A DNA stretch of 64,000 nucleotides from Gemmatimonadota bacterium (lineage in GTDB: Bacteria > Gemmatimonadota > Gemmatimonadetes > Palauibacterales > Palauibacteraceae). Position 1 is the first letter of the stretch, and the number at the start of each line of letters is the position of its first letter. Below, in pieces: positions 1-64,000 of the stretch. Where the stretch lies: contig OZ220691.1 in assembly GCA_965116475.1 (NCBI GenBank), forward strand, positions 1,568,001-1,632,000, in the 5' to 3' direction. The notes below the pieces were generated by a model that ran no database searches, was not told where the DNA came from, and saw only the letters and a program-made list of their open reading frames with translations. Both the position numbers and the translations under genes were made by a program.

Positions 1-978
1 CTCCTTGAGGAGGAAGCCGCCGAACACGGTCGCCAGGGGGACGATCATGGTGAGCACGCCGGCCATGGTGGTGTCGAGCGCGGCGCGTACCGGGAGGAGT
101 CTCGTGCCGACGACGATGGCGAGGGTGAGGCCGAGCGCCACGACGACGCCCTTGAGGATGTCGAGGTCGAGCCACCAGGTGGCGGCCACGAGCGTGACGA
201 CGGGCACGATGAAGTGCCACGGGCGGGCGCGCTCGGCGGCGCGGGGATCGGTCTCGCCTTCGAGCTTCGCCTCGTCGAGGCCCGGAGGAACGACCTCGCC
301 GGTCTCGCGGGCGCGCCGCTCCGCCCTGCGCATGGGGCCGATGGCGGGGACGAGGCCGATCCCCACCAGGAGCGCCAGCGCGACGGCGACCCACGCGTAG
401 AGCATGTACGGGATCGCATCGATGTAGAGCGCGAGTCCGCGGCCCGAAGCCGCCCACCCCGTCTCCTCGAGGAGGCCGGAGAAATAGGCGGCCCAGGTCG
501 AGATCGGCACGAGGATGCACACGGGCGCGGCGGTGGAGTCCACCACGTAGGCGAGCATCTCGCGCGACACGCGGTGCCGGTCGGTGAAGCGCTTCACGGA
601 GGAACTGACCGCGAGGACGTTCAGGTAGTCGTCGATGAAGACGGCGAGTCCGAGGAGCCACGTCGCGGCCAGCGAGCCGCCGCGCGTGCGGATGCGCGCC
701 GATGCCGCGTCGCCGAAGCGGGCCGCGGCGCCCACCCGGACGAGCAGCGTGATGAGGCTGCCGAAGAGCGCGCAGACGAGGATGATCCAGCCCACGGTCT
801 CGTTCCGCATGACCGCGACCATGCCGTCCGTGAAGGCGGTGAGCGGGTCCCGGGGCGCGAGGATCGCGAACCCGACGAGCGCCCCCGCGATGAGGGATTC
901 GACGGGGCGCCGCGTCGCCACGGCAACGGCCAGGACGACGGCGGTGGGGATCAGGCTTACGACCCCGAAGTGCTCCAG
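1..978 (-). CDS. Na+/H+ antiporter NhaC family protein (3' part runs off the window; probable CTG start)
   Basis: Not in the ORF track; manual translation gives LEHFGVVSLIPTAVVLAVAVATRRPVESL...VFIDDYLN...SREMLAYVVDSTAAP, with NhaC-family motifs and many TM helices. AGGGAG lies 6 nt before CTG at 978. Confidence 0.85.
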   Translation of the reverse strand, partial: MEHFGVVSLIPTAVVLAVAVATRRPVESLIAGALVGFAILAPRDPLTAFTDGMVAVMRNETVGWIILVCALFGSLITLLVRVGAAARFGDAASARIRTRGGSLAATWLLGLAVFIDDYLNVLAVSSSVKRFTDRHRVSREMLAYVVDSTAAPVCILVPISTWAAYFSGLLEETGWAASGRGLALYIDAIPYMLYAWVAVALALLVGIGLVPAIGPMRRAERRARETGEVVPPGLDEAKLEGETDPRAAERARPWHFIVPVVTLVAATWWLDLDILKGVVVALGLTLAIVVGTRLLPVRAALDTTMAGVLTMIVPLATVFGGFLLKE

Positions 979-1029
979 CGGCAGCTCCCTTCTCCGGAGG
1001 CGAGATTCGCGCCCCGGCCAGCGGTTCAG

Positions 1030-1917
1030 CTAGCCGAGGCGGACCTCGTCGCCGACGCGTACGGTGCCGGGCCCGTCCACCTCGCATTTCACGCCGACGT
1101 TCCCCTCGTTGTGGTCGAAGGCGGCGCGCAGCACTCGCGGATCCTTCGGGAGATCTCCCAGCGGGAGCGTGACCATCACGCAGCGCATGCACGGCTTCGT
1201 CACCCGCAGGCGCGCCCCGCCGATCTCGAGCGTGCCGCCCACCCAGTCGTTCTCGACGAAGCCCCGCGCCCCGGCGACGGGTTCGATCACGAGGTTCGGG
1301 CGGAAGCGGCCCACGTGGAAGTCGCTCTCCGGGACGAGTACCCGCAGGTGGTCGAGGCTCGCGGTCGTCAGGGCGTGGAGGCCGGAACTGTCGAAGAAGG
1401 TCCCGGGCGGCAGTTCCCACTCCGTGATCTCGTCGCGGTACGTCCGCCCGTCCTGCACGAGTCCCTCCATGTCCGGCCAGTGGTACTCGCACGTCGCGCT
1501 CTCGACCGCCTCCGTCGCGAACGCGACTTCGCGGCCCAGGAGCGCGCTCAAGCGGGCCTCCAGCCGCCGACGCCCCGCGCTCGACAACGTCGTCCCATCC
1601 TCGAACCGGACCCGGATCGACGCGGCCCCGTTCTCCCGTTCGAAGCTCGCCGAAAGGCCGTAGACGGCTCCCCACAGCCGCGGCCGCTTCGCGCTCACCA
1701 CGCGGCCGGTCTCGCGGTCCACCAGCGCGCCGGCCCGGTCGCCCTCCATCCCGCGCGCCGTGATCCGCGCCGCCTCAAGGCGTTCTCCTCCCATGGATTT
1801 CACGGGATAGCGGTACAGGCCCACGACGCGCCCCACGACCGTTCCCCGCGCCGCACCCCGCGCCGCGCCCCGCGCAGCCCCCGCCTCCGCTCCGTCCCTT
1901 GCCGGGTGGGCGCTCAT
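1030..1917 (-). CDS. MOSC domain-containing protein
   Basis: LYRYPVKSM, RFRPNLVI and PCxRC motifs; ATG at 1917 overlaps the upstream stop. Confidence 0.9.
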   Translation of the reverse strand: MSAHPARDGAEAGAARGAARGAARGTVVGRVVGLYRYPVKSMGGERLEAARITARGMEGDRAGALVDRETGRVVSAKRPRLWGAVYGLSASFERENGAASIRVRFEDGTTLSSAGRRRLEARLSALLGREVAFATEAVESATCEYHWPDMEGLVQDGRTYRDEITEWELPPGTFFDSSGLHALTTASLDHLRVLVPESDFHVGRFRPNLVIEPVAGARGFVENDWVGGTLEIGGARLRVTKPCMRCVMVTLPLGDLPKDPRVLRAAFDHNEGNVGVKCEVDGPGTVRVGDEVRLG

Positions 1918-3188
1918 CGGACGAGCGACACGAGGTAGGCGAGGCCGGTCCCGCCGAGGAGGACGAGTCCCACCCAGGTCAGCGTCACCATGCCGCGGCC
2001 CGGCCGGTGCTCGGGCGGCACGGCCTCCGACGTCACGGCGCGGAGGTTGAAGTAGCCGAGGATGGGCGCGGTGAGGAACGCCACCGTCGTCGCGAAGTCC
2101 ACCATCGCGGTGAGGCTGCCGGAGAAGCCGAGGAGGATGAAGAAGGCGATGACGGGGAGCGTGATCATGCTCCACCAGTAGACGCGTCCCACGCGGGTCA
2201 CGGTGTCCGCCGCGACGGTCCCCCGCAGGTTCGCCAGCGTGCGCTCGATCGCGCGCGGGAAGCCGTCGGTCACGGCGAGGAGGCTGGAGAAGATCGTCGC
2301 CATCGCCGCTACGAGCACGATGGGACGGGACCACGAACCCAGCGTCGTGCTGTACATGTCGACGAGTTGCGTGGAGAAGACGGCCCCCGCGTCGCTGAGG
2401 GTGACGTCCGCCTGGTAGAGGACGGTGGCCCCCACCGACACGAAGATGAGGGCGAGGATGCCGGTGCCGACGAAGCCCACGAGGAAATCGCGCTTCGCGT
2501 CGGCGACCGAGGTCCGCGCGCCCGTCGTCTTGTCTTTGGCGAGCGTCCACAGGCTGCTCCACACCGCCACGTCGACGGGCGAGGGCATCCATCCAATGAG
2601 GGCGAGGAGGAAGGCGAAGGGGACGACGGTGCCGACGACGTCGCCCGGCCACAGCGCCAGCGTCGAGAGGTCGGCGCGCGGCGCGGCCACGAGCGCGGTC
2701 GCCACGGTCGAGACGACGAGCATGGCGAGCAGGATCTTGATCGTGATGTCGAGGCCGCGGAAACGCCCCACCGCGAGCACCGCCACGCAGGCGCCCATCA
2801 GCACGGCCCCCGTCGCCGCCAGCGGCCACTCCGCACCGAAGGCGTAGCGCGTGAGGAAGGCCATGAACATCGCGAGCGCCGCCAGCGAGATGATCGCGGT
2901 GACCAGGGTGATGGCGAGGAAGAGCCACAGCGCCCAGCGGCCGATATCGCGGTAGCCCTCGACCAGGCTCCGCCTCGTGGCCGCCGCGTAACGCGCCCCG
3001 TACTCGAAGAAGGGATACTTGAGGACGAGCGCGAAGACGATCACGCCGACGAAGGCGAACCCCGCCTCTCCCCCGGCGCGGGTCGACTGCACGAGGTGGG
3101 AGACGCCGATGGAGGTTGCGGCCCAAATGAGACCGGGGCCGAAGCTCCGCCAGAAGCTGGAGCGGGAACGCGCGGCGGGTTCGTTCAT
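1914..3188 (-). CDS. Nramp-family divalent cation transporter-like protein
   Basis: GPGLIWAATSIGVSHLVQSTRAG, KYPFFEYGARY, DGFPR; about 11 TM helices. Confidence 0.85.
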   Translation of the reverse strand: MNEPAARSRSSFWRSFGPGLIWAATSIGVSHLVQSTRAGGEAGFAFVGVIVFALVLKYPFFEYGARYAAATRRSLVEGYRDIGRWALWLFLAITLVTAIISLAALAMFMAFLTRYAFGAEWPLAATGAVLMGACVAVLAVGRFRGLDITIKILLAMLVVSTVATALVAAPRADLSTLALWPGDVVGTVVPFAFLLALIGWMPSPVDVAVWSSLWTLAKDKTTGARTSVADAKRDFLVGFVGTGILALIFVSVGATVLYQADVTLSDAGAVFSTQLVDMYSTTLGSWSRPIVLVAAMATIFSSLLAVTDGFPRAIERTLANLRGTVAADTVTRVGRVYWWSMITLPVIAFFILLGFSGSLTAMVDFATTVAFLTAPILGYFNLRAVTSEAVPPEHRPGRGMVTLTWVGLVLLGGTGLAYLVSLVR

Positions 3189-3328
3189 GGGCTTCTCCGG
3201 CCGACCGTGGGTCGCGGGGATGTGTGGAGCCTGACGATGCCCCTCCCCCGCCGGATGGTGCAACGCCGCGACGAACGTGCAATAGTGAGTCGCCGTCCGT
3301 CCAATCCCTGAACGATGGAGAAGGCTCC

Positions 3329-5995
3329 GTGCTATCCACGCTCGCGCTCGCCGCCGCGCTGCAAGTGCCCGCCCAGGCGCCGGAACTCGCTCCCGGAACG
3401 CGCTACGACCCCGAGATCCCGACGCTCGAAGAGGTGGCGGGACACGGGTTCCGCGACGTCGTCACGCCGCCGGCCGACGTGATCCGGTACATGGAGGCGC
3501 TCGCCGCGGCGGCGCCGGAGCGGACGCATCTGATCCAGTACGCGGAGAGTTGGGAAGGGCGGCCGCTCGTCGTCCTCGTCATCGGCTCGGTGGAACGCAT
3601 GGCGCGGCTCGACGAGGTGAAGGCCGGGATCGCGCGGCTCGCCGATCCCCGCGGCCTCTCCGATGAGGAGGCCGAAGCCCTGCTCGCCGAGCTTCCGGTC
3701 GTCACCGCGCTGATGCACTCGATTCACGGCGACGAGATCAGCCCCAGCGGCGCCGCGATGGCCGAAGCCTACCATCTCCTCGCGGCGACGGGGGATCCCG
3801 ACGTCGACCTCATCCTCTCGGAGTCGCTCGTCCTCATCGATCCCCTGGAGAACCCGGACGGGCGGAACCGCTTCGTGTACCAGAACTCCGTCGCGCAGGC
3901 GCGCTGGCCGGACGAAGCCCGCGTCTCCGCCGAGCACGACCCGCCGTGGCCCGGCGGCCGCGGCAACCACTACCTGTTCGACCTCAACCGGGACCTCTTC
4001 ATCCAGAGCCAGGTCGAGACGCGCGGGAAAGTGGACATCTTCCTCGAGTTCCGGCCCCACATCGTGGCGGACCTGCACGAGATGGGAGGGGACGCGACGT
4101 ACTTCTTCCCGCCGACGGCGCCGCCCTCCAACCCCTGGTTCGGGGAGCGGCAGGTCGCGCTCATGGACGTGTTCGGGGAGGCGATCGCGGCGCGTTTCGA
4201 CGAACGCGGGTTCGCGTACTTCAACCGGGAGGTGTACGACCTCTTCTATCCGGGCTACGTGGACATGTGGCCCATGAGCTACGGCGCGCTGGGGATGACG
4301 TACGAGCAGGCGGGCGCCGGGGGGCTGAGGCTGCGGCAGTCGGACGACGACCTGCTCACGTACGGCGACGGCGTGCTGCACCACTTCACGGCGGGGATCG
4401 AGACCGCGCTCACGGCCGCGCGGAACCGGGACCGGATCCTGCGGGGCTACCTGGCCTATCTCCGCGAGGGGATCGCGCTCGGACAGCGGGGGCCGGCCGA
4501 GATCGTGCTGCACTCGGCGCACGATCCGGGGATGGCGGAGCGGCTCGCGCTCATGCTGGCCGAGAACGGGGTCGACGTGTTCCGCGCCTCCGGTCCGGTG
4601 ACGGCCGGCGGCCGGACGCTGGAGGCCGGGTCGAGCTTCATCGTGCCGCTCGACCAGCCCGCGCACCGCTTCATCCACAACATGCTCGACGCGCACGTGC
4701 CAATGGAGGAGGAGTTCGTGCAGCGGCAGATCGAGCGGCGCGCGAACCGGCAGCCGGACGAAATCTACGACCTCACCGCGTGGAGCCAGCCGCTGCTCTG
4801 GGACGTGGAGGCGATCGAGACCGCCGCGACGGGGGCGCGCGGCGCGCGGCTGACCGCGAGCGACGCGGCCGCGCGTCCGGAGGTTGCCGGCGGCGCGGGC
4901 GGCGGTGCGGGCGGAAGTGGCGGCGGAGTCGAGCCCGTCGACCCGTTGCCCGAGGCGCTCGTCGGTTACCTCGTCCCGTGGGGCACGAACGGGGCCGCGG
5001 CGGTCGCCGAGGCGCTGCGTGAGGGTCTCCGCGTCCGGGCGGCCGGTGCGGAGTTCACGCTGGACGGCCGCCGCTTCGGCGTCGGCACCGCCATCCTCCG
5101 GGCGGCCGAGAACGGCCCGGATCTGCGGCAGCGCCTGGCCGGCATCGCCGCCCGGCACCGCGCCGAGGTCGTGCCCATCGACGACGCGTACGTGCGCGAG
5201 GGCATGTCGCTCGGCAGCCGCCGCGTCCGGGCGCTGCGCGAGCCGCGCGTGCTCCTCGTCTACGATTCCCCGGGCGGGAGCTACTCCGTCGGCTGGGCGC
5301 GCTACGTCCTCGAGCGGCGCTACGGCCAGCGCACGACGGCCGTGCGGGCGTCCAGCCTCGGCCAGGCGCGGCTGGCGGACTACGACGTCATCGTCTTCCC
5401 GAGCGGCAACTACGGCGGCGCCGTGGGCGGCGGGCTGCAGGATCGCCTCCAGGCGTGGATGCGCGACGGCGGCACGATCATCACGATGGCGGAATCCTCG
5501 CGCTGGGCGGCGCGGGCGGGACTCCTCGCCACCGAGGCGGAGCGCCGCGGCGGCCGCGCCGAGGGCGACGACCCGCCGGAACCCGGCACCCCCGAACAAC
5601 CGATCGAGTACCTCGACGCGATCTCGCCTGAAGACGAATCGCCGGAGGGCGTGCCCGGCGCGATCCTGCGCACCCTGCTCGACACGGAGCACTGGCTCGC
5701 GGCCGGCACCGACGGCGAGATCGGCGTCCTCGTCGAAGGCTCCCGCGTCTTCCGTCCCATCACCCTCGACGAAGGCGCGAACGTGGGCCGCTACGCCGAC
5801 CTCGAAGACCTCGTGCTGAGCGGCATCGTGTGGGAGGAGTCGCGCCCGCAACTCGCGAGCAAGGCCTTCCTCATCCACCAGCCCGTGGGCCGCGGTCAAC
5901 TCGTCGCCTTCGCCGAAGACCCGAACTACCGCGCCTACGCCGAGGCGACGCAACTCCTGTTCATGAACGCCGTCCTCCTCGGCCCCGGCCGCTAG
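3329..5995 (+). CDS. M14 family zinc carboxypeptidase, exported
   Basis: HGDE (HxxE), NPDG, DLNRD and DLHE motifs; signal peptide after GTG 3329; C-terminal GATase-like region. Confidence 0.9.
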   Translation: MLSTLALAAALQVPAQAPELAPGTRYDPEIPTLEEVAGHGFRDVVTPPADVIRYMEALAAAAPERTHLIQYAESWEGRPLVVLVIGSVERMARLDEVKAGIARLADPRGLSDEEAEALLAELPVVTALMHSIHGDEISPSGAAMAEAYHLLAATGDPDVDLILSESLVLIDPLENPDGRNRFVYQNSVAQARWPDEARVSAEHDPPWPGGRGNHYLFDLNRDLFIQSQVETRGKVDIFLEFRPHIVADLHEMGGDATYFFPPTAPPSNPWFGERQVALMDVFGEAIAARFDERGFAYFNREVYDLFYPGYVDMWPMSYGALGMTYEQAGAGGLRLRQSDDDLLTYGDGVLHHFTAGIETALTAARNRDRILRGYLAYLREGIALGQRGPAEIVLHSAHDPGMAERLALMLAENGVDVFRASGPVTAGGRTLEAGSSFIVPLDQPAHRFIHNMLDAHVPMEEEFVQRQIERRANRQPDEIYDLTAWSQPLLWDVEAIETAATGARGARLTASDAAARPEVAGGAGGGAGGSGGGVEPVDPLPEALVGYLVPWGTNGAAAVAEALREGLRVRAAGAEFTLDGRRFGVGTAILRAAENGPDLRQRLAGIAARHRAEVVPIDDAYVREGMSLGSRRVRALREPRVLLVYDSPGGSYSVGWARYVLERRYGQRTTAVRASSLGQARLADYDVIVFPSGNYGGAVGGGLQDRLQAWMRDGGTIITMAESSRWAARAGLLATEAERRGGRAEGDDPPEPGTPEQPIEYLDAISPEDESPEGVPGAILRTLLDTEHWLAAGTDGEIGVLVEGSRVFRPITLDEGANVGRYADLEDLVLSGIVWEESRPQLASKAFLIHQPVGRGQLVAFAEDPNYRAYAEATQLLFMNAVLLGPGR

Positions 5996-6003
5996 GCCTC
6001 TGG

Positions 6004-6095
6004 TTGCAGAAACACGACCATGAACATTGCAAAACTATGATCAATCGTATTGCAGTAGATCGACCGTAGACGTTGCAAATCTCCAAACACGCTGC
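6004..6095. repeat. Degenerate tandem array, 4 x 23 bp, TTGCA-anchored
   Basis: TTGCA at 6004, 6027, 6050 and 6073; GAYC at unit positions 13-16 in the first three units; AT-rich. Confidence 0.75.
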
Positions 6096-6108
6096 CAGAT
6101 TCACGGTC

Positions 6109-7413
6109 ATGGCACGTAACGATCGATCCGTTCCGGAATACGTCCTCCGCGTCGCGGACTCCGAGTTGACGCGGCGTCTCGCGTCGGCGGGCGCTGTCGT
6201 CATCGAGGGCCCCCGCGTCTGCGGCAAGACGACGACGGCCCGGCAGGCGGCATCGAGCGAAGTGCTCATGGATGTGGATCCATCCGTGCCCGAGGCGATG
6301 GCGGTGGACCCGCGGCTCGTCCTGGAGGGTTCCCCACCCCGGTTGATCGACGAGTGGCAGGTGGAACCCGACATCTGGAACTACATCCGCCGGGCCGTGG
6401 ATGACCGCCCCGGCAAGGGGCACTTCATTCTCACGGGATCGGCCGTCCCCCCCGACGACATCACGCGGCACACGGGCGCGGGGCGGATGGGCCGACTTCG
6501 GCTTCGACCCATGTCGCTGTTCGAGTTGGGTCATGCGAAGGGCCGCGTCCCGCGGGAGCGTGCAGGGGGGCGAGTCTCGCTGAAGCGCCTGCTTCGCGGA
6601 GAGCCCGCGCCGAGCCTGAAGCACGAGATGTCACTCACCGAGATCGCGGAACTGCTGTGCGTCGGCGGCTGGCCGGGACACCTCCGCGGTCGGTCCGTGG
6701 AAGACGCGATGGAGGCCAACCGGGACTATCTGGACGAGATCTGTCGGACCGATATCCGACGGGTCGACGGCATCGCGAGGGATCCCGAGCGGGTGCGGCG
6801 CTTCCTGGACTCCGTCGCGCGCAATACGGCGACGTGCGCCACCGTCGCGACGATGGCCGAGGACGCGGGCGGTTCGGACATCTCGCTCTCGAGCGAGACG
6901 GCGCACTCGTACCTGAAGGCGCTCGAACGGCTCATGGTCGTCGAGCATCAGCGGCCGTGGGCGCCGCACCTGCGCTCGCGGTCGCGGCTGAGGAACAGAC
7001 CGAAGCGGCACTTCGTCGACCCGTCCCTGGCCGTAGCGGCGCTGGGTGCGGAACCGGAGCACCTGCTGCGCGACCTTCAATGGATGGGGTTTCTCTTCGA
7101 GTCCATGGTCGTGCGGGACCTGCGCGTCTACGCACAGGCCACGCGCGCGACCGTCTACCACTACCGCGACAACACCGACCTCGAGGTGGACGCGGTCGTG
7201 GACGGAGGGCCGAGCAGGTGGGCGGCTTTCGAGATCAAGCTTGGCGCCGGACGGATCGAGGAGGCGGCGCGGACCCTCCTCAAGTTCGCGGACCGGGTCG
7301 ATACGGAACGCACCGGCAAACCGGCGGCGCTGGGCGTGATTACGGGAAGTCCGTACGGCTACCGGCGGCCGGATGGCGTAAGCGTCATCCCCGTCGGCGC
7401 GCTCGGGCCCTGA
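6109..7413 (+). CDS. ATP-binding protein, AAA_14 + DUF4143 (AAA ATPase - wHTH - PD-(D/E)xK-like)
   Basis: Walker A GPRVCGKT, Walker B LIDEWQ, ILTGS, KRHFVDP, C-terminal EVDAVV...FEIK. Confidence 0.9.
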   Translation: MARNDRSVPEYVLRVADSELTRRLASAGAVVIEGPRVCGKTTTARQAASSEVLMDVDPSVPEAMAVDPRLVLEGSPPRLIDEWQVEPDIWNYIRRAVDDRPGKGHFILTGSAVPPDDITRHTGAGRMGRLRLRPMSLFELGHAKGRVPRERAGGRVSLKRLLRGEPAPSLKHEMSLTEIAELLCVGGWPGHLRGRSVEDAMEANRDYLDEICRTDIRRVDGIARDPERVRRFLDSVARNTATCATVATMAEDAGGSDISLSSETAHSYLKALERLMVVEHQRPWAPHLRSRSRLRNRPKRHFVDPSLAVAALGAEPEHLLRDLQWMGFLFESMVVRDLRVYAQATRATVYHYRDNTDLEVDAVVDGGPSRWAAFEIKLGAGRIEEAARTLLKFADRVDTERTGKPAALGVITGSPYGYRRPDGVSVIPVGALGP

Positions 7414-7414
7414 T

Positions 7415-7443
7415 CGGGCCGGGGCAGGTGGCGCCCCGGCCCG
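7415..7443. terminator. GC-rich hairpin between convergent genes
   Basis: CGGGCCGGGGC-7 nt-GCCCCGGCCCG, perfect 11-bp stem; no clear U-tract. Confidence 0.5.
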
Positions 7444-7457
7444 TCAAGGTTTGATCG

Positions 7458-9527
7458 TCAGGAGGAGGCGTCGTCGGAGACGGCGCGGGCTTCGTCGTCG
7501 TCGTGCGTGCCGAAGCGCTCGAACCAGGTGCGCAGGAAGAGTTGCGTGCGCAGGAAGTTCGACGGCGTGCTGCTCGTCCCGTGCCACTCGTTGCGGAAGC
7601 GGATCATCGCCGTCGGCACCCGCTCCATCTTGAGCGCCTGGTAGTACTCCTCCGTCTGCGGCATCGGCGTCCGCAGGTCCATCTCCCCCGTCATGAGCAT
7701 GGTCGGCGTCGTCACGTTGCCCACGTACATGAGCGGCGAGCGGCGCAGGTGCTCCGAGGGGTCGTCCCACGGGAAGTGCTCGAAGTTGCGGTACCAGCCG
7801 GGCCCGTCCGTCGTTCCCACGAACGAGAGCCAGTTGGTGACCGGGCAGTTCGCCGAGGCGGCGCGGAATCGGTCGGTGTGGCCGACGACCCATGACGTCA
7901 GGACGCCGCCGCCGGAGCAGCCGTACACGAACATGTTGTCCTCGTCGACATAGCCGCGGCCGATGACCTCGTCGACGCCCGCCATCAGGTCGTCGAAGTC
8001 CTTCGACGGATAGGCGTTCTTGATCGCGTTGCCGAAGTCCGTCCCGTACCCGGAGCTGCCGCGCGGGTTGGTGTAGACGACGACGTAGCCGTTCGCGGCG
8101 TGCTCCTGCCAGCCGAAGTTGAACCCGGTGTTGTACATGCCGTGCGGGCCACCGTGGATCGACAGGATGAGCGGATACTTCTTCGACGGGTCGAAGTCGG
8201 GCGGCTTCACGATCCAGCCCTGGATATCCCAGTCATCCACCGACTTGTACCAGATCTCCTCGACCTCGCCGAGCGTGACCCCGGCCAGCACGTCGTCGTT
8301 CACGTTCGTGAGCTGCATGACGTTGCCGCCGCTTTCAAGATCGAAGGAGACGACGTCGCCGGGACCGTGCGGCTCGGTCAGCGTGCCCATGGCCTTCCCG
8401 TCCTCCGTGAAGGAGCTGAGGCTCAGGAGGTGGTTGCCGCTCGTGACCTGGGTCACGCCCCCGTCCACGGACGCGAAGTGCAGGTTGCGGGTGCCCTCGC
8501 GGTTCACGTTGAAGTAGACGCCGCTCCCATCCGGGGCCCACATGAGCTGCGGGCTCCCCCGCATGCCGCGGTCGAAGTCGCCGGAGATCTGCCGCACGCC
8601 CGAGCCGTCGGGGTTCATCACGTAGAGGTGCGAGTTGCGGTACGTGTCGTCGTTCCAGTCCTGCCCGGAGTACGCGACGAGGCTGCCGTCGGGCGAGGGA
8701 TAGGCGCCCCCGTCCGGGCCGTGGCGCGTGGTGAGCTGCCGGATCGCGCCCGAGGCGACGTCGACCGCGTAGATCTCGGACTCGCGCCAGTTGTACTCGG
8801 AGTCCTCCTCCCGCAGCGACGAGAAGTAGATCTCGCTCCCGTCCCGGCTCCACTGGGGGTTGCCGTGATTCCACATGCCGTCGGTGAGCTGGCGCGGCGT
8901 ACCGCCATCGGCGGGGACCACGAAGATGTGGGAATGGCCCTGGTCGACGTACCCGCGGCGGTCCTGACGGTAATCCATGCGGGTGACGATCTTCGGGCCC
9001 TCCGTCCACTTGGCGCCGTCGGGGCGGCTCGGCAGGTCGATGGGCCAGCTCTCCGCGTCCTCCACGAGCATGGTGAAGGCGATGTGCGTGCCGTCGGGGG
9101 ACCAGCGCAGGCTGCCGGGCGAGTGCTCCAGCCGCGTGATCTGGGTGGTCGCGCCCTCCGCGTCCATCCAGCGGACCCAGATCTGCGAGCCCTCCGGATC
9201 GCCCGAGGCCGTGTAGGCGATACGCGTGCCGTCCGGCGACCAGATCGCGCCGGACCCGTCGAGCAGTTCCCGCTTGCGGGTGCCGTCGGCGTTCATGATG
9301 TAGAGCGTGGACTCCCAGCGGTCGTTGATCTGGTCGATCCATCCCTTCGTGTAGACGACGTGGCGGCCGTCCGGGGAGATCTGGGGGTTGGAGACTCGTT
9401 CCCAGTCCATGTACATGTCGAGGGAAAGGGTTCTCATCCCGTCGCCGTTCTGGGCCGAGACCGGGGCCGGGGCGACGAAGAGGAGAAGAAGCAGGCTCGC
9501 GGCTGCGAAGCGGGCGGCACGATACAT
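7458..9527 (-). CDS. S9 family (acylaminoacyl/dipeptidyl) peptidase with PD40 propeller
   Basis: WSPDG repeats, IHGGP, GCSGGG nucleophile motif, DLR, EWHG; signal peptide. Confidence 0.92.
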   Translation of the reverse strand: MYRAARFAAASLLLLLFVAPAPVSAQNGDGMRTLSLDMYMDWERVSNPQISPDGRHVVYTKGWIDQINDRWESTLYIMNADGTRKRELLDGSGAIWSPDGTRIAYTASGDPEGSQIWVRWMDAEGATTQITRLEHSPGSLRWSPDGTHIAFTMLVEDAESWPIDLPSRPDGAKWTEGPKIVTRMDYRQDRRGYVDQGHSHIFVVPADGGTPRQLTDGMWNHGNPQWSRDGSEIYFSSLREEDSEYNWRESEIYAVDVASGAIRQLTTRHGPDGGAYPSPDGSLVAYSGQDWNDDTYRNSHLYVMNPDGSGVRQISGDFDRGMRGSPQLMWAPDGSGVYFNVNREGTRNLHFASVDGGVTQVTSGNHLLSLSSFTEDGKAMGTLTEPHGPGDVVSFDLESGGNVMQLTNVNDDVLAGVTLGEVEEIWYKSVDDWDIQGWIVKPPDFDPSKKYPLILSIHGGPHGMYNTGFNFGWQEHAANGYVVVYTNPRGSSGYGTDFGNAIKNAYPSKDFDDLMAGVDEVIGRGYVDEDNMFVYGCSGGGVLTSWVVGHTDRFRAASANCPVTNWLSFVGTTDGPGWYRNFEHFPWDDPSEHLRRSPLMYVGNVTTPTMLMTGEMDLRTPMPQTEEYYQALKMERVPTAMIRFRNEWHGTSSTPSNFLRTQLFLRTWFERFGTHDDDEARAVSDDASS

Positions 9528-9756
9528 GATGACCTCCTGCGAAGAGCGGGAACTGTGCAGATCTGCAACGTACACGCGGGCATGTGGGGAAGGAAACCAT
9601 CGGGGACGGCGTCGACGCTGGCGTGCCGGGCCGGTGGGACCGCAGCTTGCATGCACAGTCATCGGTAACAGGGCTGGTGACACCGGGCTGGTGACAGGGG
9701 GGGACGGGGCGGCGGACGGAGCGGCACGGCAGGACGTAACTCCAGGAGAGAACCTC

Positions 9757-12129
9757 ATGAATCGGCGAATTCATCCCTTCGCGTTCCTGGCGGGTCCCAC
9801 TTTGGCGGCGGGGCTGGCGCTGGCGGTGCCCCAGGTCGCGGGCGCGCAGCAGTTCGGCGGCGCGCTGGCCGTGAGCGGCGACCAGGTGCTGGTGGGCGAA
9901 GCGGGCAACGGCACGATGTCGGGCATCGTGTGGGTCTACGGCCTGACGGCCTCGGGCTGGGCGGAGACGGGGCAGGTGACGGTGTCCGACGAGGTGCGCG
10001 TCCCGGACGGGTTCGGCCGATCGGTCGCCGCGCAGGGGGACTGGCTGTGGGCGGGGGCGCCGCTCGAGGCGGACGGGGCCGGCGCGGTCTACGTGTTCAG
10101 GTCCGACGGGCTGGGCGGCTGGGAGCGGGTGGCCCGGCTCGAGGCGCCGGAGGGCGCGCGGGCGTTCGGGAGCGCCATCGCGCTGATGGAGGGCGCCGCG
10201 ATCGTGTCTTCCCCCGGGGCGGACGACGGACGGGGGGCCGTGTTCTCGTACAACGTTGACTCGGAAGGAGCCGCATCCCCGGGCGCGGCGCTGCGGCGGA
10301 CGGACGGCGTGGCCACCGAGGGGTTCGGCACGGCGCTGGCCCTCGACGGGGAGACGCTGCTCGTCGGCACGCGCGAGTCCGGCGATGCGCCGCCCGTGGT
10401 GTTCGCCTTCGCGCGCGGCGGTTCGGGGGCCTGGACGGCGACCGGGACGCTCGAAGCGCCGGCGCTCCAGGAACGCAGCGGCTTCGGCGCCTCGCTCGCC
10501 GTGCGCGACGGCTTCGCGCTCGTGGGCGCCCCGACCCTCAGGGAGAGCGGCGGGGCGGTCTTCGCCTTCTCGCGGGGAGCCGACGGCTGGGCCATGGAGG
10601 CGCGGCTCGGCCCGCTCCTGCCCGAACCCAACGCGCAGTTCGGGTCCTCCATCGGCTTCGACGGCGACGACATCCTCATCGGGGCGCCGGGCAGCGGCCT
10701 GGGCGCCGGCACCCTGTACGCCTACCGCCGCGACGCCGCGGGGCAGTGGCGCGAGGCTTCCATCCTCCTGCGCTCTCCGCTCGGCGAGCGCGCCGGTTTC
10801 GCCGGTGCCGCCGCGCGATCCGGCGACCACCTCGTCATCGGCGCGACGGGCGTCGACTCGGGCGCCGGCGCCGCCGTCGTCTACGAACGGTCCGCCGGTG
10901 GCTCGTGGGAGGAGAGCGGCACGCTCGTCAACGACTACCGCGGCTTCCCCGCCATCGCCGGCGAGGAGATCGAGTGCAGCGACGGGCACGCGGACGTCTT
11001 CGAGTGCCGGGACGTGAACATCACCGCCTTCATGCCGATCAAGGACCTCGGCGGCACCCGCGCCACGCGCGTCAACGACATCTGGGGCTGGACCGACCCG
11101 GAGACGGGGCGTGAAATCGCGATCGTCGGGCGCACCGACGGCACGTCGTTCGTCGACGTCAGCGACCCGTACCACCCGCGCTTCCTCGGCGACCTGCCCG
11201 CCACCGAGGGCTCGCGGCACATGATCTGGCGCGACATCAAGGTGTATCGCGACCACGCCTATATCGTCGCGGACGCCGCGCTGGAGCACGGCGTACAGGT
11301 GTTCGACCTGCGGCAACTGCGGGACGTGGGCGCCGAACCCGTGACGTTCGAGGAGACGTTCCTCTACGACGGGATCCACTCGGCCCACAACATCGTCATC
11401 AACGAGGAGACCGGCTTCGCCTACGCCGTCGGGAACAGCGGCGGCGGCGAGACGTGCGGCGGCGGCCTCCACATGATCGATCTCGAGGATCCGGCCCAGC
11501 CCGTCTTCGCGGGCTGCTTCGCGCAGGAGGGGACGGGACGCCGGGGCACGGGCTACGTGCACGACGCGCAGTGCGTCACCTACCGCGGCCCCGACACCGA
11601 GCACGCCGGCAAGGAGATCTGCCTCGGCTCGAACGAGACGGCGTTCAACATCGCCGACGTGAGCGACAAGGACGCGCCGGTCGGCCTCGCCACGATCGAC
11701 TATCCGAACGTCGCCTACGCGCACCAGGGCTGGCTGACCGACGACCACCGCTACTTCTACATGAACGACGAGGGGGATGAGCCCCAGGGTCTGGTGGAGG
11801 GCACGCGCACGCTGGTGTGGGACGTGACGGACCTCGACGATCCGATCCTCGTCACCGAGTACATCGCGGAGACGACGGCCACCGACCACAACCTCTACAT
11901 CGTCGGCGACCTCATGTACCAGTCGAACTACTCCGCCGGCTTCCGCGTCCTCGACATCTCGGACCCCGAGAACCCGGTCGAGATCGGCTTCTTCGACACC
12001 TCGCCCTACCAGGGCGGCGCGTCGTGGAGCAACTACCCCTACTTCGCGAGCGGGACGATCGCCGTGACGGGGACCGGAGACGGACTCTTCCTGCTCAAGA
12101 ACATGGCGAGACCCCGCCTCGTGCCGTGA
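9757..12129 (+). CDS. Choice-of-anchor B family protein with N-terminal FG-GAP repeats
   Basis: FGxxxA...VGAP repeats; NDIWGWTDP, WRDIKVY, YVHDAQC, YAHQGW, DHNLY; SD AGGAG. Confidence 0.88.
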   Translation: MNRRIHPFAFLAGPTLAAGLALAVPQVAGAQQFGGALAVSGDQVLVGEAGNGTMSGIVWVYGLTASGWAETGQVTVSDEVRVPDGFGRSVAAQGDWLWAGAPLEADGAGAVYVFRSDGLGGWERVARLEAPEGARAFGSAIALMEGAAIVSSPGADDGRGAVFSYNVDSEGAASPGAALRRTDGVATEGFGTALALDGETLLVGTRESGDAPPVVFAFARGGSGAWTATGTLEAPALQERSGFGASLAVRDGFALVGAPTLRESGGAVFAFSRGADGWAMEARLGPLLPEPNAQFGSSIGFDGDDILIGAPGSGLGAGTLYAYRRDAAGQWREASILLRSPLGERAGFAGAAARSGDHLVIGATGVDSGAGAAVVYERSAGGSWEESGTLVNDYRGFPAIAGEEIECSDGHADVFECRDVNITAFMPIKDLGGTRATRVNDIWGWTDPETGREIAIVGRTDGTSFVDVSDPYHPRFLGDLPATEGSRHMIWRDIKVYRDHAYIVADAALEHGVQVFDLRQLRDVGAEPVTFEETFLYDGIHSAHNIVINEETGFAYAVGNSGGGETCGGGLHMIDLEDPAQPVFAGCFAQEGTGRRGTGYVHDAQCVTYRGPDTEHAGKEICLGSNETAFNIADVSDKDAPVGLATIDYPNVAYAHQGWLTDDHRYFYMNDEGDEPQGLVEGTRTLVWDVTDLDDPILVTEYIAETTATDHNLYIVGDLMYQSNYSAGFRVLDISDPENPVEIGFFDTSPYQGGASWSNYPYFASGTIAVTGTGDGLFLLKNMARPRLVP

Positions 12130-12581
12130 GCCCGGCAGCCCACGACGAAACCCCCGCTTCGGGCTTCGGGGGCCGACCGATCATCCTCTTCGACGGCGTC
12201 TGCAACCTGTGTGCGGGCGCCGTCCGCTTCATCATCCGCCGCGACCGCCGCGCGCGCTTCCGGTTCGCCGCCCTCCAGTCCGACGTGGGACGCCGGATCC
12301 TCGCGGCGACGGGGGTCGAGACACCCGGACCCGGCGAGCCTCCGCGGTCGCTGGTTCTGTTCGCGGGGGGAAAGGTCTATCGCGGCAGCACCGCCGCCCT
12401 GCTCATCCTGGCCGGGCTCGGCCGCGCCTGGCCGTTCGTCGCGACGCTCCTCGTCATCCCCTCCCCGCTTCGCAACCTCGTCTACCGCTTCGTAGCCCGG
12501 AACCGCTACCGCTGGTTCGGCAGGAAGACCGCCTGCGAACTCCCCCCGACCGACGAAAGCTGGCGCTTCCTCGACGCCTGA
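12126..12581 (+). CDS. DCC1-like thiol-disulfide oxidoreductase family protein (YuxK-like)
   Basis: FDGVCNLC, FAALQS, YRFVARNRYRWFG; GTGA overlap with the upstream gene. Confidence 0.9.
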   Translation: MSPAAHDETPASGFGGRPIILFDGVCNLCAGAVRFIIRRDRRARFRFAALQSDVGRRILAATGVETPGPGEPPRSLVLFAGGKVYRGSTAALLILAGLGRAWPFVATLLVIPSPLRNLVYRFVARNRYRWFGRKTACELPPTDESWRFLDA

Positions 12582-12586
12582 CGTCG

Positions 12587-12619
12587 ATCCGGGTGCGTCC
12601 GCACCGGACACTCCGGATT
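12587..12619. terminator. Hairpin between convergent genes
   Basis: Nested pairs ATCCGG/CCGGAT, GTG/CAC and TCCG/CGGA. Confidence 0.4.
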
Positions 12620-12620
12620 T

Positions 12621-13028
12621 CTACAGGGAACCCCGTGGGGCGACCCACTCGGTCGCCTGTCCGGTGGCCGCCGCGATGGTGTCAAAGTCCGCATCGTAGT
12701 GAAGCACGGTCATGTCGGAGGCTTCGGCGGCAGCGGCAATGATCAGATCCGCGATCGGCACCCGGTGTTGAGCGCGGCGAGCGAGCAGTCCTTGCACTGC
12801 GATGGCCCGCTGAAACATCGCTTCCGTGAGTGGAACGTGACGGTACGCCAACGCACGCCGGGCCCGCGTTCGCGCGTGCTCCTCGCCATTACGGGTGGAG
12901 TAGAGCACTTCCAGGTCGATGATCGCGCAGGTCGCGGCCTGGCCCGTCTCGATGACCGGCGTGAGTCGTGCCTGGACCCGGGGATGCGCCATGCGGGCCA
13001 GCGCGCTCTTGTCGATAAGGTAGGCCAC
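12621..13028 (-). CDS. vapC: PIN domain toxin, VapC family
   Basis: YLIDKSAL, DLEVLYS, DLIIAAAA, LHYDADF acidic PIN motifs. Confidence 0.92.
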   Translation of the reverse strand: MAYLIDKSALARMAHPRVQARLTPVIETGQAATCAIIDLEVLYSTRNGEEHARTRARRALAYRHVPLTEAMFQRAIAVQGLLARRAQHRVPIADLIIAAAAEASDMTVLHYDADFDTIAAATGQATEWVAPRGSL

Positions 13029-13049
13029 TCGCGTTCGACCTGGACTGGT

Positions 13050-13259
13050 TCAGGAACGCCAGGCGCCGGCCATGACCTGCTCGTTCGATAGTTCGAGCCC
13101 GTCCATCGTCGCCAGTGCCTCGATTTCCTGGCGTCGCGCCTCCCGCCGCAGGACCTCGCGCAAGGCGGAGTCGATCGTCTCCTTGATGGAAGACGTCCCA
13201 AGGAGGGCCCGAACTTGTTCGATGAGCCCGTCGTCGATTTCCACGCTGGTTTTCCTCAC
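13050..13259 (-). CDS. vapB: Type II antitoxin, VapB family
   Basis: RKTSVEIDDGLI...KETIDSALRE; directly upstream of the PIN gene; SD GGAGG. Confidence 0.9.
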   Translation of the reverse strand: MRKTSVEIDDGLIEQVRALLGTSSIKETIDSALREVLRREARRQEIEALATMDGLELSNEQVMAGAWRS

Positions 13260-13285
13260 CCGGCCCCTCCCTGGTCGCCGCTACG

Positions 13286-13313
13286 GATATACAATTTATG
13301 TAAAAAATATATC
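13286..13313. promoter_or_regulatory. AT-rich imperfect palindrome, probable vapBC promoter/operator
   Basis: GATATA...TATATC inverted repeat about 27 nt upstream of vapB. Confidence 0.5.
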
Positions 13314-13334
13314 TAACTCAAGAACGAGAAGATA

Positions 13335-15155
13335 TCACATGCGTTCGTGGACGATGCGGCCGCCGACGATCGTGTACAGCGCCTCGGCCTCGAGCAGGCG
13401 GGCGGGGTCGTTTCGGCCGGCTTCGATCAGGTCCACGTCGAACACGGCGATGTCCGCCAGCTTGCCGGGTGTCAGCGTGCCCTTGATGTCCTCCTCGAAC
13501 GAGGCCCAGGCCGGGTTCCGCGTGTACGCCTCGATCGCCTCCTCGATCGTGAGCCGCTGCTCCGGGAACCAGCCCTCGGCGGGCTCGCCGCTGAGCGTCT
13601 GCCGGCTCACCGCCGCGTACAGTCCGTACCTCGGGTGGAGGAAGTAGCGGGCCGCGTTCGTCCCGGGGCTGTCGCTCCCGAACACGAGCACCGCCCCCGC
13701 GTCCCTGAGCGACCGGAACGCGTACGCGCCGCGCGACCGCCCGCCGATCCTCTCCTCCATCCACCGCATGTCGTCCGAGATGTGGTACGGGTTCACCTCC
13801 GCCACGAGGTTGAGTTCGCCGAAACGGTGGAAGTCCGCCTCCTCCACCACCTGTGCGTGGATCATCCGCCACCGGTGATCCGCCTCGATCATGTCGTGCT
13901 CGCTCAACACGGCCTCAAACAGGTCGAGCAGGATCTTCACCGCCTTGTCGCCGATGGCGTGGATGTGGGGCGGGAGGCCGGTGGGCACCGCCTCCTCCAT
14001 GAGCCGCTGCAGGTTCCCCTCGGGGAACTCGGCGTAGTTCTGGCCCCGGGTCAGGGAGAGGGCGAGGCCGTCGATGCCCTCGGGAAGCATGATCTGGCGC
14101 ACGATCCCGAAGTTGCCCGGCGCGTGGTCGTACTGCTCGTAGAACATCGCGCTGGAGCCGCCCATGATCCCGTCGACCCAGGCCTTGTAGCCGATGAAGC
14201 GGAGCCAGTCGTCGCCGAAGCCGCGGGTGATCCCGAGCCCGCCGGTGTGGGTCACGTTGTCGAGCGAGGGACGGATGTTGATGCGGGCGGTCAGTTCGCC
14301 GCGGGCGTGCAGTTCCTGGTAGGCGCGGAACTGCTCGGAGGAGGTGATGTCCTGGATCGTGGTGACGCCGCCCTCGCGGGCCTCCCGGAGCACGGCGCGG
14401 ACCTCGGTGAGGCGCTGCTCGAACGACTTGGGCGTGATGGCGGCCCGGACGAGGTCGACGGCGGAGCCCGTGAGGATGCCCGTGACCCGCCCGTCCTCGT
14501 CCTTCGCGATCATGCCGCCGGGCGGTGACGGCGTGGCGTCCGTGATGCCCGCCATGTCGAGCGCGAGGCTGTTCGCGAGATAGACGAAACGGTCGAAGCG
14601 GTTCACGAGGACGGGGTGATTCGGGGTCACGTCGTCGATGAGGTCGCGGTGCGGCGTGAACGGCCCGCCGGAACTCGCCTCGCCGCCCGCCGCGGCGGCG
14701 CCCTCTTCGCGGCCGGTCGATCCCGCCTCCCAGTCCTCGTAGGCGCCCCAGTCGCCGCGCGTGATCCAGCTGCCGGGCGCCAGGCGCTCGGCCGCGCGCG
14801 CGATCTCCGCGCGGAAGCCTTCCGGTTCGTGCACTTCGAGCAGGTTCACGCCCACGATCAGCGCCCCGGTGCTCTCCACGTGCACGTGGCCGTCGTTGAA
14901 GCCGGGCGAGACGAAGGCGCGGTCCAGGTCGATGACGCGCGTGTCCGGGCCCACGAGCGCCTCGGCCTCCGCGTTCGATCCGACGACGGCGATGCGCTCG
15001 CCGCGAACCGCGATCGCCTCGGCGGCGGGCCGCGCCTCGTCGAGCGTGTACACGTCGCCGTTGATGAGGACGAGGTCCGCCGGTTCCCCGGGTCCGCTTC
15101 CTCCGCAGGCCGTCGCGAGGACCGTCGCCGCAGCCGCCAGTGTCCGTGTTTTCAT
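13335..15155 (-). CDS. Amidohydrolase (YtcJ/Amidohydro_3-like), lipoprotein
   Basis: PGFNDGHVH, KAWVDG, HAIGD, IHAQ, GSD, GKLAD; lipobox LATAC. Confidence 0.9.
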   Translation of the reverse strand: MKTRTLAAAATVLATACGGSGPGEPADLVLINGDVYTLDEARPAAEAIAVRGERIAVVGSNAEAEALVGPDTRVIDLDRAFVSPGFNDGHVHVESTGALIVGVNLLEVHEPEGFRAEIARAAERLAPGSWITRGDWGAYEDWEAGSTGREEGAAAAGGEASSGGPFTPHRDLIDDVTPNHPVLVNRFDRFVYLANSLALDMAGITDATPSPPGGMIAKDEDGRVTGILTGSAVDLVRAAITPKSFEQRLTEVRAVLREAREGGVTTIQDITSSEQFRAYQELHARGELTARINIRPSLDNVTHTGGLGITRGFGDDWLRFIGYKAWVDGIMGGSSAMFYEQYDHAPGNFGIVRQIMLPEGIDGLALSLTRGQNYAEFPEGNLQRLMEEAVPTGLPPHIHAIGDKAVKILLDLFEAVLSEHDMIEADHRWRMIHAQVVEEADFHRFGELNLVAEVNPYHISDDMRWMEERIGGRSRGAYAFRSLRDAGAVLVFGSDSPGTNAARYFLHPRYGLYAAVSRQTLSGEPAEGWFPEQRLTIEEAIEAYTRNPAWASFEEDIKGTLTPGKLADIAVFDVDLIEAGRNDPARLLEAEALYTIVGGRIVHERM

Positions 15156-15226
15156 ATTTTTTATGCTTCTCATGCTTCGTCCCTGGATCGGTGTTTCGGG
15201 GGCGCCGGCGTGCAGCGGGCCGGCGT

Positions 15227-15751
15227 TCAGCGGGCCGGGATGCGTTCCCAGACGAGCGTGCCGACGGCGCCTCCGCCGCGCGCGGGGTCCGGTTCGGTGC
15301 TCAGGATCAGCCGGTCCGGCCCGTCGAAGGCGAAGGAGCGCGGCCGGTCCGAGCCGACCCAGCTCGGAAGCAGCGCGCCCTCCACGTGGTGCGTGACGAC
15401 ACCCGCCTCCATGTCGACGCTGTAATCCCCGTAGTAGGAGAAGAAACCGCCGAGGATCGCGTCGCGCATCTCCTGTCCGCCGACCTCCGCGGCGTCGGGG
15501 AGTTCCCGCCCCACCTGCATCAGCTGCGCGGACATGCGGCCGTCGGCCGTGTACGCCATCTGGCCGGCGGGGTTCCCGTCGTAGGGAAGCGTCACCTCGC
15601 CTGCCGCGCTACGGCTCTCCCACGAGGCGAGCGACCACGCCCCGACGAAGGGGTTGTCCGCTTCGCCGGCGGGCTCCGGGGCGCAGCCCGCGGCCAAAGC
15701 CAGGGTCAGGGCGCAGCAGACGCCGCGCACCGGGGGATGGATCGCAGACAT
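15227..15751 (-). CDS. Lipocalin-like domain lipoprotein
   Basis: FVGAWSLASWE, G.MAYTADGRMS, YYGDY, LVWER; lipobox LAAGC. Confidence 0.85.
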   Translation of the reverse strand: MSAIHPPVRGVCCALTLALAAGCAPEPAGEADNPFVGAWSLASWESRSAAGEVTLPYDGNPAGQMAYTADGRMSAQLMQVGRELPDAAEVGGQEMRDAILGGFFSYYGDYSVDMEAGVVTHHVEGALLPSWVGSDRPRSFAFDGPDRLILSTEPDPARGGGAVGTLVWERIPAR

Positions 15752-15874
15752 TCGCACCTCCGCTTCGCTGGGCCGCGCGTGTCTTCAGCGGTCTGGCAGC
15801 CCGTGGCTGCAAGGGACGATAGGTCCAACCCCGGCGCCTTTCCACCGCGGCTTTGTCCCGCAACGTCTTCGGCC

Positions 15875-15892
15875 ACGTTCCCGCGGGAACGT
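15875..15892. repeat. Perfect palindrome ACGTTCCCGCGGGAACGT (parS-like)
   Basis: Same core recurs at 29510 and 29583. Confidence 0.7.
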
Positions 15893-15981
15893 CTTGAGCT
15901 TCGGCCACGCGCGGATCGCCGACCCTCTCGGCAGGGGGCGATGTCCCTTGTACCTTCCGTGTCCGGCCCGAAGGCAGCGGC

Positions 15982-17514
15982 ATGAAGCAGTGGTCCCATA
16001 GCGGGAGTCCCGGCTTGGTCGATCGTGAATCGAAGGCCGACGACGGATTGAATCCGGAGGACTTCACCCTCCCGTCGCTCCGGCCGCGCGACCTGCTCGC
16101 GCACTTCGGCCCCGGACTGATCCTCATGATGACGGGGATCGGAACGAGCCACGTCGTGACCGCGCCAACGGCCGGCGGCCGGTTCGCCTACGCTCTCCTC
16201 TGGTGCCTGCCCGTCGCCTACGTCTTCAAGTACTACGGGTTCGAGATGGCCTTCCGGTTCACCAACGCCACCGGGAAGAGTCTCCTAGAGGCCTATGCCA
16301 CGGCGCGCTGGAAGTGGCCGCTCTGGTACGTGATGGCGACGACGCTCATCCAGTGCGCCATCGGCCAGGCGGGGCGGCTGATCGCCGCGGCCGCCGTCCT
16401 CTACTACCTGTTCAGCGAGTACCTGGGCCTTCCCGTCCCGCTCGAGGCGTACGCGGCGCTGCTCGGCGTGGTCTCCGTGGGGATCATCCTCCGGGGCAGT
16501 TACAAGGCGGTCGAGAACACGACGAAGGCGCTCGCGGGCGTCCTCGTCCTCTCCTCGGTCGCCGTCTACATCGTCCAGCCGGCGCCGCTCGCCGAGATGG
16601 GACGCTTCTTCCTCTTCGAGATCCCCGATGGATCGTGGCTCGTGATCGCGGGTTTCCTCGGACTCCTGCCCACCGGCATCGACGTCTCGCTGCAGGCGTC
16701 GGAGTGGGGGAAGGCGAAGCGCGCGGGCATGAGCAAGGTCCGGCCCCACCTCGAGGCGACCGGCGTGGCGCCTCGCTTCGACCCCTTCACCTCGCCCGCC
16801 TCCGACCTCGCGGTCGATACCTCGCGGCTGTCGCCGCACGCGCGCGAGTACTGCCGGCGCTGGTTCCGGATCGGGCTGTGGGACTTCCGGACCGGCCACA
16901 TCGTCTCGTTCGTGCTCGCGGCGATCTTCGTCCTGCTCGCCGCGGTGTGGCTCTATCCGAGCCCGATCGAGGGACGCGCCGTCATGGGAGAGATCGCGGG
17001 CATCTTCACGCTCAGCGTGGGGCCGGGGATGATGATGATCTTCATGCTCGGCGCGCTCGCGGCCACGTATTCCACGGCCTTCAACTACTTCGACGGCTGG
17101 CCGCGCATCGTCGGCGCCTGCTGCCGGAACCTCTTCCGCACGACGGCGCGCCTGAACGGGATATCGCCCGAGGACCGCGCCGATTCCGAACGCCGCCGGA
17201 CCTGGAACTCCGAGTACAACATCTACCGGCTGACGATGTTCTACTCGCTCATCGCTTCGGTCCTCTACATCACCTTCGACCCGCGTCCCGTGTTCCTCGT
17301 GCTCGTCGCGTCGGCGCTCGCCTTCTTCGTCGCGCCCGTGATCTACTTCTTCAACCTCTACTTCTGCCTGAAGGTGATCCCGAAGGAGGACGAACTCTTC
17401 TACCCATCCTGGTTCGCGCGATGGTTCGGCGGGCTGAGCCTGCTCATCTTCGCGGGCCTGTGCGGCATCCTGATCTTCGCGCGCGTGTTCCGGATCCCCC
17501 TGTTCGGCGCGTAG
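15982..17514 (+). CDS. Nramp-family divalent cation transporter-like protein
   Basis: GPGLILMMTGIGTSHVV, KYYGFEMAFRF, DGWPR; many TM helices; start uncertain. Confidence 0.82.
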   Translation: MKQWSHSGSPGLVDRESKADDGLNPEDFTLPSLRPRDLLAHFGPGLILMMTGIGTSHVVTAPTAGGRFAYALLWCLPVAYVFKYYGFEMAFRFTNATGKSLLEAYATARWKWPLWYVMATTLIQCAIGQAGRLIAAAAVLYYLFSEYLGLPVPLEAYAALLGVVSVGIILRGSYKAVENTTKALAGVLVLSSVAVYIVQPAPLAEMGRFFLFEIPDGSWLVIAGFLGLLPTGIDVSLQASEWGKAKRAGMSKVRPHLEATGVAPRFDPFTSPASDLAVDTSRLSPHAREYCRRWFRIGLWDFRTGHIVSFVLAAIFVLLAAVWLYPSPIEGRAVMGEIAGIFTLSVGPGMMMIFMLGALAATYSTAFNYFDGWPRIVGACCRNLFRTTARLNGISPEDRADSERRRTWNSEYNIYRLTMFYSLIASVLYITFDPRPVFLVLVASALAFFVAPVIYFFNLYFCLKVIPKEDELFYPSWFARWFGGLSLLIFAGLCGILIFARVFRIPLFGA

Positions 17515-17582
17515 CCTTCCGACGAAAGACGCCCCTCCGGCGAAGACGGGAGCCGACGAAGCCGGGACCGGCTACCGGCCCG

Positions 17583-18017
17583 CTAGCCTCTGAGGCGCTG
17601 CACGAACCACCAGTAGTGACCCTCGAGGTCCCGGACTTCGTAGCTGCGGTCTGACCAGTAGTCCTCGCCGTAGTCCTGGGTGGCCGGCTCGGTGGTGATC
17701 GCGGCGCCGGCGGCCCGGGCCCGCTCGCAGTGGGCGTCGGCGTCGTCGACGTAGACCATGAGCGACTGCGTGTTCGCACCGTCCGCGGCGCGTGGGGATC
17801 GCGGATACGTCCGCCCCGGCGTGAGCCCGGCCTGCCCGACCATGATGAGGCCGCCGTTCAGGGCGAGTTGGGAATGCACGACCTGCCCCTGCTCGTTCTC
17901 GATTCTCTCCCGCACCTCGAACCCGAACGCCTCCGCCAGCCAGTCGATCGCGGCCCCGGCGTCGTCGTAGAACACCGCGGGAGTGATGCGCGGCCAGCCG
18001 TCGGGAGGGTTCTTCAT
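17583..18017 (-). CDS. VOC (glyoxalase/bleomycin resistance) family protein
   Basis: AAIDWLAEAFGFE, VYVDDADAH, RDLEGHYWWF. Confidence 0.9.
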   Translation of the reverse strand: MKNPPDGWPRITPAVFYDDAGAAIDWLAEAFGFEVRERIENEQGQVVHSQLALNGGLIMVGQAGLTPGRTYPRSPRAADGANTQSLMVYVDDADAHCERARAAGAAITTEPATQDYGEDYWSDRSYEVRDLEGHYWWFVQRLRG

Positions 18018-18041
18018 GAGTTCTTCATCAGTTCTTCATGA
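18009..18041. repeat. 3 x 11-bp tandem repeat GTTCTTCAT(G/C)A spanning a stop/start junction
   Basis: Read directly from the sequence. Confidence 0.85.
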
Positions 18042-19013
18042 TGGGTAGGCGCCGGCGGCGCGGGCGCGCTGGCGGACGAGGGCGAGGACCACGTCGATCG
18101 TGGGGGTGGGGACGTCGACCATGCGGCCCATCTCCTGGACCGCGGTGACGAGGGCGTCGATCTCCATGGGACGGCCCTTGTCGAGGTCCTGCAGCATCGA
18201 CGTGCGGTGCGCGCCGACCGCCTCGATTCCGTTGATCCGGCGCTCGATATCGATGGAGAAGCGGGCGCCCAGGGCCTCGGCGACCGCCTGCCCCTCGAGC
18301 ATCATCGTCTTCGCGACGGCGCGCGTGTCGGGGTCCCGGGCAATGGTGTCCACCGTCTCGTGCGTGAGGGCGCTGATCGGATTGAAGGCGACGTTCCCCC
18401 ACAGCTTCACCCACATCTCGTTGCGGATTCCCCGCACCGGAGCCCTGAATCCGGCGTCGATCAACGCGCGCGCCAGCCGCCGCACGCGCTCGGTCTTCTC
18501 GCCGCTGGGCTCGCCGAGCGTGAACCGGTTGTACTTCAGGTGGCGGATGACGCCGGGCTCCGACACCTCGGTGGCCGCGTACACGACGCAGCCGATCACG
18601 CGCTCCGGGCCGATCCCGTCCCACTGCACGCCGCCGGGGTCGAGGCTCTCGAGGCGCCGGTCGCGCCACGGTCCGTCGAGCTGGTAGAAGTACCACCACG
18701 GGAGACCGTTCGTCGCCGTGACGACCGCCGTGTCGGGCCCGAGCAGGGGCTGCATCGCGTCCACGATCCAGGGGACGGAATGCGCCTTGAGCGTGACGAT
18801 CACGTAATCCTGCGGCTCCACCTCCGCCGGGTCGTCCGTGCAGCGGGGGTGGGCGACGCGCTCCTCGCCGTCGATGAGCAGGCGGACGCCGTGGCGCTGC
18901 ATCGCCTCCAGGTGCGGGCCGCGCGCGATCAGCGTGACGTCCCGCCCCGCGAGCGCCAGTTGCGCGCCGAGGTAGCCCCCGATCGCGCCGGCTCCGTAGA
19001 TGCAGATCCGCAT
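18036..19013 (-). CDS. Ketopantoate reductase family protein (probable oxalyl-CoA reductase, PanE2-like)
   Basis: GAGAIGG, NGLPWWYF, WVKLWGN, TSMLQD, EID; follows an oxalate-CoA ligase-like gene. Confidence 0.85.
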   Translation of the reverse strand: MRICIYGAGAIGGYLGAQLALAGRDVTLIARGPHLEAMQRHGVRLLIDGEERVAHPRCTDDPAEVEPQDYVIVTLKAHSVPWIVDAMQPLLGPDTAVVTATNGLPWWYFYQLDGPWRDRRLESLDPGGVQWDGIGPERVIGCVVYAATEVSEPGVIRHLKYNRFTLGEPSGEKTERVRRLARALIDAGFRAPVRGIRNEMWVKLWGNVAFNPISALTHETVDTIARDPDTRAVAKTMMLEGQAVAEALGARFSIDIERRINGIEAVGAHRTSMLQDLDKGRPMEIDALVTAVQEMGRMVDVPTPTIDVVLALVRQRARAAGAYPS

Positions 19014-19017
19014 CAGC

Positions 19018-19089
19018 GGGCCGGGCGGCGCCCGTGGGCCGGGCGGCGCCCGTGGGCCGGCCGGCTCCCGCGGGCCCGGCGGCTCACGT
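19018..19089. repeat. 4 x 18-bp GC-rich tandem repeat
   Basis: GGGCCGGGCGGCGCCCGT unit; the last copy contains the stop codon of the ligase gene. Confidence 0.8.
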
Positions 19090-20655
19090 CAGGCCCAGCT
19101 TCTCGGCCATGCCGATGCGCTGAATCTTGCCGGTCGGGCCCTTGGGGATGTCGTCCATGAGAAGGATCCTGCGCGGGACCTTGAAGTCGGCGAGCCGCTC
19201 CGCCGCGAACGCCTGGAGTTCCCGCGGCGTCGCCTCCATCCCTTTGCGGAGCACCGCGGCCGCGGCGATTTCCTCGCCCAGCTTCGGATGCGGCATCGCG
19301 AACGCCACGACCTGCCGCACGGCCGGGTGGTCGAGGATCGCCTCGTCGATCTCGCGCGGCGACACCTTCTCTCCCCCGCGGTTGATGATCTCCTTCAGGC
19401 GACCCGTGATCGTGACGTAGCCCTCGTCGTCCATCACGCCCTGGTCCCCCGTGCGGAACCAGCCGTTGGTGAAGGCCTCGGCGTTCGCCGCGGGGTTGTT
19501 CTCGTATCCGTCGCTGACGTTGGGGCCGCGGATGACGATCTCGCCCACGTCGCCAACCGGCAGGAGCCTGGGGCCCGACTCATCCATGACCGAGACCTCG
19601 GGGCCGGCGGCGATCCCCACGGTCCCCGGCTTGCGCGCGGCGGGCGGGAGCGGGTTGCTCGTCATCTGGTGCGCCGCTTCGGTCATCGCGTACGACTCGA
19701 TGACGGGGACACCGAACGTCTCCTCAAGTTCGGCCATCACCTGCGGAAGGAGAGGGGCGGAGGCCGAGCGGATGAAGCGCAGGTCGGCCCGATCGATCGC
19801 GTCGCGGTTCCTCGGGGCGCGCACCAGAATTGCCTGGTGCATGGTGGGGACGGCGGTATAAAAGCTGGGCCGCGCCTCGTCGAGCCAGCCGAAGAAGCGG
19901 AGGGCGTTGAAGCCGGGAGTGGAGAAGATCGACCCCCCCACGCCGAGCGGCGCGAGGACCGCGGCGATCAGCCCGTGGATGTGGAACAGCGGCATCACGT
20001 TCAGGCAGCGGTCGTCGGCCGTGAGCCGCAGGGTGTGCGCGACGTTGACCGCGGAGGCGCACACGTTCCGGTGCGAGAGCGGCACGATCTTGGGTCGGGA
20101 CGTCGTCCCCGACGTGTGGAGGATGAGCGCGATGTCGTCCTCCGTCGCCCAGCCGCCCTGGGACCATGCGCCGCCGGATTCGGTGCCGCCGGATGCGGTG
20201 TCCCCGGATGCGGTGTCCCCGGATTCCTCCGGCACGAGTTCGAACTGTCCGGCCGGCGCCTGGGGGTCGACGTGCAGCTCGAGCACCGGGATCCCGTGGC
20301 TCGCGGCCGCGGCGCGGGCCGGGGAGTCGCTTCCCGCTTCGACGATGAGGGTCTTCGCGCTGAGATCCGAGAGATAGAACTCGTGTTCGGGCTGCCGGTA
20401 CGCCGGGTTCAGGGGGGCGGCGGTGGCGGCGCAGGCGACGGAGACGAACGCGGACGCCATCTCGGGTCCGTTCGGGAGCACGATCGCCACGCGGTCGTTG
20501 CGGCCGATGCCGAAGCCGTTGAGCGCGGCGACGGTGCGCTCCACCTGGCGGCGGAGGCCGTCGAAGTTCAGCGGCTCGCGGCCGGGGGCGGCGATTGCGG
20601 GACTCTCCCCCGAACTGCCCGCGAGCAGTTCCCGGACGGTGACGGGATGTGGCAT
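19084..20655 (-). CDS. Acyl-CoA synthetase, oxalate-CoA ligase (AAE3/Pcs60)-like
   Basis: HTSGTTSRPK, PLFHIHG, RFIRSASA, YAMTEAAHQ, INRGGEK, PKGPTGKIQR. Confidence 0.88.
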   Translation of the reverse strand: MPHPVTVRELLAGSSGESPAIAAPGREPLNFDGLRRQVERTVAALNGFGIGRNDRVAIVLPNGPEMASAFVSVACAATAAPLNPAYRQPEHEFYLSDLSAKTLIVEAGSDSPARAAAASHGIPVLELHVDPQAPAGQFELVPEESGDTASGDTASGGTESGGAWSQGGWATEDDIALILHTSGTTSRPKIVPLSHRNVCASAVNVAHTLRLTADDRCLNVMPLFHIHGLIAAVLAPLGVGGSIFSTPGFNALRFFGWLDEARPSFYTAVPTMHQAILVRAPRNRDAIDRADLRFIRSASAPLLPQVMAELEETFGVPVIESYAMTEAAHQMTSNPLPPAARKPGTVGIAAGPEVSVMDESGPRLLPVGDVGEIVIRGPNVSDGYENNPAANAEAFTNGWFRTGDQGVMDDEGYVTITGRLKEIINRGGEKVSPREIDEAILDHPAVRQVVAFAMPHPKLGEEIAAAAVLRKGMEATPRELQAFAAERLADFKVPRRILLMDDIPKGPTGKIQRIGMAEKLGLT

Positions 20656-20677
20656 GGTCAGGTCAGGCCGGCCCGGG

Positions 20678-22432
20678 TCAGCAGGAGACGCAGCGGTGGT
20701 TGTTCTTCGCCCCGAGGCTCTCGAGCAGGGCGATCGTCTCCGGGAACGGCTGCACGCGCTGGACCGGCCCATTGGCCAGGTCGACGGTCGTCTGGCCGTT
20801 GCGGGCCACGAGCGTCACGTCGGCACCGCGCTCGACGAGATAGAGGATCATCTCGTTGTCCCCGCGCGAGGCGGCGTGGTGCGCGGGCGTGTAGCCGTTG
20901 TGGTCGCGCGCGTTCACGTCGGCGCCGAGTTCCTCGACGAGGAACTTCATGGCCGGCAGCCAGCCGTCCGGCACGTGGCGGTGCGAGTTGCCCGCGAAGC
21001 CCTGCCCGTAGCCGACGCCGGCCGCCGCGTGGATGGGGTGGACCGCCGGACCGCCCACGGGTATGGGGTCGAGGCCGGAATAATCGATGTCGTCTCCGCC
21101 GCGGCCGTAACGCCGCTGGGGAACCTTCGCGGTCGGCGTCGCCGGGTCGGCCCCGTATTCGAGGAGCAGCTTCATGGCGGCGATGTCGAGCGCGTGCGCG
21201 GCGCGCCAGAAGGGCGTGGCGCCGGTGCGGTCGACGCCCAGGAGGTCCCGGTTGTACGTCGTGAACCAGAGCGACTTCTCCAGCCGCGGGTTCGGGTCGA
21301 CGCCCGCTTCGAGCAGCGTCCGCATGACGTCGAGGTACGCCCACTCCTGCTGGTGCACGTCGGTGGGCTGCGGATGCCGGGCCTTCGGCGCCCAGTGCAT
21401 GTTGAGCGCCGCGTACAGCGGGGTGGCCCCGGCGTCGCTCCGGAGGTTCGGGTCGGCCCCGCGCGCGAAGAGTTCCATCGCGAGGTCGAAGTGCCCGTTG
21501 ATCATCGCGATGAGCAGCGGGGTCGTGCCGTCCGCGGCGCTCCGCTGGTCGATGTCCGCGCCCCTGTCGAGCAGGGCCAGCGCCGCGTCGCGGTGGCCTT
21601 CGCGGGCCGCGAGCAGGAGCGCCGTCAGCCCGCCGTGCGTGCCGACGAGGTCGGCGTAGTTGCCCAGGCAGCCGGAGCAGGTGGGCTCCTCGGGGTCCTC
21701 GAGCCGCACGGTCTGGAGGCCGGGGCCGGGGCCGGCGGTCGGCCTGGGGGCGGCTTCGCGCGGTGACGGGACCGGCGGCGCTCGGCCCGCCCGGCGCGCG
21801 GCCACGCGGGCATTGCGTTCGCGGCGGTCGAGCTGGTCCCACGCGTCGCGCGCCACGATGTCGAGCACGTACGCGGTGGCCGAGGGGTCCGCCCCCGCGT
21901 CGATGAGGGCGTCAACGGAGCCGGCCCGGCCCGCCGCCGCGGCGAACATGAGCGGCGTCTGGCCCCATTCGGGCTCCCGGGCGTCCGGATCGGCCCCGTG
22001 GCGCACCAGCGCCTCGACCGCACCGGCAGCCCCGGCCGCGGCCGCGAAGTGCAGCGCGGTCGCGCCGGTCGACGTCGCGTCGCGCGCGTCGGCTCCGGCT
22101 GCCAGCAGCGCCTCGACGAGCGGCGCGTGCGCCGCGCGGCTCGCCACGTGGAGCGGCGTGTGTCCGCCCAGCCGCGTGCCCGCCTCGAGCGCGGCGCCCG
22201 CCTCGATCAACACCCCGGCCACGTCGAGCCGCCCCTTCATCGCGGCCCAGTGCAGTGCCGTCATGCCGTCGCCCCGCGCGGCGTTCACGTCCTCGCCCGC
22301 GGCGAGCAGCGACCGCACGGCCTCCAAGTCGCCGCGCATGGCCGCGTCGGCCACCGGAGCATCCGGCCCGCCCGCCGCCCCGAGCGCGAGCAGCGCCGCG
22401 GCCGCGAAGACGAGCGATCGCGCGCGCCGCAT
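20678..22432 (-). CDS. Ankyrin repeat protein, exported
   Basis: Multiple G.TPLH.AA repeats; signal peptide. Confidence 0.92.
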   Translation of the reverse strand: MRRARSLVFAAAALLALGAAGGPDAPVADAAMRGDLEAVRSLLAAGEDVNAARGDGMTALHWAAMKGRLDVAGVLIEAGAALEAGTRLGGHTPLHVASRAAHAPLVEALLAAGADARDATSTGATALHFAAAAGAAGAVEALVRHGADPDAREPEWGQTPLMFAAAAGRAGSVDALIDAGADPSATAYVLDIVARDAWDQLDRRERNARVAARRAGRAPPVPSPREAAPRPTAGPGPGLQTVRLEDPEEPTCSGCLGNYADLVGTHGGLTALLLAAREGHRDAALALLDRGADIDQRSAADGTTPLLIAMINGHFDLAMELFARGADPNLRSDAGATPLYAALNMHWAPKARHPQPTDVHQQEWAYLDVMRTLLEAGVDPNPRLEKSLWFTTYNRDLLGVDRTGATPFWRAAHALDIAAMKLLLEYGADPATPTAKVPQRRYGRGGDDIDYSGLDPIPVGGPAVHPIHAAAGVGYGQGFAGNSHRHVPDGWLPAMKFLVEELGADVNARDHNGYTPAHHAASRGDNEMILYLVERGADVTLVARNGQTTVDLANGPVQRVQPFPETIALLESLGAKNNHRCVSC

Positions 22433-23823
22433 CAGTCCGCCGCCTCCGCGAAGGAGAACGTCCCGGTGCTGTTCCCGAAGCTCGTCACGTCATCCATCCC
22501 GAGCCGGTGCATGAGGCTCAGCATCACGTTCGCCATCGGCGTCCCCGGCGCGGCCCGCAGGTGCAGGTTGCCCTCCATCCTCCCCTGCGCGCCGCCCACC
22601 ACGAAGAGCGGGCACCGCTTGTGGTTGTGCACGTTCGGATCCCCCATCGGCGACCCGTAGATGATCATCGTCTTGTCGAGCAGGTGCGTGTCCCCCTCCA
22701 TCGACGCCTTCAGCCGGTCGAGGAAGTACGGGACGAGCCCCACGTGGTAGCGGTTGATCTGCGCGAAGTCCGTGATGTTGTTCTCGTTGTCCCCGTGGTG
22801 CGACGCCGGGTGGAAGCCCCTGTCGATCCCGCTCTCGGGATAGACCCGCCCCGACGCGTCCCGTCCCATCTTGAACGAGAACACGCGCGTCATGTCCGCC
22901 TGGAAGGCGAGCGCCTGCAGGTCGAACATCAGCTTCACGTGCTCGTCGAACGAATCGGGCACGCCCGCCGGCGCCTCCGGCAGATCCCGGTCTTCGCCGG
23001 ATTCGTTGCGCGCCACCACGCGCTGGATGCGGCGCTCGATCTCCCGCACGTTTTGAAGGTAGCGGTCCATGCGCTGCCGGTCGGACGGATCGAGCCGACC
23101 CCTGAGGCTCGCGACTTCACCCGTGAGGAAGTCGAGGATGCTCGCGCTCGAACGCTGCCGCGCCGCCCGCGCCTCGGGCGTCCCGCCGGCCCCGAAGAGC
23201 TGGTCGAACGCGACCCGCGGATCCCGGATCATCGGAAGCGGCTGCGTCGGCGAGGACCAGCTGATCGTGTCCGTGTAGACGCACGCGTACCCGTACGCGC
23301 AGCCTCCCGCCTGATCCACGTTCTCGATGCAGAGCTGCATGGACGGGATCGGCGTGTCCTGCCCGAAGCGGTGCGCGTAGAGCTGGTCCACCGACGGCCC
23401 GACGAAGACATCCGAACTCTCGGTCTGCTTCGGATGCGCCTGCGTGAGGAAGGTGGCGCTCGACCGGAAGTGGTCCCCGCCGATCTCCTTCGGCTGCCTG
23501 GCTTCGGCCGGCTCGACGTCGGTGTCGCTGATGATCGTGAGATAGTCCCGGTACGGCTCGAGCGAACTGAGCGCGGTCGGCGACAGGTCGAAGCCGCGGC
23601 CGGTCGCGGCGGGCGACCAGTAGTTCTGCGCCGCCCCGAACCCGCTGCTCCCCGCCGAGCCGTGTACCATCTCGATGCAGACGAGCCGCGTCGGATCCGC
23701 CACTTCCCGCGCCCACAGCCGGCCCGCCGGCATCATCGCGTCGAGGAACGGCAGGGCGACGGTCGCCCCCGCGCCCCGGAGGAACGTCCGGCGAGAGAGG
23801 TGTTTCCCTGTGATGAACTCCAT
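22432..23823 (-). CDS. DUF1552 domain-containing protein (Tat signal)
   Basis: LSRRTFLRG, ALPFLDAM, REIERRI, TRVFSF, HPASHH. Confidence 0.9.
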   Translation of the reverse strand: MEFITGKHLSRRTFLRGAGATVALPFLDAMMPAGRLWAREVADPTRLVCIEMVHGSAGSSGFGAAQNYWSPAATGRGFDLSPTALSSLEPYRDYLTIISDTDVEPAEARQPKEIGGDHFRSSATFLTQAHPKQTESSDVFVGPSVDQLYAHRFGQDTPIPSMQLCIENVDQAGGCAYGYACVYTDTISWSSPTQPLPMIRDPRVAFDQLFGAGGTPEARAARQRSSASILDFLTGEVASLRGRLDPSDRQRMDRYLQNVREIERRIQRVVARNESGEDRDLPEAPAGVPDSFDEHVKLMFDLQALAFQADMTRVFSFKMGRDASGRVYPESGIDRGFHPASHHGDNENNITDFAQINRYHVGLVPYFLDRLKASMEGDTHLLDKTMIIYGSPMGDPNVHNHKRCPLFVVGGAQGRMEGNLHLRAAPGTPMANVMLSLMHRLGMDDVTSFGNSTGTFSFAEAAD

Positions 23824-26354
23824 CAGTCCTCCTGCGATCCCTGGCCTCGGTCGGCTCCCGGACTCTCCGCCTGCATGTCGTCGACCACGGCCTCGGTCCC
23901 CTTCAACCGGAACGCCGGGCTGTTGACCACGCCGAGGATGAACGCGGACATGCGGTGGTCCTGTTCGGCGGCCTGCCGCGCGATGGACCGCACGGTCGGC
24001 ATGTCGTAGTACTCGATCCGCCGGCCCAGCGCGTAGGCGAGCAGGTTCTCCGTGAACGCCCGCACGAGCGGCACCGGCCGCGCGAGAAGCGCCGTGCGCA
24101 GATCGGCCGCGCTCGTCACCGGCGTGCCGTCGTAGAGTTCGCCCTGCGCATCGATCGGCATCCCGCTGTCCTTGATGCGCCGCGCCCCGGTGCCGTCGAA
24201 GTATTCCAGCGCGAGACCGATCGGGTCGATGACGCGGTGGCACGAACGGCAGGCCGGGCTCGCCCGGTGCATCTCCAGCCGCTCCCGCACCGTGAGCAGG
24301 CGCCCCTCCTCGGCCTCCGGCGTCGCCTCCAGGTCGGAGACGTCCGGCGGGGGCGGAGGCGGAGGCGTCCCCAGCAACACCTCCATCACCCACTTCCCGC
24401 GCAGGACCGGGGACGTCCGGCTCGCGTGCGAGGTGAGGGTGAGGATGCTGCCGTGCCCCAGGACGCCGCGGCGCTCGGGTTCGGCGATCTCGACGCGCCG
24501 GAAGTCCGTCCCGGTCACGCCCGGGATCCCGTAGTGCCGCGCCAGGCGCTCGTTCACGAACGTGTAGTCGGCCGTCAGCAGTTCGAGCAGGCTCCGGTCT
24601 TCCTGCACGATCGTGTGGAAGAGCAGTTCCGTCTCGCGGTGCATCGCCTCCTTGAGCTGCTGGTCGAAGTCCGGATAGAGGCGGACGTCCGGGTTCATGC
24701 CCTCGAGGTCCTGCAGCCGGAACCACTGTCCCGCGAACCGCGTGGCCAGGGCTTCGGCGCGCGGATCGCCCAGCATCCGGCGTACCTGCGCGTCGAGCAC
24801 CTCCGGATCGGAGAGCCGGCCCTCCGCGGCAGTCTCCAGCAGTTCGTCGTCCGGGCCCGTGGCCCAGAGGAAGAAGGAGAGCCGCGAGGCGAGATCGTAG
24901 TCGTCCAGCGCGTACACCCCGTCCGCTTCGCGCGCGGGCCGCTCCTCGAAGCGGAATACGAAGTGCGGGCTGGCGAGAATCCCCTCGAGCGCGAGCCGGA
25001 CCCCTTCCTCGAACCCGCCCGCCTCGGCCCCGGCGCGGTACAGGTTCATGAGCGCGGCGAGGTTGTCGCCCGTCAGCGGCCGGCGGTAGGCCCTCGTCCC
25101 CAGGCGCGAGAGGATCGCCTCCGCGCACGTCGCCTCGTCCTCCGGCGTGGAGGGGCGGCACGAGAATACGCGGTCGCGGCTCGGCGTGGCCGACATCCCC
25201 GCCGGAGCGAAGGGGCCCGTGACCGCGAGGTCGCGCAGGTGCGGCAGCGTCGTGAACCCGTACGCGTCGGTGATGCTCGTGCTCGCGATCGACCAGTCGT
25301 GCGGCGACATCAGGTCCTGCGACGGCCCCTCGAAGGTGCGGATGAAGGCGGCCGCCACGCGGTGCGGCCCCGCCTCGATGAAGACGGGCTCCGTGCGGAG
25401 GTTCACGCCGTCGGGGTCGGAGACGTGCATCCAGCGATCGATGTCGAGCAGCGCGACGCGCTCGCCGTCGATCGAGACCTCGATCCGCTCGGGTTCGTCG
25501 GTCGTGTGCAGCGCGCCCTTGCCGTTCCCGAACAGGGCGCCGGTCGTCTCGTGATGGAAGGAGACGCGGAAGACGTACTCCCCGTCGGCCGGGAAGTTGT
25601 GGTCCACCGCGACGCCGCCCCGGCTGCCGTAGGGCGTGCCCTCGACGTGCTCCGCCTGCGAGGTCCAGCGCGACACCCGGAACGTGGCCTCGCTCGGCGT
25701 GACCTCCGGGTCCCCGATGGCGAGCCGGCTGATCTCGCTCGCCGCGCGCAGATACCCGTCCATCAGCGTCGGCGAGAGCAACTGCACGTCGGCGATGTTG
25801 TCGAAGTTCGCGCTCTTCGTGTCGAGCGGCAGGTAGTCCCCGGCGTCGATGTCCAGGTCGAGGAGATCGTAGATCGAACGCGAGTACTCGGCACGGTTCA
25901 GGCGCTGGAAGGTCCGCCGCCCCGGGTTCGGATTCGCCTCCCACGCCTGGTCCAGCCGGGACTCGAGGACGACCGCGAGGGTCCGGAGACTGTCAGGCGA
26001 CGGGCGGCGCACCCCGACGGGCGGCATCATCCCGGCCCGCAGCTTCCGCACCATCCGCTCCGCGATCGCCGCATTGTCGGCGGCCGAGGTCACCTCGAAG
26101 GTCTCGAGCGACATCCCCCCGCTGACGCGCCGGGGGTTGTGGCAGCGCCGACAGGTCTCGGCGACGACGCCCTGCGCAACTTCCACGGAGAACGTGTCGA
26201 CGGCGGCAGCCGGTGTCGGCGCGGTCAGCGCTGCGAGCGGCTGCGGCCAACTGGCTGGAGGATGCTCGGCACCCCGTGCCCCGCCGGCCGCTTGACCGAC
26301 GGCCGCACTCGGGAGAACAGCCGCTGCAACCAGCAACACAAGCGATGTTCGCAT
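23823..26354 (-). CDS. DUF1592/1588/1587/1595/1585 domain protein with c-type heme motifs
   Basis: RLNRAEY, ASRLSFFLW, TSPVLRGKW, CRRCH and CRSCH. Confidence 0.9.
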   Translation of the reverse strand: MRTSLVLLVAAAVLPSAAVGQAAGGARGAEHPPASWPQPLAALTAPTPAAAVDTFSVEVAQGVVAETCRRCHNPRRVSGGMSLETFEVTSAADNAAIAERMVRKLRAGMMPPVGVRRPSPDSLRTLAVVLESRLDQAWEANPNPGRRTFQRLNRAEYSRSIYDLLDLDIDAGDYLPLDTKSANFDNIADVQLLSPTLMDGYLRAASEISRLAIGDPEVTPSEATFRVSRWTSQAEHVEGTPYGSRGGVAVDHNFPADGEYVFRVSFHHETTGALFGNGKGALHTTDEPERIEVSIDGERVALLDIDRWMHVSDPDGVNLRTEPVFIEAGPHRVAAAFIRTFEGPSQDLMSPHDWSIASTSITDAYGFTTLPHLRDLAVTGPFAPAGMSATPSRDRVFSCRPSTPEDEATCAEAILSRLGTRAYRRPLTGDNLAALMNLYRAGAEAGGFEEGVRLALEGILASPHFVFRFEERPAREADGVYALDDYDLASRLSFFLWATGPDDELLETAAEGRLSDPEVLDAQVRRMLGDPRAEALATRFAGQWFRLQDLEGMNPDVRLYPDFDQQLKEAMHRETELLFHTIVQEDRSLLELLTADYTFVNERLARHYGIPGVTGTDFRRVEIAEPERRGVLGHGSILTLTSHASRTSPVLRGKWVMEVLLGTPPPPPPPDVSDLEATPEAEEGRLLTVRERLEMHRASPACRSCHRVIDPIGLALEYFDGTGARRIKDSGMPIDAQGELYDGTPVTSAADLRTALLARPVPLVRAFTENLLAYALGRRIEYYDMPTVRSIARQAAEQDHRMSAFILGVVNSPAFRLKGTEAVVDDMQAESPGADRGQGSQED

Positions 26355-26479
26355 GGCCGAAGCCTCTTCCGGGCAACCGCGTCGCACCCCACGGGGCGCA
26401 AGGATACATCAACGACACACCAACTTGAAAATGTACCATCGACGCAGATCGCCCGGCCAGCCGGATACAGCGAGAGGGA

Positions 26480-27682
26480 TCAGCCGCAACCGGACGGAAG
26501 AGGGAGGATCTCGAGGGCCTCGTGTCGCTCGAGCGCGTGCACCTGCACGAATTGTCGGCCGAGTTCATCCGTCCGGACGGCGGTTAGGGCCTCCGCCGAT
26601 ATGTCCAGCACGCGAAGGCCTTCGGGCAACCGCACGGTCCCGATCCCCCGGCCGGTCTCCGCGAAGACCCGCCACTCCGGACTGCCCGGGCCATCGGGAA
26701 GCTGCCAGGACTGGACCCAGATGTATCCCAGTTCGTCCACGATGAGGTCGTTGGCGAACGGAACCCGCTCCGCCATCCCGACCGCTTCCCCCATCACCTC
26801 GATCATCCGGGCCGCCTCCGGAACGATCTCGCCGCCCATTGCGCGTCCGGCGGCCGCGACCGACGCCGCGACCCACCGCTCTCGGTGTTCCTCCGTCACG
26901 CGGTCGACCGGGATGTCGAGGCGCAATTCACCCCGCCGGGTTCCTGTTTGGTGAAAGATCTGTACGACGGGTTCGTCACCGGCGGCGAGCAGGAGGCAGT
27001 TGCCCCGGACAGCGCTGAGGGCTCGCGGCGAGAACAGCGCACCGCGCATCCCGGACATTCCGTCGACGACAAACTGTGAACTGAGGCTCCCCGGGACGCG
27101 AGCCAGCACCTCGCCGACCACGCCGTGCTGGTCCAGCCGGTGGAAGCCGACCGTATCCCGGCCCACGCCGCCCGGATCCGCGGCGACGATGCGGTCCCCC
27201 TCGCGGGCGAACCAGCTGCCGTCCGCGAATCGTCCAACTTCGCCGATCCGCCGGGCCGCGCCCGTACGGCTCAGCCTCGCGTCGTCCGACAGCGATCCGT
27301 CGAACGTCCACTCCGACAGCCGCTGGTGTTGACGATCGAAAGCGACAACCCGACCCTCCCCACTCGCCACAATGCCTGCCAACGTCCGGAATTCGCCGGG
27401 ACCATCGCCCGCGCGCCCCATGGTGGCCAAGACGCTTCCATCGACGGCAAGGATCGTGATCGTCGCGAAGGTTTGATCCGCTACGGCGATGCTCTCATTC
27501 GGTCCCCGGACGACACCGACGACAGCGGAGAACTCGCTGTCCGGCTCCCCCTCCAGCCATCCGTATGCGCGCTCGGGCTGCGAATCCACGATCCAGCGGG
27601 AGGCGACACCCACAGCGTCCTGGGCGCTGGCTCCGCCCCGAATCGTGCCCGATCCCGCCGCCAGCAGCAGAGCGGCCACCAT
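26480..27682 (-). CDS. Exported 6-bladed beta-propeller-like hypothetical protein
   Basis: GRAGDGPGEF, VDELGYIWV, TDELG; likely start MVAALLL at 27682 (track start 27805 overlaps the neighbour). Confidence 0.7.
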   Translation of the reverse strand: MVAALLLAAGSGTIRGGASAQDAVGVASRWIVDSQPERAYGWLEGEPDSEFSAVVGVVRGPNESIAVADQTFATITILAVDGSVLATMGRAGDGPGEFRTLAGIVASGEGRVVAFDRQHQRLSEWTFDGSLSDDARLSRTGAARRIGEVGRFADGSWFAREGDRIVAADPGGVGRDTVGFHRLDQHGVVGEVLARVPGSLSSQFVVDGMSGMRGALFSPRALSAVRGNCLLLAAGDEPVVQIFHQTGTRRGELRLDIPVDRVTEEHRERWVAASVAAAGRAMGGEIVPEAARMIEVMGEAVGMAERVPFANDLIVDELGYIWVQSWQLPDGPGSPEWRVFAETGRGIGTVRLPEGLRVLDISAEALTAVRTDELGRQFVQVHALERHEALEILPLPSGCG

Positions 27683-27699
27683 CCCGGGGTGGCCCGCAG

Positions 27700-28374
27700 T
27701 CAGGGGGGATCGCAACAGGCAATACCCTGCTTCGGCCGCGCGGGTGCCCAGTCGCGCTTGCGACGCCAGAGGGCGGCGGCAACCACGACGAACGATGTCG
27801 ACCATAGCCAGAAGCCGACGTCCGGATAGAGTCCCATGCCTCCGTCAGCGACCCGGAGAAGGCCGATACCGAGCGGCCATGCACCCGTCGCCCCCACCAG
27901 CCACGCCAGCCACAGCTTTCGCAGTGGACGTGGGCGCCACAGCGCGGGAAGGGTCAGGAGCATGATCAGATTCGTGAGCCAAAACATGACGTGCCCACCC
28001 GCGGGAAGCTGCATCAACAGTTCGTACCCGTAGATCGTCGGATCGGCATCGGGTCGGGACGGGATCCCACCCGGAACCCCCCAGGCGGGGAGGAGAAACG
28101 ATGCCGCGTAGAGAGCCCAGCCCGTCAGGAAGAGGCGACGCCAGCGGGGCCATCCGGCCCTCGCGAACTCCCTCGAAATGGCCTTGGGCTCGCCGAGTGC
28201 GGACACCGCCGTGGTGAACGCCCTCGCGGGTGTCAGCGCGGGGTTCAGGTCCAGTTCGAGGGTGACTCGGGCGCGGAGGTGGTCTTCGAGTTCATCCAGC
28301 TCGCGGACCGACAGCGACGACCCGCGTTCCACCCCCGTCCGCCACTTCAGGACTTCCGTGTCCAGTTCAAACAT
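27700..28374 (-). CDS. Permease prefix domain 1 (HAAS-like) membrane protein, copy 3
   Basis: WR...ELDELEDHL...LGEP...REF followed by about 4 TM helices. Confidence 0.82.
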   Translation of the reverse strand: MFELDTEVLKWRTGVERGSSLSVRELDELEDHLRARVTLELDLNPALTPARAFTTAVSALGEPKAISREFARAGWPRWRRLFLTGWALYAASFLLPAWGVPGGIPSRPDADPTIYGYELLMQLPAGGHVMFWLTNLIMLLTLPALWRPRPLRKLWLAWLVGATGAWPLGIGLLRVADGGMGLYPDVGFWLWSTSFVVVAAALWRRKRDWAPARPKQGIACCDPP

Positions 28375-28387
28375 GACGGATGCCGGG

Positions 28388-29035
28388 CTATGCGATGCTT
28401 TTCTTCGGGCGGGCGGATGCCCAGCCGCGACGGCGGAGCCACAGGGCGGCGGAGGCGAGTACGAAGGAGGCGGCCCACGCCCAATAGCCGGGACGCAAGG
28501 CGGCCAGCGCACCGGGACCGTCCGAGATGAACGCGGCCGCGCCGAATCCGAAGGTCGATGCGCCGATGACTCCGAGGATCCCCGCGAGCCATGTGCCCTT
28601 TAATCGAGGCTTGCGCCAAATGAGAGGCAGCATCAGGAGCATCGGCAAGTTCAGGGGCAGCAGCTCGATGTCGGCAAGCAGCTCGTACCCGCGCGGTACC
28701 CAGGCTTCGAAGCCCCACGACGTCGGAAGCAGTTCCAGGCGGAGCACCGGCAGCAGTAGCGAAGCCGAGTAGAGGGCCAAAGCTCCGGCAAGCAGGAGCT
28801 TCCATCGGGGGCGGCCGGCGCGGGCGAACTCCCTGGCGAGCGCCTTCGGTTCGCCGAGGTCTCGCCGGGCGATCGCGAAGGCTTCCGTCGGGGCCAGGGC
28901 GGCGTCCAACTCCAGTTCCAGGTCGACGCGGGCGCGCAGGTGATCTTCGAGTTCATCCAGTTCGCGAGGCGAGAGCGACGACCTGCGATCCAGTGCGCTC
29001 CGCCACCGTCGGACCTCGTTTTCGAACTCAAACAT
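28388..29035 (-). CDS. Permease prefix domain 1 (HAAS-like) membrane protein, copy 2
   Basis: Same motif; overlaps the PadR stop. Confidence 0.85.
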   Translation of the reverse strand: MFEFENEVRRWRSALDRRSSLSPRELDELEDHLRARVDLELELDAALAPTEAFAIARRDLGEPKALAREFARAGRPRWKLLLAGALALYSASLLLPVLRLELLPTSWGFEAWVPRGYELLADIELLPLNLPMLLMLPLIWRKPRLKGTWLAGILGVIGASTFGFGAAAFISDGPGALAALRPGYWAWAASFVLASAALWLRRRGWASARPKKSIA

Positions 29036-29369
29036 GGCTGCCTCCCCAGGACATCTGGAGGGCTCCGTATACGGCCCGCCAACTCTCCCGATCGGTTGAG
29101 AGCTGTCGCTTCCCGCGGCCTGTCAACCGGTAGTACTTGCGACGTCGCCCCGCGTCGGTGAGTTGCCAGCGGCCCTTGATGAGTCCGTCACGCTCCAGCC
29201 TGTGAAGCACGGGGTAGAGCATTCCGTCGGACCACTCGAGTTCGCCGCCGGAGAGCAACTGGACCTGCTTGAGAATCTCGTACCCGTACGTTTCGCCGCC
29301 CGCCAGGATGGAGAGCACCATCGGGCGCGATGACGCCGCCACGAGTTCCTTGTACACCGGCTTCTTCAT
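29028..29369 (-). CDS. PadR family transcriptional regulator
   Basis: YGYEI, GMLYPVLHRLE, RRRKYYRLT..G. Confidence 0.93.
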   Translation of the reverse strand: MKKPVYKELVAASSRPMVLSILAGGETYGYEILKQVQLLSGGELEWSDGMLYPVLHRLERDGLIKGRWQLTDAGRRRKYYRLTGRGKRQLSTDRESWRAVYGALQMSWGGSHV

Positions 29370-29406
29370 CCGGAGACCCCCCTCGCACCTGAAACCGGAC
29401 ACGAGA

Positions 29407-29442
29407 TACCATGAGATATTATGTACCTTGTACTACAAGGTG
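29407..29442. promoter_or_regulatory. Tandem palindromic operator upstream of padR
   Basis: TACCATG-AGATA-TTATGTA plus TACCTTG-TACTA-CAAGGT; matches 31594-31629. Confidence 0.7.
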
Positions 29443-29454
29443 TACGGAAGGATG

Positions 29455-29600
29455 GTTCCACGCAAGGGCATGTTTCACGCAAGGGCATTTCGCGCGGGAG
29501 CCTTGATCGGACGTTCCCGCGGGAACGTCTGGGGCGATCGGTCGCCCAACCGGTTCGGCCAGTCGCGCAACTGGCGGGGTCGGACGTTCCCGCGGGAACG
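29455..29600. repeat. Two copies of the CGTTCCCGCGGGAACG palindrome (29512, 29585) plus a 2 x 17-bp direct repeat GTT(C/T)CACGCAAGGGCAT
   Basis: Read directly from the sequence. Confidence 0.7.
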
Positions 29601-29613
29601 CCCTGGAATGGCG

Positions 29614-31554
29614 TCAGGGCGTCGGGAGCGGGATGGACGCCACGGACGGACGATCGAACTCATCCCGGGACACGCCCCAGATGCGGGAGGGCGTGAAGCG
29701 AAGCGCGTCGAAGCGGTCGGGGAGCCGCACTTCGCGCGCGACGCCATCGGGCTCGATGCGCAGCCACATGGGGCCGCCGCTCAAGCCGCCCGCGTCGAGA
29801 TCGAGGGGGCGCAGCCACATCGTCCCGTCCTCGCTGCAACGGAAATCCACGTAGCGGGGGAGGTAGCTCGCGAGTTCGTGCGGCGCTCCCTGCACCATGT
29901 CGGCCATCTGATTCACGAGCCGAAGGCTGTCCTCCGGGGTCAGCCGGGTCGCGACATCGCCCGTCACCTCCGCCTGCCTGAGGGCGAACACCGCGCCGGC
30001 GAACTGTCGCGGACTGGCCTCGGTGAAGGGTACGGGCGGAAGGTCGATGGGGCCGACCTCGGCGCCGGATCCGTCGAACCCGCGCAGCTGATTCCGGACC
30101 CGGTCGTACACGCGCACGAGATTCTCGCCGCAGGGAGCCCACAACCGGTACCACAGGGGAAAACCGCCGTCGCTCTGGATGAAGCCTCCGGACGGATCGT
30201 CCAGGACATCGCCGAGCGCCACGAGGGTGCGCGTCCCGCCGGTCTCCGGATCCACGGCCACCAGGTCGGCTCCGAGCAGCCCGTATCGGAACTGCAGCAC
30301 GCCCCCGTCCATCGTCGCGGTCGAGTGGGGCACGACGATCTCGCGGCCCAGCCGTGCCGTCCGGACCGACGGGTCCAGCATGCTCATGCCGCTCCGCACG
30401 GTGCCCCGGGGGATCGCCGTCGACACGAGCGAGAACTGCTCCGCGGCGTCGCCGGGCCGCGAGATGCGGATCAGCGCGTGGTGCAGGAGGTCGAGGACCC
30501 ACGCCTCGCCCGCCCATCCTCCCGCGACGAAGGCCGAGGGCATCGGGAATTCGTCAGGTCCCCCTCCGGGCGATCCGTGAGCGCCGAGCGACTCGCCATC
30601 CGCCCCGAATCCCATGAAGTAAGGCTCCTGAGAGTTCAGAACCCAGACGGAGCCGTCGTCCAGGACTTCGAGGTCCCGGACCACGGCGAGGGAGTCGGAG
30701 GTCCCGAGCACCTCGATGGCCGCCGCCGACAGGTCGAGCGGCGCACCGAGGTCGCCGGCAGAGTCATCGCCGCCGGAAGCGCCGTCACACGCGAAGAACG
30801 CCACGCCCACCAGCACGGCCGCGGAGCCCCGACACGCCCGAGCGATCCGCCTCAGTCGGGCCGGCTCGAACAATCCGTAGCTGCCGTGGCACGCGGAGGC
30901 CCACTCGCGGCTGCGAAGCAGGAGGGCTGCTGCCACCAGGACATGCGCTCCGGACCATGCCCAGTACCCTGGGCCGAGATACGGAAAAGCCGTGATCTCC
31001 CCGGCGATGGTGACGGTTGCTCGGTCGAGGAGGCTGACCACGCCGAATCCGAGGGCCGAGACGCCAAACGCGCCGATGGTCCAGGTGAGCCATCGCAGTC
31101 TCGATCGCCACGAATACAGGAGGGCCGGCAAGGTCATGGCCATGGCCAGATTTGGGATCAGAGGGAGAATCCAGCCGTCCACAAAGGCTTGGTGCAACCA
31201 TTCGTGCGCGGGAGCCGACCACGGCACTTGAGTGTACACGGTTTGAAGCGCCGCGGGCCCGGCAATCGGCAGAAGAAACGACAGCCCGTACATCGCCCAA
31301 CCCGCCAGCAGGAGATATCGCCACCAGGACCGTCCGGCCCTGGCGAACTCCTTTGCAAGCGCCGCCGACGCGCCCAGGCCTTCCCGCGCGATCACCAGCG
31401 CACGGTACGGCGAAAGATCCGGGTTCAGTTCCAGCTCCCGATCGACGCGCGCACGCAAGTGGTCTTCGAGTTCATCCAGTTCCCGGGGCGAAAGGGACAA
31501 CCTGCGTTCGAGACGCTTGCGCCAATTCCTGATCCCGGTCTCCAGCTCCAGCAC
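29614..31554 (-). CDS. Permease prefix domain 1 membrane protein fused in frame to a beta-propeller lipoprotein-like domain
   Basis: N-terminal ELDELEDHL and TM helices; internal VAFFAC lipobox-like segment; GGGPDEF; C-terminal RDEFD. Confidence 0.72.
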   Translation of the reverse strand: MLELETGIRNWRKRLERRLSLSPRELDELEDHLRARVDRELELNPDLSPYRALVIAREGLGASAALAKEFARAGRSWWRYLLLAGWAMYGLSFLLPIAGPAALQTVYTQVPWSAPAHEWLHQAFVDGWILPLIPNLAMAMTLPALLYSWRSRLRWLTWTIGAFGVSALGFGVVSLLDRATVTIAGEITAFPYLGPGYWAWSGAHVLVAAALLLRSREWASACHGSYGLFEPARLRRIARACRGSAAVLVGVAFFACDGASGGDDSAGDLGAPLDLSAAAIEVLGTSDSLAVVRDLEVLDDGSVWVLNSQEPYFMGFGADGESLGAHGSPGGGPDEFPMPSAFVAGGWAGEAWVLDLLHHALIRISRPGDAAEQFSLVSTAIPRGTVRSGMSMLDPSVRTARLGREIVVPHSTATMDGGVLQFRYGLLGADLVAVDPETGGTRTLVALGDVLDDPSGGFIQSDGGFPLWYRLWAPCGENLVRVYDRVRNQLRGFDGSGAEVGPIDLPPVPFTEASPRQFAGAVFALRQAEVTGDVATRLTPEDSLRLVNQMADMVQGAPHELASYLPRYVDFRCSEDGTMWLRPLDLDAGGLSGGPMWLRIEPDGVAREVRLPDRFDALRFTPSRIWGVSRDEFDRPSVASIPLPTP

Positions 31555-31593
31555 AGCTGATTTCTCCACTCGACCCCCGACTTGGGTGACGCA

Positions 31594-31629
31594 TACCACG
31601 AAGTACAATGTACCTTGAGATACAAGGTA
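31594..31629. promoter_or_regulatory. Tandem palindromic operator (putative PadR site)
   Basis: TACCACG-AAGTA-CAATGTA plus perfect TACCTTG-AGATA-CAAGGTA. Confidence 0.72.
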
Positions 31630-31693
31630 TGAGTATTGGAGAATCCGGCAAGAGCGTCCTACCGGTCAAGAGCCTCCGAACTGACGCCGTTGT

Positions 31694-32677
31694 TCAGAGG
31701 CCGAGGTCGATCAGGACCTTGCCGAGGGGGCCGGATTCCACGGCTTCGTGGGCGGCGACGATGTTCTCGAGCGCGAAGCGGTCCGCGACGGTGTGGCGCA
31801 GTTCTCCCTCGGTGAGCCACTTCGTGAGGTCTTCCACCGCTTTCTGCTTCGCCTCTTCGGGCATGAGGAAGACGAGTTCGAAGCGCACGGTGAGGTTCTT
31901 GTAGAGGAGGGTGTAGAAGGGGACGGCCGGCTCGGGCTGGCCCTCCGAGGCGTAGGCGGAGATCACGCCGTTCGCCTTCAGCATCGCGATCGAGGCGTCG
32001 AGGTTGCCGCCCATTTCGACCTCGACGATGCGGTCGAGGCCCTCTTCGTCGGTCAGATCGGCTACGCGGGCCGCGACATCCTCCTCGCGATAGTTGATGA
32101 CGACGTCCGCGCCCGCCGCCCGCGCGACCCTCGCCTTCTCGTCCGCGCTCACGGTGGAGAGGACCCGCGCGCCCCCCAGCCGGGCGCACTGGATCGCATA
32201 GGCGCCGACCGCGCCCGCGCCGCCGGTCACGAGCACCGTCTGCCCCTCGACGGGGCCGTCGCCGTACACGCAGCGGTGCGCGGTCAGGGCGGGGATGCCG
32301 AGACACGCCCCATCCATGAACGACGCGTTCGGGGGGAGGGGGACGGCCCGGGACTCGGGGACCGTGGCGAACTCCGCCGCGGTACCGAGGTCGCTCCCCC
32401 ACTGCGCCTCGTAGACCCACACGCGGTTGCCGAGACGGCCGGGATCGACGTCCTCCCCGACCTGGTCGATGACGCCGGCGCCGTCGAAGTGCGGCACCAC
32501 GAGCGTGGAGGCGAGCGCGCCGCGGCCGCCCGCACGCCGCTTCACGTCGACGGGGTTGATGCCGGAAATGCGCACGCGGACCCGAACCTCGCCGGGGCCG
32601 GGCACCGGCGTTTCCTGTTCGCCCACCTCCAGCACGTCGTCTGCCGATCCCAGCTTCGTGTACCACGCTGCGCGCAT
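31694..32677 (-). CDS. NADPH:quinone reductase (zeta-crystallin/MDR family)
   Basis: GINPVD, GGAGAVG, AAHEAVES...GKV. Confidence 0.9.
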   Translation of the reverse strand: MRAAWYTKLGSADDVLEVGEQETPVPGPGEVRVRVRISGINPVDVKRRAGGRGALASTLVVPHFDGAGVIDQVGEDVDPGRLGNRVWVYEAQWGSDLGTAAEFATVPESRAVPLPPNASFMDGACLGIPALTAHRCVYGDGPVEGQTVLVTGGAGAVGAYAIQCARLGGARVLSTVSADEKARVARAAGADVVINYREEDVAARVADLTDEEGLDRIVEVEMGGNLDASIAMLKANGVISAYASEGQPEPAVPFYTLLYKNLTVRFELVFLMPEEAKQKAVEDLTKWLTEGELRHTVADRFALENIVAAHEAVESGPLGKVLIDLGL

Positions 32678-32692
32678 GTCGTCCTTCTCCCG

Positions 32693-32800
32693 CTATTTGC
32701 CGCTGGGGTCGCTGCCCGTGTCCGGGGATATCTTCGCACCCGCGCCGGACGTGAGGAAGAGCACGAGGAGGAAGGGCACGAGCGCGGACACGTCGCTCAA
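32693..32800 (-). CDS. Possible 35-aa small membrane protein
   Basis: TTG overlaps the panB stop (TTGA); hydrophobic SALVPFLLVLFL; fills the gap between two operon genes. Confidence 0.3.
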   Translation of the reverse strand: MSDVSALVPFLLVLFLTSGAGAKISPDTGSDPSGK

Positions 32801-33642
32801 CCCCCGTCCCCCGCCGATTCGTAGCCGTGTTCCTCCGCCGGGTAGCTCCCCGACCGCACTTCCTCGGCGTAGCGCGCGACGGCCTCCCGCGTGGCCTCCC
32901 CGAGTTCGGCGTACCGCTTCAGGAAACGGGCGTTGAACCCTTCGTTCAGGCCGAGCATGTCGTGTAGCACGAGCACCTGTCCATCGCAGTCCGGTCCGGC
33001 TCCGATCCCGATCGTCGGCACGGAGACGGCCTCCGTCACTCGCCGCGCCGCGGACGTCGGCATCAACTCGAGGACGATGGAGAAGACCCCCGCCTCCTCC
33101 AGGGCAACGGCTTCCTCCGCCAGCCGGGCCGCCGCCTCTTCGTCCTTCCCCTGAATCCGGTGTCCCCCGAGCGCGTGGACGGACTGCGGCGTGAACCCCA
33201 GATGCCCCATCGCGGGAATTCCCGCCCGGACGATCGCCCTTACCGCGTCGACGACCTCGAACCCGCCCTCGAGCTTCACGGCGCCGGCGCCGGTGCGCTT
33301 CAGGATGTTCCCCGCGTTTCGCACGGCCTCCGCGGGCGAGACCTGGTAGCTGAGGAAGGGCATGTCGACGACGACGAAGGCGCGCGACGCCCCTCGCGCC
33401 ACGATCCGGCCGTGGTACGTCATCTGCTCCACCGTGGCGGAGAGCGTCGTCTCTTCTCCGCACAGGACGCTCGCCACGGAGTCGCCGACGAGAACCAGGT
33501 CCACGCCCGCCGCGTCCACGAGCGATGCGAAGAGTGCGTCGTAGGCGGTGATGGCGACGATCTTCTCGCCGCGCGCCTTCATCGCCACGAGGTCGACCGT
33601 CGTCCGTTTTCGTTCTCCGGAGCCGTCGCCCGGCACGCTCAT
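32797..33642 (-). CDS. panB: 3-methyl-2-oxobutanoate hydroxymethyltransferase
   Basis: TAYD, LVGDS, DMPFLSY, VKLEGG, GHLGFTPQ, IGIGAG, DGQVLV. Confidence 0.96.
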   Translation of the reverse strand: MSVPGDGSGERKRTTVDLVAMKARGEKIVAITAYDALFASLVDAAGVDLVLVGDSVASVLCGEETTLSATVEQMTYHGRIVARGASRAFVVVDMPFLSYQVSPAEAVRNAGNILKRTGAGAVKLEGGFEVVDAVRAIVRAGIPAMGHLGFTPQSVHALGGHRIQGKDEEAAARLAEEAVALEEAGVFSIVLELMPTSAARRVTEAVSVPTIGIGAGPDCDGQVLVLHDMLGLNEGFNARFLKRYAELGEATREAVARYAEEVRSGSYPAEEHGYESAGDGG

Positions 33643-33669
33643 GGTTCGCGTCACTCGATCATCCCTCGA

Positions 33670-33909
33670 TCACACGCCTCCCGCGGCCGACTCCGGCGGG
33701 AACAGCGTCCGGCCCGTTTCGGCATCCAGCACGCGGATCGCGCTCACGGGACAGTTCGCCGCCGCCTCGAGCACGAGTGCCGCCGGGTCGCCCGTCGCAT
33801 CGACGACCGTCGACTGGCGGTGCTCGTCATGCGCGAACACGCCCGGCGCGGTGGCCACGCACATCGCGTTGCCGACGCAGAGCCCGCGGTCGACCTCGAT
33901 CTTCACCAT
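33670..33909 (-). CDS. Ferredoxin, P450-associated [3Fe-4S] type
   Basis: CVGNAMC...CPVSAI. Confidence 0.9.
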   Translation of the reverse strand: MVKIEVDRGLCVGNAMCVATAPGVFAHDEHRQSTVVDATGDPAALVLEAAANCPVSAIRVLDAETGRTLFPPESAAGGV

Positions 33910-33916
33910 GTGGGGC

Positions 33917-35161
33917 TCACCATGTCACGGGCATGGATTCGATGGAGCGGAACTGGATGCTCGGCTGGTAGCGCAGTTCGTCCGTGTCGAGGGCGAAGCG
34001 CTCGAAGCGGCGCGCCAGCCCGCGAAAGACCTCCTGTCCCTCGATACGCGCGAGCGCGACTCCGAGGCAGTAGTGGATCCCGGACCCGAAGGAGAGATGC
34101 GGGTTCGGCTGGCGCCCGATATCGAACCGGTCGGGATCCTCGAACACGGAGGGGTCCCGGTTCGCCGCGGCGATGATCCAGCGGATCCGCTCGCCCGGCG
34201 ACAGCGTCTTCCCGCACAGTTCCGCCTCCCGCGCGACGATGCGCTGGGTCGACTTCACCGGCGGATCGAAGCGGAGGCACTCTTCGGTCGCCGTCCGCGC
34301 GAAGCGGTCGGGGTCCGACCTCAGCCGGTCCCACTGCGCCGGATGCTCGATGAAGGCGCGCAGTCCGTTGCAGATCAGGTTCATCGTCGTCTCGTGTCCC
34401 GCGAACAGCATCAGTCCCGTATTCACGAGCACCTGGTGCCGCGTGAAGACGCCATCGGTCTCCCCGCGCGCGAGCGCCGAGATCAGGTCGTCGCCGGGAT
34501 TCCCGATCCGCTCCTCGACGAACGGGCGGGCGTACGCCACGATCCCGCGGATCCCCTCCGTCAGAGGCCGCAGCCGGTCGGGCTCTCCGCGATTCAGGTG
34601 GAGGATGCTGTCGGCGAGCCCCCGGAGCGTGTCCATGTCCTCGCGGGGAACGCCCATCATCCGCGCGATGATCCGCACGGGAAGCGGCGCGGCGAGGTCG
34701 GTGACGACGTTCATCCTTCCCCTGGGCCACAACTCGTCCAGGAGTTCGTCGACCGCCCGGCGTACGAAGGGTCGCCAGCCTTCCATCGCCGTCGGGGTGA
34801 AGAAGGAATGAACCGTCTTGCGCTGCTCGAGGTGTTCGGGACGGTCCTGCTCCACGAGTTGATCCGCGCGGAACGTCCTGACCTCGTCGAACAGGGGCGC
34901 GTCCTCGGGCAGCACCGGCGGGTAGGGCGCCCCCTCCACGCCCCGGATCACCGCCGAGGAGAAGAGTTCGTGGTGCCGGAGGATCCAGACGACGGGGTCG
35001 TATCCCGTCACGACCCACAGCCCGAACTTCTCGTTCCAGTGTACGGGGTCCCGCTCCCGCAGCCGCGCGAAACAGGCGTATGGGCGGGCGATCGCCTCCT
35101 CCGCGAAGAGGTCGTCGAGCTCCGCCGCGGCAGCGCGCCCGGGACCCGTGCCCGGGATCAG
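33917..35161 (-). CDS. Cytochrome P450 (start uncertain, possibly CTG)
   Basis: AGHETT, EECLR and FGSGIHYCLG heme motif. Confidence 0.93.
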   Translation of the reverse strand: MIPGTGPGRAAAAELDDLFAEEAIARPYACFARLRERDPVHWNEKFGLWVVTGYDPVVWILRHHELFSSAVIRGVEGAPYPPVLPEDAPLFDEVRTFRADQLVEQDRPEHLEQRKTVHSFFTPTAMEGWRPFVRRAVDELLDELWPRGRMNVVTDLAAPLPVRIIARMMGVPREDMDTLRGLADSILHLNRGEPDRLRPLTEGIRGIVAYARPFVEERIGNPGDDLISALARGETDGVFTRHQVLVNTGLMLFAGHETTMNLICNGLRAFIEHPAQWDRLRSDPDRFARTATEECLRFDPPVKSTQRIVAREAELCGKTLSPGERIRWIIAAANRDPSVFEDPDRFDIGRQPNPHLSFGSGIHYCLGVALARIEGQEVFRGLARRFERFALDTDELRYQPSIQFRSIESMPVTW

Positions 35162-36477
35162 GGCGCGAACCGATACACGACCGGCAGTTGCGCGACGTCC
35201 GTGACTCGGGAATCCGGGTGGTGCACGATGTTGATCCGTCCCGTGCCGCAATCCCCGAAGTCGTCGCAGGAGATCCCGCCGATGAGGCCCGTCAGGCTGG
35301 TCCGGCCGATCTCGGCGCGCAGCCCGGCGCGATCGATGTGCAGCTGTCCGCCCTCCTCCACCGCGACGGTCTCGATGGCGTGGAGAAGGAGCGTCGTCGC
35401 GTCGTACGCGTGCGCCCAGTAGGGGGTTGGCGGAGGTCCGCCGTACGCGGCCTCGTACGCCGCCAGCACGGCGGCCCCGCTCATTCCAGTCACGCCGTTC
35501 ACGTTCGAGCCGAAGTCCGACTCCGGTCCCGCGAAGTACATCCCCTCCGACTGCGGCGTGGCGAGGAACGTGGAGACGAGGAGCGCCGACCCCGAGATGA
35601 GGGTCGCATCCCCAAGCCCCTCGAAGCCTTGGGCCTGCGCGGCGAAGGGCGTCCCCTCCGCCTCGAAGAGTGGGAAGAAGATTCCGTCGGGCGCCGCCGC
35701 TGCCATCTCGGTCAGGGCCGGCGTCATGTCCGTGTCGCCCTTCGCGATCGACGTCGCGGCGGGGACTTCCCCGCCCAGCGCCTCGAAGGCCGCCTCGAAG
35801 GCGGCCACGAGCGCCGACGTGTACGGGTCTCCGTCGTGAACGGTCGCGACGCGCCGAAGTCCCAGCTCGTTGAACGCGAAGTCGGACAGGGCGCGGGCCT
35901 GGTACAGGTCGTTGTTCGAGACCCGGAAGTAACCGGGGTGATAGTCCGGATTCGGGTTGCCGGCGAGATCCGACGTCAGCAGCGGCGAGGTCGTACTCGG
36001 CGCGATCATCACGTAGCCCGCCTGGCTGATCACCGGCGACGCCGCCACCGCCGCGGCGGAACAGGTGGTGCCGACGACGCCCGCCACCTTCGGGTCGGCG
36101 ACGACTTGTTGGGCAACGGCGCGTCCTCCCTCGGGTCCGCACGCCGAGTCCAGCGCATCCCCCAGGTCGATCATGCGGCCGCTCACCGTGCCCACGTCCC
36201 GGACGGCGAGTTCGACGCCGTGCCGCGACGGGACTCCCCCCGACGGCCACACGGTCATGGACTGCATCGACCGAATCGACACCGCCTCGCCCGCGTTTAG
36301 CGTGACGGCCCCCAGCGGCCCCGGCTCGAAACCCGGAGGCTCGGGGGGCGTGGGGGGGCCGACCCCGGGGCCGTCACCGCACGCAAGGGCCAGCCCCGCC
36401 GCGATGGTTGCTGCCGGGATCGTCGCCCCCGGCGCCACCGTCCGCCTCCGCCGCGCGATCCATACTCCGGAACCCAT
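35158..36477 (-). CDS. Branched-chain amino acid ABC transporter substrate-binding lipoprotein (LivJ-like)
   Basis: VVGTTCS, YFRV, AHAYDAT; lipobox LALAC; no permease genes nearby. Confidence 0.88.
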   Translation of the reverse strand: MGSGVWIARRRRTVAPGATIPAATIAAGLALACGDGPGVGPPTPPEPPGFEPGPLGAVTLNAGEAVSIRSMQSMTVWPSGGVPSRHGVELAVRDVGTVSGRMIDLGDALDSACGPEGGRAVAQQVVADPKVAGVVGTTCSAAAVAASPVISQAGYVMIAPSTTSPLLTSDLAGNPNPDYHPGYFRVSNNDLYQARALSDFAFNELGLRRVATVHDGDPYTSALVAAFEAAFEALGGEVPAATSIAKGDTDMTPALTEMAAAAPDGIFFPLFEAEGTPFAAQAQGFEGLGDATLISGSALLVSTFLATPQSEGMYFAGPESDFGSNVNGVTGMSGAAVLAAYEAAYGGPPPTPYWAHAYDATTLLLHAIETVAVEEGGQLHIDRAGLRAEIGRTSLTGLIGGISCDDFGDCGTGRINIVHHPDSRVTDVAQLPVVYRFAP

Positions 36478-36610
36478 CCGAAAACGCATCTGAACTCTCT
36501 CCTCGTGACAGAAGAAACCCGCCGCCCCAATCTAGCCGGGGGGCGACGATGCCTCCAAGACGTGCCAAGTACCCCGTGCCCGGTTCCCCGGAGACGCGCG
36601 ATGGACCGTA

Positions 36611-38398
36611 ATGGAGCGTAGCGGACTCACTCGGGTCTTGCCGGTCTGCACCGGTCTTCTCGCGGCCGGATGCGCCGAGCCGGGCGTACCCGCGCCGCCG
36701 GGTCCGATTCCGCTCGACGAACTGGCCCTCGGGGCGTGGTCCCCGCCGGCCATACTCCCGAACGTCCGGTTCCTCCCGTCTCCCCGCGCGCAGGCCGCCG
36801 GGCACGCGTTCTCCGGCGCCGTCACGCTGGTGGGCGCCGAGATGCGGACGGACCCCGCGGAACTCGCTCCGCGCCGGTTCATGGGCCGGGACACGAAGCG
36901 CTTCCCGGACGTGTCGTTGGGATTCGTGGCGGTGGGACGCGACCTGATCCCCTGGAATCGCAACCTCATCGTGTCCGGCACGCGCACCGAAGCCGGGAGT
37001 TACTGGGATGTGCTCGTCGGACCCGGCACCGTCTGGTCCGAGCCGGGCGACACGTGGTCGCGGGCGGCGTTCCCGCTGCAACTCGCGAGTTCCGTGGAGA
37101 ACGAGACGTACAACGGGGTCGCCACCTTCGCCTTCAACGACGATGAGGTGTCGGGCGTCCGCTTCCAGACCGTGACCCAGGGACGGCCCTATTTCCTCGT
37201 GCAGCGGCGGCTGATGTGGGGCCAGCTCGCGGCGGAGTTCACGCCGGGCGCGGCGCCGGCGGGGGTCGCCGAGGCCTTCGCGGCCGAGCAGGCGGGGCGT
37301 CTGCCCCTGCGCCCGATCTCCGACCTGCGCCCGCGGGTGGGAAACGCCGCCTTCGACGCCATGCACGGGGACATGAACGCCGGGGACACGAGTACCGGGA
37401 ACATGGTTACGGCAGCCTTCCTCGTGCGCGACACGCTCTACGTCGCCGACTGCCCCACGCCGTTCGGGGAGCTTGCCTTCTGCCGGGAACAGCGCTTCGG
37501 GATCTGGTCCGTGACCAAGTCCACCGGCAACACGGTGGCCGCGCTGCGGCTCGCGCAGCGCTACGGGCGCGCAGTCCTCGACGAGCGCGTGGCCGACCAC
37601 CTGGAAGTGACGGCGGAGCACGACGGCTGGGACGACGTCCGCTTCCGGGACGTCCTCAACATGGCCACGGGAGTAGGCGAAGGATCGACGCGGACCGAGC
37701 CCAACAACACGGGCGACGGCTACCTGATCGGCTACGACGACTGGTATACGGCGATTTCGAAGGACGAGCGGATCCGGCAGGTGTTCCGCGCCTCGAACCA
37801 CCCGTGGGGACCGGGGGAGGTCGTCCGCTACCGCGACCAGGACGCGTTCCTCATCGGCGCGGCGATGGACGCCTATCTCAAGCGGCGGGCGGGGCCGGAG
37901 GCGGACCTGTGGGAGATGCTGGAGGAGGAGGTCTACCGGCCCATCGGCGTGCCGCACGCGCCGACCAACCGGCTCGTCGAGTCGGACGGATCGCTCACGC
38001 TGCCGCAGATGTCGCAGGGCTACTACCCGATGGTGGACGACCTCGCGAAGATCGCGCGGCTGCTGCAGAACGGGGGCCGCCACGAGGGCGAACAGCTCCT
38101 GCACGCCGAGTTGACGGCCGAAGTGATGTACCGGACGGATGTGCGCGGGATCGCCTTCGGTCCGCCCGTCGACATCGGGCAGCCCAGCTACTACCTGGCG
38201 GTCTGGCACCAGAACTACGTCGGCGAAGGGGGCTGCGTCGTCGATCTCGCCCGCATGTCCGGCTGGGGCGGGCACCGGGTCGTCCTCTTCCCCAACGGCG
38301 TCGTCGCGATCCGGATCTCGAAGGTGACGGGGAATGAAGCTTCGCCGGTGGAAGGCCTGGCCGCCGTGGCCGACCGCCTCGACCCGTTCTGCCCCTGA
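36611..38398 (+). CDS. Serine hydrolase (beta-lactamase-like), lipoprotein
   Basis: SVTK, LNMATG, DLAKIARL; lipobox LAAGC. Confidence 0.82.
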   Translation: MERSGLTRVLPVCTGLLAAGCAEPGVPAPPGPIPLDELALGAWSPPAILPNVRFLPSPRAQAAGHAFSGAVTLVGAEMRTDPAELAPRRFMGRDTKRFPDVSLGFVAVGRDLIPWNRNLIVSGTRTEAGSYWDVLVGPGTVWSEPGDTWSRAAFPLQLASSVENETYNGVATFAFNDDEVSGVRFQTVTQGRPYFLVQRRLMWGQLAAEFTPGAAPAGVAEAFAAEQAGRLPLRPISDLRPRVGNAAFDAMHGDMNAGDTSTGNMVTAAFLVRDTLYVADCPTPFGELAFCREQRFGIWSVTKSTGNTVAALRLAQRYGRAVLDERVADHLEVTAEHDGWDDVRFRDVLNMATGVGEGSTRTEPNNTGDGYLIGYDDWYTAISKDERIRQVFRASNHPWGPGEVVRYRDQDAFLIGAAMDAYLKRRAGPEADLWEMLEEEVYRPIGVPHAPTNRLVESDGSLTLPQMSQGYYPMVDDLAKIARLLQNGGRHEGEQLLHAELTAEVMYRTDVRGIAFGPPVDIGQPSYYLAVWHQNYVGEGGCVVDLARMSGWGGHRVVLFPNGVVAIRISKVTGNEASPVEGLAAVADRLDPFCP

Positions 38399-38409
38399 CC
38401 GGCCCGGGC

Positions 38410-38465
38410 CCGCGACTACGCCGGGGGCCGCGACTACGCCGGGTCCGCGACTACGCCGGGTCCGC
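38410..38465. repeat. 3 x ~17-bp tandem repeat CCGCGACTACGCCGGG
   Basis: Triplicates the stop-codon region of the DUF6165 gene. Confidence 0.85.
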
Positions 38466-38870
38466 CTCCGACTCGGCGGAGGCATGTGACTTCTCTTCGA
38501 GGATGGCGGAGCCGTAGTCCTCGCTGAGGACGCGCTTGAGGCGGTGGCGTTCGTCGTTCAGACGGTAGACCTGCCGCGCCGCATCGATGAAGTCGGAGCC
38601 GAAGTCGCGGGCACGTTCGAGAGCGCGCAACTTGTCCTCGACATCCCATATGCCCCGGTTCACGGCTTCCAGTTCCCCGAGACGCTCGGTGACGCGGAGC
38701 GGGGCTTCCTCGAGCGGCCCGATCGTCCGCTCGCAGACCTTCCGGAGGCGTTCGAGTTCGGCGTTCACGTTCGCGAGCTTCCGGCGGTCGCGGATGCGGG
38801 CCCGTTTCAATCGGAGGATCGTGATGCGGTCGATGAGTTCGCCGGCGGAAACCGGGATTTCGATATTCAC
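38451..38870 (-). CDS. DUF6165 family protein
   Basis: PVSAGELIDRITIL, IWDVED, ARQVY..ND.R, EEKS. Confidence 0.85.
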   Translation of the reverse strand: MNIEIPVSAGELIDRITILRLKRARIRDRRKLANVNAELERLRKVCERTIGPLEEAPLRVTERLGELEAVNRGIWDVEDKLRALERARDFGSDFIDAARQVYRLNDERHRLKRVLSEDYGSAILEEKSHASAESEADPA

Positions 38871-38899
38871 GCACCGAAGATAAGGGGAGAGAGGACGCG

Positions 38900-39940
38900 G
38901 TGAGGATAGGGCTCGTGGGGTTCGCGGGCGCCGGCAAGACGACGGTGTTCAACGCGATGACGGGACTCGGCGTCCCGGTCGGGTTCGGCGGCGAGGTGCG
39001 GCTGGGGACGGTGCGGGTTCCGGACGAGCGCATCGATGCGCTCAGCGCCCACTTTTCCCCCCGCAGAACGACGTACGCGGAGATGCGGTTCTGTGACATC
39101 CCAGGGGAGCACGGCGCGGCGAGCAAGGGCCTGTCGCCGCGCGGGCTCCAGCAGATTCGCGACCAGGAGGCGCTCTGCCTCGTCCTGAGGGACTTCGACA
39201 ACCCCGCGCTCGCGGACCCGCCGGACGCGGAGGGCGAACTCGAGGCCTTCGCCACGGAATGTCTGCTCTCGGATCTCGACATCGTCGAGCGCCGGCTGGA
39301 CCGGGCGCGGCGCGAGGGAGCGGACGCGGTCGAGATCGCCGCCTTCGAACGGGCGCTTGAGGCGCTCGAACGCGAGCAGCCGCTGCGGACCGTCCCGCGG
39401 GCGGAACTGGACCGCGCGCCGTTCCGCGGCTACGGCCTCCTGACGGATCGTCCCCTGCTCGCCGTGCTGAACCGCAGCGAGGATCGCGCCGGGGAGCCGC
39501 TACGGCCGGCGCTCGCCGCGCGACTCGCCGCGATGGGGGCCGGCGGCCTGGCGTTGTCCGCCCCCGTCGAGGCGGAGATCGCCGACCTCGACCCGGACGA
39601 CCGGGCCGCCTTCGTGGAGGCGCTCGGCCTGCGAGAACCGGCCCTCGCCCGCTTCATCCGCTCCGCCTACGGGCTCCTCGACCTCATCTCCTTCTTCACC
39701 GTCGCCCCCGTCGAAGTCCGCGCATGGACGATCCGGCGGGGCACTCGCGCCAGGCGGGCGGCGGGCCGGGTCCACTCCGACATGGAGCGCGGCTTCATCC
39801 GCGCGGAGGTCATCCCCTACCAGGTGTTCGCGGAGCACGGCTCCGAGCAGGCCGTGAAGGAGGCGGGCCTGCTGCAGGTCGAGGGCAGGGACTACGTCGT
39901 CGAGGACGGCGACATCCTCCACATCCGCTTCAACGTCTAA
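38900..39940 (+). CDS. ychF: YchF-like ATPase (DUF933 C-terminal TGS domain)
   Basis: GFAGAGKTT, VPDERID, LISFFT, AGRVHSDMERGFIRAEV, EGRDYVVEDGD, RFNV. Confidence 0.85.
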   Translation: MRIGLVGFAGAGKTTVFNAMTGLGVPVGFGGEVRLGTVRVPDERIDALSAHFSPRRTTYAEMRFCDIPGEHGAASKGLSPRGLQQIRDQEALCLVLRDFDNPALADPPDAEGELEAFATECLLSDLDIVERRLDRARREGADAVEIAAFERALEALEREQPLRTVPRAELDRAPFRGYGLLTDRPLLAVLNRSEDRAGEPLRPALAARLAAMGAGGLALSAPVEAEIADLDPDDRAAFVEALGLREPALARFIRSAYGLLDLISFFTVAPVEVRAWTIRRGTRARRAAGRVHSDMERGFIRAEVIPYQVFAEHGSEQAVKEAGLLQVEGRDYVVEDGDILHIRFNV

Positions 39941-39975
39941 CCCGCCCCCCCAAGCCTCCGCATCGCTTGCTGCCC

Positions 39976-40041
39976 TTAAAAGAAGCAGGGGCCCCCGAGA
40001 GGAGGCCCCGCGCCCTGCGATCGAAACCACAGGGGGTGTTG
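39976..40041 (-). ncRNA. Candidate small RNA
   Basis: TTGATC-N17-TAGCTT upstream; UUCG-capped 9-bp hairpin; GC hairpin followed by a U-rich tail. Confidence 0.5.
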
Positions 40042-40046
40042 GAGGC

Positions 40047-40075
40047 AAGCTAGGACTCATCGCGAGCGAGATCAA
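40047..40075 (-). promoter_or_regulatory. Sigma70-like promoter TTGATC-N17-TAGCTT
   Basis: Exact 17-nt spacer between hexamers. Confidence 0.45.
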
Positions 40076-40100
40076 GCAACAGGAACGTTCCGGGTGCCTC

Positions 40101-41177
40101 CTACCCCTCGAGCAGGGTTTCGATGTGGGCGGCGGTGGCGAGCGCGGTGCCGTCGAGGTTGTAGCCGCCCTCCAGCAGCGAGACGACGCGGCCGTCGCAG
40201 CAGGTGTCCGCGTAGTCCATCGCGGTGCGCGTCATGCGCCGGAAGGCATCGTCCGTGAGCGCGAAGCAGCCCAGGAGGTCGTCGACGCGGCTGTCGAAGC
40301 CCGCGGAGAGGATGACGAAGTCCGGGTCGAAGGTGGCGACGGCGGGCGAGAGCGTGTCGTCCCAGCGGGCCAGCATGTCGGCGTCGGTGGCGCCGCAGTC
40401 GAGGTGCACGTTGATGTTGAGTCCGCTTCCCTCGCCCTCGCCCGTGAGGGCGGGGTCGCCCGTGCGTGGATAGGCGGCCCAGTCGTGGGCGGAGAAGAAG
40501 AGCACGGACGGATCATCGTAGAAGGCGTTCTGCGTCGCGTTCCCGTGGTGGTAGTCCCAGTCGATGACGAGGACCCGCTCGAACCCGTGCACCCGCTGGG
40601 CGTATCTCGCGGCCACGGCGGCGTTGCTGTAGTAGCAGAACCCTTCCTCGGCGCCGGTGTTGTTGGCATGGTGGCCGGGAGGGCGGATGGCGCAAAACGC
40701 GTTCCGCACCTGCCCCGCGACGACCGCATCGATGGCGGTCAGCGCGCCGGACACGGCGAGTTCCGCAACCGGGCCGGAGACGTCGAGTTCGCGGATCGAC
40801 GCCACGTGCTCCGGGGTGTGGTGCGCCTCGATGTGCGGCCTCGCTTCGGCGGCCGGCGCGAGCGGCACCGTGGCCTCGTCCAGCCCCCGCGCGACGAGTT
40901 CCTCCCTGATGCGCACGAGGCGGTCGGGAACCTCCGGGGGGCGCGCGCCGTCCGGCCGGATGAGGACGTGGTCCAGGTAGCGGTCGTCCCAAACGAGTCC
41001 GGTCCCCGTGGCGGGGACGGAAGCCGGGCCGCTCGCGGCGCCCTCGGACTCCCCGGCGTCGGGGGCCGGACGGCAGGACCAGGCGGCGGCCGGAAGCAGG
41101 CCGAGGCCCGCGACACCCAGCGCGGCCTCTTCGACGAACTTCCTTCGGGTGCGGGCGAGATCTCTCGGTGTGCGCAT
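40101..41177 (-). CDS. Histone deacetylase family protein with Tat-like signal
   Basis: RPPGHHA, GFCYY, DWDYHHGN, SAGFD, LEGGY; N-terminal TRRKF. Confidence 0.92.
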   Translation of the reverse strand: MRTPRDLARTRRKFVEEAALGVAGLGLLPAAAWSCRPAPDAGESEGAASGPASVPATGTGLVWDDRYLDHVLIRPDGARPPEVPDRLVRIREELVARGLDEATVPLAPAAEARPHIEAHHTPEHVASIRELDVSGPVAELAVSGALTAIDAVVAGQVRNAFCAIRPPGHHANNTGAEEGFCYYSNAAVAARYAQRVHGFERVLVIDWDYHHGNATQNAFYDDPSVLFFSAHDWAAYPRTGDPALTGEGEGSGLNINVHLDCGATDADMLARWDDTLSPAVATFDPDFVILSAGFDSRVDDLLGCFALTDDAFRRMTRTAMDYADTCCDGRVVSLLEGGYNLDGTALATAAHIETLLEG

Positions 41178-41291
41178 GGCGGGACCCCCTTTCCTGAAAC
41201 TAGACTAATCGAGGCTTGACGTGGGTCGCGAGAGCCGTCGCGAGAACCGGTCGCGGGTGTGCGACCGGCCCCCCTGACCTCGAGGTATCCC

Positions 41292-42140
41292 ATGGCCGCC
41301 GGAAACACGCGCAGGAACCCTCCTCTCCGAGCCCTCCGCCTGCTGGCTGGCGTGGCGGGAGGACTGATCGTTTTGCACGGCTGCGGCGGGACGCCGGAGG
41401 AGGAGGAGACCGACGCGATGGCAGAGCCCGAGGAGGCCGCGGACACGCGGATCGTGGACCGGCTCGCCGCCGGGGACGCGGTGTTCGGGCTCTTCTCCGG
41501 CGATCACACGCCCGAGGCCGGCGCCGCCATGGCCGCGAACCGCCCGCTCGATTTCGTGTTCTACTCGCTGGAGTCCGGCCCCTTCGACATCCCCGCGCTC
41601 GAGGGTTACGCCGCCGGGATGTCGGAAGCCTTCGGACACGAAATGCCCCACCCGATGCTGCTGCGCATCCCCCCGATCCGGGACGGGCACGACGAGGCGC
41701 GGGACCGCGCCGCGCAGGGGTTGGCGGCCGGCGTCTCCGGCATCGTCTACCCGCACGTCGAGACCGCGGAGGAGGCCGCCCTCGCGGTGGACGCGCTCGG
41801 CAACGCCGCCTGGCCGGGCAATCCGGACGGCCACCTGATCAGCTTCCTCCTCATCGAGGACCAGGTCGGGATCGACAACGTGCGGGAGATCGTCTCCACC
41901 CCCGGCGTCAGCGCCGTCTCGCCGGGGCCGGGCGATCTGCGGCGCGTCTACGACGGAGACATGGAGAAGGTGGAGGAGGCGATCCAGATCGTGCTCGCCG
42001 CCTGTCTCGAGTTCGACGTGCCGTGCGGGGTCACGGCGGGCGTGGACGACATCGCCACGCGGATCGAGCAGGGGTTCCGCGTGTTCATCGTCACCCAGCC
42101 GGACGCCGTCGCCCTCGGGATGGCCGCCGCCGGCCGTTAG
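41292..42140 (+). CDS. HpcH/HpaI aldolase/citrate lyase family protein with lipoprotein signal
   Basis: PHVETAEEA, LLIED..GIDNV.EI, GPGDL; LIVLHGC lipobox. Confidence 0.82.
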   Translation: MAAGNTRRNPPLRALRLLAGVAGGLIVLHGCGGTPEEEETDAMAEPEEAADTRIVDRLAAGDAVFGLFSGDHTPEAGAAMAANRPLDFVFYSLESGPFDIPALEGYAAGMSEAFGHEMPHPMLLRIPPIRDGHDEARDRAAQGLAAGVSGIVYPHVETAEEAALAVDALGNAAWPGNPDGHLISFLLIEDQVGIDNVREIVSTPGVSAVSPGPGDLRRVYDGDMEKVEEAIQIVLAACLEFDVPCGVTAGVDDIATRIEQGFRVFIVTQPDAVALGMAAAGR

Positions 42141-42165
42141 CCGGGTTTTTCGCGCAGGAGGGAAG

Positions 42166-43701
42166 ATGAAATCGCTCAGCCTGATCACATCCGTCGTCGC
42201 GCTCGGCCTTGTGCCCGCGGGCGCGCTCGCCCAGGAAGGCTCCGGAGGCGGGAACGGCAACGAGCCCGAGCCTTCGCGCTGGGAGACGAACCATTCCATC
42301 GTCGTGGACGGGGAGACCGTCGAATACCAGGCGGTCGTGGGCAGCGTCATCCTCCGCGACAACGAGGAGAACGCGACCGGGGAACTCTTCTACACGGGAT
42401 ACTTCCGGACGAACGGCGGCGACCCCTCCACGCGACCCATCATCTTCGCCTACAACGGGGGGCCCGGGTCGGCCTCCTTCTGGCTCCACATGGGGATCAT
42501 GGGGCCGCGCCGCGTCGTCACGCCCAACGTGGGCCAGCAGGCGCCGCCGCCGTACCCGCTCGTCGACAACGGCTACACCGTGCTCGACATCGCAGACGTC
42601 GTGATGGTGGACCCGATCGGCACCGGGTTCAGCCGTCCCGCGGGGGACGCGGACGGGACCGATTTCTGGGGGATGGATGAGGACGCTTCCTCCCTCACCC
42701 AGTTCATCCGCCGGTTCCTGAGCGAGAACCGGCGCTGGAATTCGCCCCGCTACATCCTCGGCGAGAGCTACGGCACGACGCGATCCGTGCTGCTCGCGCG
42801 CCACCTCCAGAGCGCGAACATTGACTTGAACGGGATCGTGCTCGTCTCCGCCGTCATCGACTTCAACACGCTCCAGTTCCCGGATGGGTCCCACATCGGC
42901 TTCATCACGAACGTCCCGTCCTTCGCGGTCGCCGCCGAGTACCACGACATGCTGCCGGGTGGGCGCCCCGACGATCTCGAGGCGTTCATGAAGGAGGTCG
43001 AGGCGTGGGCGCTGACCGACTACGCGCAGGCGCTGCTCGCCGGCACCGCCGTGGATCCCGAACTGCGCGCGCGGGTGCTGCGGCAGATGCACGAGTACAC
43101 GGGGCTGAGCATGGAGTACCTGGACAAGGCCGATCTGCGCGTTTCGGCGCCCGAGTTCGAGAAGGAACTGCTGCGCGACCGGCGGCTCACGCTGGCGCGG
43201 CTCGACACCCGGTTCACGGGACCGACGGGAGACCTGCTCGACCTGACCCCCGACCACGACGCGCAGTCTTCGGCCATCAGCTCGGCCTACACCTCCCTCT
43301 TCAATACGTACGTGCGGGACGAACTCGGCTACGACGGCGACCGCGAGTACTGGCCCAGCGGGATGGCGCGCCCGTGGAACTGGGAGCGAGAGGGCGGGCG
43401 TCGCGGACCCTTCGGCGGCTCGGCACTCAACGTGGGGCCCGACCTCGCACACGCGATCGAACGCAACCCGCGCCTCGAGGTCCTGCTCATCAACGGGATC
43501 TACGACTTCGCGACGCCGTACTTCCCCATCGTGTGGTCGCTGGAGCAACTCGGCCTGCCGCCGGATCTGCGCGACAACATCACGCGCGACGACTTCGCCG
43601 CCGGCCACATGATGTACGTGGAAGAGAGCCTGCTCCCGCAGTGGCGCGAGACGCTGACGACGTTCATCACCCGCACGGCCGGCGCAAACCTCGTCCCTTA
43701 G
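42166..43701 (+). CDS. S10 family serine carboxypeptidase, exported
   Basis: NGGPGS, DPIGTGFS, GESYG, GHMMY. Confidence 0.93.
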   Translation: MKSLSLITSVVALGLVPAGALAQEGSGGGNGNEPEPSRWETNHSIVVDGETVEYQAVVGSVILRDNEENATGELFYTGYFRTNGGDPSTRPIIFAYNGGPGSASFWLHMGIMGPRRVVTPNVGQQAPPPYPLVDNGYTVLDIADVVMVDPIGTGFSRPAGDADGTDFWGMDEDASSLTQFIRRFLSENRRWNSPRYILGESYGTTRSVLLARHLQSANIDLNGIVLVSAVIDFNTLQFPDGSHIGFITNVPSFAVAAEYHDMLPGGRPDDLEAFMKEVEAWALTDYAQALLAGTAVDPELRARVLRQMHEYTGLSMEYLDKADLRVSAPEFEKELLRDRRLTLARLDTRFTGPTGDLLDLTPDHDAQSSAISSAYTSLFNTYVRDELGYDGDREYWPSGMARPWNWEREGGRRGPFGGSALNVGPDLAHAIERNPRLEVLLINGIYDFATPYFPIVWSLEQLGLPPDLRDNITRDDFAAGHMMYVEESLLPQWRETLTTFITRTAGANLVP

Positions 43702-43803
43702 CTCGCCTCACTTCCACACACGGTTGAGGGCGTGATGACGGCACCGCGCATCATCGGTTCAGGATTGGATCGGATGCGAGCGCGGAGCTATGATGTGGAT
43801 ACC

Positions 43804-44391
43804 ATGCAACTTACCGAAGTCACCTGGCGAGACGCGCAGCGGATGCCCGACGACGGCAACCGCTATGAGGCGATCGGCGGGGTCCTGCACGTGACCGCCG
43901 CCCCCAGGTGGCGCCACCAGGTGGTCGGCGCGCGGCTCCTGAGGAAGCTGTGCGAGTTGTTGGAGGATCCCGGACACGGCGAGGTCGTGCCCACGCCCGG
44001 CGTCGAGTTCCCCGCCACCGGCGAAGGCGTGCAGCCGGACATCCTCTTCGTCTCCAACGAGCGGCGCCACCTCGTCGAGGAGGCGGGACTCGTGGGGGCA
44101 CCCGACCTGGTCGTGGAGGTGCTCTCCCCCTCTACCGCCGAGCGCGACCGCGGCGTGAAGCGGCGGCTCTACGAGCGCCAGGGCGTGCGCGAGTACTGGA
44201 TCGTGGACCTCGTAGAGAACCGGGTCGACGTGTACCGCTTCGGCTCGGGAGCCGGGACGACGGGAACGGAAGTGACCCTCAGGCCCGAGCGCTTCCACCG
44301 CCTGCTCCCCGTCCGCCTCGGTGACACGCAGGTCGGCGCGATCGACCTCTCCGCCATCTTCGCCCCCGGATTCGTCGACACCCCCCGCTGA
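43804..44391 (+). CDS. Uma2 family endonuclease
   Basis: RYEAIGG, QPD, PDLVVEVLSPST, GVREYWIVD. Confidence 0.92.
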   Translation: MQLTEVTWRDAQRMPDDGNRYEAIGGVLHVTAAPRWRHQVVGARLLRKLCELLEDPGHGEVVPTPGVEFPATGEGVQPDILFVSNERRHLVEEAGLVGAPDLVVEVLSPSTAERDRGVKRRLYERQGVREYWIVDLVENRVDVYRFGSGAGTTGTEVTLRPERFHRLLPVRLGDTQVGAIDLSAIFAPGFVDTPR

Positions 44392-44447
44392 CGGACCCCC
44401 GCAGGCCGGACACAACGTCTCCCACGAAGGCACTTTTCGGCGTTTTG

Positions 44448-44562
44448 CCGAATCACCCGCTGAGTTCTGTCCGAATCACCCGCTGGATTCTGTCCGAATC
44501 ACCCGCTGGATTCTGTCCAAATCACCCGTTAGGTTTTTTCCGAATCACCCGTTGGAGATTCT
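44448..44562. repeat. Tandem array, 5 x 23 bp (CCGAATCACCCGCTGGATTCTGT)
   Basis: Units start at 44448, 44471, 44494, 44517 and 44540. Confidence 0.95.
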
Positions 44563-44576
44563 ATTTCAGGATTCTC

Positions 44577-45827
44577 ATGGACTACATCACCCGAATCGTC
44601 GACCAGGAACTCAAGGAACGGCTCGAGGCCACGGGTGCCGTGGTGATCGAGGGCCCGAAGGCCTGCGGAAAGACCGCCACTGCCAGGAATCTGGCGGCAA
44701 GCGAGGTACGGCTCGACGTCGACCGTAACGCTCGGCGCATGGTCGGCGCCTCTCCCGGCACGGTTCTGAGCGGCGACACGCCCCGCCTCATTGACGAGTG
44801 GCAGGTCGAGCCGGACATCTGGAACCATGTGCGGAGAGCCGTGGACGACCGGGGCGCTCCCGGGCAGTTCATCCTGACCGGCTCGGCGGTTCCCGCGGAC
44901 GATGTGACGCGGCACACCGGTGCCGGCCGGATGACACGGCTCAGAATGCGCACATTCTCGCTCCTGGAAGCCGGTCATTCGTCCGGCCGAGTATCCCTCG
45001 CCGCACTGTTGAACGGAGAAGTCCAGAGTTCGGAGCCATCCACTCTCACGGTTCCCGAACTGGCGGAGCTGATCTGCCGAGGGGGCTGGCCGGGGCACCT
45101 CCGCTACCCATTGGATCGCGCGCTGCGCAACAACCGGGGCTATCTGGACGAAATCCGCCGTGTCGATGTCTCAGCCGTGAGCGGAAGACGGAGAGACCCC
45201 GTCAAGGTCGGACGCCTGCTGCGGTCGCTGGCAAGGAACGTGACAACCCCAGCCACCCTCACGACTCTGGTCAAGGATGTGCGCGGAGGCGCCCCGACCA
45301 TGAAGCCGGAGACGGCAGCCGAGTATCTTGAAGCGCTCGAGCGCCTTATGGTCGTCGAGGATCTGCCCGCCTGGGCGCCGCACCTGCGATCGCGGACACG
45401 ATTGAGAAGCACGCCGGTGAGGCACTTCGTCGACCCGTCCCTCGCGGCGGCCGCGCTTAGCGCCACCCCGCAGCGTCTCATTGACGACCTCGAGTACCTG
45501 GGTTTCCTGTTCGAGGCCATGGTCGTCCGAGACCTGCGTGTCTACGCACAGGAGGCCGAAGCGGAGGTGTATCACTACCGGGAAAAGGCGGGCCTGGAAG
45601 TGGACGCGGTCGTCGAGTGCGACGATGGGCGCTGGGCAGCCTTCGAAATCAAGCTGGGAGACCGCTGGGTGGACAAGGGGAAGACCAGCCTGCGCAAGCT
45701 GGCAAGACGCATGATCGAGGGCGGGCGCGGCGCACCCTCCGCGCTGGCGGTGATCATACCGAACGGTTACGGCCACGTGCCGCGTGGCGATGTCGGCGTC
45801 ATCCCCATCGGAACGCTGGGGCCTTAG
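44577..45827 (+). CDS. ATP-binding protein, AAA_14 + DUF4143 (paralog of 6109-7413)
   Basis: GPKACGKT, LIDEWQ, ILTGS, RHFVDP, EVDAVV...FEIK. Confidence 0.9.
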   Translation: MDYITRIVDQELKERLEATGAVVIEGPKACGKTATARNLAASEVRLDVDRNARRMVGASPGTVLSGDTPRLIDEWQVEPDIWNHVRRAVDDRGAPGQFILTGSAVPADDVTRHTGAGRMTRLRMRTFSLLEAGHSSGRVSLAALLNGEVQSSEPSTLTVPELAELICRGGWPGHLRYPLDRALRNNRGYLDEIRRVDVSAVSGRRRDPVKVGRLLRSLARNVTTPATLTTLVKDVRGGAPTMKPETAAEYLEALERLMVVEDLPAWAPHLRSRTRLRSTPVRHFVDPSLAAAALSATPQRLIDDLEYLGFLFEAMVVRDLRVYAQEAEAEVYHYREKAGLEVDAVVECDDGRWAAFEIKLGDRWVDKGKTSLRKLARRMIEGGRGAPSALAVIIPNGYGHVPRGDVGVIPIGTLGP

Positions 45828-45880
45828 CTACCCCTTCCACCGACGGGGTTGCCGCCGCTTAGCCGGGTCGCGATGAGCCG

Positions 45881-46429
45881 TCACCAGATGGTTTCGTAGC
45901 GCGCGGGGGCGAGGTTCCAGGTTTCGCCGTAGACGTGCAGGCGGTTGGTCGGTCCGTCGGGGCCGACGAGCGGGGCGCCGGCGTGGGTCCATGAGAGGAG
46001 GCTCCCGCGCAGGTTGAGTACGCGCCGGCCTTGCTCGTTCTGCCGCTTCGCATACTCGGAACTTCGGTGGCCGATCGTGCAGTAGGCCACGACGGTCATG
46101 TCGGCGTAGCGGTCGGAATTCCGTTCGAACTCCTCGGAGGTGATGGAACCGGGGATCCAGGAGACCTCGCGCTCGCGGGGCGCCCGGGCGTCGACGAGCA
46201 CGACGCTTCCGGTCTCGAGCAATCGCCCCACCTCTTCCACGGTGACGGCCTCCACCTCCGGAAAGCGCCGTTCGACTTCCTCCACCATCTCTTCCACGCG
46301 CGCGAGCTTCTCGGCATCTGTCAGGCCCGCCGCCGGCGCCTGACCCGTACAACCGGTGGCGGCGACGAGTATGAGCGACGGAGCCAAAGCCAGGAGCGCC
46401 GGCGCCAGAGCTGCCTTGTGTCGTTCCAT
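45881..46429 (-). CDS. Rhodanese-like domain lipoprotein
   Basis: VDAR...E...IPGS, YCTIGHRS, NLRG...W. Confidence 0.88.
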   Translation of the reverse strand: MERHKAALAPALLALAPSLILVAATGCTGQAPAAGLTDAEKLARVEEMVEEVERRFPEVEAVTVEEVGRLLETGSVVLVDARAPREREVSWIPGSITSEEFERNSDRYADMTVVAYCTIGHRSSEYAKRQNEQGRRVLNLRGSLLSWTHAGAPLVGPDGPTNRLHVYGETWNLAPARYETIW

Positions 46430-46472
46430 CGTCTCTCTCACGGACGGATCCTCATTCTTCGGGACGGGCCGC

Positions 46473-47744
46473 TCAGGCGGCGCGGGCGGTGGCGATGCCC
46501 TCGGCCAGCGCTTCCACCAGCCGCGGAATCGTGTGCGCCGGCGTCGCGCACAGGGCGATCCGCACCGCGCCCTCTATCGGGACCACGTACACCCCCGCCT
46601 CGCGCATGGTGGCGGCCGTCACCTCTGCGTCCGGCGTGAACACCGAGACGAAGAAGCCGCCCTCGTAGCGCGGGTAGGACAGCCCCGCGGCCCCCGCAAG
46701 CTCGTTGAAGACCGCGACGCGCTCGTTGAGGAGGCGAATCATCCCCGCGCGCTCCTCATCCGTGCGCCGGCGCAGTTCCGGATCGGTGAGGAGTTCGGTG
46801 GCGCCCAGCAGGCCGAGGTGGTTGCAGTTCGACCACGTGGCCCGGCACGAGAACCCGAGCGCGTTCGAGATCCGCTGCCGTTCCTCCGCCTCCCGGTGGA
46901 GCGCCACGAGCGCCCCCACCCGCGCGCCGTAGAGGGCGAACGACTTCGACACGGTCCAGCCCACGAGCACCGTGGCGGACTCCATCATCCGCGGGAGCTG
47001 GGCGATCCAGCCGTTGGACCCTTCGTCCCCGAACTTCGCGTAGGCGTGGTCGAGGAGGAACGCGACCGGACCCCTCCGGCCGACCTCCCGCACGATCTCC
47101 GCCACGGCTTCCCACTCCGACTCGTCGAGCGAATAGCCGGTGGGGTTGTTGCAGGGGAAGTTGAAGAGGACGAGCGACCGCCCCTGACGGTCGACCTGGC
47201 CCTCGAGCGCCGCCCGGAAGGCGTCGACATCGAGGCGGATCCCGGCGTCGAACATGTTGAAGGTCTCGACCGCGCGTCCCGAATGGGTCGAGATCGTGTG
47301 GTACGGACCCCAGTAGTAGCTGGGCGTGAGCGCCGCCTGCCCGGGCTCGAGGAAGTTCAGGATCGCGTGGTGGATCGCCCCGGTGCTCCCCGGCGTGGCC
47401 ACGGCGACCGCCTGATCGGCCAGCGCGCCCTCCCCCAGGAGGTCCGCGATCACCGCGGCGAGGTATGGAGGGTCTCCGGAGATCGGCGCGTAGCCGGCGG
47501 CGCGCGCGTGCGGCACGCGCCCCAGCGCCTCGGCGGCCGCGGGCATCACCGCGAGGCTCCCGTCGTCGTTCATCAGCGCCCCGAGCGTCGAGTTCAGGAT
47601 CGACTCGCCCGCCGCGGCCCGCCGCACCGCCTCGCCGTGCAGGGCGAAGATCGGGTCGTTGCCTTCGCGCGCGGCCGCCTCGGGTATGAGGCTGCCGGGA
47701 GAACCGGAAGGGGGCGTCGTCGCCGCCGTCGTCGCCGTCGTCAT
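46473..47744 (-). CDS. Aminotransferase class I/II (PLP-dependent)
   Basis: NNPTGY, DHAY, SKSFALYGARVG. Confidence 0.9.
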   Translation of the reverse strand: MTTATTAATTPPSGSPGSLIPEAAAREGNDPIFALHGEAVRRAAAGESILNSTLGALMNDDGSLAVMPAAAEALGRVPHARAAGYAPISGDPPYLAAVIADLLGEGALADQAVAVATPGSTGAIHHAILNFLEPGQAALTPSYYWGPYHTISTHSGRAVETFNMFDAGIRLDVDAFRAALEGQVDRQGRSLVLFNFPCNNPTGYSLDESEWEAVAEIVREVGRRGPVAFLLDHAYAKFGDEGSNGWIAQLPRMMESATVLVGWTVSKSFALYGARVGALVALHREAEERQRISNALGFSCRATWSNCNHLGLLGATELLTDPELRRRTDEERAGMIRLLNERVAVFNELAGAAGLSYPRYEGGFFVSVFTPDAEVTAATMREAGVYVVPIEGAVRIALCATPAHTIPRLVEALAEGIATARAA

Positions 47745-47760
47745 CCTCCGTTATCCTCCG

Positions 47761-49236
47761 TTACCGGACCTTGTTCGAATAATTTCCATGCACGCTGTAG
47801 CGGGCGATGGCGCCGTCCTCCCGGTGGAAGATATACGCCTCTCCCGGCTCGCCGTCGTCCCGTATGCGCCGGAAGGTATCGCCGCCCTCGTGCCGCAGCT
47901 TGGTCATTCCCTCGACCGGGTCATTCGAGGGGAGACCGAGGGCCGCGAGGCCGTCGTCCCACTGGAGGATGACCGTTTCTCCCCACGTGGACTGGTACAG
48001 CCCCTCGTACTCCGCCAGGGAGGCCGGGCGCGCGGTGCCGCCGTCCGGGTCGCTGCGGATCTCCTCGAGGGCCGCCCCGAGCGTCTCCATCATCCTCGTC
48101 CACACATCGGTGGGATTGGCGAGGGCGTTCATCATCACCACCCCCGCCAGCTTCTTCGCGGGCAGGAGCTGGAAGGTCGAGCGGAAGCCCGGGCAGCTCC
48201 CGCCGTGGCCCACCGCGCGCTCCCCGTCGCGGCGCGAGACCGCGAAGCCGAGCCCCCACATCGTGTCGAAGTCGGGGTCGACCCAGTGCACGCGGTGCAT
48301 CTCCCTCAGCGTGTTCACATCGAGGATCTCCGTGCCCCCGTTCTCCAGCAGGCGGAACTGCCACGAGGCAAGGCGCGCGAGATCCTCCACCGTCGAGGCG
48401 AACCCCGCCGCGGACGCCATCCCCAGCGCCTGGAAGAAGGGAGCTTCGGCCCGGTCGCCGTCCCGCTCGAGCCGCGAGTACCCGGTGGCGTAGCGGCCGC
48501 CCCGGTGCTCGACGGGAATGTCGGTGTACGTGTCGGACATCCCCAGCGGCTCCAGAATCCGGCTCCGGATGTACTCGTCGTACCCCATCCCCGAAGCCTG
48601 CTCGACGAGTTGCCCCGCCAGCGCCATCCCCAGGTTCGAGTACTGGAAGTAGCGGCGGCCGGGATACAGCGTCTCCTGCCCCGAGAGCCCCTCGATGATC
48701 TCGTCCCGCGTGGGGAAGGGATGGTCGGGGCCGGTCCAGTAGGGGTGCGCCGATTCGCGCGGGAGTCCGGAGGAGTGGGTGAGGATCCCCTCCACGCTCA
48801 CGCTCGGACCATCGGCAAACACCTGCTCGAGGTCGTACCACGGAAGGTGCGCGGATACCGGGTCGTCGAGATCCAGCTTGCCCTCGTCCCGCTGCTGCAT
48901 CACGCCGATGGAGGTGAAGAGCTTCGAGATCGAACACACGGAATACATGGTCGACGGGGTGGCGGGGACCGCGGTCTCGCGGTGCGCGTACCCGTAGCCG
49001 CGGGCCCATACGAGGTCCTGGTCGTGCACGAGCGCCGCGGACACGCCGGGGATCTTCTCGTACGCCATCTTCGCGTCGAGCCACGCATCGAACAGCGCCA
49101 CCGCCTGCTCGAAGCGCGGATCGTTCACGGGATCGCCGTTCCCCTGCGCGCACCCGGCCGCGGGAGCCGCGAGAAGGACGGCGAAGACGAGGGCGATGGC
49201 GCGGCGCCATGGACGATCTCGGGACGGGCGAGCCAT
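47761..49236 (-). CDS. Serine hydrolase (class C beta-lactamase-like), exported
   Basis: SISK, LTHSSGL, YSN, HGG motifs. Confidence 0.9.
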   Translation of the reverse strand: MARPSRDRPWRRAIALVFAVLLAAPAAGCAQGNGDPVNDPRFEQAVALFDAWLDAKMAYEKIPGVSAALVHDQDLVWARGYGYAHRETAVPATPSTMYSVCSISKLFTSIGVMQQRDEGKLDLDDPVSAHLPWYDLEQVFADGPSVSVEGILTHSSGLPRESAHPYWTGPDHPFPTRDEIIEGLSGQETLYPGRRYFQYSNLGMALAGQLVEQASGMGYDEYIRSRILEPLGMSDTYTDIPVEHRGGRYATGYSRLERDGDRAEAPFFQALGMASAAGFASTVEDLARLASWQFRLLENGGTEILDVNTLREMHRVHWVDPDFDTMWGLGFAVSRRDGERAVGHGGSCPGFRSTFQLLPAKKLAGVVMMNALANPTDVWTRMMETLGAALEEIRSDPDGGTARPASLAEYEGLYQSTWGETVILQWDDGLAALGLPSNDPVEGMTKLRHEGGDTFRRIRDDGEPGEAYIFHREDGAIARYSVHGNYSNKVR

Positions 49237-49436
49237 GGCAGGACCTCCTTTGTTGGCGGGGAAGCCGCAAGGTGCCGAAGCCGGACGGGCCGGGGCAAGC
49301 ACGGGGCAGACACAGGGCAGGCACAGGGCAGGCACCGCGCGAACCCGTCCCGGGGCTCTGGCGCGGAGGCGGGGGGTGCGCCACCCTTCGGCATGGCTCT
49401 TCCACCTGTCTTCCACCCGCACGAAAGGACCGAGAC

Positions 49437-50033
49437 ATGCGGAGACTTGTCCTGGCCGCCGCCCTCGCACTGGGCCTGGCCGGAACGCTCGCCATCGGAG
49501 GCGCGGCCCCGGTGAGCGCGCAGGACGCGCAACTGCTCGAAGTGGGCGAAATGGCGCCGGACTTCGCGCTCCCGGGCGCGACGCGGTACGGGGCGCTGGA
49601 GAACCCGATCCGCCTGAGCGACTACCGGGGCGAGACTGTCGTCCTCGCCTTCTTCTTCAGAGTCAGGACGCGTGGCTGAACGGTTCAGATGAGAGCGTAC
49701 CGTGATCAGTACGCAAGTCTGTTCAACGAGGGCCGGAACGTGGTCCTCGTCGGCATCTCGAACGACCCGGTCGACGAACTCGCCTCATGGCTGAAGGACG
49801 AGGATTTCCCCTTCCTGTTCGCGAGCGACGCGGGCAACAGCGGGGGGACCTACGTCGACTTCGGCGGAGGCCTGAGGGACAGCAACGCGGTGGACAGCCG
49901 CGCGGTGATCGTGGTGGGGCCCGATGGGCGCATTGCGGGCGTGATCCCGAGCTTCAACCAGGTCGACCCCGCGGCCTACGACGAACTCGCCGCCATCATC
50001 GACGAGGTGACGCCGGAGGCTGTCGACCCGTAG
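49437..50033 (+). CDS. Exported peroxiredoxin (AhpC/TSA, BCP-like) with in-frame UGA (selenocysteine) at 49677-49679
   Basis: Track ORFs 49209-49679 and 49689-50033 are in one frame: GEMAPDF...LSDYRG..VVLAFF.RVRTRG-UGA-TVQ...VGISND...SD...R.VIVVGPDG. Confidence 0.85.
49686..49721 (+). promoter_or_regulatory. Putative bacterial SECIS element
   Basis: GCGTAC-CGTGATCA-GTACGC hairpin with outer CAGA/TCTG, just 3' of the UGA. Confidence 0.65.
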
Positions 50034-50036
50034 GAA

Positions 50037-50612
50037 CTAATCGCCTCCCGCTTGCTGAGCGGAGAGGATGCCGGTGACGGCCCCGACGAGGTCCTGGTCG
50101 GGGCCGACGCCGGTGTAGGCCACCTTCCCATCCGCGTCGAGGATCACGACGATCGAGGTCGTGGTCGCCGAATAGGCGCGCACCGCGGCGCCGTCCGCAT
50201 CCCACAGGTAGGGGTATGCCGCCCCGTGCGCCTCCGCGTGGCGCCTGACGCGGCGCAGCGACTGAGCCACCGCGACCGCCACCGCGACGACGTTCACGCG
50301 GTCGCCGAAGTCGGCCTGCACCCGGTCGATCTCGGGCTGCAGCCCCTCGCACTGTTCGCACCACGCGGCCCAGAACTCGAACAGCGCGGGCTTGCCGTCC
50401 GCGTAGTCGAGAAGCTGGACCTCGTTACCGTCCAGATCCTGCAGCGTGGCGTCCGGACCCTGCGTCCCGGGGGCGAGGCTGACCTGTCCCGCGCCGGCCT
50501 GCGCGTGGAGAGGGGCGGCCGCGGCGAGGGCAGCCAACGCGGCGAGGGCGGCCAGTGCGACGAACAGGATGGCGGTCGCGTAGTGCCGGGTTCGTCCCGA
50601 TTTCGTGTTCAC
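50037..50612 (-). CDS. TlpA-family thioredoxin-like disulfide reductase, exported
   Basis: FWAAWCEQC, DLDGNEV.L, ILDADGK. Confidence 0.88.
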   Translation of the reverse strand: MNTKSGRTRHYATAILFVALAALAALAALAAAAPLHAQAGAGQVSLAPGTQGPDATLQDLDGNEVQLLDYADGKPALFEFWAAWCEQCEGLQPEIDRVQADFGDRVNVVAVAVAVAQSLRRVRRHAEAHGAAYPYLWDADGAAVRAYSATTTSIVVILDADGKVAYTGVGPDQDLVGAVTGILSAQQAGGD

Positions 50613-51370
50613 ATGAAGTATCCCGCCCGGATGAGGTAGAACTGCGCCATCCCGATCATGATGACGGCGGCGGCCCGTTTCATCCAGATCATCCACGTCC
50701 CGGACTTCGGCAGCACGGCGAGCGTCCCCGAGAACAGCCCGACCGCGATGAGCACGGCGGTCATGCCGATGGAGAAGGTGAACAGGTAGACGAAGCCCAT
50801 GAGACCGGCCTGTTCGGCGACGACCCAGGTGAGGACGACGGCAAAGGCGGGCGCCCCGCACGGCGCGGCCACGATCCCGGATGTCGCCCCGAGGAGGAAC
50901 ACCGCGCGGTAGGATCCGCCGCCGCGGCTGCCCGCCCACGCGAGAAGCCGCTTCGGCACCGGGACGGGAAAGACGTCGAGCATGAACAGGGAGAAGAAGA
51001 GGAGGAGATTGCCGGTCGCGAACAGCGCCCAGAAGCTTGCCCCGATCGAGCCCAGGACGGTGCCGCTGAGCCCGGCGATGACGCCGAGCACGGAGTAGAG
51101 GAGCGCCAGTCCAAGGGCATAGGTCAGCGTGAGGCCGATGGTGCGCCGCCGCGACTGACCGCCGCCGGCCGTGCCCGAGATGACGGAGAAGGTGATCGGG
51201 ATCATCGGCCAGATGCACGGGTTCGTGCTCGTGAGGACGCCGGCCGCGAAGAGGGCGCCGAGCGCGAGGAACGGGTTGTCGGAGAGCGCCGGGAGGAGTC
51301 CGCCCGCCGGCTCGACCTGCAGCGCCGCGAGCGCGACCGCCTCGACGGCGCCCGTTGCGACCGGGTCCAT
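50609..51370 (-). CDS. ccdA: CcdA/DsbD transmembrane electron transporter
   Basis: TNPCIWPMIP, AAPCGAP, LPKSGTWM. Confidence 0.88.
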   Translation of the reverse strand: MDPVATGAVEAVALAALQVEPAGGLLPALSDNPFLALGALFAAGVLTSTNPCIWPMIPITFSVISGTAGGGQSRRRTIGLTLTYALGLALLYSVLGVIAGLSGTVLGSIGASFWALFATGNLLLFFSLFMLDVFPVPVPKRLLAWAGSRGGGSYRAVFLLGATSGIVAAPCGAPAFAVVLTWVVAEQAGLMGFVYLFTFSIGMTAVLIAVGLFSGTLAVLPKSGTWMIWMKRAAAVIMIGMAQFYLIRAGYFM

Positions 51371-53526
51371 CACGGGACGAGCGGCTCGGTCGGCGGGCCG
51401 CCGAAGACGATGACGCCGTCCTTCACGACGAGATCGATGTTCCGCAGGTCGGCGATGTCGGCCAGCGGGTCGCCGTCCACGAGGATCAGGTGCGCGCGCC
51501 GCCCGGGCCGCACGGTCCCGAAGTCGTCCTCCTTCCCGAGCCAGCGCGCGCCGTTTGCGGTCGCGGCCCGCAGGATCGCGGCGTTGGGCACGCCGGCCTC
51601 CGCGTACGCCTCGAGTTCGTTGAACAGCCCCACGTTGTCCGTGCCCGCGAGCAGCGGGACCCCGGCCTCGACCGCGCGCCGGACGAACTCGCCCATGCGC
51701 TCGTACGCCTGCCGCGCGTTGTGGAACTCCTCGAGCGAGAAGCGCTCGCGGTCGCCGTCGTCGACGTCCTGGATGTAGAGGGTCGGGTCGAGTCCCGTCT
51801 CCGTCTCGGCCATGAGTTCGAGGAGCGACAGGACCTCGGGGCTGGCCGGGTCGATCTCCCGCCAGTCGGCCTGCATGCGTCCGACCGGGTTCCGTCCGCC
51901 ATCGAGCGACATGTCCCGTCCGTCGGCCTGGATCTCGAGCGGGAGGAAGTCGCGCCATACGCGAATGTGGTTGAACCCGCTGATGCCGGCTTCGATCGCC
52001 TGCCGCCAGCTCGTGCGGACCCCGATGTGGCCGGTGACCGGCAGCCCCTGCACGCGCGCCTCCGCCACGACGGCCGCAAGCACGTCGGGGTCGAGGAGGA
52101 AGTACGCCTTCAGCAGGTCGACGCCCTGCGCCTTCAGCGCGCGGACGAGCGCCGGAGCGGCCGCGGGGTCGTCGATGCTCACGTCGACCAGGGGATGGTA
52201 GCCGGCGGGGCCGTCGATCAGGGGGCCGGCCGTGTACACGTCGGGGCCGGCCAGCACGCCGAGACGCACCGCGTCCTTGAAGTCCATCGCGTCCTGGATC
52301 GCCGATCCCGGATCGCGGATCGCGGTGATCCCGGCGGCCAGCAGGTCGGCGCCGGCGAGAGGCTGCCAGTAGTGGTAGTGGTTGTCCATCAGCCCCGGGA
52401 GCAGCATGCGGCCGCCGCCGTCGATGACCGTCGTGCCGGGCCCGGCCGCGGGCACCTCGTCGTCCTCCCCCGTCCGTACCTCGGCGATCCGCCCGTCACG
52501 GACGAGGACCGACGACCCGGGAACCGCCTCGTCGCCCGTGCCGTCGAACAGGCGGACGTTCGTGATCAGCACGTCTTCGCCGGGGTCCTCGGCCACCTCG
52601 AACCTGGCCTCGAAGGGGATGGGCGTGAACTCGCCGCTCTCCAGGTCCAGCCGCTGCATCCGCCGCCCGCCGAGGACGAGCAGCCACTCGCCGGACGGGT
52701 GGAAGGCGAGCTGCTTCTGGTCGAAGGCGCTCGGGAACTGCTTCGTCTCCCCCGGCTCCCCCACCGCCGACACGACGAGCTGATCGGCGCCGTTGTGCGT
52801 CCTCACGTGCGCGCGGCGCCTGCCATCCGCGCTCCACGCCACGGCCATCTCCCGCTCCGCCGTATCCGTGACCCGTTCGAGCGACATCTCCTCCAGGTCG
52901 AGTTCGTACAGGTCCGTGCCGTCGAAGCGCCCCGTTTCGAGGAGGATGCGGCTCCCGTCCGGCGAGAGGGCGAACGACCACTCGTGCCAGCTCCGCGTGT
53001 GCGTCAGCTGTTCCGCCTCGCCGCCCGCGAGCGGGATCCGCCACACGTGCGCCTCGTACTGCGAGCGGTCGTCGACGAAGAAGAGCTGGCTCCCGTCCGG
53101 ATGGAACTGCATGTGCCCCACCGACCCCGGGACGCCGTGCAGGAAGCGAACGCCCCCGGTGGCCATGTTGCGGACGAGGATGTCGGCCCCCTGGCGGGAC
53201 CTCGCGGCGTAGGCGAGGAAGCGGCCGTCCGGCGACCAGGCGGGGCGCGTGTCCCACGAGGCGCCGTCGGTGAGCTGGCGCGCCGTCCCGCCCTCGGCGG
53301 GAAGCGTCCAGATCTTCCCCAGGATGGAGACGGCGATCGTCGACCCGTCCGGCGAGAACGCGGGATCCCGGGCCCCGATGTCCACGGTGGCGTGCGACTG
53401 CGCCTGCAGCGCTCCGGTTCCGGCCGCGGAACCCGTTGCGACCCCGAACCCGGCGACGGCCGCGGCGAGCCCGCCCCTCCGTCTCATCGGCCTCATCAGT
53501 CTCATCAGCCCGTTCCGCGCGTTCAT
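51370..53526 (-). CDS. Amidohydrolase with N-terminal PD40/TolB-like repeats
   Basis: FSPDG and WSPDG repeats; PGLMDNHYH, AGTD, GRRAHLILV. Confidence 0.87.
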   Translation of the reverse strand: MNARNGLMRLMRPMRRRGGLAAAVAGFGVATGSAAGTGALQAQSHATVDIGARDPAFSPDGSTIAVSILGKIWTLPAEGGTARQLTDGASWDTRPAWSPDGRFLAYAARSRQGADILVRNMATGGVRFLHGVPGSVGHMQFHPDGSQLFFVDDRSQYEAHVWRIPLAGGEAEQLTHTRSWHEWSFALSPDGSRILLETGRFDGTDLYELDLEEMSLERVTDTAEREMAVAWSADGRRRAHVRTHNGADQLVVSAVGEPGETKQFPSAFDQKQLAFHPSGEWLLVLGGRRMQRLDLESGEFTPIPFEARFEVAEDPGEDVLITNVRLFDGTGDEAVPGSSVLVRDGRIAEVRTGEDDEVPAAGPGTTVIDGGGRMLLPGLMDNHYHYWQPLAGADLLAAGITAIRDPGSAIQDAMDFKDAVRLGVLAGPDVYTAGPLIDGPAGYHPLVDVSIDDPAAAPALVRALKAQGVDLLKAYFLLDPDVLAAVVAEARVQGLPVTGHIGVRTSWRQAIEAGISGFNHIRVWRDFLPLEIQADGRDMSLDGGRNPVGRMQADWREIDPASPEVLSLLELMAETETGLDPTLYIQDVDDGDRERFSLEEFHNARQAYERMGEFVRRAVEAGVPLLAGTDNVGLFNELEAYAEAGVPNAAILRAATANGARWLGKEDDFGTVRPGRRAHLILVDGDPLADIADLRNIDLVVKDGVIVFGGPPTEPLVP

Positions 53527-54539
53527 TCCGGCAACTCTCCGTTCAGTTCCATGTACACCCGCCGGATGGCGCGCAGCTTCTGGCTGTCCCGCAGCGACCA
53601 CTCCTCGACATCGCCGAACGTGACCGCCTGCGCCGCCTCCTCGGCGCTCAACCCCTCGCCGTGAAGCCGCGTCGCCTCCTCCACGACGGCCCACACCGCG
53701 TCCCGGAACGATACCAGTTCCGCCTCGAGGATCGCCGGCGACTCCATCACCCCGTGCCCCGGCACGTACACGTCCACGTCCATCTCGATCGCGCGATCCA
53801 GCATCGCGACCCACTCGGACGGATACGCCGAGCGCATGGCCGGGAAGATGTGCTTCAGGTACGTCTCGCTCATGAACAGCACCTTGCCCTCGGGCAGGTA
53901 GACGACGAGGTCCCCGCCCGTGTGGGCGCGGCCGAGGTGCAGGAGCCGGATCTCGCGGCCGCCGAGTTCGAGCACCGTGTCGGTCCCCACGATCTCCGTC
54001 GGGACGACGACCGGCGGTGCATCCTCGGGCCGGTTGGGGTTCGCCGCGCTCGCCTCCAGGATCGCCGCCGAAGTCGGGTGCGCGAAGAAGCGGGCGCCCG
54101 CCGGGAAGGCCGAGTTACCGCCCGTGTGGTCTCCGTGATCCGAGGCGACGATGACGTGCGTGATCGGCTGGTCGGTGATGCCCGCGACCGTGTCGACCAG
54201 CCGCTGCGTCTCTTCGGGACTCTCCTGCCCGTCCGCGACGAGTACGCCCTCCGGGGTGACGACGATGAGGCTCACCGTCGTGATGACCTCGCCCCCGGTG
54301 GCGTGGATCTGCTCGTAGGCGTAGATGTCCTCCGCGACCTCGATCACCCTCGGGTAGTCCGCGTCCGCGAACCCGTGCGCGTAGGGATCCGATGTCGCCG
54401 GCCCCGCCGCGGCGGCGTCCGGTGCGCCGGAAGCGGCCGCGTTCGCCGCCGTATCCGATGAGGTGTCGTCCGGCGCCGCGCAGGCGACGAGAAGTGGAAG
54501 AGCGAGCCAGGAAACGGGGGGAGAAAACCGCCGACCCAT
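53523..54539 (-). CDS. MBL-fold metallo-hydrolase, lipoprotein
   Basis: SDHGDHTGG, HTGGD, PGHG; lipobox LVAC. Confidence 0.87.
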   Translation of the reverse strand: MGRRFSPPVSWLALPLLVACAAPDDTSSDTAANAAASGAPDAAAAGPATSDPYAHGFADADYPRVIEVAEDIYAYEQIHATGGEVITTVSLIVVTPEGVLVADGQESPEETQRLVDTVAGITDQPITHVIVASDHGDHTGGNSAFPAGARFFAHPTSAAILEASAANPNRPEDAPPVVVPTEIVGTDTVLELGGREIRLLHLGRAHTGGDLVVYLPEGKVLFMSETYLKHIFPAMRSAYPSEWVAMLDRAIEMDVDVYVPGHGVMESPAILEAELVSFRDAVWAVVEEATRLHGEGLSAEEAAQAVTFGDVEEWSLRDSQKLRAIRRVYMELNGELPE

Positions 54540-54613
54540 CGTCAAGCCTCCGTGAGCGAGAGAACCCGACTCGAATCTTCTCCCCGGAAGGGAGGCGCCC
54601 GCCAGACCTGGTG

Positions 54614-56110
54614 TCATGTAGCGGACGGCCGCCCAAGCGCGTGCTCGAACACGGCGTCGACAGCCAGACAGCGCTCGACGGTGTCGGCGAGGCGGTCGAG
54701 TTCGCGGTCGATCGATCCGCCCCAGGCCGCCGCAGCGGGCCGGAGGCCGAGCGAACCGAGCCAGCCCGCGCGCAGGCGATCGTTCCTGAACGCGCCGTGC
54801 AGGTAGCACCCCCAGTGCGCGCCATCGGCGTGCCCGAGGTCGCGCGGCCCGTCGGCGAGCCACGGCCGGAGCCCGGGCGCGGCCCGCGTGCGCCCGTGGT
54901 GGATCTCGTAGCCGGCTACGATCTCCCCCTCCGCACCGTCCAGCCAGCCCGGCGGCGCCGCGGTGATGCGCGCGCTCGTCTGCCGTGTCTCCTTGCCGAG
55001 AGCGAGTTCGGTGCGCACGTCCAGGATGCGCAGTCCGTGTTCCTCGCCCCCGCCCTCGATGCCGGCCGGGTCCGCGATGCGGCGTCCCATGATCTGATAT
55101 CCGGCGCAGAGGCCCACCACGGGGATGCCGTCCGTCGCGAGGGCGCGAACGGCGTCCGCGAGGCCGGTGCGCTCCATCCAGCGGAGGTCGTCGAGGGTGT
55201 TCCGCGAGCCCGGGAGGATGATGGCGGCGAGGCCGGGCGGGGCAGTGAGGGCGGCCAGGTCGCGCGCGCGACGAACCCAGCGCAGGCGCACACCCGGTTC
55301 GCGGCGCAGGGGGTCAAGGTCGTCCAGGTTGGAGGCGCGGGGGTAGGCGGCTGCCGCGATGGCAGGAGCGTCCGCGGGTCCGGCATCGAGGGCCGGTCCG
55401 CCATCTTCTTCAGGGAGGTTGTGGTCGAGCCAGGGGACGACGCCCAGGACGGGCACGCCGGTGCGCTCGCGCAGGGTTTCCGGGGCGGGCGCGAGAAGCG
55501 CCGGATCCCCCCGGAATCGGTTGAGGATGAAGCCGCGGAAGAGGGCCCGGTCGGCCGCGGAGAGCAGCGCCCAGGTGCCGTAGAGGGAGGCGAAGGCGCC
55601 GCCGCGGTCGATGTCGGCGACGAGCACGACGTTCGCCGAGGCGTGGCGGGCCACGGCCATGTTGACGATGTCGCTCTCGCGCAGGTTCGTCTCGGCCGGG
55701 CTGCCCGCGCCCTCGGCGATCACGAGTTCCGCGCGGTCGCGGAGGCGGGCGAGCGCCTCGGTCACGACGGGCCAGAGATGGGGCTTGCGCTCGCGCCACG
55801 GAAGGTCGGTCGCGCCGCGGTCCGTGCGTCCCAGGCGGACGACCTCCGAACGCGTGTCGGCGAGCGGCTTGAGCAGGACCGGGTTCATGTCGACGTGCGG
55901 GTCCAGTCCCGCGGCCCGCGCCTGCAGCGCCTGCGCGCGCCCGATCTCGCCGCCTTCGGCCGTGACCGCGGCGTTGTTGGACATGTTCTGGCCCTTGAAG
56001 GGAGCAACGGCGATCCCGCGGCGGCGGGCGAGCCGACAGAAGGCCGCCGTGAGCAACGACTTGCCGACGCCGGAGCCCGTGCCCTGCAGCATGAGGACGG
56101 GTGCGCTCAC
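54614..56110 (-). CDS. cobQ: Cobyric acid synthase
   Basis: QGTGSGVGKS, FKGQNMSNN, EGAGSPAE, DIDRGG, LCAGYQ, YLHG. Confidence 0.95.
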   Translation of the reverse strand: MSAPVLMLQGTGSGVGKSLLTAAFCRLARRRGIAVAPFKGQNMSNNAAVTAEGGEIGRAQALQARAAGLDPHVDMNPVLLKPLADTRSEVVRLGRTDRGATDLPWRERKPHLWPVVTEALARLRDRAELVIAEGAGSPAETNLRESDIVNMAVARHASANVVLVADIDRGGAFASLYGTWALLSAADRALFRGFILNRFRGDPALLAPAPETLRERTGVPVLGVVPWLDHNLPEEDGGPALDAGPADAPAIAAAAYPRASNLDDLDPLRREPGVRLRWVRRARDLAALTAPPGLAAIILPGSRNTLDDLRWMERTGLADAVRALATDGIPVVGLCAGYQIMGRRIADPAGIEGGGEEHGLRILDVRTELALGKETRQTSARITAAPPGWLDGAEGEIVAGYEIHHGRTRAAPGLRPWLADGPRDLGHADGAHWGCYLHGAFRNDRLRAGWLGSLGLRPAAAAWGGSIDRELDRLADTVERCLAVDAVFEHALGRPSAT

Positions 56111-56799
56111 AGCTCCAGCCCGGGTTGCGCCCCGATGCCGCGGGTGCGGTAAGGGTGCTTGACCTCCTTCATCTCGGTGACGAGATCCGCGAAATCGATG
56201 AGTTCGGGCGTGGCCATGCGCCCGGTGATGACCACGTGCGTCCCGGCCGGACGATCGCGGATCGGGGGCAGCACCTCGTCGTGATCGAGCCAGCCGTACG
56301 CGAGGGGGTACGTGAGCTCGTCGAAGATCACGATGTCGTAGCGCCCGGAGTCGAGCACCTCCCGGCACCGTGCCCAGCACTCGCGCGCCAGGGCCCGGTC
56401 CTCCTCGATGCGCTCGCTCAACCAGGTGAAGCCCGCGCCCATCGGCACGATCTCGACCCCGAGCTTCTCCGCCGCGATGTGCTCGCCCCGCTGGACTCCT
56501 TCGGTCTTGAGGAACTGCAGCATGGCCACGGTCATGTCACGGCCGCGGGCGCGCAGCAGCGTGCCGAGCGCGGCCGTCGTCTTCCCCTTGCCGTCGCCGG
56601 TGTTGAGGATGACGAGGCCGGTGCGCTTCTGGCGGGGCGGGACGCGGTAGGGACCGGGCGTCCTCTGCTTCGGCACCGGGGCCTTCGGATGCCGCGCCGA
56701 CCGGTCGCCGGTCGAGCACATGGGATCGGCGGTGTCCCGGGGCGCGGGGCGGCAGCGTGGGCGGCAGCGGTCCGGGCTCCGCTCATCGTCCTGGGTCAC
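56107..56799 (-). CDS. cobO: Cob(I)yrinic acid a,c-diamide adenosyltransferase
   Basis: NTGDGKGKTTAA, QFLK, GFTW, TGR, KHPY; start uncertain. Confidence 0.93.
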   Translation of the reverse strand: MTQDDERSPDRCRPRCRPAPRDTADPMCSTGDRSARHPKAPVPKQRTPGPYRVPPRQKRTGLVILNTGDGKGKTTAALGTLLRARGRDMTVAMLQFLKTEGVQRGEHIAAEKLGVEIVPMGAGFTWLSERIEEDRALARECWARCREVLDSGRYDIVIFDELTYPLAYGWLDHDEVLPPIRDRPAGTHVVITGRMATPELIDFADLVTEMKEVKHPYRTRGIGAQPGLEL

Positions 56800-57950
56800 G
56801 AGGGGCCTCCTGCGGTCGTTGTGTGAGCGGCGATCTCGTCTGAAGTGGCGATCTCGTCCAGGGCCGCGATCTCGTCGAGCGCGGCGAGGAAGCGCTCCTC
56901 CTCGGCACGTCGCCTAACCGAGACCCGAATGTGCCCGGGAAGCCCGAAGGAGGCCGCGTGACGCACGCGGATGCCTCGAAGCCTGAGGGCGTGGGCGGTG
57001 GCGGCCGCATCGGGGACCGCCGCGAGGACGAAGCCGGTGACGGATGGACCCGGACGCCACCCGCGCCGGACGAGCGCCGCGGACAGAATCCGGCGCCGTG
57101 CGGCGATGCGGCCGAGGCTTTCGTCGAGCCGGGCGAGGGCGCGCGGGGCCAGCGCCGCCCGGAGCGCGGCCTGGGCGACCGAGGACACGGGCCAGGGTGG
57201 GGCGGCGCATGCGAGGGCGTGGAGGATCCCGGGCGCCGCGACGGCGGCGGCGAGGCGCAGCCCGGGCACGCCAAGGTCCTTGGTGAACGAGCGCAGGTGC
57301 AGGACGCGGTCGTCGCCGGGAAGGTGGGGCGGTGCGAGGCGCCCGGCCGCGAAGGACCTGTACGACTCGTCGATCACCAGCAGTGTCCCCGCGGGCATCC
57401 GGTCCGCGAGCCGGGCGACGCTCTCGTCCGAGGGTGCTTCGCCGGTCGGGTTGTTCGGAGTGCAGAAGAAGGCGACCGGCGGCCGCAGCCGGGCGACGCG
57501 ATCGGAGAATCGTTCGAGCCGCAGCCGGAAATCCGGAGCGACCCCTCGCACCTCGTGAACTTCCCCGCCCTGGACCGCTACGGCGCGACGGTACTCGCCG
57601 AAGGTGGGGCCGCACACGACCACCGGGTCGCCGGGCCGAATCCAGCAGCGGGCGATCCGGTAGATCAGCTCGGAGGCGCCGGGCGCGAGAAGGAGTCGCT
57701 CGGGGTCGAGTTCCCAGACGCCGGCCAACCGTGCGCGCGCCCGGCTCGAAGCCGGATCCGGATAGGCGTCGAGCGGTGCGTCGGCTACCGCCCGGCGCAC
57801 CGCCTCGTCCGGGAGATACGGGTTGATGTTGGTGCTGAGATCGACGGTCACGGGGGGATATTCGACGTCCTGCTCGTACCCCGGTCCGCCGTGGAACTCC
57901 GGCGGCGCCCCGGCGAGGCGGGGGTCGGGACGCGGGGGACGCCAGGTCAT
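56796..57950 (-). CDS. cobD: Threonine-phosphate decarboxylase (HisC-like PLP enzyme)
   Basis: HGG, DLSTNINP, PNNPTG, SFTKDLGVPGLR; cob gene context. Confidence 0.85.
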   Translation of the reverse strand: MTWRPPRPDPRLAGAPPEFHGGPGYEQDVEYPPVTVDLSTNINPYLPDEAVRRAVADAPLDAYPDPASSRARARLAGVWELDPERLLLAPGASELIYRIARCWIRPGDPVVVCGPTFGEYRRAVAVQGGEVHEVRGVAPDFRLRLERFSDRVARLRPPVAFFCTPNNPTGEAPSDESVARLADRMPAGTLLVIDESYRSFAAGRLAPPHLPGDDRVLHLRSFTKDLGVPGLRLAAAVAAPGILHALACAAPPWPVSSVAQAALRAALAPRALARLDESLGRIAARRRILSAALVRRGWRPGPSVTGFVLAAVPDAAATAHALRLRGIRVRHAASFGLPGHIRVSVRRRAEEERFLAALDEIAALDEIATSDEIAAHTTTAGGPS

Positions 57951-58942
57951 GAGCGGCATGCCCTCGCGGCGACGACCAGCCCGACGCCCAGCCACGCCGC
58001 GCGGCGGATCAGAGCGGCGGCCGCGTCGATGTCGCCGGCTTCGGGTCGGGCGCCCGCGGCGTTCAGCGTGTAGGCGCCGGGTTTGCGGAGCCGGACGCCC
58101 AGAGCGAGCGCGGCAGCGGCCATCGGCCACCCGGCGTTGGGCCCCGCCGCGCGGGACGCTTCACGCGGGAGAAGATGGAACACGCCGGCAGTCGCCGGGC
58201 GGATCCCGTGGCGGCGAAACGGTTGAGATGCCGCGGCCATCACGATCAGGACGGCCGCCAGCCGGGCGGGCACGAAGTTGAGGAGGTCGTCGGCACGCGC
58301 CGCCGGCTTCCCATACCAGATCAGGTCGGGCGTGCGGTAACCGAACATCGCGTCGGCGGTGTTGACGACCCGGTAGACCCAGGCCCCGGGCAAGCCGGCG
58401 GCCAGGTAGGCGCAGGCGGGCGCCACCACCGAGTCGCAGAGATTCTCGGCCAGCGACTCGATCGCCGCCGAGGCGCAGTGAGAGGCGTCCAGCGCGCTCG
58501 TGTCGCGGCTGACCAGATCCCACGCCAAGTGGCGCCTCGCTCCGTCGAGGTCCCCGGCCCCGAGTGCGGCGGCCACCCGTTCGCCCGCCTCGGCGAGCGG
58601 CTCGAGGGCCAGCGCCGGGTGCAGGAGAAGAGCTTCGGTCCCCGCCGCCAGGAGTGTAGCGGGCAGCGGGCACCCGGCGGACTCCCGGGAGGAGCGCCCG
58701 CGCCGCGCGGTCAGGGAACGCGAGGTCGCGGCAGCGAGGGCCGACACCGCCGCCAGCGCCGCCGCCCCCTCGACGAGACTTCCCAGCGGCCTTCGGCTGC
58801 GCCCAAGTCGGCGCGCGCCGCCCAGCAGGACACCGATCGCCCGCACCGGGTGAAGGCGGGGCTGGCCCAGGATCCGATCGAGGACGAGGGCGCCCGCCAG
58901 GCTCAGCCCCAGGAGGCGTGGGGTCCGACACCCCGTGCTCAT
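57947..58942 (-). CDS. cbiB: Adenosylcobinamide-phosphate synthase
   Basis: HPV, VSRDT, ESLAEN..DSVVAP, NTADAMFGY, PNAGWP. Confidence 0.93.
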   Translation of the reverse strand: MSTGCRTPRLLGLSLAGALVLDRILGQPRLHPVRAIGVLLGGARRLGRSRRPLGSLVEGAAALAAVSALAAATSRSLTARRGRSSRESAGCPLPATLLAAGTEALLLHPALALEPLAEAGERVAAALGAGDLDGARRHLAWDLVSRDTSALDASHCASAAIESLAENLCDSVVAPACAYLAAGLPGAWVYRVVNTADAMFGYRTPDLIWYGKPAARADDLLNFVPARLAAVLIVMAAASQPFRRHGIRPATAGVFHLLPREASRAAGPNAGWPMAAAALALGVRLRKPGAYTLNAAGARPEAGDIDAAAALIRRAAWLGVGLVVAARACRS

Positions 58943-59772
58943 GGATCATCCCGCCGGAGCGGGACGGTCTGCGGTGCGCCGGTATCGCTCCCGGGGCCGG
59001 GGTGCGGCACCACTCTGAGCGGCCAGTCGTAAACCGCCTCCAGCGACTCTCGTGACAACATTTCGTCCGGTGTGCCGCGGGCCCGCGCGCGTCCACGGTC
59101 GAGCAGCAGAAGCCGGTCGGCGAATCGGGCGGCCAGGTTGATGTCGTGGGTGATGACCAGCACGCCGAGACCGGCGGCCCGGAGTTGGCGCAGGAGGTGG
59201 AAGAGTTCCATGCGGTAGCGGAGGTCGAGTCCGGCCGTGGGCTCATCGAGCAGCAGGACCGGCGCCTCCTGGGCGAGCGCCCTGGCGATCCTGGCCCGCT
59301 GTCGCTCGCCGCCGGAGAGTTCGCCCAGGTGGCGATCCGCGAACTCCGTCACCGTGCAGCGCGCCATCGCGTCTTCCACGACCGCGCGGTCCCGGTCGCC
59401 GGAGCGCTCCCAGGGGCCGAGGTGCGCGTATCGTCCCATCCCCACCATTTCCCGCACCGTGACGGGAAACGGGGAGGACTCGGACTGCGGCACCACCGCG
59501 ATCGCGAGAGCACGCTCCCGGTCGCCCAGGTCGGACAGCGCGCGGTCGTCGAGGGTGACCCCACCGTCCTGGGGCGTCAGGGTCCCTGAGAGGAGCTTCA
59601 ACAGCGTCGTCTTGCCGGCGCCGTTGGGACCCACGACGGCGAGGAGGCTCCCCGGAGAGACGGAGAGCGAGACCCGGCGCACGGCGGCCTCGTCCGCCCG
59701 CGGATGGGTGAAGCTCAGATCCCGGCCCTCCAACACCGGCCGCCAGTCGCGCGACGGGGCGGCTTCCCTCAC
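58939..59772 (-). CDS. Corrinoid/iron-chelate ABC transporter ATP-binding protein (BtuD-like)
   Basis: GPNGAGKTT, LSGGERQR, LLLDEPT. Confidence 0.92.
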   Translation of the reverse strand: MREAAPSRDWRPVLEGRDLSFTHPRADEAAVRRVSLSVSPGSLLAVVGPNGAGKTTLLKLLSGTLTPQDGGVTLDDRALSDLGDRERALAIAVVPQSESSPFPVTVREMVGMGRYAHLGPWERSGDRDRAVVEDAMARCTVTEFADRHLGELSGGERQRARIARALAQEAPVLLLDEPTAGLDLRYRMELFHLLRQLRAAGLGVLVITHDINLAARFADRLLLLDRGRARARGTPDEMLSRESLEAVYDWPLRVVPHPGPGSDTGAPQTVPLRRDDP

Positions 59773-60764
59773 CGCCGCCCCCCCCGCAGCAGCAGCGCCA
59801 CGAAGAACGGCACCCCCGCGACGGCCGTGACCACGCCGGTCGGGAGTTCGGCCGGCGCCACGACCAGGCGGGCCACGGTGTCCGCGAGCAGGAGGAAGGC
59901 GGTTCCAGCCAGGAAGGACGCGGGGAGAAGCATGCGGTGGTCGTTCCCCCACGCGAGCCGGACGGCGTGCGGAACGATCAGCCCGACGAAGCCGATCACG
60001 CCGCCCGCCGCCACGGCCGCGGCCACCATCAGCGACGCGGCCAGGTAGGCGGTGAGCTTCACCCGCTGCACGGAGGCGCCCAGGTAGAACGCGACCTCCT
60101 CACCGCGCGAGAGCAGATTGAAGGCACGGGCCAGCGAGACCACGGTCAGCGCGCCGGGAACGAGCAGCAGGGCCAGCAGCCCGGTCGACGGCCAGTCGGC
60201 GCCGGAGAGGTTGCCCATCATCCAGAAGATGGCCGAGCGGAATGACTCCACGTCGGCGACCGAGAGCAGAAGCAGGATCACCGCGTTGAAGAAGGCGCCG
60301 ATGATCACACCCGACAGGATCAGGACGCGCGTGTCCATCCGTCCGGGCGAGGCCCGCCGCGCGACCGCCAGCACCAGCGCCATCGCGGCCAGCGCACCGG
60401 CGAACGCGCCCAGGGGGAGCGTCCAGGGAAGGCGCAGCCCGACGCCGGTGACCACGACCGCCACCGCGCCGACCGCGGCTCCGCCCGAGACTCCGAGCAC
60501 GTAGGGTTCGGCGAGCGGGTTGCGCAGGAGGGCCTGAAAGGTGCAGCCGCTGAGGCCGAGCGCCCCTCCGACCAGCGCGGCCAGAGCCGCGCGGGGCAGC
60601 CGCAACTGGAGGAGGATGGAACGGGTGGTGGGGTCGGCCTCTCCCGAGAGAAGGCGCCACAACTCTCCAGGGCCCAGACCGGAGGCGCCGAAGGAGACGC
60701 TGAGCCCGATCGCGGCGACGACGACCAGCGCGAGGAGTGCGAGGCGGCGGGGCGTGTGCGTCAA
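59769..60764 (-). CDS. FecCD/BtuC family ABC permease
   Basis: RLPR, RNPLAEPY.LGVSGGA, GFVGLIVPH, ELPTG. Confidence 0.92.
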   Translation of the reverse strand: MTHTPRRLALLALVVVAAIGLSVSFGASGLGPGELWRLLSGEADPTTRSILLQLRLPRAALAALVGGALGLSGCTFQALLRNPLAEPYVLGVSGGAAVGAVAVVVTGVGLRLPWTLPLGAFAGALAAMALVLAVARRASPGRMDTRVLILSGVIIGAFFNAVILLLLSVADVESFRSAIFWMMGNLSGADWPSTGLLALLLVPGALTVVSLARAFNLLSRGEEVAFYLGASVQRVKLTAYLAASLMVAAAVAAGGVIGFVGLIVPHAVRLAWGNDHRMLLPASFLAGTAFLLLADTVARLVVAPAELPTGVVTAVAGVPFFVALLLRGGRR

Positions 60765-61714
60765 CGCGGCCCGTGCAGGAAGTGGGCCATGCGACGTGCC
60801 GCCTCCGCCACGCGGGGTCCGGGTCGGTTGAAGAGGTCGCCGTCCACGAGGAGGTAGCGGCCGGCGCGGACGGCGCGCAGTTCCCGCCACCCCGGCCCCT
60901 CGAGCCACGGCGCACCCGGAGCTTCGGGCGCGTGCCGGGCGATGACGAGGGCGTCGGGATCGCGCCGCAGGATCGCCTCGACGGACACCCGCGGCCACGA
61001 GCGCGCGGCATCGCCGAAGACGTTGCGTCCACCCGCGTGCTCGATCACCTCGTCGATGAAGGTCCCCGGCCCGGTCGTCTGCGGCGGGTCGTGCCACACG
61101 GAGTAGTAGACGTCGACGGGCTCGCGTCCGCGCACCACGGCGGCCACGCTCTCCAGCTCGAGGTCCAGCGAGTCCACCAGCGCGGCGGCCCGTTCCTCGC
61201 GGCCGAGCAGCGTGCCCAGGCGGCGCAGGTGGCTGCGCACGTCGCCGATCGTCTGCACGTTCGCCCTGTATACGGGGATGCCCAGCGCGTCCAGCCGTTC
61301 CCCCACTGCGCGCTGGAACGCGTCGGCCCACGTGATGACGAGATCGGGTTCGAGACCGGCCAGTGCCTCGAGATTCGGCTGGATGGTCCCGCCGAGCGAC
61401 GGGAGGTGGGCGAGTTCCGGGGCCCGGTCGAACCGCGTGCGCGCGACGAGGACGCCGGGATCCAGCGCGGTGATCGATTCGGTCAGCGAGGGGATCACCG
61501 AAAAGACGCGGCGCGCCGGCGCGGTGAGCGCGACGGTGGTTCCCGCATCGTCCATGACGGAAACCGCGGGCACGTCCGCCTTCTCGTCCGGGGCACAGGA
61601 CGTGAGGAGGACCGGGACAAGCAGGGCCGGGGCGAGCAGGGCGGCGATCCGCCGCGCGAACGGAGCAATCGGGGGCGCTGTCGCGCTGGCCCTGGCCTGG
61701 TCTGCCGTGTACAC
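60761..61714 (-). CDS. btuF: Cobalamin-binding periplasmic lipoprotein (BtuF-like)
   Basis: PSLTE, PNLEAL..LEPDLV, RPGPR; downstream of a B12 riboswitch. Confidence 0.85.
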   Translation of the reverse strand: MYTADQARASATAPPIAPFARRIAALLAPALLVPVLLTSCAPDEKADVPAVSVMDDAGTTVALTAPARRVFSVIPSLTESITALDPGVLVARTRFDRAPELAHLPSLGGTIQPNLEALAGLEPDLVITWADAFQRAVGERLDALGIPVYRANVQTIGDVRSHLRRLGTLLGREERAAALVDSLDLELESVAAVVRGREPVDVYYSVWHDPPQTTGPGTFIDEVIEHAGGRNVFGDAARSWPRVSVEAILRRDPDALVIARHAPEAPGAPWLEGPGWRELRAVRAGRYLLVDGDLFNRPGPRVAEAARRMAHFLHGPR

Positions 61715-61754
61715 CGGTTCCCCTCCCTCGAAGGATGGTGTTGAGAGGACGAGG

Positions 61755-61935
61755 GAACCGCGTCTCCTGGCTCGAGGTGACGTCGCTCGCCTTCCCGGGA
61801 TCAACCAGTGGCCGTCGAGCGCGTCGTTTCGGATCCGCCGATGGGATCCGGACCTCCTACAGTGGCGGGGCCGCGTCGGCTTCGGACCGAACTTCCGGTG
61901 GCCCCCTCGCGTCAATCTGCGAGGATAGCCGCACA
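61755..61935 (-). ncRNA. Cobalamin riboswitch
   Basis: GGAAG...GCGGCCCCGCCACTGT...GCCACTG...GGGAAGGC...GAGCCAGGAGAC on the minus strand. Confidence 0.9.
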
Positions 61936-62933
61936 TCCGAGGGCGGGGCAACTCGGCAGCCGCCGCCGATCAACCGCAGGGACACGACCGTCGCGGGCGA
62001 ACGCGCGGGCAGCACGGGCACCACGACACCGCCCCCGTGGTTCAGGATGTCCGAGACCTCCTCCGGCGCCGGCGTTTCGTCCTCCGGGTAGAGAAGCCCC
62101 CACACGGTGCCCGAGTGAGCCCGCAGGATGCCGAGCGCGGTCGTCTCCCGGGCGCACGCCTCCAGTCCCGGCGGGGCGGGAGGACACCCCAGGCAATGGG
62201 CCTCCGCGGCGCTCGCCGTCGCCGCCGCGCCGATCTTCCCGGGGTCACCGTGCGCGATCCCTTCGGCGCAGAGCCGGAATGCGTCGCGCCAGGCGCTCAG
62301 GGCGTGTTCGGGGAGTCGGGTCGGAAGCCTCCGGTTGAACGCCACCGTGTCCACCGCCCCGGGGAGTCTGATGCCGAGGATGTTCAGGGCCGGGGGCGGG
62401 CCGAGCGGCTCCTGGATCGTGCCGCCGCGGTGATCGAACAGCACGAGCCCGGAGAGCAGAGAGCCGCTGGTCGGCTCAACCTCGAGGGCGGCGCGGACGA
62501 CGGCTTCACCCGACCCCCGCAGGCCCAGGGCGTCCACCCCGGCGCGCAATCCCGCGCCCAGATCGGCGGTGCTGCTTCCGAAGCCGGCCCCCCGAGGCAC
62601 CTCATCGCCGCCGAGCCTCACGCGCAGGGCGCGGCCGGGCCGCCCGCGCAGCAGGACCTCCAGACCGCGCTTCACCTTGGCATAGCGGGGGGAAGCACCC
62701 GCTTCGGCCCGGGCAGGCGGCACGACCTCCGCGCGGGCGGTCCGGTACAGGTCGACGGGAGCCGCGATCTGTAGCCAGCGGCCGCGCCCGAAGCCCTGCA
62801 CGAGTTCGCCGCAGGTGGCCGGGGCCGCCCAGGTCGCGGACCCGGCACCCGCCCCGGCCGGACGCCTTGCCGGGGGCACCGAGACGCACGCGACACCAGC
62901 TTGCACGCTGTCTGCAGAGCCTGTATCCATCAT
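61857..62933 (-). CDS. pduX: L-threonine kinase (GHMP family, PduX-like)
   Basis: PATCGELVQG, PRGAGFGSSTAD, EPT, AHSGT; true start may be downstream of 62933. Confidence 0.85.
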   Translation of the reverse strand: MMDTGSADSVQAGVACVSVPPARRPAGAGAGSATWAAPATCGELVQGFGRGRWLQIAAPVDLYRTARAEVVPPARAEAGASPRYAKVKRGLEVLLRGRPGRALRVRLGGDEVPRGAGFGSSTADLGAGLRAGVDALGLRGSGEAVVRAALEVEPTSGSLLSGLVLFDHRGGTIQEPLGPPPALNILGIRLPGAVDTVAFNRRLPTRLPEHALSAWRDAFRLCAEGIAHGDPGKIGAAATASAAEAHCLGCPPAPPGLEACARETTALGILRAHSGTVWGLLYPEDETPAPEEVSDILNHGGGVVVPVLPARSPATVVSLRLIGGGCRVAPPSDVRLSSQIDARGPPEVRSEADAAPPL

Positions 62934-63100
62934 CGCAGTTCATGGACGGAGGGGCGCTCGGAAGTCCGGTGAAAGTCCGGCGCGGCCCCGCCACTGTAAA
63001 GGGACAGGGGGATCCGATCCCCCGGTGTTCCGCTCACGAAGCCACTGGGCCGCGAGGCTCGGGAAGGCGAGCGGATCCGTCCCAAGCCAGGAGACCTCTC
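62920..63100 (+). ncRNA. Cobalamin riboswitch
   Basis: GGAAGTCCGGTGAAAGTCCGGCGCGGCCCCGCCACTGT...GCCACTG...GGGAAGGC...AAGCCAGGAGACC. Confidence 0.93.
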
Positions 63101-63206
63101 CTCCGTCTTCGGATCGACACCCTCGCGGGAGGGCGTGGTCCCGCGTTCGCGCCGCCGCGTGGACGTTCGACCGTGCTCTTCCCCGTCCCGGAGAAGACGG
63201 GGTCGA

Positions 63207-64000
63207 GTGAAGAAGAAGTTCGCGATCGCCATCCTCGCTGCCGGCGTTGCCTTGCCGGGCACTCCGGCACACGCGGCACACGCGCTCCCCACCCAGGTCG
63301 CCGCCTCGGTTCACGTGTCCGTGCGGGCGGCAAGGACCTTGCCAACCGCGCCCGGCGAGGCTGCGACGGAGCCGGGCGCGGCCGTCGCCGTGCCGGGTGC
63401 GGCGGTCGCCGTCCGGGGCGCCGGGCTCCAGGCGACGACCGACGCGCGCGGCGTCGCCGTCCTCCGGGGTCTCTCGCCGGGACCGCACGCCCTCGTGGTC
63501 TCGGCGCCCGGCTTCCTGGAAGCCGCGGTCGAGGTCGAAGCTGCGAACGGGCGCGTCACGCGAACGAGCATCGTGCTCGATCCGGCCCCGGTACGGATCA
63601 GGGAGCTGGTGGTGCAGGTGGCAGCCCGTGAGCGGGACGCGGGCGCCACGGTGTTGGAGACCGCCAGCCTTCCGCCCGGGGTGATGGATCTCCCGGCCGC
63701 GCTCGAACGCGTTCCAGGGGCAACGGTCGTGAGGCAGGGCGGGCCGGGGGCTCCCGCGGTTCTGCAACTGCGCGGCGCGGGCGGCGACCAGGTGCTGGTG
63801 CTGCTCGACGGAACGCCGATCAACTCTCCGCTCACCGGGGTCGCGGATCTGAGCACGGTGGACCTCGAGTCCGTGTCGCGCATCGCCGTGATCCCGGGGG
63901 CGCAGTCCGCCCGCTACGGGCCGCAGGCGCTGGGCGGCGTCGTCCTGCTGGAGAGCCGCGACCGCGACGTGACGACCGCCGCCGTCACCGCCGGGATGGG
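63207..64000 (+). CDS. btuB: TonB-dependent receptor, BtuB-like (partial)
   Basis: Manual translation from GTG 63207: signal peptide, carboxypeptidase-regulatory-like domain, plug motifs LRG...VLVLLDG.P.N and SARYG..ALGGVV; preceded by a B12 riboswitch. Confidence 0.85.
   Translation, partial: MKKKFAIAILAAGVALPGTPAHAAHALPTQVAASVHVSVRAARTLPTAPGEAATEPGAAVAVPGAAVAVRGAGLQATTDARGVAVLRGLSPGPHALVVSAPGFLEAAVEVEAANGRVTRTSIVLDPAPVRIRELVVQVAARERDAGATVLETASLPPGVMDLPAALERVPGATVVRQGGPGAPAVLQLRGAGGDQVLVLLDGTPINSPLTGVADLSTVDLESVSRIAVIPGAQSARYGPQALGGVVLLESRDRDVTTAAVTAGM

Follow-up and report, generated by a model that had tools for sequence, protein, structure and literature searches.

Two related genes in the 64,000-nt stretch of Gemmatimonadota DNA analysed here (the window) each lie directly behind a run of 23-bp direct repeats. 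What reads these repeats, and what do they do for the gene next to them? We followed the arrays through the genome, through sister genomes and through homologs from other phyla, and the most likely answer is that each array is the DNA docking and control site of the protein encoded beside it.

Two arrays and their genes

Array B consists of five 23-bp units arranged head-to-tail at 44448..44562 on the forward strand, with the core CCGAATCACCCG(C/T)TG, and was defined by TRF, core matching and a genome scan. A sixth and most distal unit (44425..44447, same strand) is degenerate and was recognized by repeat comparison (63% over 46 nt). TRF reported the array as 44448-44556 with a period of 23, 4.7 copies and 87% matches, and its score of 155 was the highest among the 81 TRF rows of the window. 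The CCGAATCACCCG core is exact at 44448, 44471, 44494, and 44540 and carries one mismatch at 44517; 14 nt separate the last unit from the ATG of P0002. The array is private to this locus: when the 3.62-Mb genome was scanned at lag 23, with at least 45 of 69 matches required, array B was the sole match. Five exact copies of the unit-B core exist genome-wide, four of them inside array B. With one mismatch allowed, 38 genomic sites were found against 32 expected, and they form no second cluster in the genome.

The gene behind it, P0002 (44577..45827, forward strand), encodes a protein of 416 aa and lies between two convergent genes, 43732-44391 on the forward strand, which we take to be Uma2-like, and 45881-46441 on the reverse strand, presumably rhodanese-like. 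Comparison with empty sites in sister genomes places the extent of the array-plus-gene unit at 44395..45876 (forward strand).

Array A comprises four 23-bp units, also head-to-tail, at 6004, 6027, 6050, and 6073 (6004..6095, forward strand). Two blocks are conserved in it, TTGCA and, about 11 nt later in units 1-3, YGAYC. Array A drew no TRF call at a minimum score of 30, and its lag-23 window score of 0.43 lies below the 0.5 set for an array, so that it was not called as one. The three-in-a-row TTGCA pattern appeared in 0 of 100 dinucleotide shuffles of the window. Five P0001 orthologs (L039-L043) carry TTGCA at -105/-82/-59/-36 or one base less and also keep the second block YGAYC, and it is this conservation of the offsets that makes array A credible. 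Since the orthologs inherit the units one by one, the pattern did not arise by recent duplication. The initial annotation had placed a 23-bp array directly before each of the two paralogs, and both placements hold, one as the top TRF repeat and the other through its orthologs.

P0001 (6109..7413, forward strand) encodes 434 aa with an AAA_14 ATPase domain, a winged helix and a DUF4143 nuclease domain of the PD-(D/E)XK type, an architecture shared by P0002. Directly 3' of its stop codon is a perfect, terminator-like hairpin with an 11-bp stem (7415..7443, forward strand), and a similar hairpin is kept at the empty sites of sister genomes. A possible promoter in and behind the last unit of array A (6073..6101, forward strand) would consist of TTGCAA at 6073-6078 and CAGATT at 6096-6101, with a gap of 17 nt between them and 7 nt from CAGATT to the ATG of P0001. 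The same layout is repeated in the five orthologs, and an mRNA started from this candidate promoter would be leaderless or near-leaderless. A consensus scan found no sigma-70-type promoter at array A or array B, and the promoter positions given here are therefore a reading of the conserved hexamers.

The two proteins are 56% identical. P0001 and P0002 matched Pfam AAA_14 with 46.2 and 39.3 bits (curated cut-off 27) and DUF4143 with 124.8 and 123.5 bits (curated cut-off 28.1). Both matched the PADLOC PDC-S01 model PDLC04790 over nearly its full length (E 3.4e-68 for P0001 and 1.2e-69 for P0002), and these profile matches identify them as members of PDC-S01 (AAA_14 + DUF4143, COG1373), a phage-defence candidate of PADLOC. 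G26, G31, K32, T33, D73, and E357 are invariant among 127 sequences, at least 90% of which also have E74, D343, and K359; we read these residues as the Walker A, Walker B and PD-(D/E)XK catalytic motifs. PDC-S01 has been ranked fourth in abundance among the defence candidates of prokaryotes and described as single-gene and unvalidated (PMC12988326), and the family is listed as a PD-(D/E)XK family of unknown function (PMC3424549). The passages on PDC-S01 in these two articles mention no cis-element. Literature searches on the family and on 23-bp repeats brought up no account of the arrays; supplementary files may contain family-level detail.

The AlphaFold model of P0002 (pLDDT 93.9) has an AAA+ / winged-helix / PD-(D/E)XK layout. 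Its wHTH is encoded by 45198..45344 (forward strand) and contains helices 208-220, 228-235, and 244-256; the recognition helix has its N-cap at residues 243-245. Pairwise alignment onto this model gives residues 262-274 of P0001 (6892..6930, forward strand) as the counterpart of that helix. The best whole-chain fold matches were the archaeal Walker ATPases 2qen (PABY2304, TM 0.45) and 2fna (SSO1545, TM 0.40), with a sequence identity of 13-15%. They were followed by the Cdc6/Orc1 structures 2qby_B, 1fnn_A, 2v1u_A, and 1w5t_A and the DnaA structures 3r8f_A and 1l8q. The initiator matches reached a Foldseek probability of 0.98-1.0 with a TM-score of only 0.22-0.37, which is low because the domain arrangements differ, and RuvB, clamp loaders and NLRs matched too. 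The model bears out the AAA-wHTH-nuclease architecture that had been proposed from the sequence, and Orc1/Cdc6 and DnaA are among its nearest solved folds.

Array and gene across homologs and sister genomes

Upstream arrays accompany homologs in many bacterial phyla and in one archaeon. Within the class, lags 8-40 were compared in the 300 bp upstream of 128 homolog loci, and lag 23 came out best in 104 of them, compared to 0/128 in each of two CDS segments and 4/128 in shuffled upstream DNA. Named records from other phyla showed the 23-bp periodicity in 64/77 cases. After the sets were merged and identical proteins removed, 196 loci remained, and 183 of them passed the span criterion at lag 23; the controls gave 4-28/196 at other lags, 4 and 8 of 195 in two CDS segments and 5/196 in shuffles. 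The initial annotation had named a lack of such enrichment upstream of homologs as one result that would refute its proposal; the excess is large (183/196 vs. 4-8 of ∼195) and favours the proposal.

The geometry of the arrays is strict. Neighbouring units are spaced exactly 23 bp in 566 of 588 pairs, and units share one orientation, on the coding strand, with reverse-strand units in 16/183 loci. Arrays of 3, 4, and 5 units occur in 41, 89, and 36 loci, respectively, and longer ones of 6, 7, and 10 units in 10, 6, and 1. From the array to the start codon the median distance is 55 nt (10th-90th percentile 15-122). Conservation within arrays is highest in two blocks, at positions 22-2 (0.70-0.74) and 8-12 (0.66-0.71), compared to 0.50-0.55 in the spacer, and core conservation exceeds that of the spacer in 114/121 loci. 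Units frequently begin with a -35-like TTGCA or TTGCC. The repeats of the two arrays had been taken as unrelated, which is too simple a view: compared through their homologs, they share period, orientation and the two-block layout.

Array pairing is a trait of this subfamily and not of the whole AAA_14+DUF4143 family: other subfamilies carry arrays in just 5/27 loci. One sister subfamily has a palindrome in place of the array, in which a similar half-site forms an inverted repeat at -51 to -56, as operators bound by dimers typically do. Members of the array-bearing subfamily are seldom found on plasmids (9 of 72,556 records at E <= 1e-30) or among phage sequences (4 of 50,697 records at E <= 1e-10). 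Some members are on small plasmids, and plasmid-borne members with 23-bp arrays occur in Bacteroides ovatus and Collinsella aerofaciens ATCC 25986.

At both loci of the window, array and gene are gained or lost jointly. Some sister genomes carry the array-plus-gene unit, some lack it and some retain an orphan array; the genes are lost without loss of the flanks, and the unit behaves as an insertion or deletion between convergent genes. P0001 orthologs share one site, at which they are 86-92% identical to the window over whole stretches vs. 88-94% for the flank alone. Given the shared site and an identity near that of the flank, they appear to be vertically inherited with repeated loss. Around either gene, no inverted array copy and no target duplication were found, and neither locus of the window lies in an obvious defence island. 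In one pair of orphan arrays without a gene, mismatches numbered 2/40 in the core and 12/52 in the spacer (p = 0.02); better-kept cores in orphans would be compatible as well with a factor that the neighbouring gene does not encode. Orphan arrays and the pattern of presence and absence make the speed of gene turnover visible. All four runs compared with the stretch consisted of contigs and so carry no information on transcript start, strand or level; the two RNA-library runs each contained only a small part of the stretch (0.06 of the sampled words).

Correspondence between winged helix and repeat unit

Paralogs within a single genome have different unit cores, and classes of the wHTH segment go together with classes of the unit core. 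Residues 236-250 of P0002 form the most variable segment, which tracks the repeat sequence. At residue 244, P, T or A occurs with the unit ATCACCC (12/12 loci) and W or N with ATT (6/6), although these residue-base pairs may stem from few independent events. A protein-guided progressive alignment of units across phyla slipped out of register; because of this drift, residue-by-base mutual information was limited to the class-level set, and for the merged set we turned to alignment-free measures. An alignment-free partial Mantel analysis of 182 loci ranked protein windows starting at 234-243 first, with r of 0.17-0.23 vs. a mean of 0.02 (sd 0.07). Among 81 independent sister pairs, residues 235-253 gave a partial rho of 0.27 (p = 0.016), which is equalled or exceeded by windows starting at 148-152 (0.29-0.32) and 47-48 (0.27-0.28). 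After an initial covariation signal, the nuclease hairpin (336-338) was considered as a second reading head, for unit positions 22-1, and was dropped when this signal vanished (0.01) in the independent pairs.

We concluded that the covariation of wHTH and unit, as judged from these sequence comparisons, is modest and not exclusive to the wHTH, and protein segments that evolve quickly could track quickly evolving intergenic DNA without contact. The earlier idea that the repeats co-evolve with the wHTH is thus sustained in part: the cores do differ and change with the wHTH, but the effect is modest and other segments score as high.

Candidate readings of the arrays

On balance, each protein probably binds its own array beside its promoter, as a self-operator or an assembly site. 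In this reading the gene product joins an AAA+ ATPase of Orc1/Cdc6-like type to a winged helix and a PD-(D/E)XK nuclease, and the array would be the set of binding sites for the protein of the adjoining gene, with one protomer on each 23-bp unit. Since the two blocks are about one helical turn apart, they would lie on the same face of the DNA, and the recognition helix of the wHTH would read the second block with its N-terminal end. Rows of 3 to 7 protomers would line up head to tail, with their ATPase domains able to touch. The promoter-proximal unit would fall on or adjoining the -35 region, so that its occupancy would set transcription of the gene itself, most simply as autorepression. A hexamer, with six units matching an AAA+ ring, was rejected as the mode is 4 units. 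An extension of this scheme, to which we give only a small chance, would make the arrays addresses within an extensive natural repertoire of orthogonal protein-DNA pairs. Paralogs would form ATP-dependent head-to-tail filaments on private arrays, one protomer per unit and reading two blocks one helical turn apart; the parked filament would be a resting one-gene immune or selfish nuclease, and orphan arrays would be its remains.

Several other explanations have to be weighed against binding by the gene's own product at its promoter. The array may be mainly a parking or nucleation platform on which an ATP-dependent nuclease oligomer is poised harmless until an invader releases or activates it, with control of transcription secondary. 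The conserved catalytic residues D343, E357, and K359, the PDC-S01 membership, the initiator-type AAA+ fold, the high gene turnover and the 3-7 strictly phased units, beyond the need of a simple repressor, are consistent with such a platform. We nevertheless consider it unlikely, as the loci of the window stand outside obvious defence islands and the array-to-start distance varies widely, as expected for a promoter-linked site. Less likely again is that another factor, or none, binds: the repeats would be promoter architecture (the -35-like TTGC with UP-like DNA) or sites of a separate host regulator, and their likeness to the protein would reflect shared descent. The -35-like TTGCA or TTGCC at the start of many units, the modest covariation not unique to the wHTH, and the cores kept in orphan arrays would fit this, but the exact 23-bp period recurs across phyla of very different G+C and promoter types, the archaeon included, and the link follows the gene subfamily and not the host. 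Moreover, as paralogs in the same genome do not share a core, each paralog would need a separate factor, and genomes hold up to 36 DUF4143 candidates at a first look.

We regard action at the RNA level as very improbable. The array would then belong to the transcribed leader, where the repeats would serve as structural or protein-binding elements of the mRNA, in keeping with units that are all on the coding strand and with the 30-80 nt between array and start codon in many loci, a gap that makes transcription from further upstream possible. However, the conserved -35/-10-like pair of the P0001 group would put the transcription start behind the array, Rfam has no match at array A or array B, the segment that covaries belongs to a winged helix of the DNA-binding type, and the spacers are short, alike and not guide-like. 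CRISPR-like or guide arrays were rejected in the same way, with a variable part of ∼8 nt, copies that are alike and no Rfam family. It is just as doubtful that the repeats are a transposase-binding end of a mobile element, or iterons of an episome origin replicated by the ATPase. Phased sites of 22-23 bp do resemble plasmid iterons and Tn7/Mu ends, the unit is an insertion or deletion between convergent genes, and some members are on small plasmids. On the other side stand the rarity of reverse-strand units, the apparently vertical descent of P0001 orthologs at one site with repeated loss, and the scarcity of the subfamily on plasmids and in phage records. Transposon ends of the Tn7/Mu type were discarded because inverted arrays at both ends and a target-site duplication were not found, and a replicon origin because the genes are chromosomal, between convergent housekeeping-type genes, lost without their flanks and rare on plasmids.

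Binding by the gene's own product has partial parallels in known systems. Plasmid iterons, bound by Rep initiators such as pPS10 RepA, R6K pi, and RK2 TrfA, are direct repeats ∼22-23 bp apart beside the gene of a winged-helix protein, with one monomer thought to bind each repeat, and an inverted-repeat operator variant exists in these systems. Like them, the arrays are phased direct repeats with a period of about two helical turns, next to the gene of a winged-helix protein, but P0001 and P0002 are chromosomal single genes between housekeeping genes, in a subfamily rare on plasmids, and encode an AAA+ ATPase with a nuclease, whereas Rep is a two-winged-helix protein. Archaeal Orc1/Cdc6 and DnaA, which recognize origin recognition boxes and DnaA boxes, respectively, are likewise AAA+ proteins with repeated target sites close to the gene that encodes them, and DnaA autoregulates; these initiators are without a PD-(D/E)XK domain, and our analysis of the arrays brought up no link to replication. 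Winged-helix repressors of the BrxR/CapW type bind repeats over the promoter of a defence-type gene, and are separate small regulators on inverted repeats. In contrast, the predicted DNA-reading domain is here part of the ATPase-nuclease itself, and the sites in this subfamily are direct repeats, 3-7 in number.

A conserved DNA site private to the gene is the first concrete handle on PDC-S01. The array predicts the target of the winged helix, the position of the protein in the cell and how its expression is set. The family would also supply many matched protein-site pairs, with simple-looking changes of specificity, for studies of the recognition code.

The two paralogs and their upstream arrays

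P0001 (6109-7413, +; 434 aa) and P0002 (44577-45827, +; 416 aa), two of the eight DUF4143 genes in this genome, both carry AAA_14 and DUF4143 domains and share 56% identity. Their ATG starts at 6109 and 44577 match the N-termini of homologs; alternative longer TTG-started frames of both genes would run through the arrays. Array B, upstream of P0002 (44448-44562), is unambiguous as a 23-bp repeat array. It ranks first among TRF's 81 rows for the window (44448-44556, period 23, 4.7 copies, 87% matches, score 155), and four of its unit starts carry the exact 12-nt core while the fifth differs from it by one base, in 23-bp steps throughout, with an additional degenerate sixth unit on the upstream side. 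Array A, upstream of P0001 (6004-6095), consists of TTGCA at 6004, 6027, 6050 and 6073. It is absent from the TRF output for the window, and its score of 0.43 at lag 23 (self-matching of upstream DNA at an offset of 23) is below the array criterion used here; its three-in-a-row pattern was found in 0/100 shuffles. The initial annotation of two arrays of 23-bp period, one before each paralog, was confirmed by TRF and core matches for array B and by shuffles and conservation in orthologs for array A.

A genome-wide scan found array B as the sole lag-23 array in this genome at 45/69 matches. The exact unit-B core occurs once outside the array in the genome, and no second cluster of such cores was found there. 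Elsewhere in this genome, at L290 1794-1876, a gene whose product begins signal-peptide-like directly follows two to three 23-bp repeats (CCGTCCAATTGCTG...), far from any DUF4143 gene. The window also holds two cobalamin riboswitch aptamers (Rfam RF00174) on opposite strands, ∼1 kb apart, at 61762-61896 (-) and 62960-63095 (+), with 53.5 and 67.2 bits, respectively.

The AlphaFold model of P0002 (pLDDT 93.9; input alignment A1, 127 sequences) predicts an AAA+ domain followed by a helical lid, a winged helix (helices 208-220, 228-235 and 244-256, then a beta wing) and a PD-(D/E)XK domain whose second strand carries D343 and whose third carries E357/K359. No sequence match to any solved structure was found. 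The nearest folds to the model are 2qen and 2fna, followed by Cdc6/Orc1, DnaA and RuvB. Some of the highest variability in the family falls at residues 236-250, in the winged helix-turn-helix (wHTH) segment.

Pairing of array and gene across the subfamily

The P0002 search matched 76/301 genomes of the class, commonly with multiple copies per genome (the tally includes G018, flagged unpublished, which supplied no locus and supports no other result given here). The class set comprised 131 loci (30 + 100 from the P0002 search, plus P0001's own), or 128 after L012, L111 and L112, with no start codon by the rule used, were dropped. Lag 23 was the top of lags 8-40 upstream of 104/128 loci and lag 24 in five more; the lag-23 controls gave 0/128 in each of two CDS segments and 4/128 in shuffled upstream sequence. 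A named set of 80 loci from a pattern scan, one genome per species, included Gemmatimonadota, Latescibacterota, Actinomycetota, Chloroflexota, Bacteroidota, Spirochaetota, Bacillota, Lentisphaerota, Elusimicrobiota, Proteobacteria and one Methanomassiliicoccaceae archaeon. L200, L215 and L245 were excluded because their upstream sequence was too short, and 23 was the best lag in 64/77. Two of the misses, L209 and L213, match perfectly at several lags simultaneously, which was taken for masked bases.

After removal of identical proteins, the merged set contained 196 loci, and by a span criterion 183/196 were positive at lag 23, compared with 4-28/196 at other lags, 4 and 8/195 in two CDS segments and 5/196 in shuffles. 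The scored loci are kin, so these counts overstate independence; against this, unit sequences vary widely between loci while the period is constant. We concluded that the 23-bp array paired with the gene is a subfamily trait, and the periodicity expected upstream of homologs is clearly enriched. Cultured carriers include plasmids of Bacteroides ovatus (three exact 23-nt units) and Collinsella aerofaciens ATCC 25986 (about four units).

In a wider survey of 301 genomes of the phylum, 27 of the 30 top-ranked Pfam matches could be scored, and lag 23 was best in 5/27; these five loci come from two protein groups (413-419 aa; 27-32% identity to P0002). L001, a third paralog in the window's genome that lies outside the window (30% identity to P0002), is preceded by four TTTTCAATnGGTC units spaced 22-23 bp apart, and its reading frame apparently begins at a non-standard codon immediately 3' of them. 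In another DUF4143 subfamily, direct repeats are replaced by the inverted repeat GGCTGATTCAA-N9-TTGAATTAGCC, whose strict pattern was found at 7/33 loci (L140, L145, L146, L147, L150, L151, and L152), every one at -51 to -56. Since the half-site is similar to the direct-repeat unit of L159, TTGCAATCAGCCG, the site type looks older than its arrangement. On a first look, the number of DUF4143 candidates in some genomes of the class reaches 36, a very large paralog expansion.

Array anatomy and covariation with the protein

Arrays contain 3 to 7 units (mode 4; a single array has 10), with neighboring units exactly 23 bp apart in 566/588 cases, reverse-strand units in 16/183 loci and a median of 55 nt from the last core to the start codon. 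Two blocks are conserved, one at unit positions 22-2 and the other at 8-12, with roughly one helical turn between them, and other positions vary; core conservation exceeds that of the spacer in 114/121 loci. Among five P0001 orthologs, each of four units is individually traceable across species, with TTGCA and the second block retained and the remaining positions drifting; this unit-by-unit inheritance argues for site selection and against recent duplication. The fourth unit of the P0001 group reads TTGCAA, 17 nt, CAGATT or CATATT, 6-7 nt, ATG, and we read the hexamers as a putative -35/-10 pair of a leaderless message. A consensus promoter scan was below threshold at these hexamers and at array B.

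By eye, loci with a common wHTH motif also have a common unit core. Residue 244 (P0002 numbering) as P/T/A goes with unit ATCACCC in 12/12 loci, including Latescibacterota proteins just 66-67% identical to P0002, and as W/N with unit ATT in 6/6 loci, some of whose proteins are 75-76% identical. The mutual-information ranking is led by residue 245 paired with unit position 9, and it also picks out residue 243 paired with positions 10-12. Partial Mantel tests peaked at windows starting at 323-331 and 234-239 on aligned units, and at 234-243 in an alignment-free version on 182 loci. In a stricter test on 81 disjoint sister pairs (partial rho), residues 235-253 of the wHTH gave rho 0.27 (p = 0.016), residues 40-58 gave 0.19 (p = 0.09) and the nuclease hairpin 328-340 gave 0.01 (not significant). 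The proposed correlation between repeat and wHTH was recovered, but it was less clear in sister pairs and not exclusive to the wHTH: windows from 148-152 (0.29-0.32) and 47-48 (0.27-0.28) equal or exceed it. Fast-evolving protein segments may merely track fast-evolving DNA. The covariation therefore supports self-recognition, short of proof.

Gain and loss at the two sites, and a putative role

Both genes sit between convergent genes. The gene upstream of array B (43732-44391) is presumably Uma2-like (putative restriction-endonuclease-like); several paralogs of it are recognizable at the DNA level, both in this genome and in relatives, partly in tandem clusters. For the P0002 site, 16 loci from 36 genomes of the genus were aligned. 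Six sister genomes are empty with a 25-62-nt spacer (L254, L255, L257, L258, L261, and L262). Another four lack the gene but keep array units: L250 and L256 have one, L252 has two and L251 has three, with two distinct deletion junctions among them. RNA-library contigs of a related organism (one run) likewise join both flanks. The P0001 site is occupied in five genomes (L272, L274, L277, L279, and L286), empty in four (L270, L271, L275, and L281) and holds remnants in seven: L278 and L282 retain two units, L276, L280 and L288 retain four (followed in L288 by a 30-codon open frame at the gene's place), L283 retains two units together with fragments of the gene, and L284 retains part of a unit.

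Transposition of array-gene units was considered and rejected. Neither flanking duplications nor inverted arrays were found at the window loci, and occupied P0001 sites resemble the window to much the same degree as the DNA flanking them; we read the pattern as vertical descent with frequent loss. In the only orphan-array pair with a common junction, differences fell at 2/40 core vs. 12/52 other positions (p = 0.02), which hints weakly at continuing constraint on orphan arrays.

P0001 and P0002 are members of the PADLOC candidate PDC-S01, a family described as abundant and unvalidated (PMC12988326) and listed as a PD-(D/E)XK family with function unknown (PMC3424549). Further papers report a nuclease domain related to it from other systems and a plasmid-induced gene of the family in Thermus. 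In the literature searched on DUF4143, PDC-S01 and 23-bp repeats, no description of the arrays was found. The array observation is confirmed and strongly general. The 23-bp arrays resemble the known iteron-type arrays, but here they lie beside an ATPase-nuclease gene. The array is most likely a self-operator or assembly array of iteron type, on which the Orc1/Cdc6-like ATPase-nuclease would act. The arrays belong to a very common protein family of unknown function.
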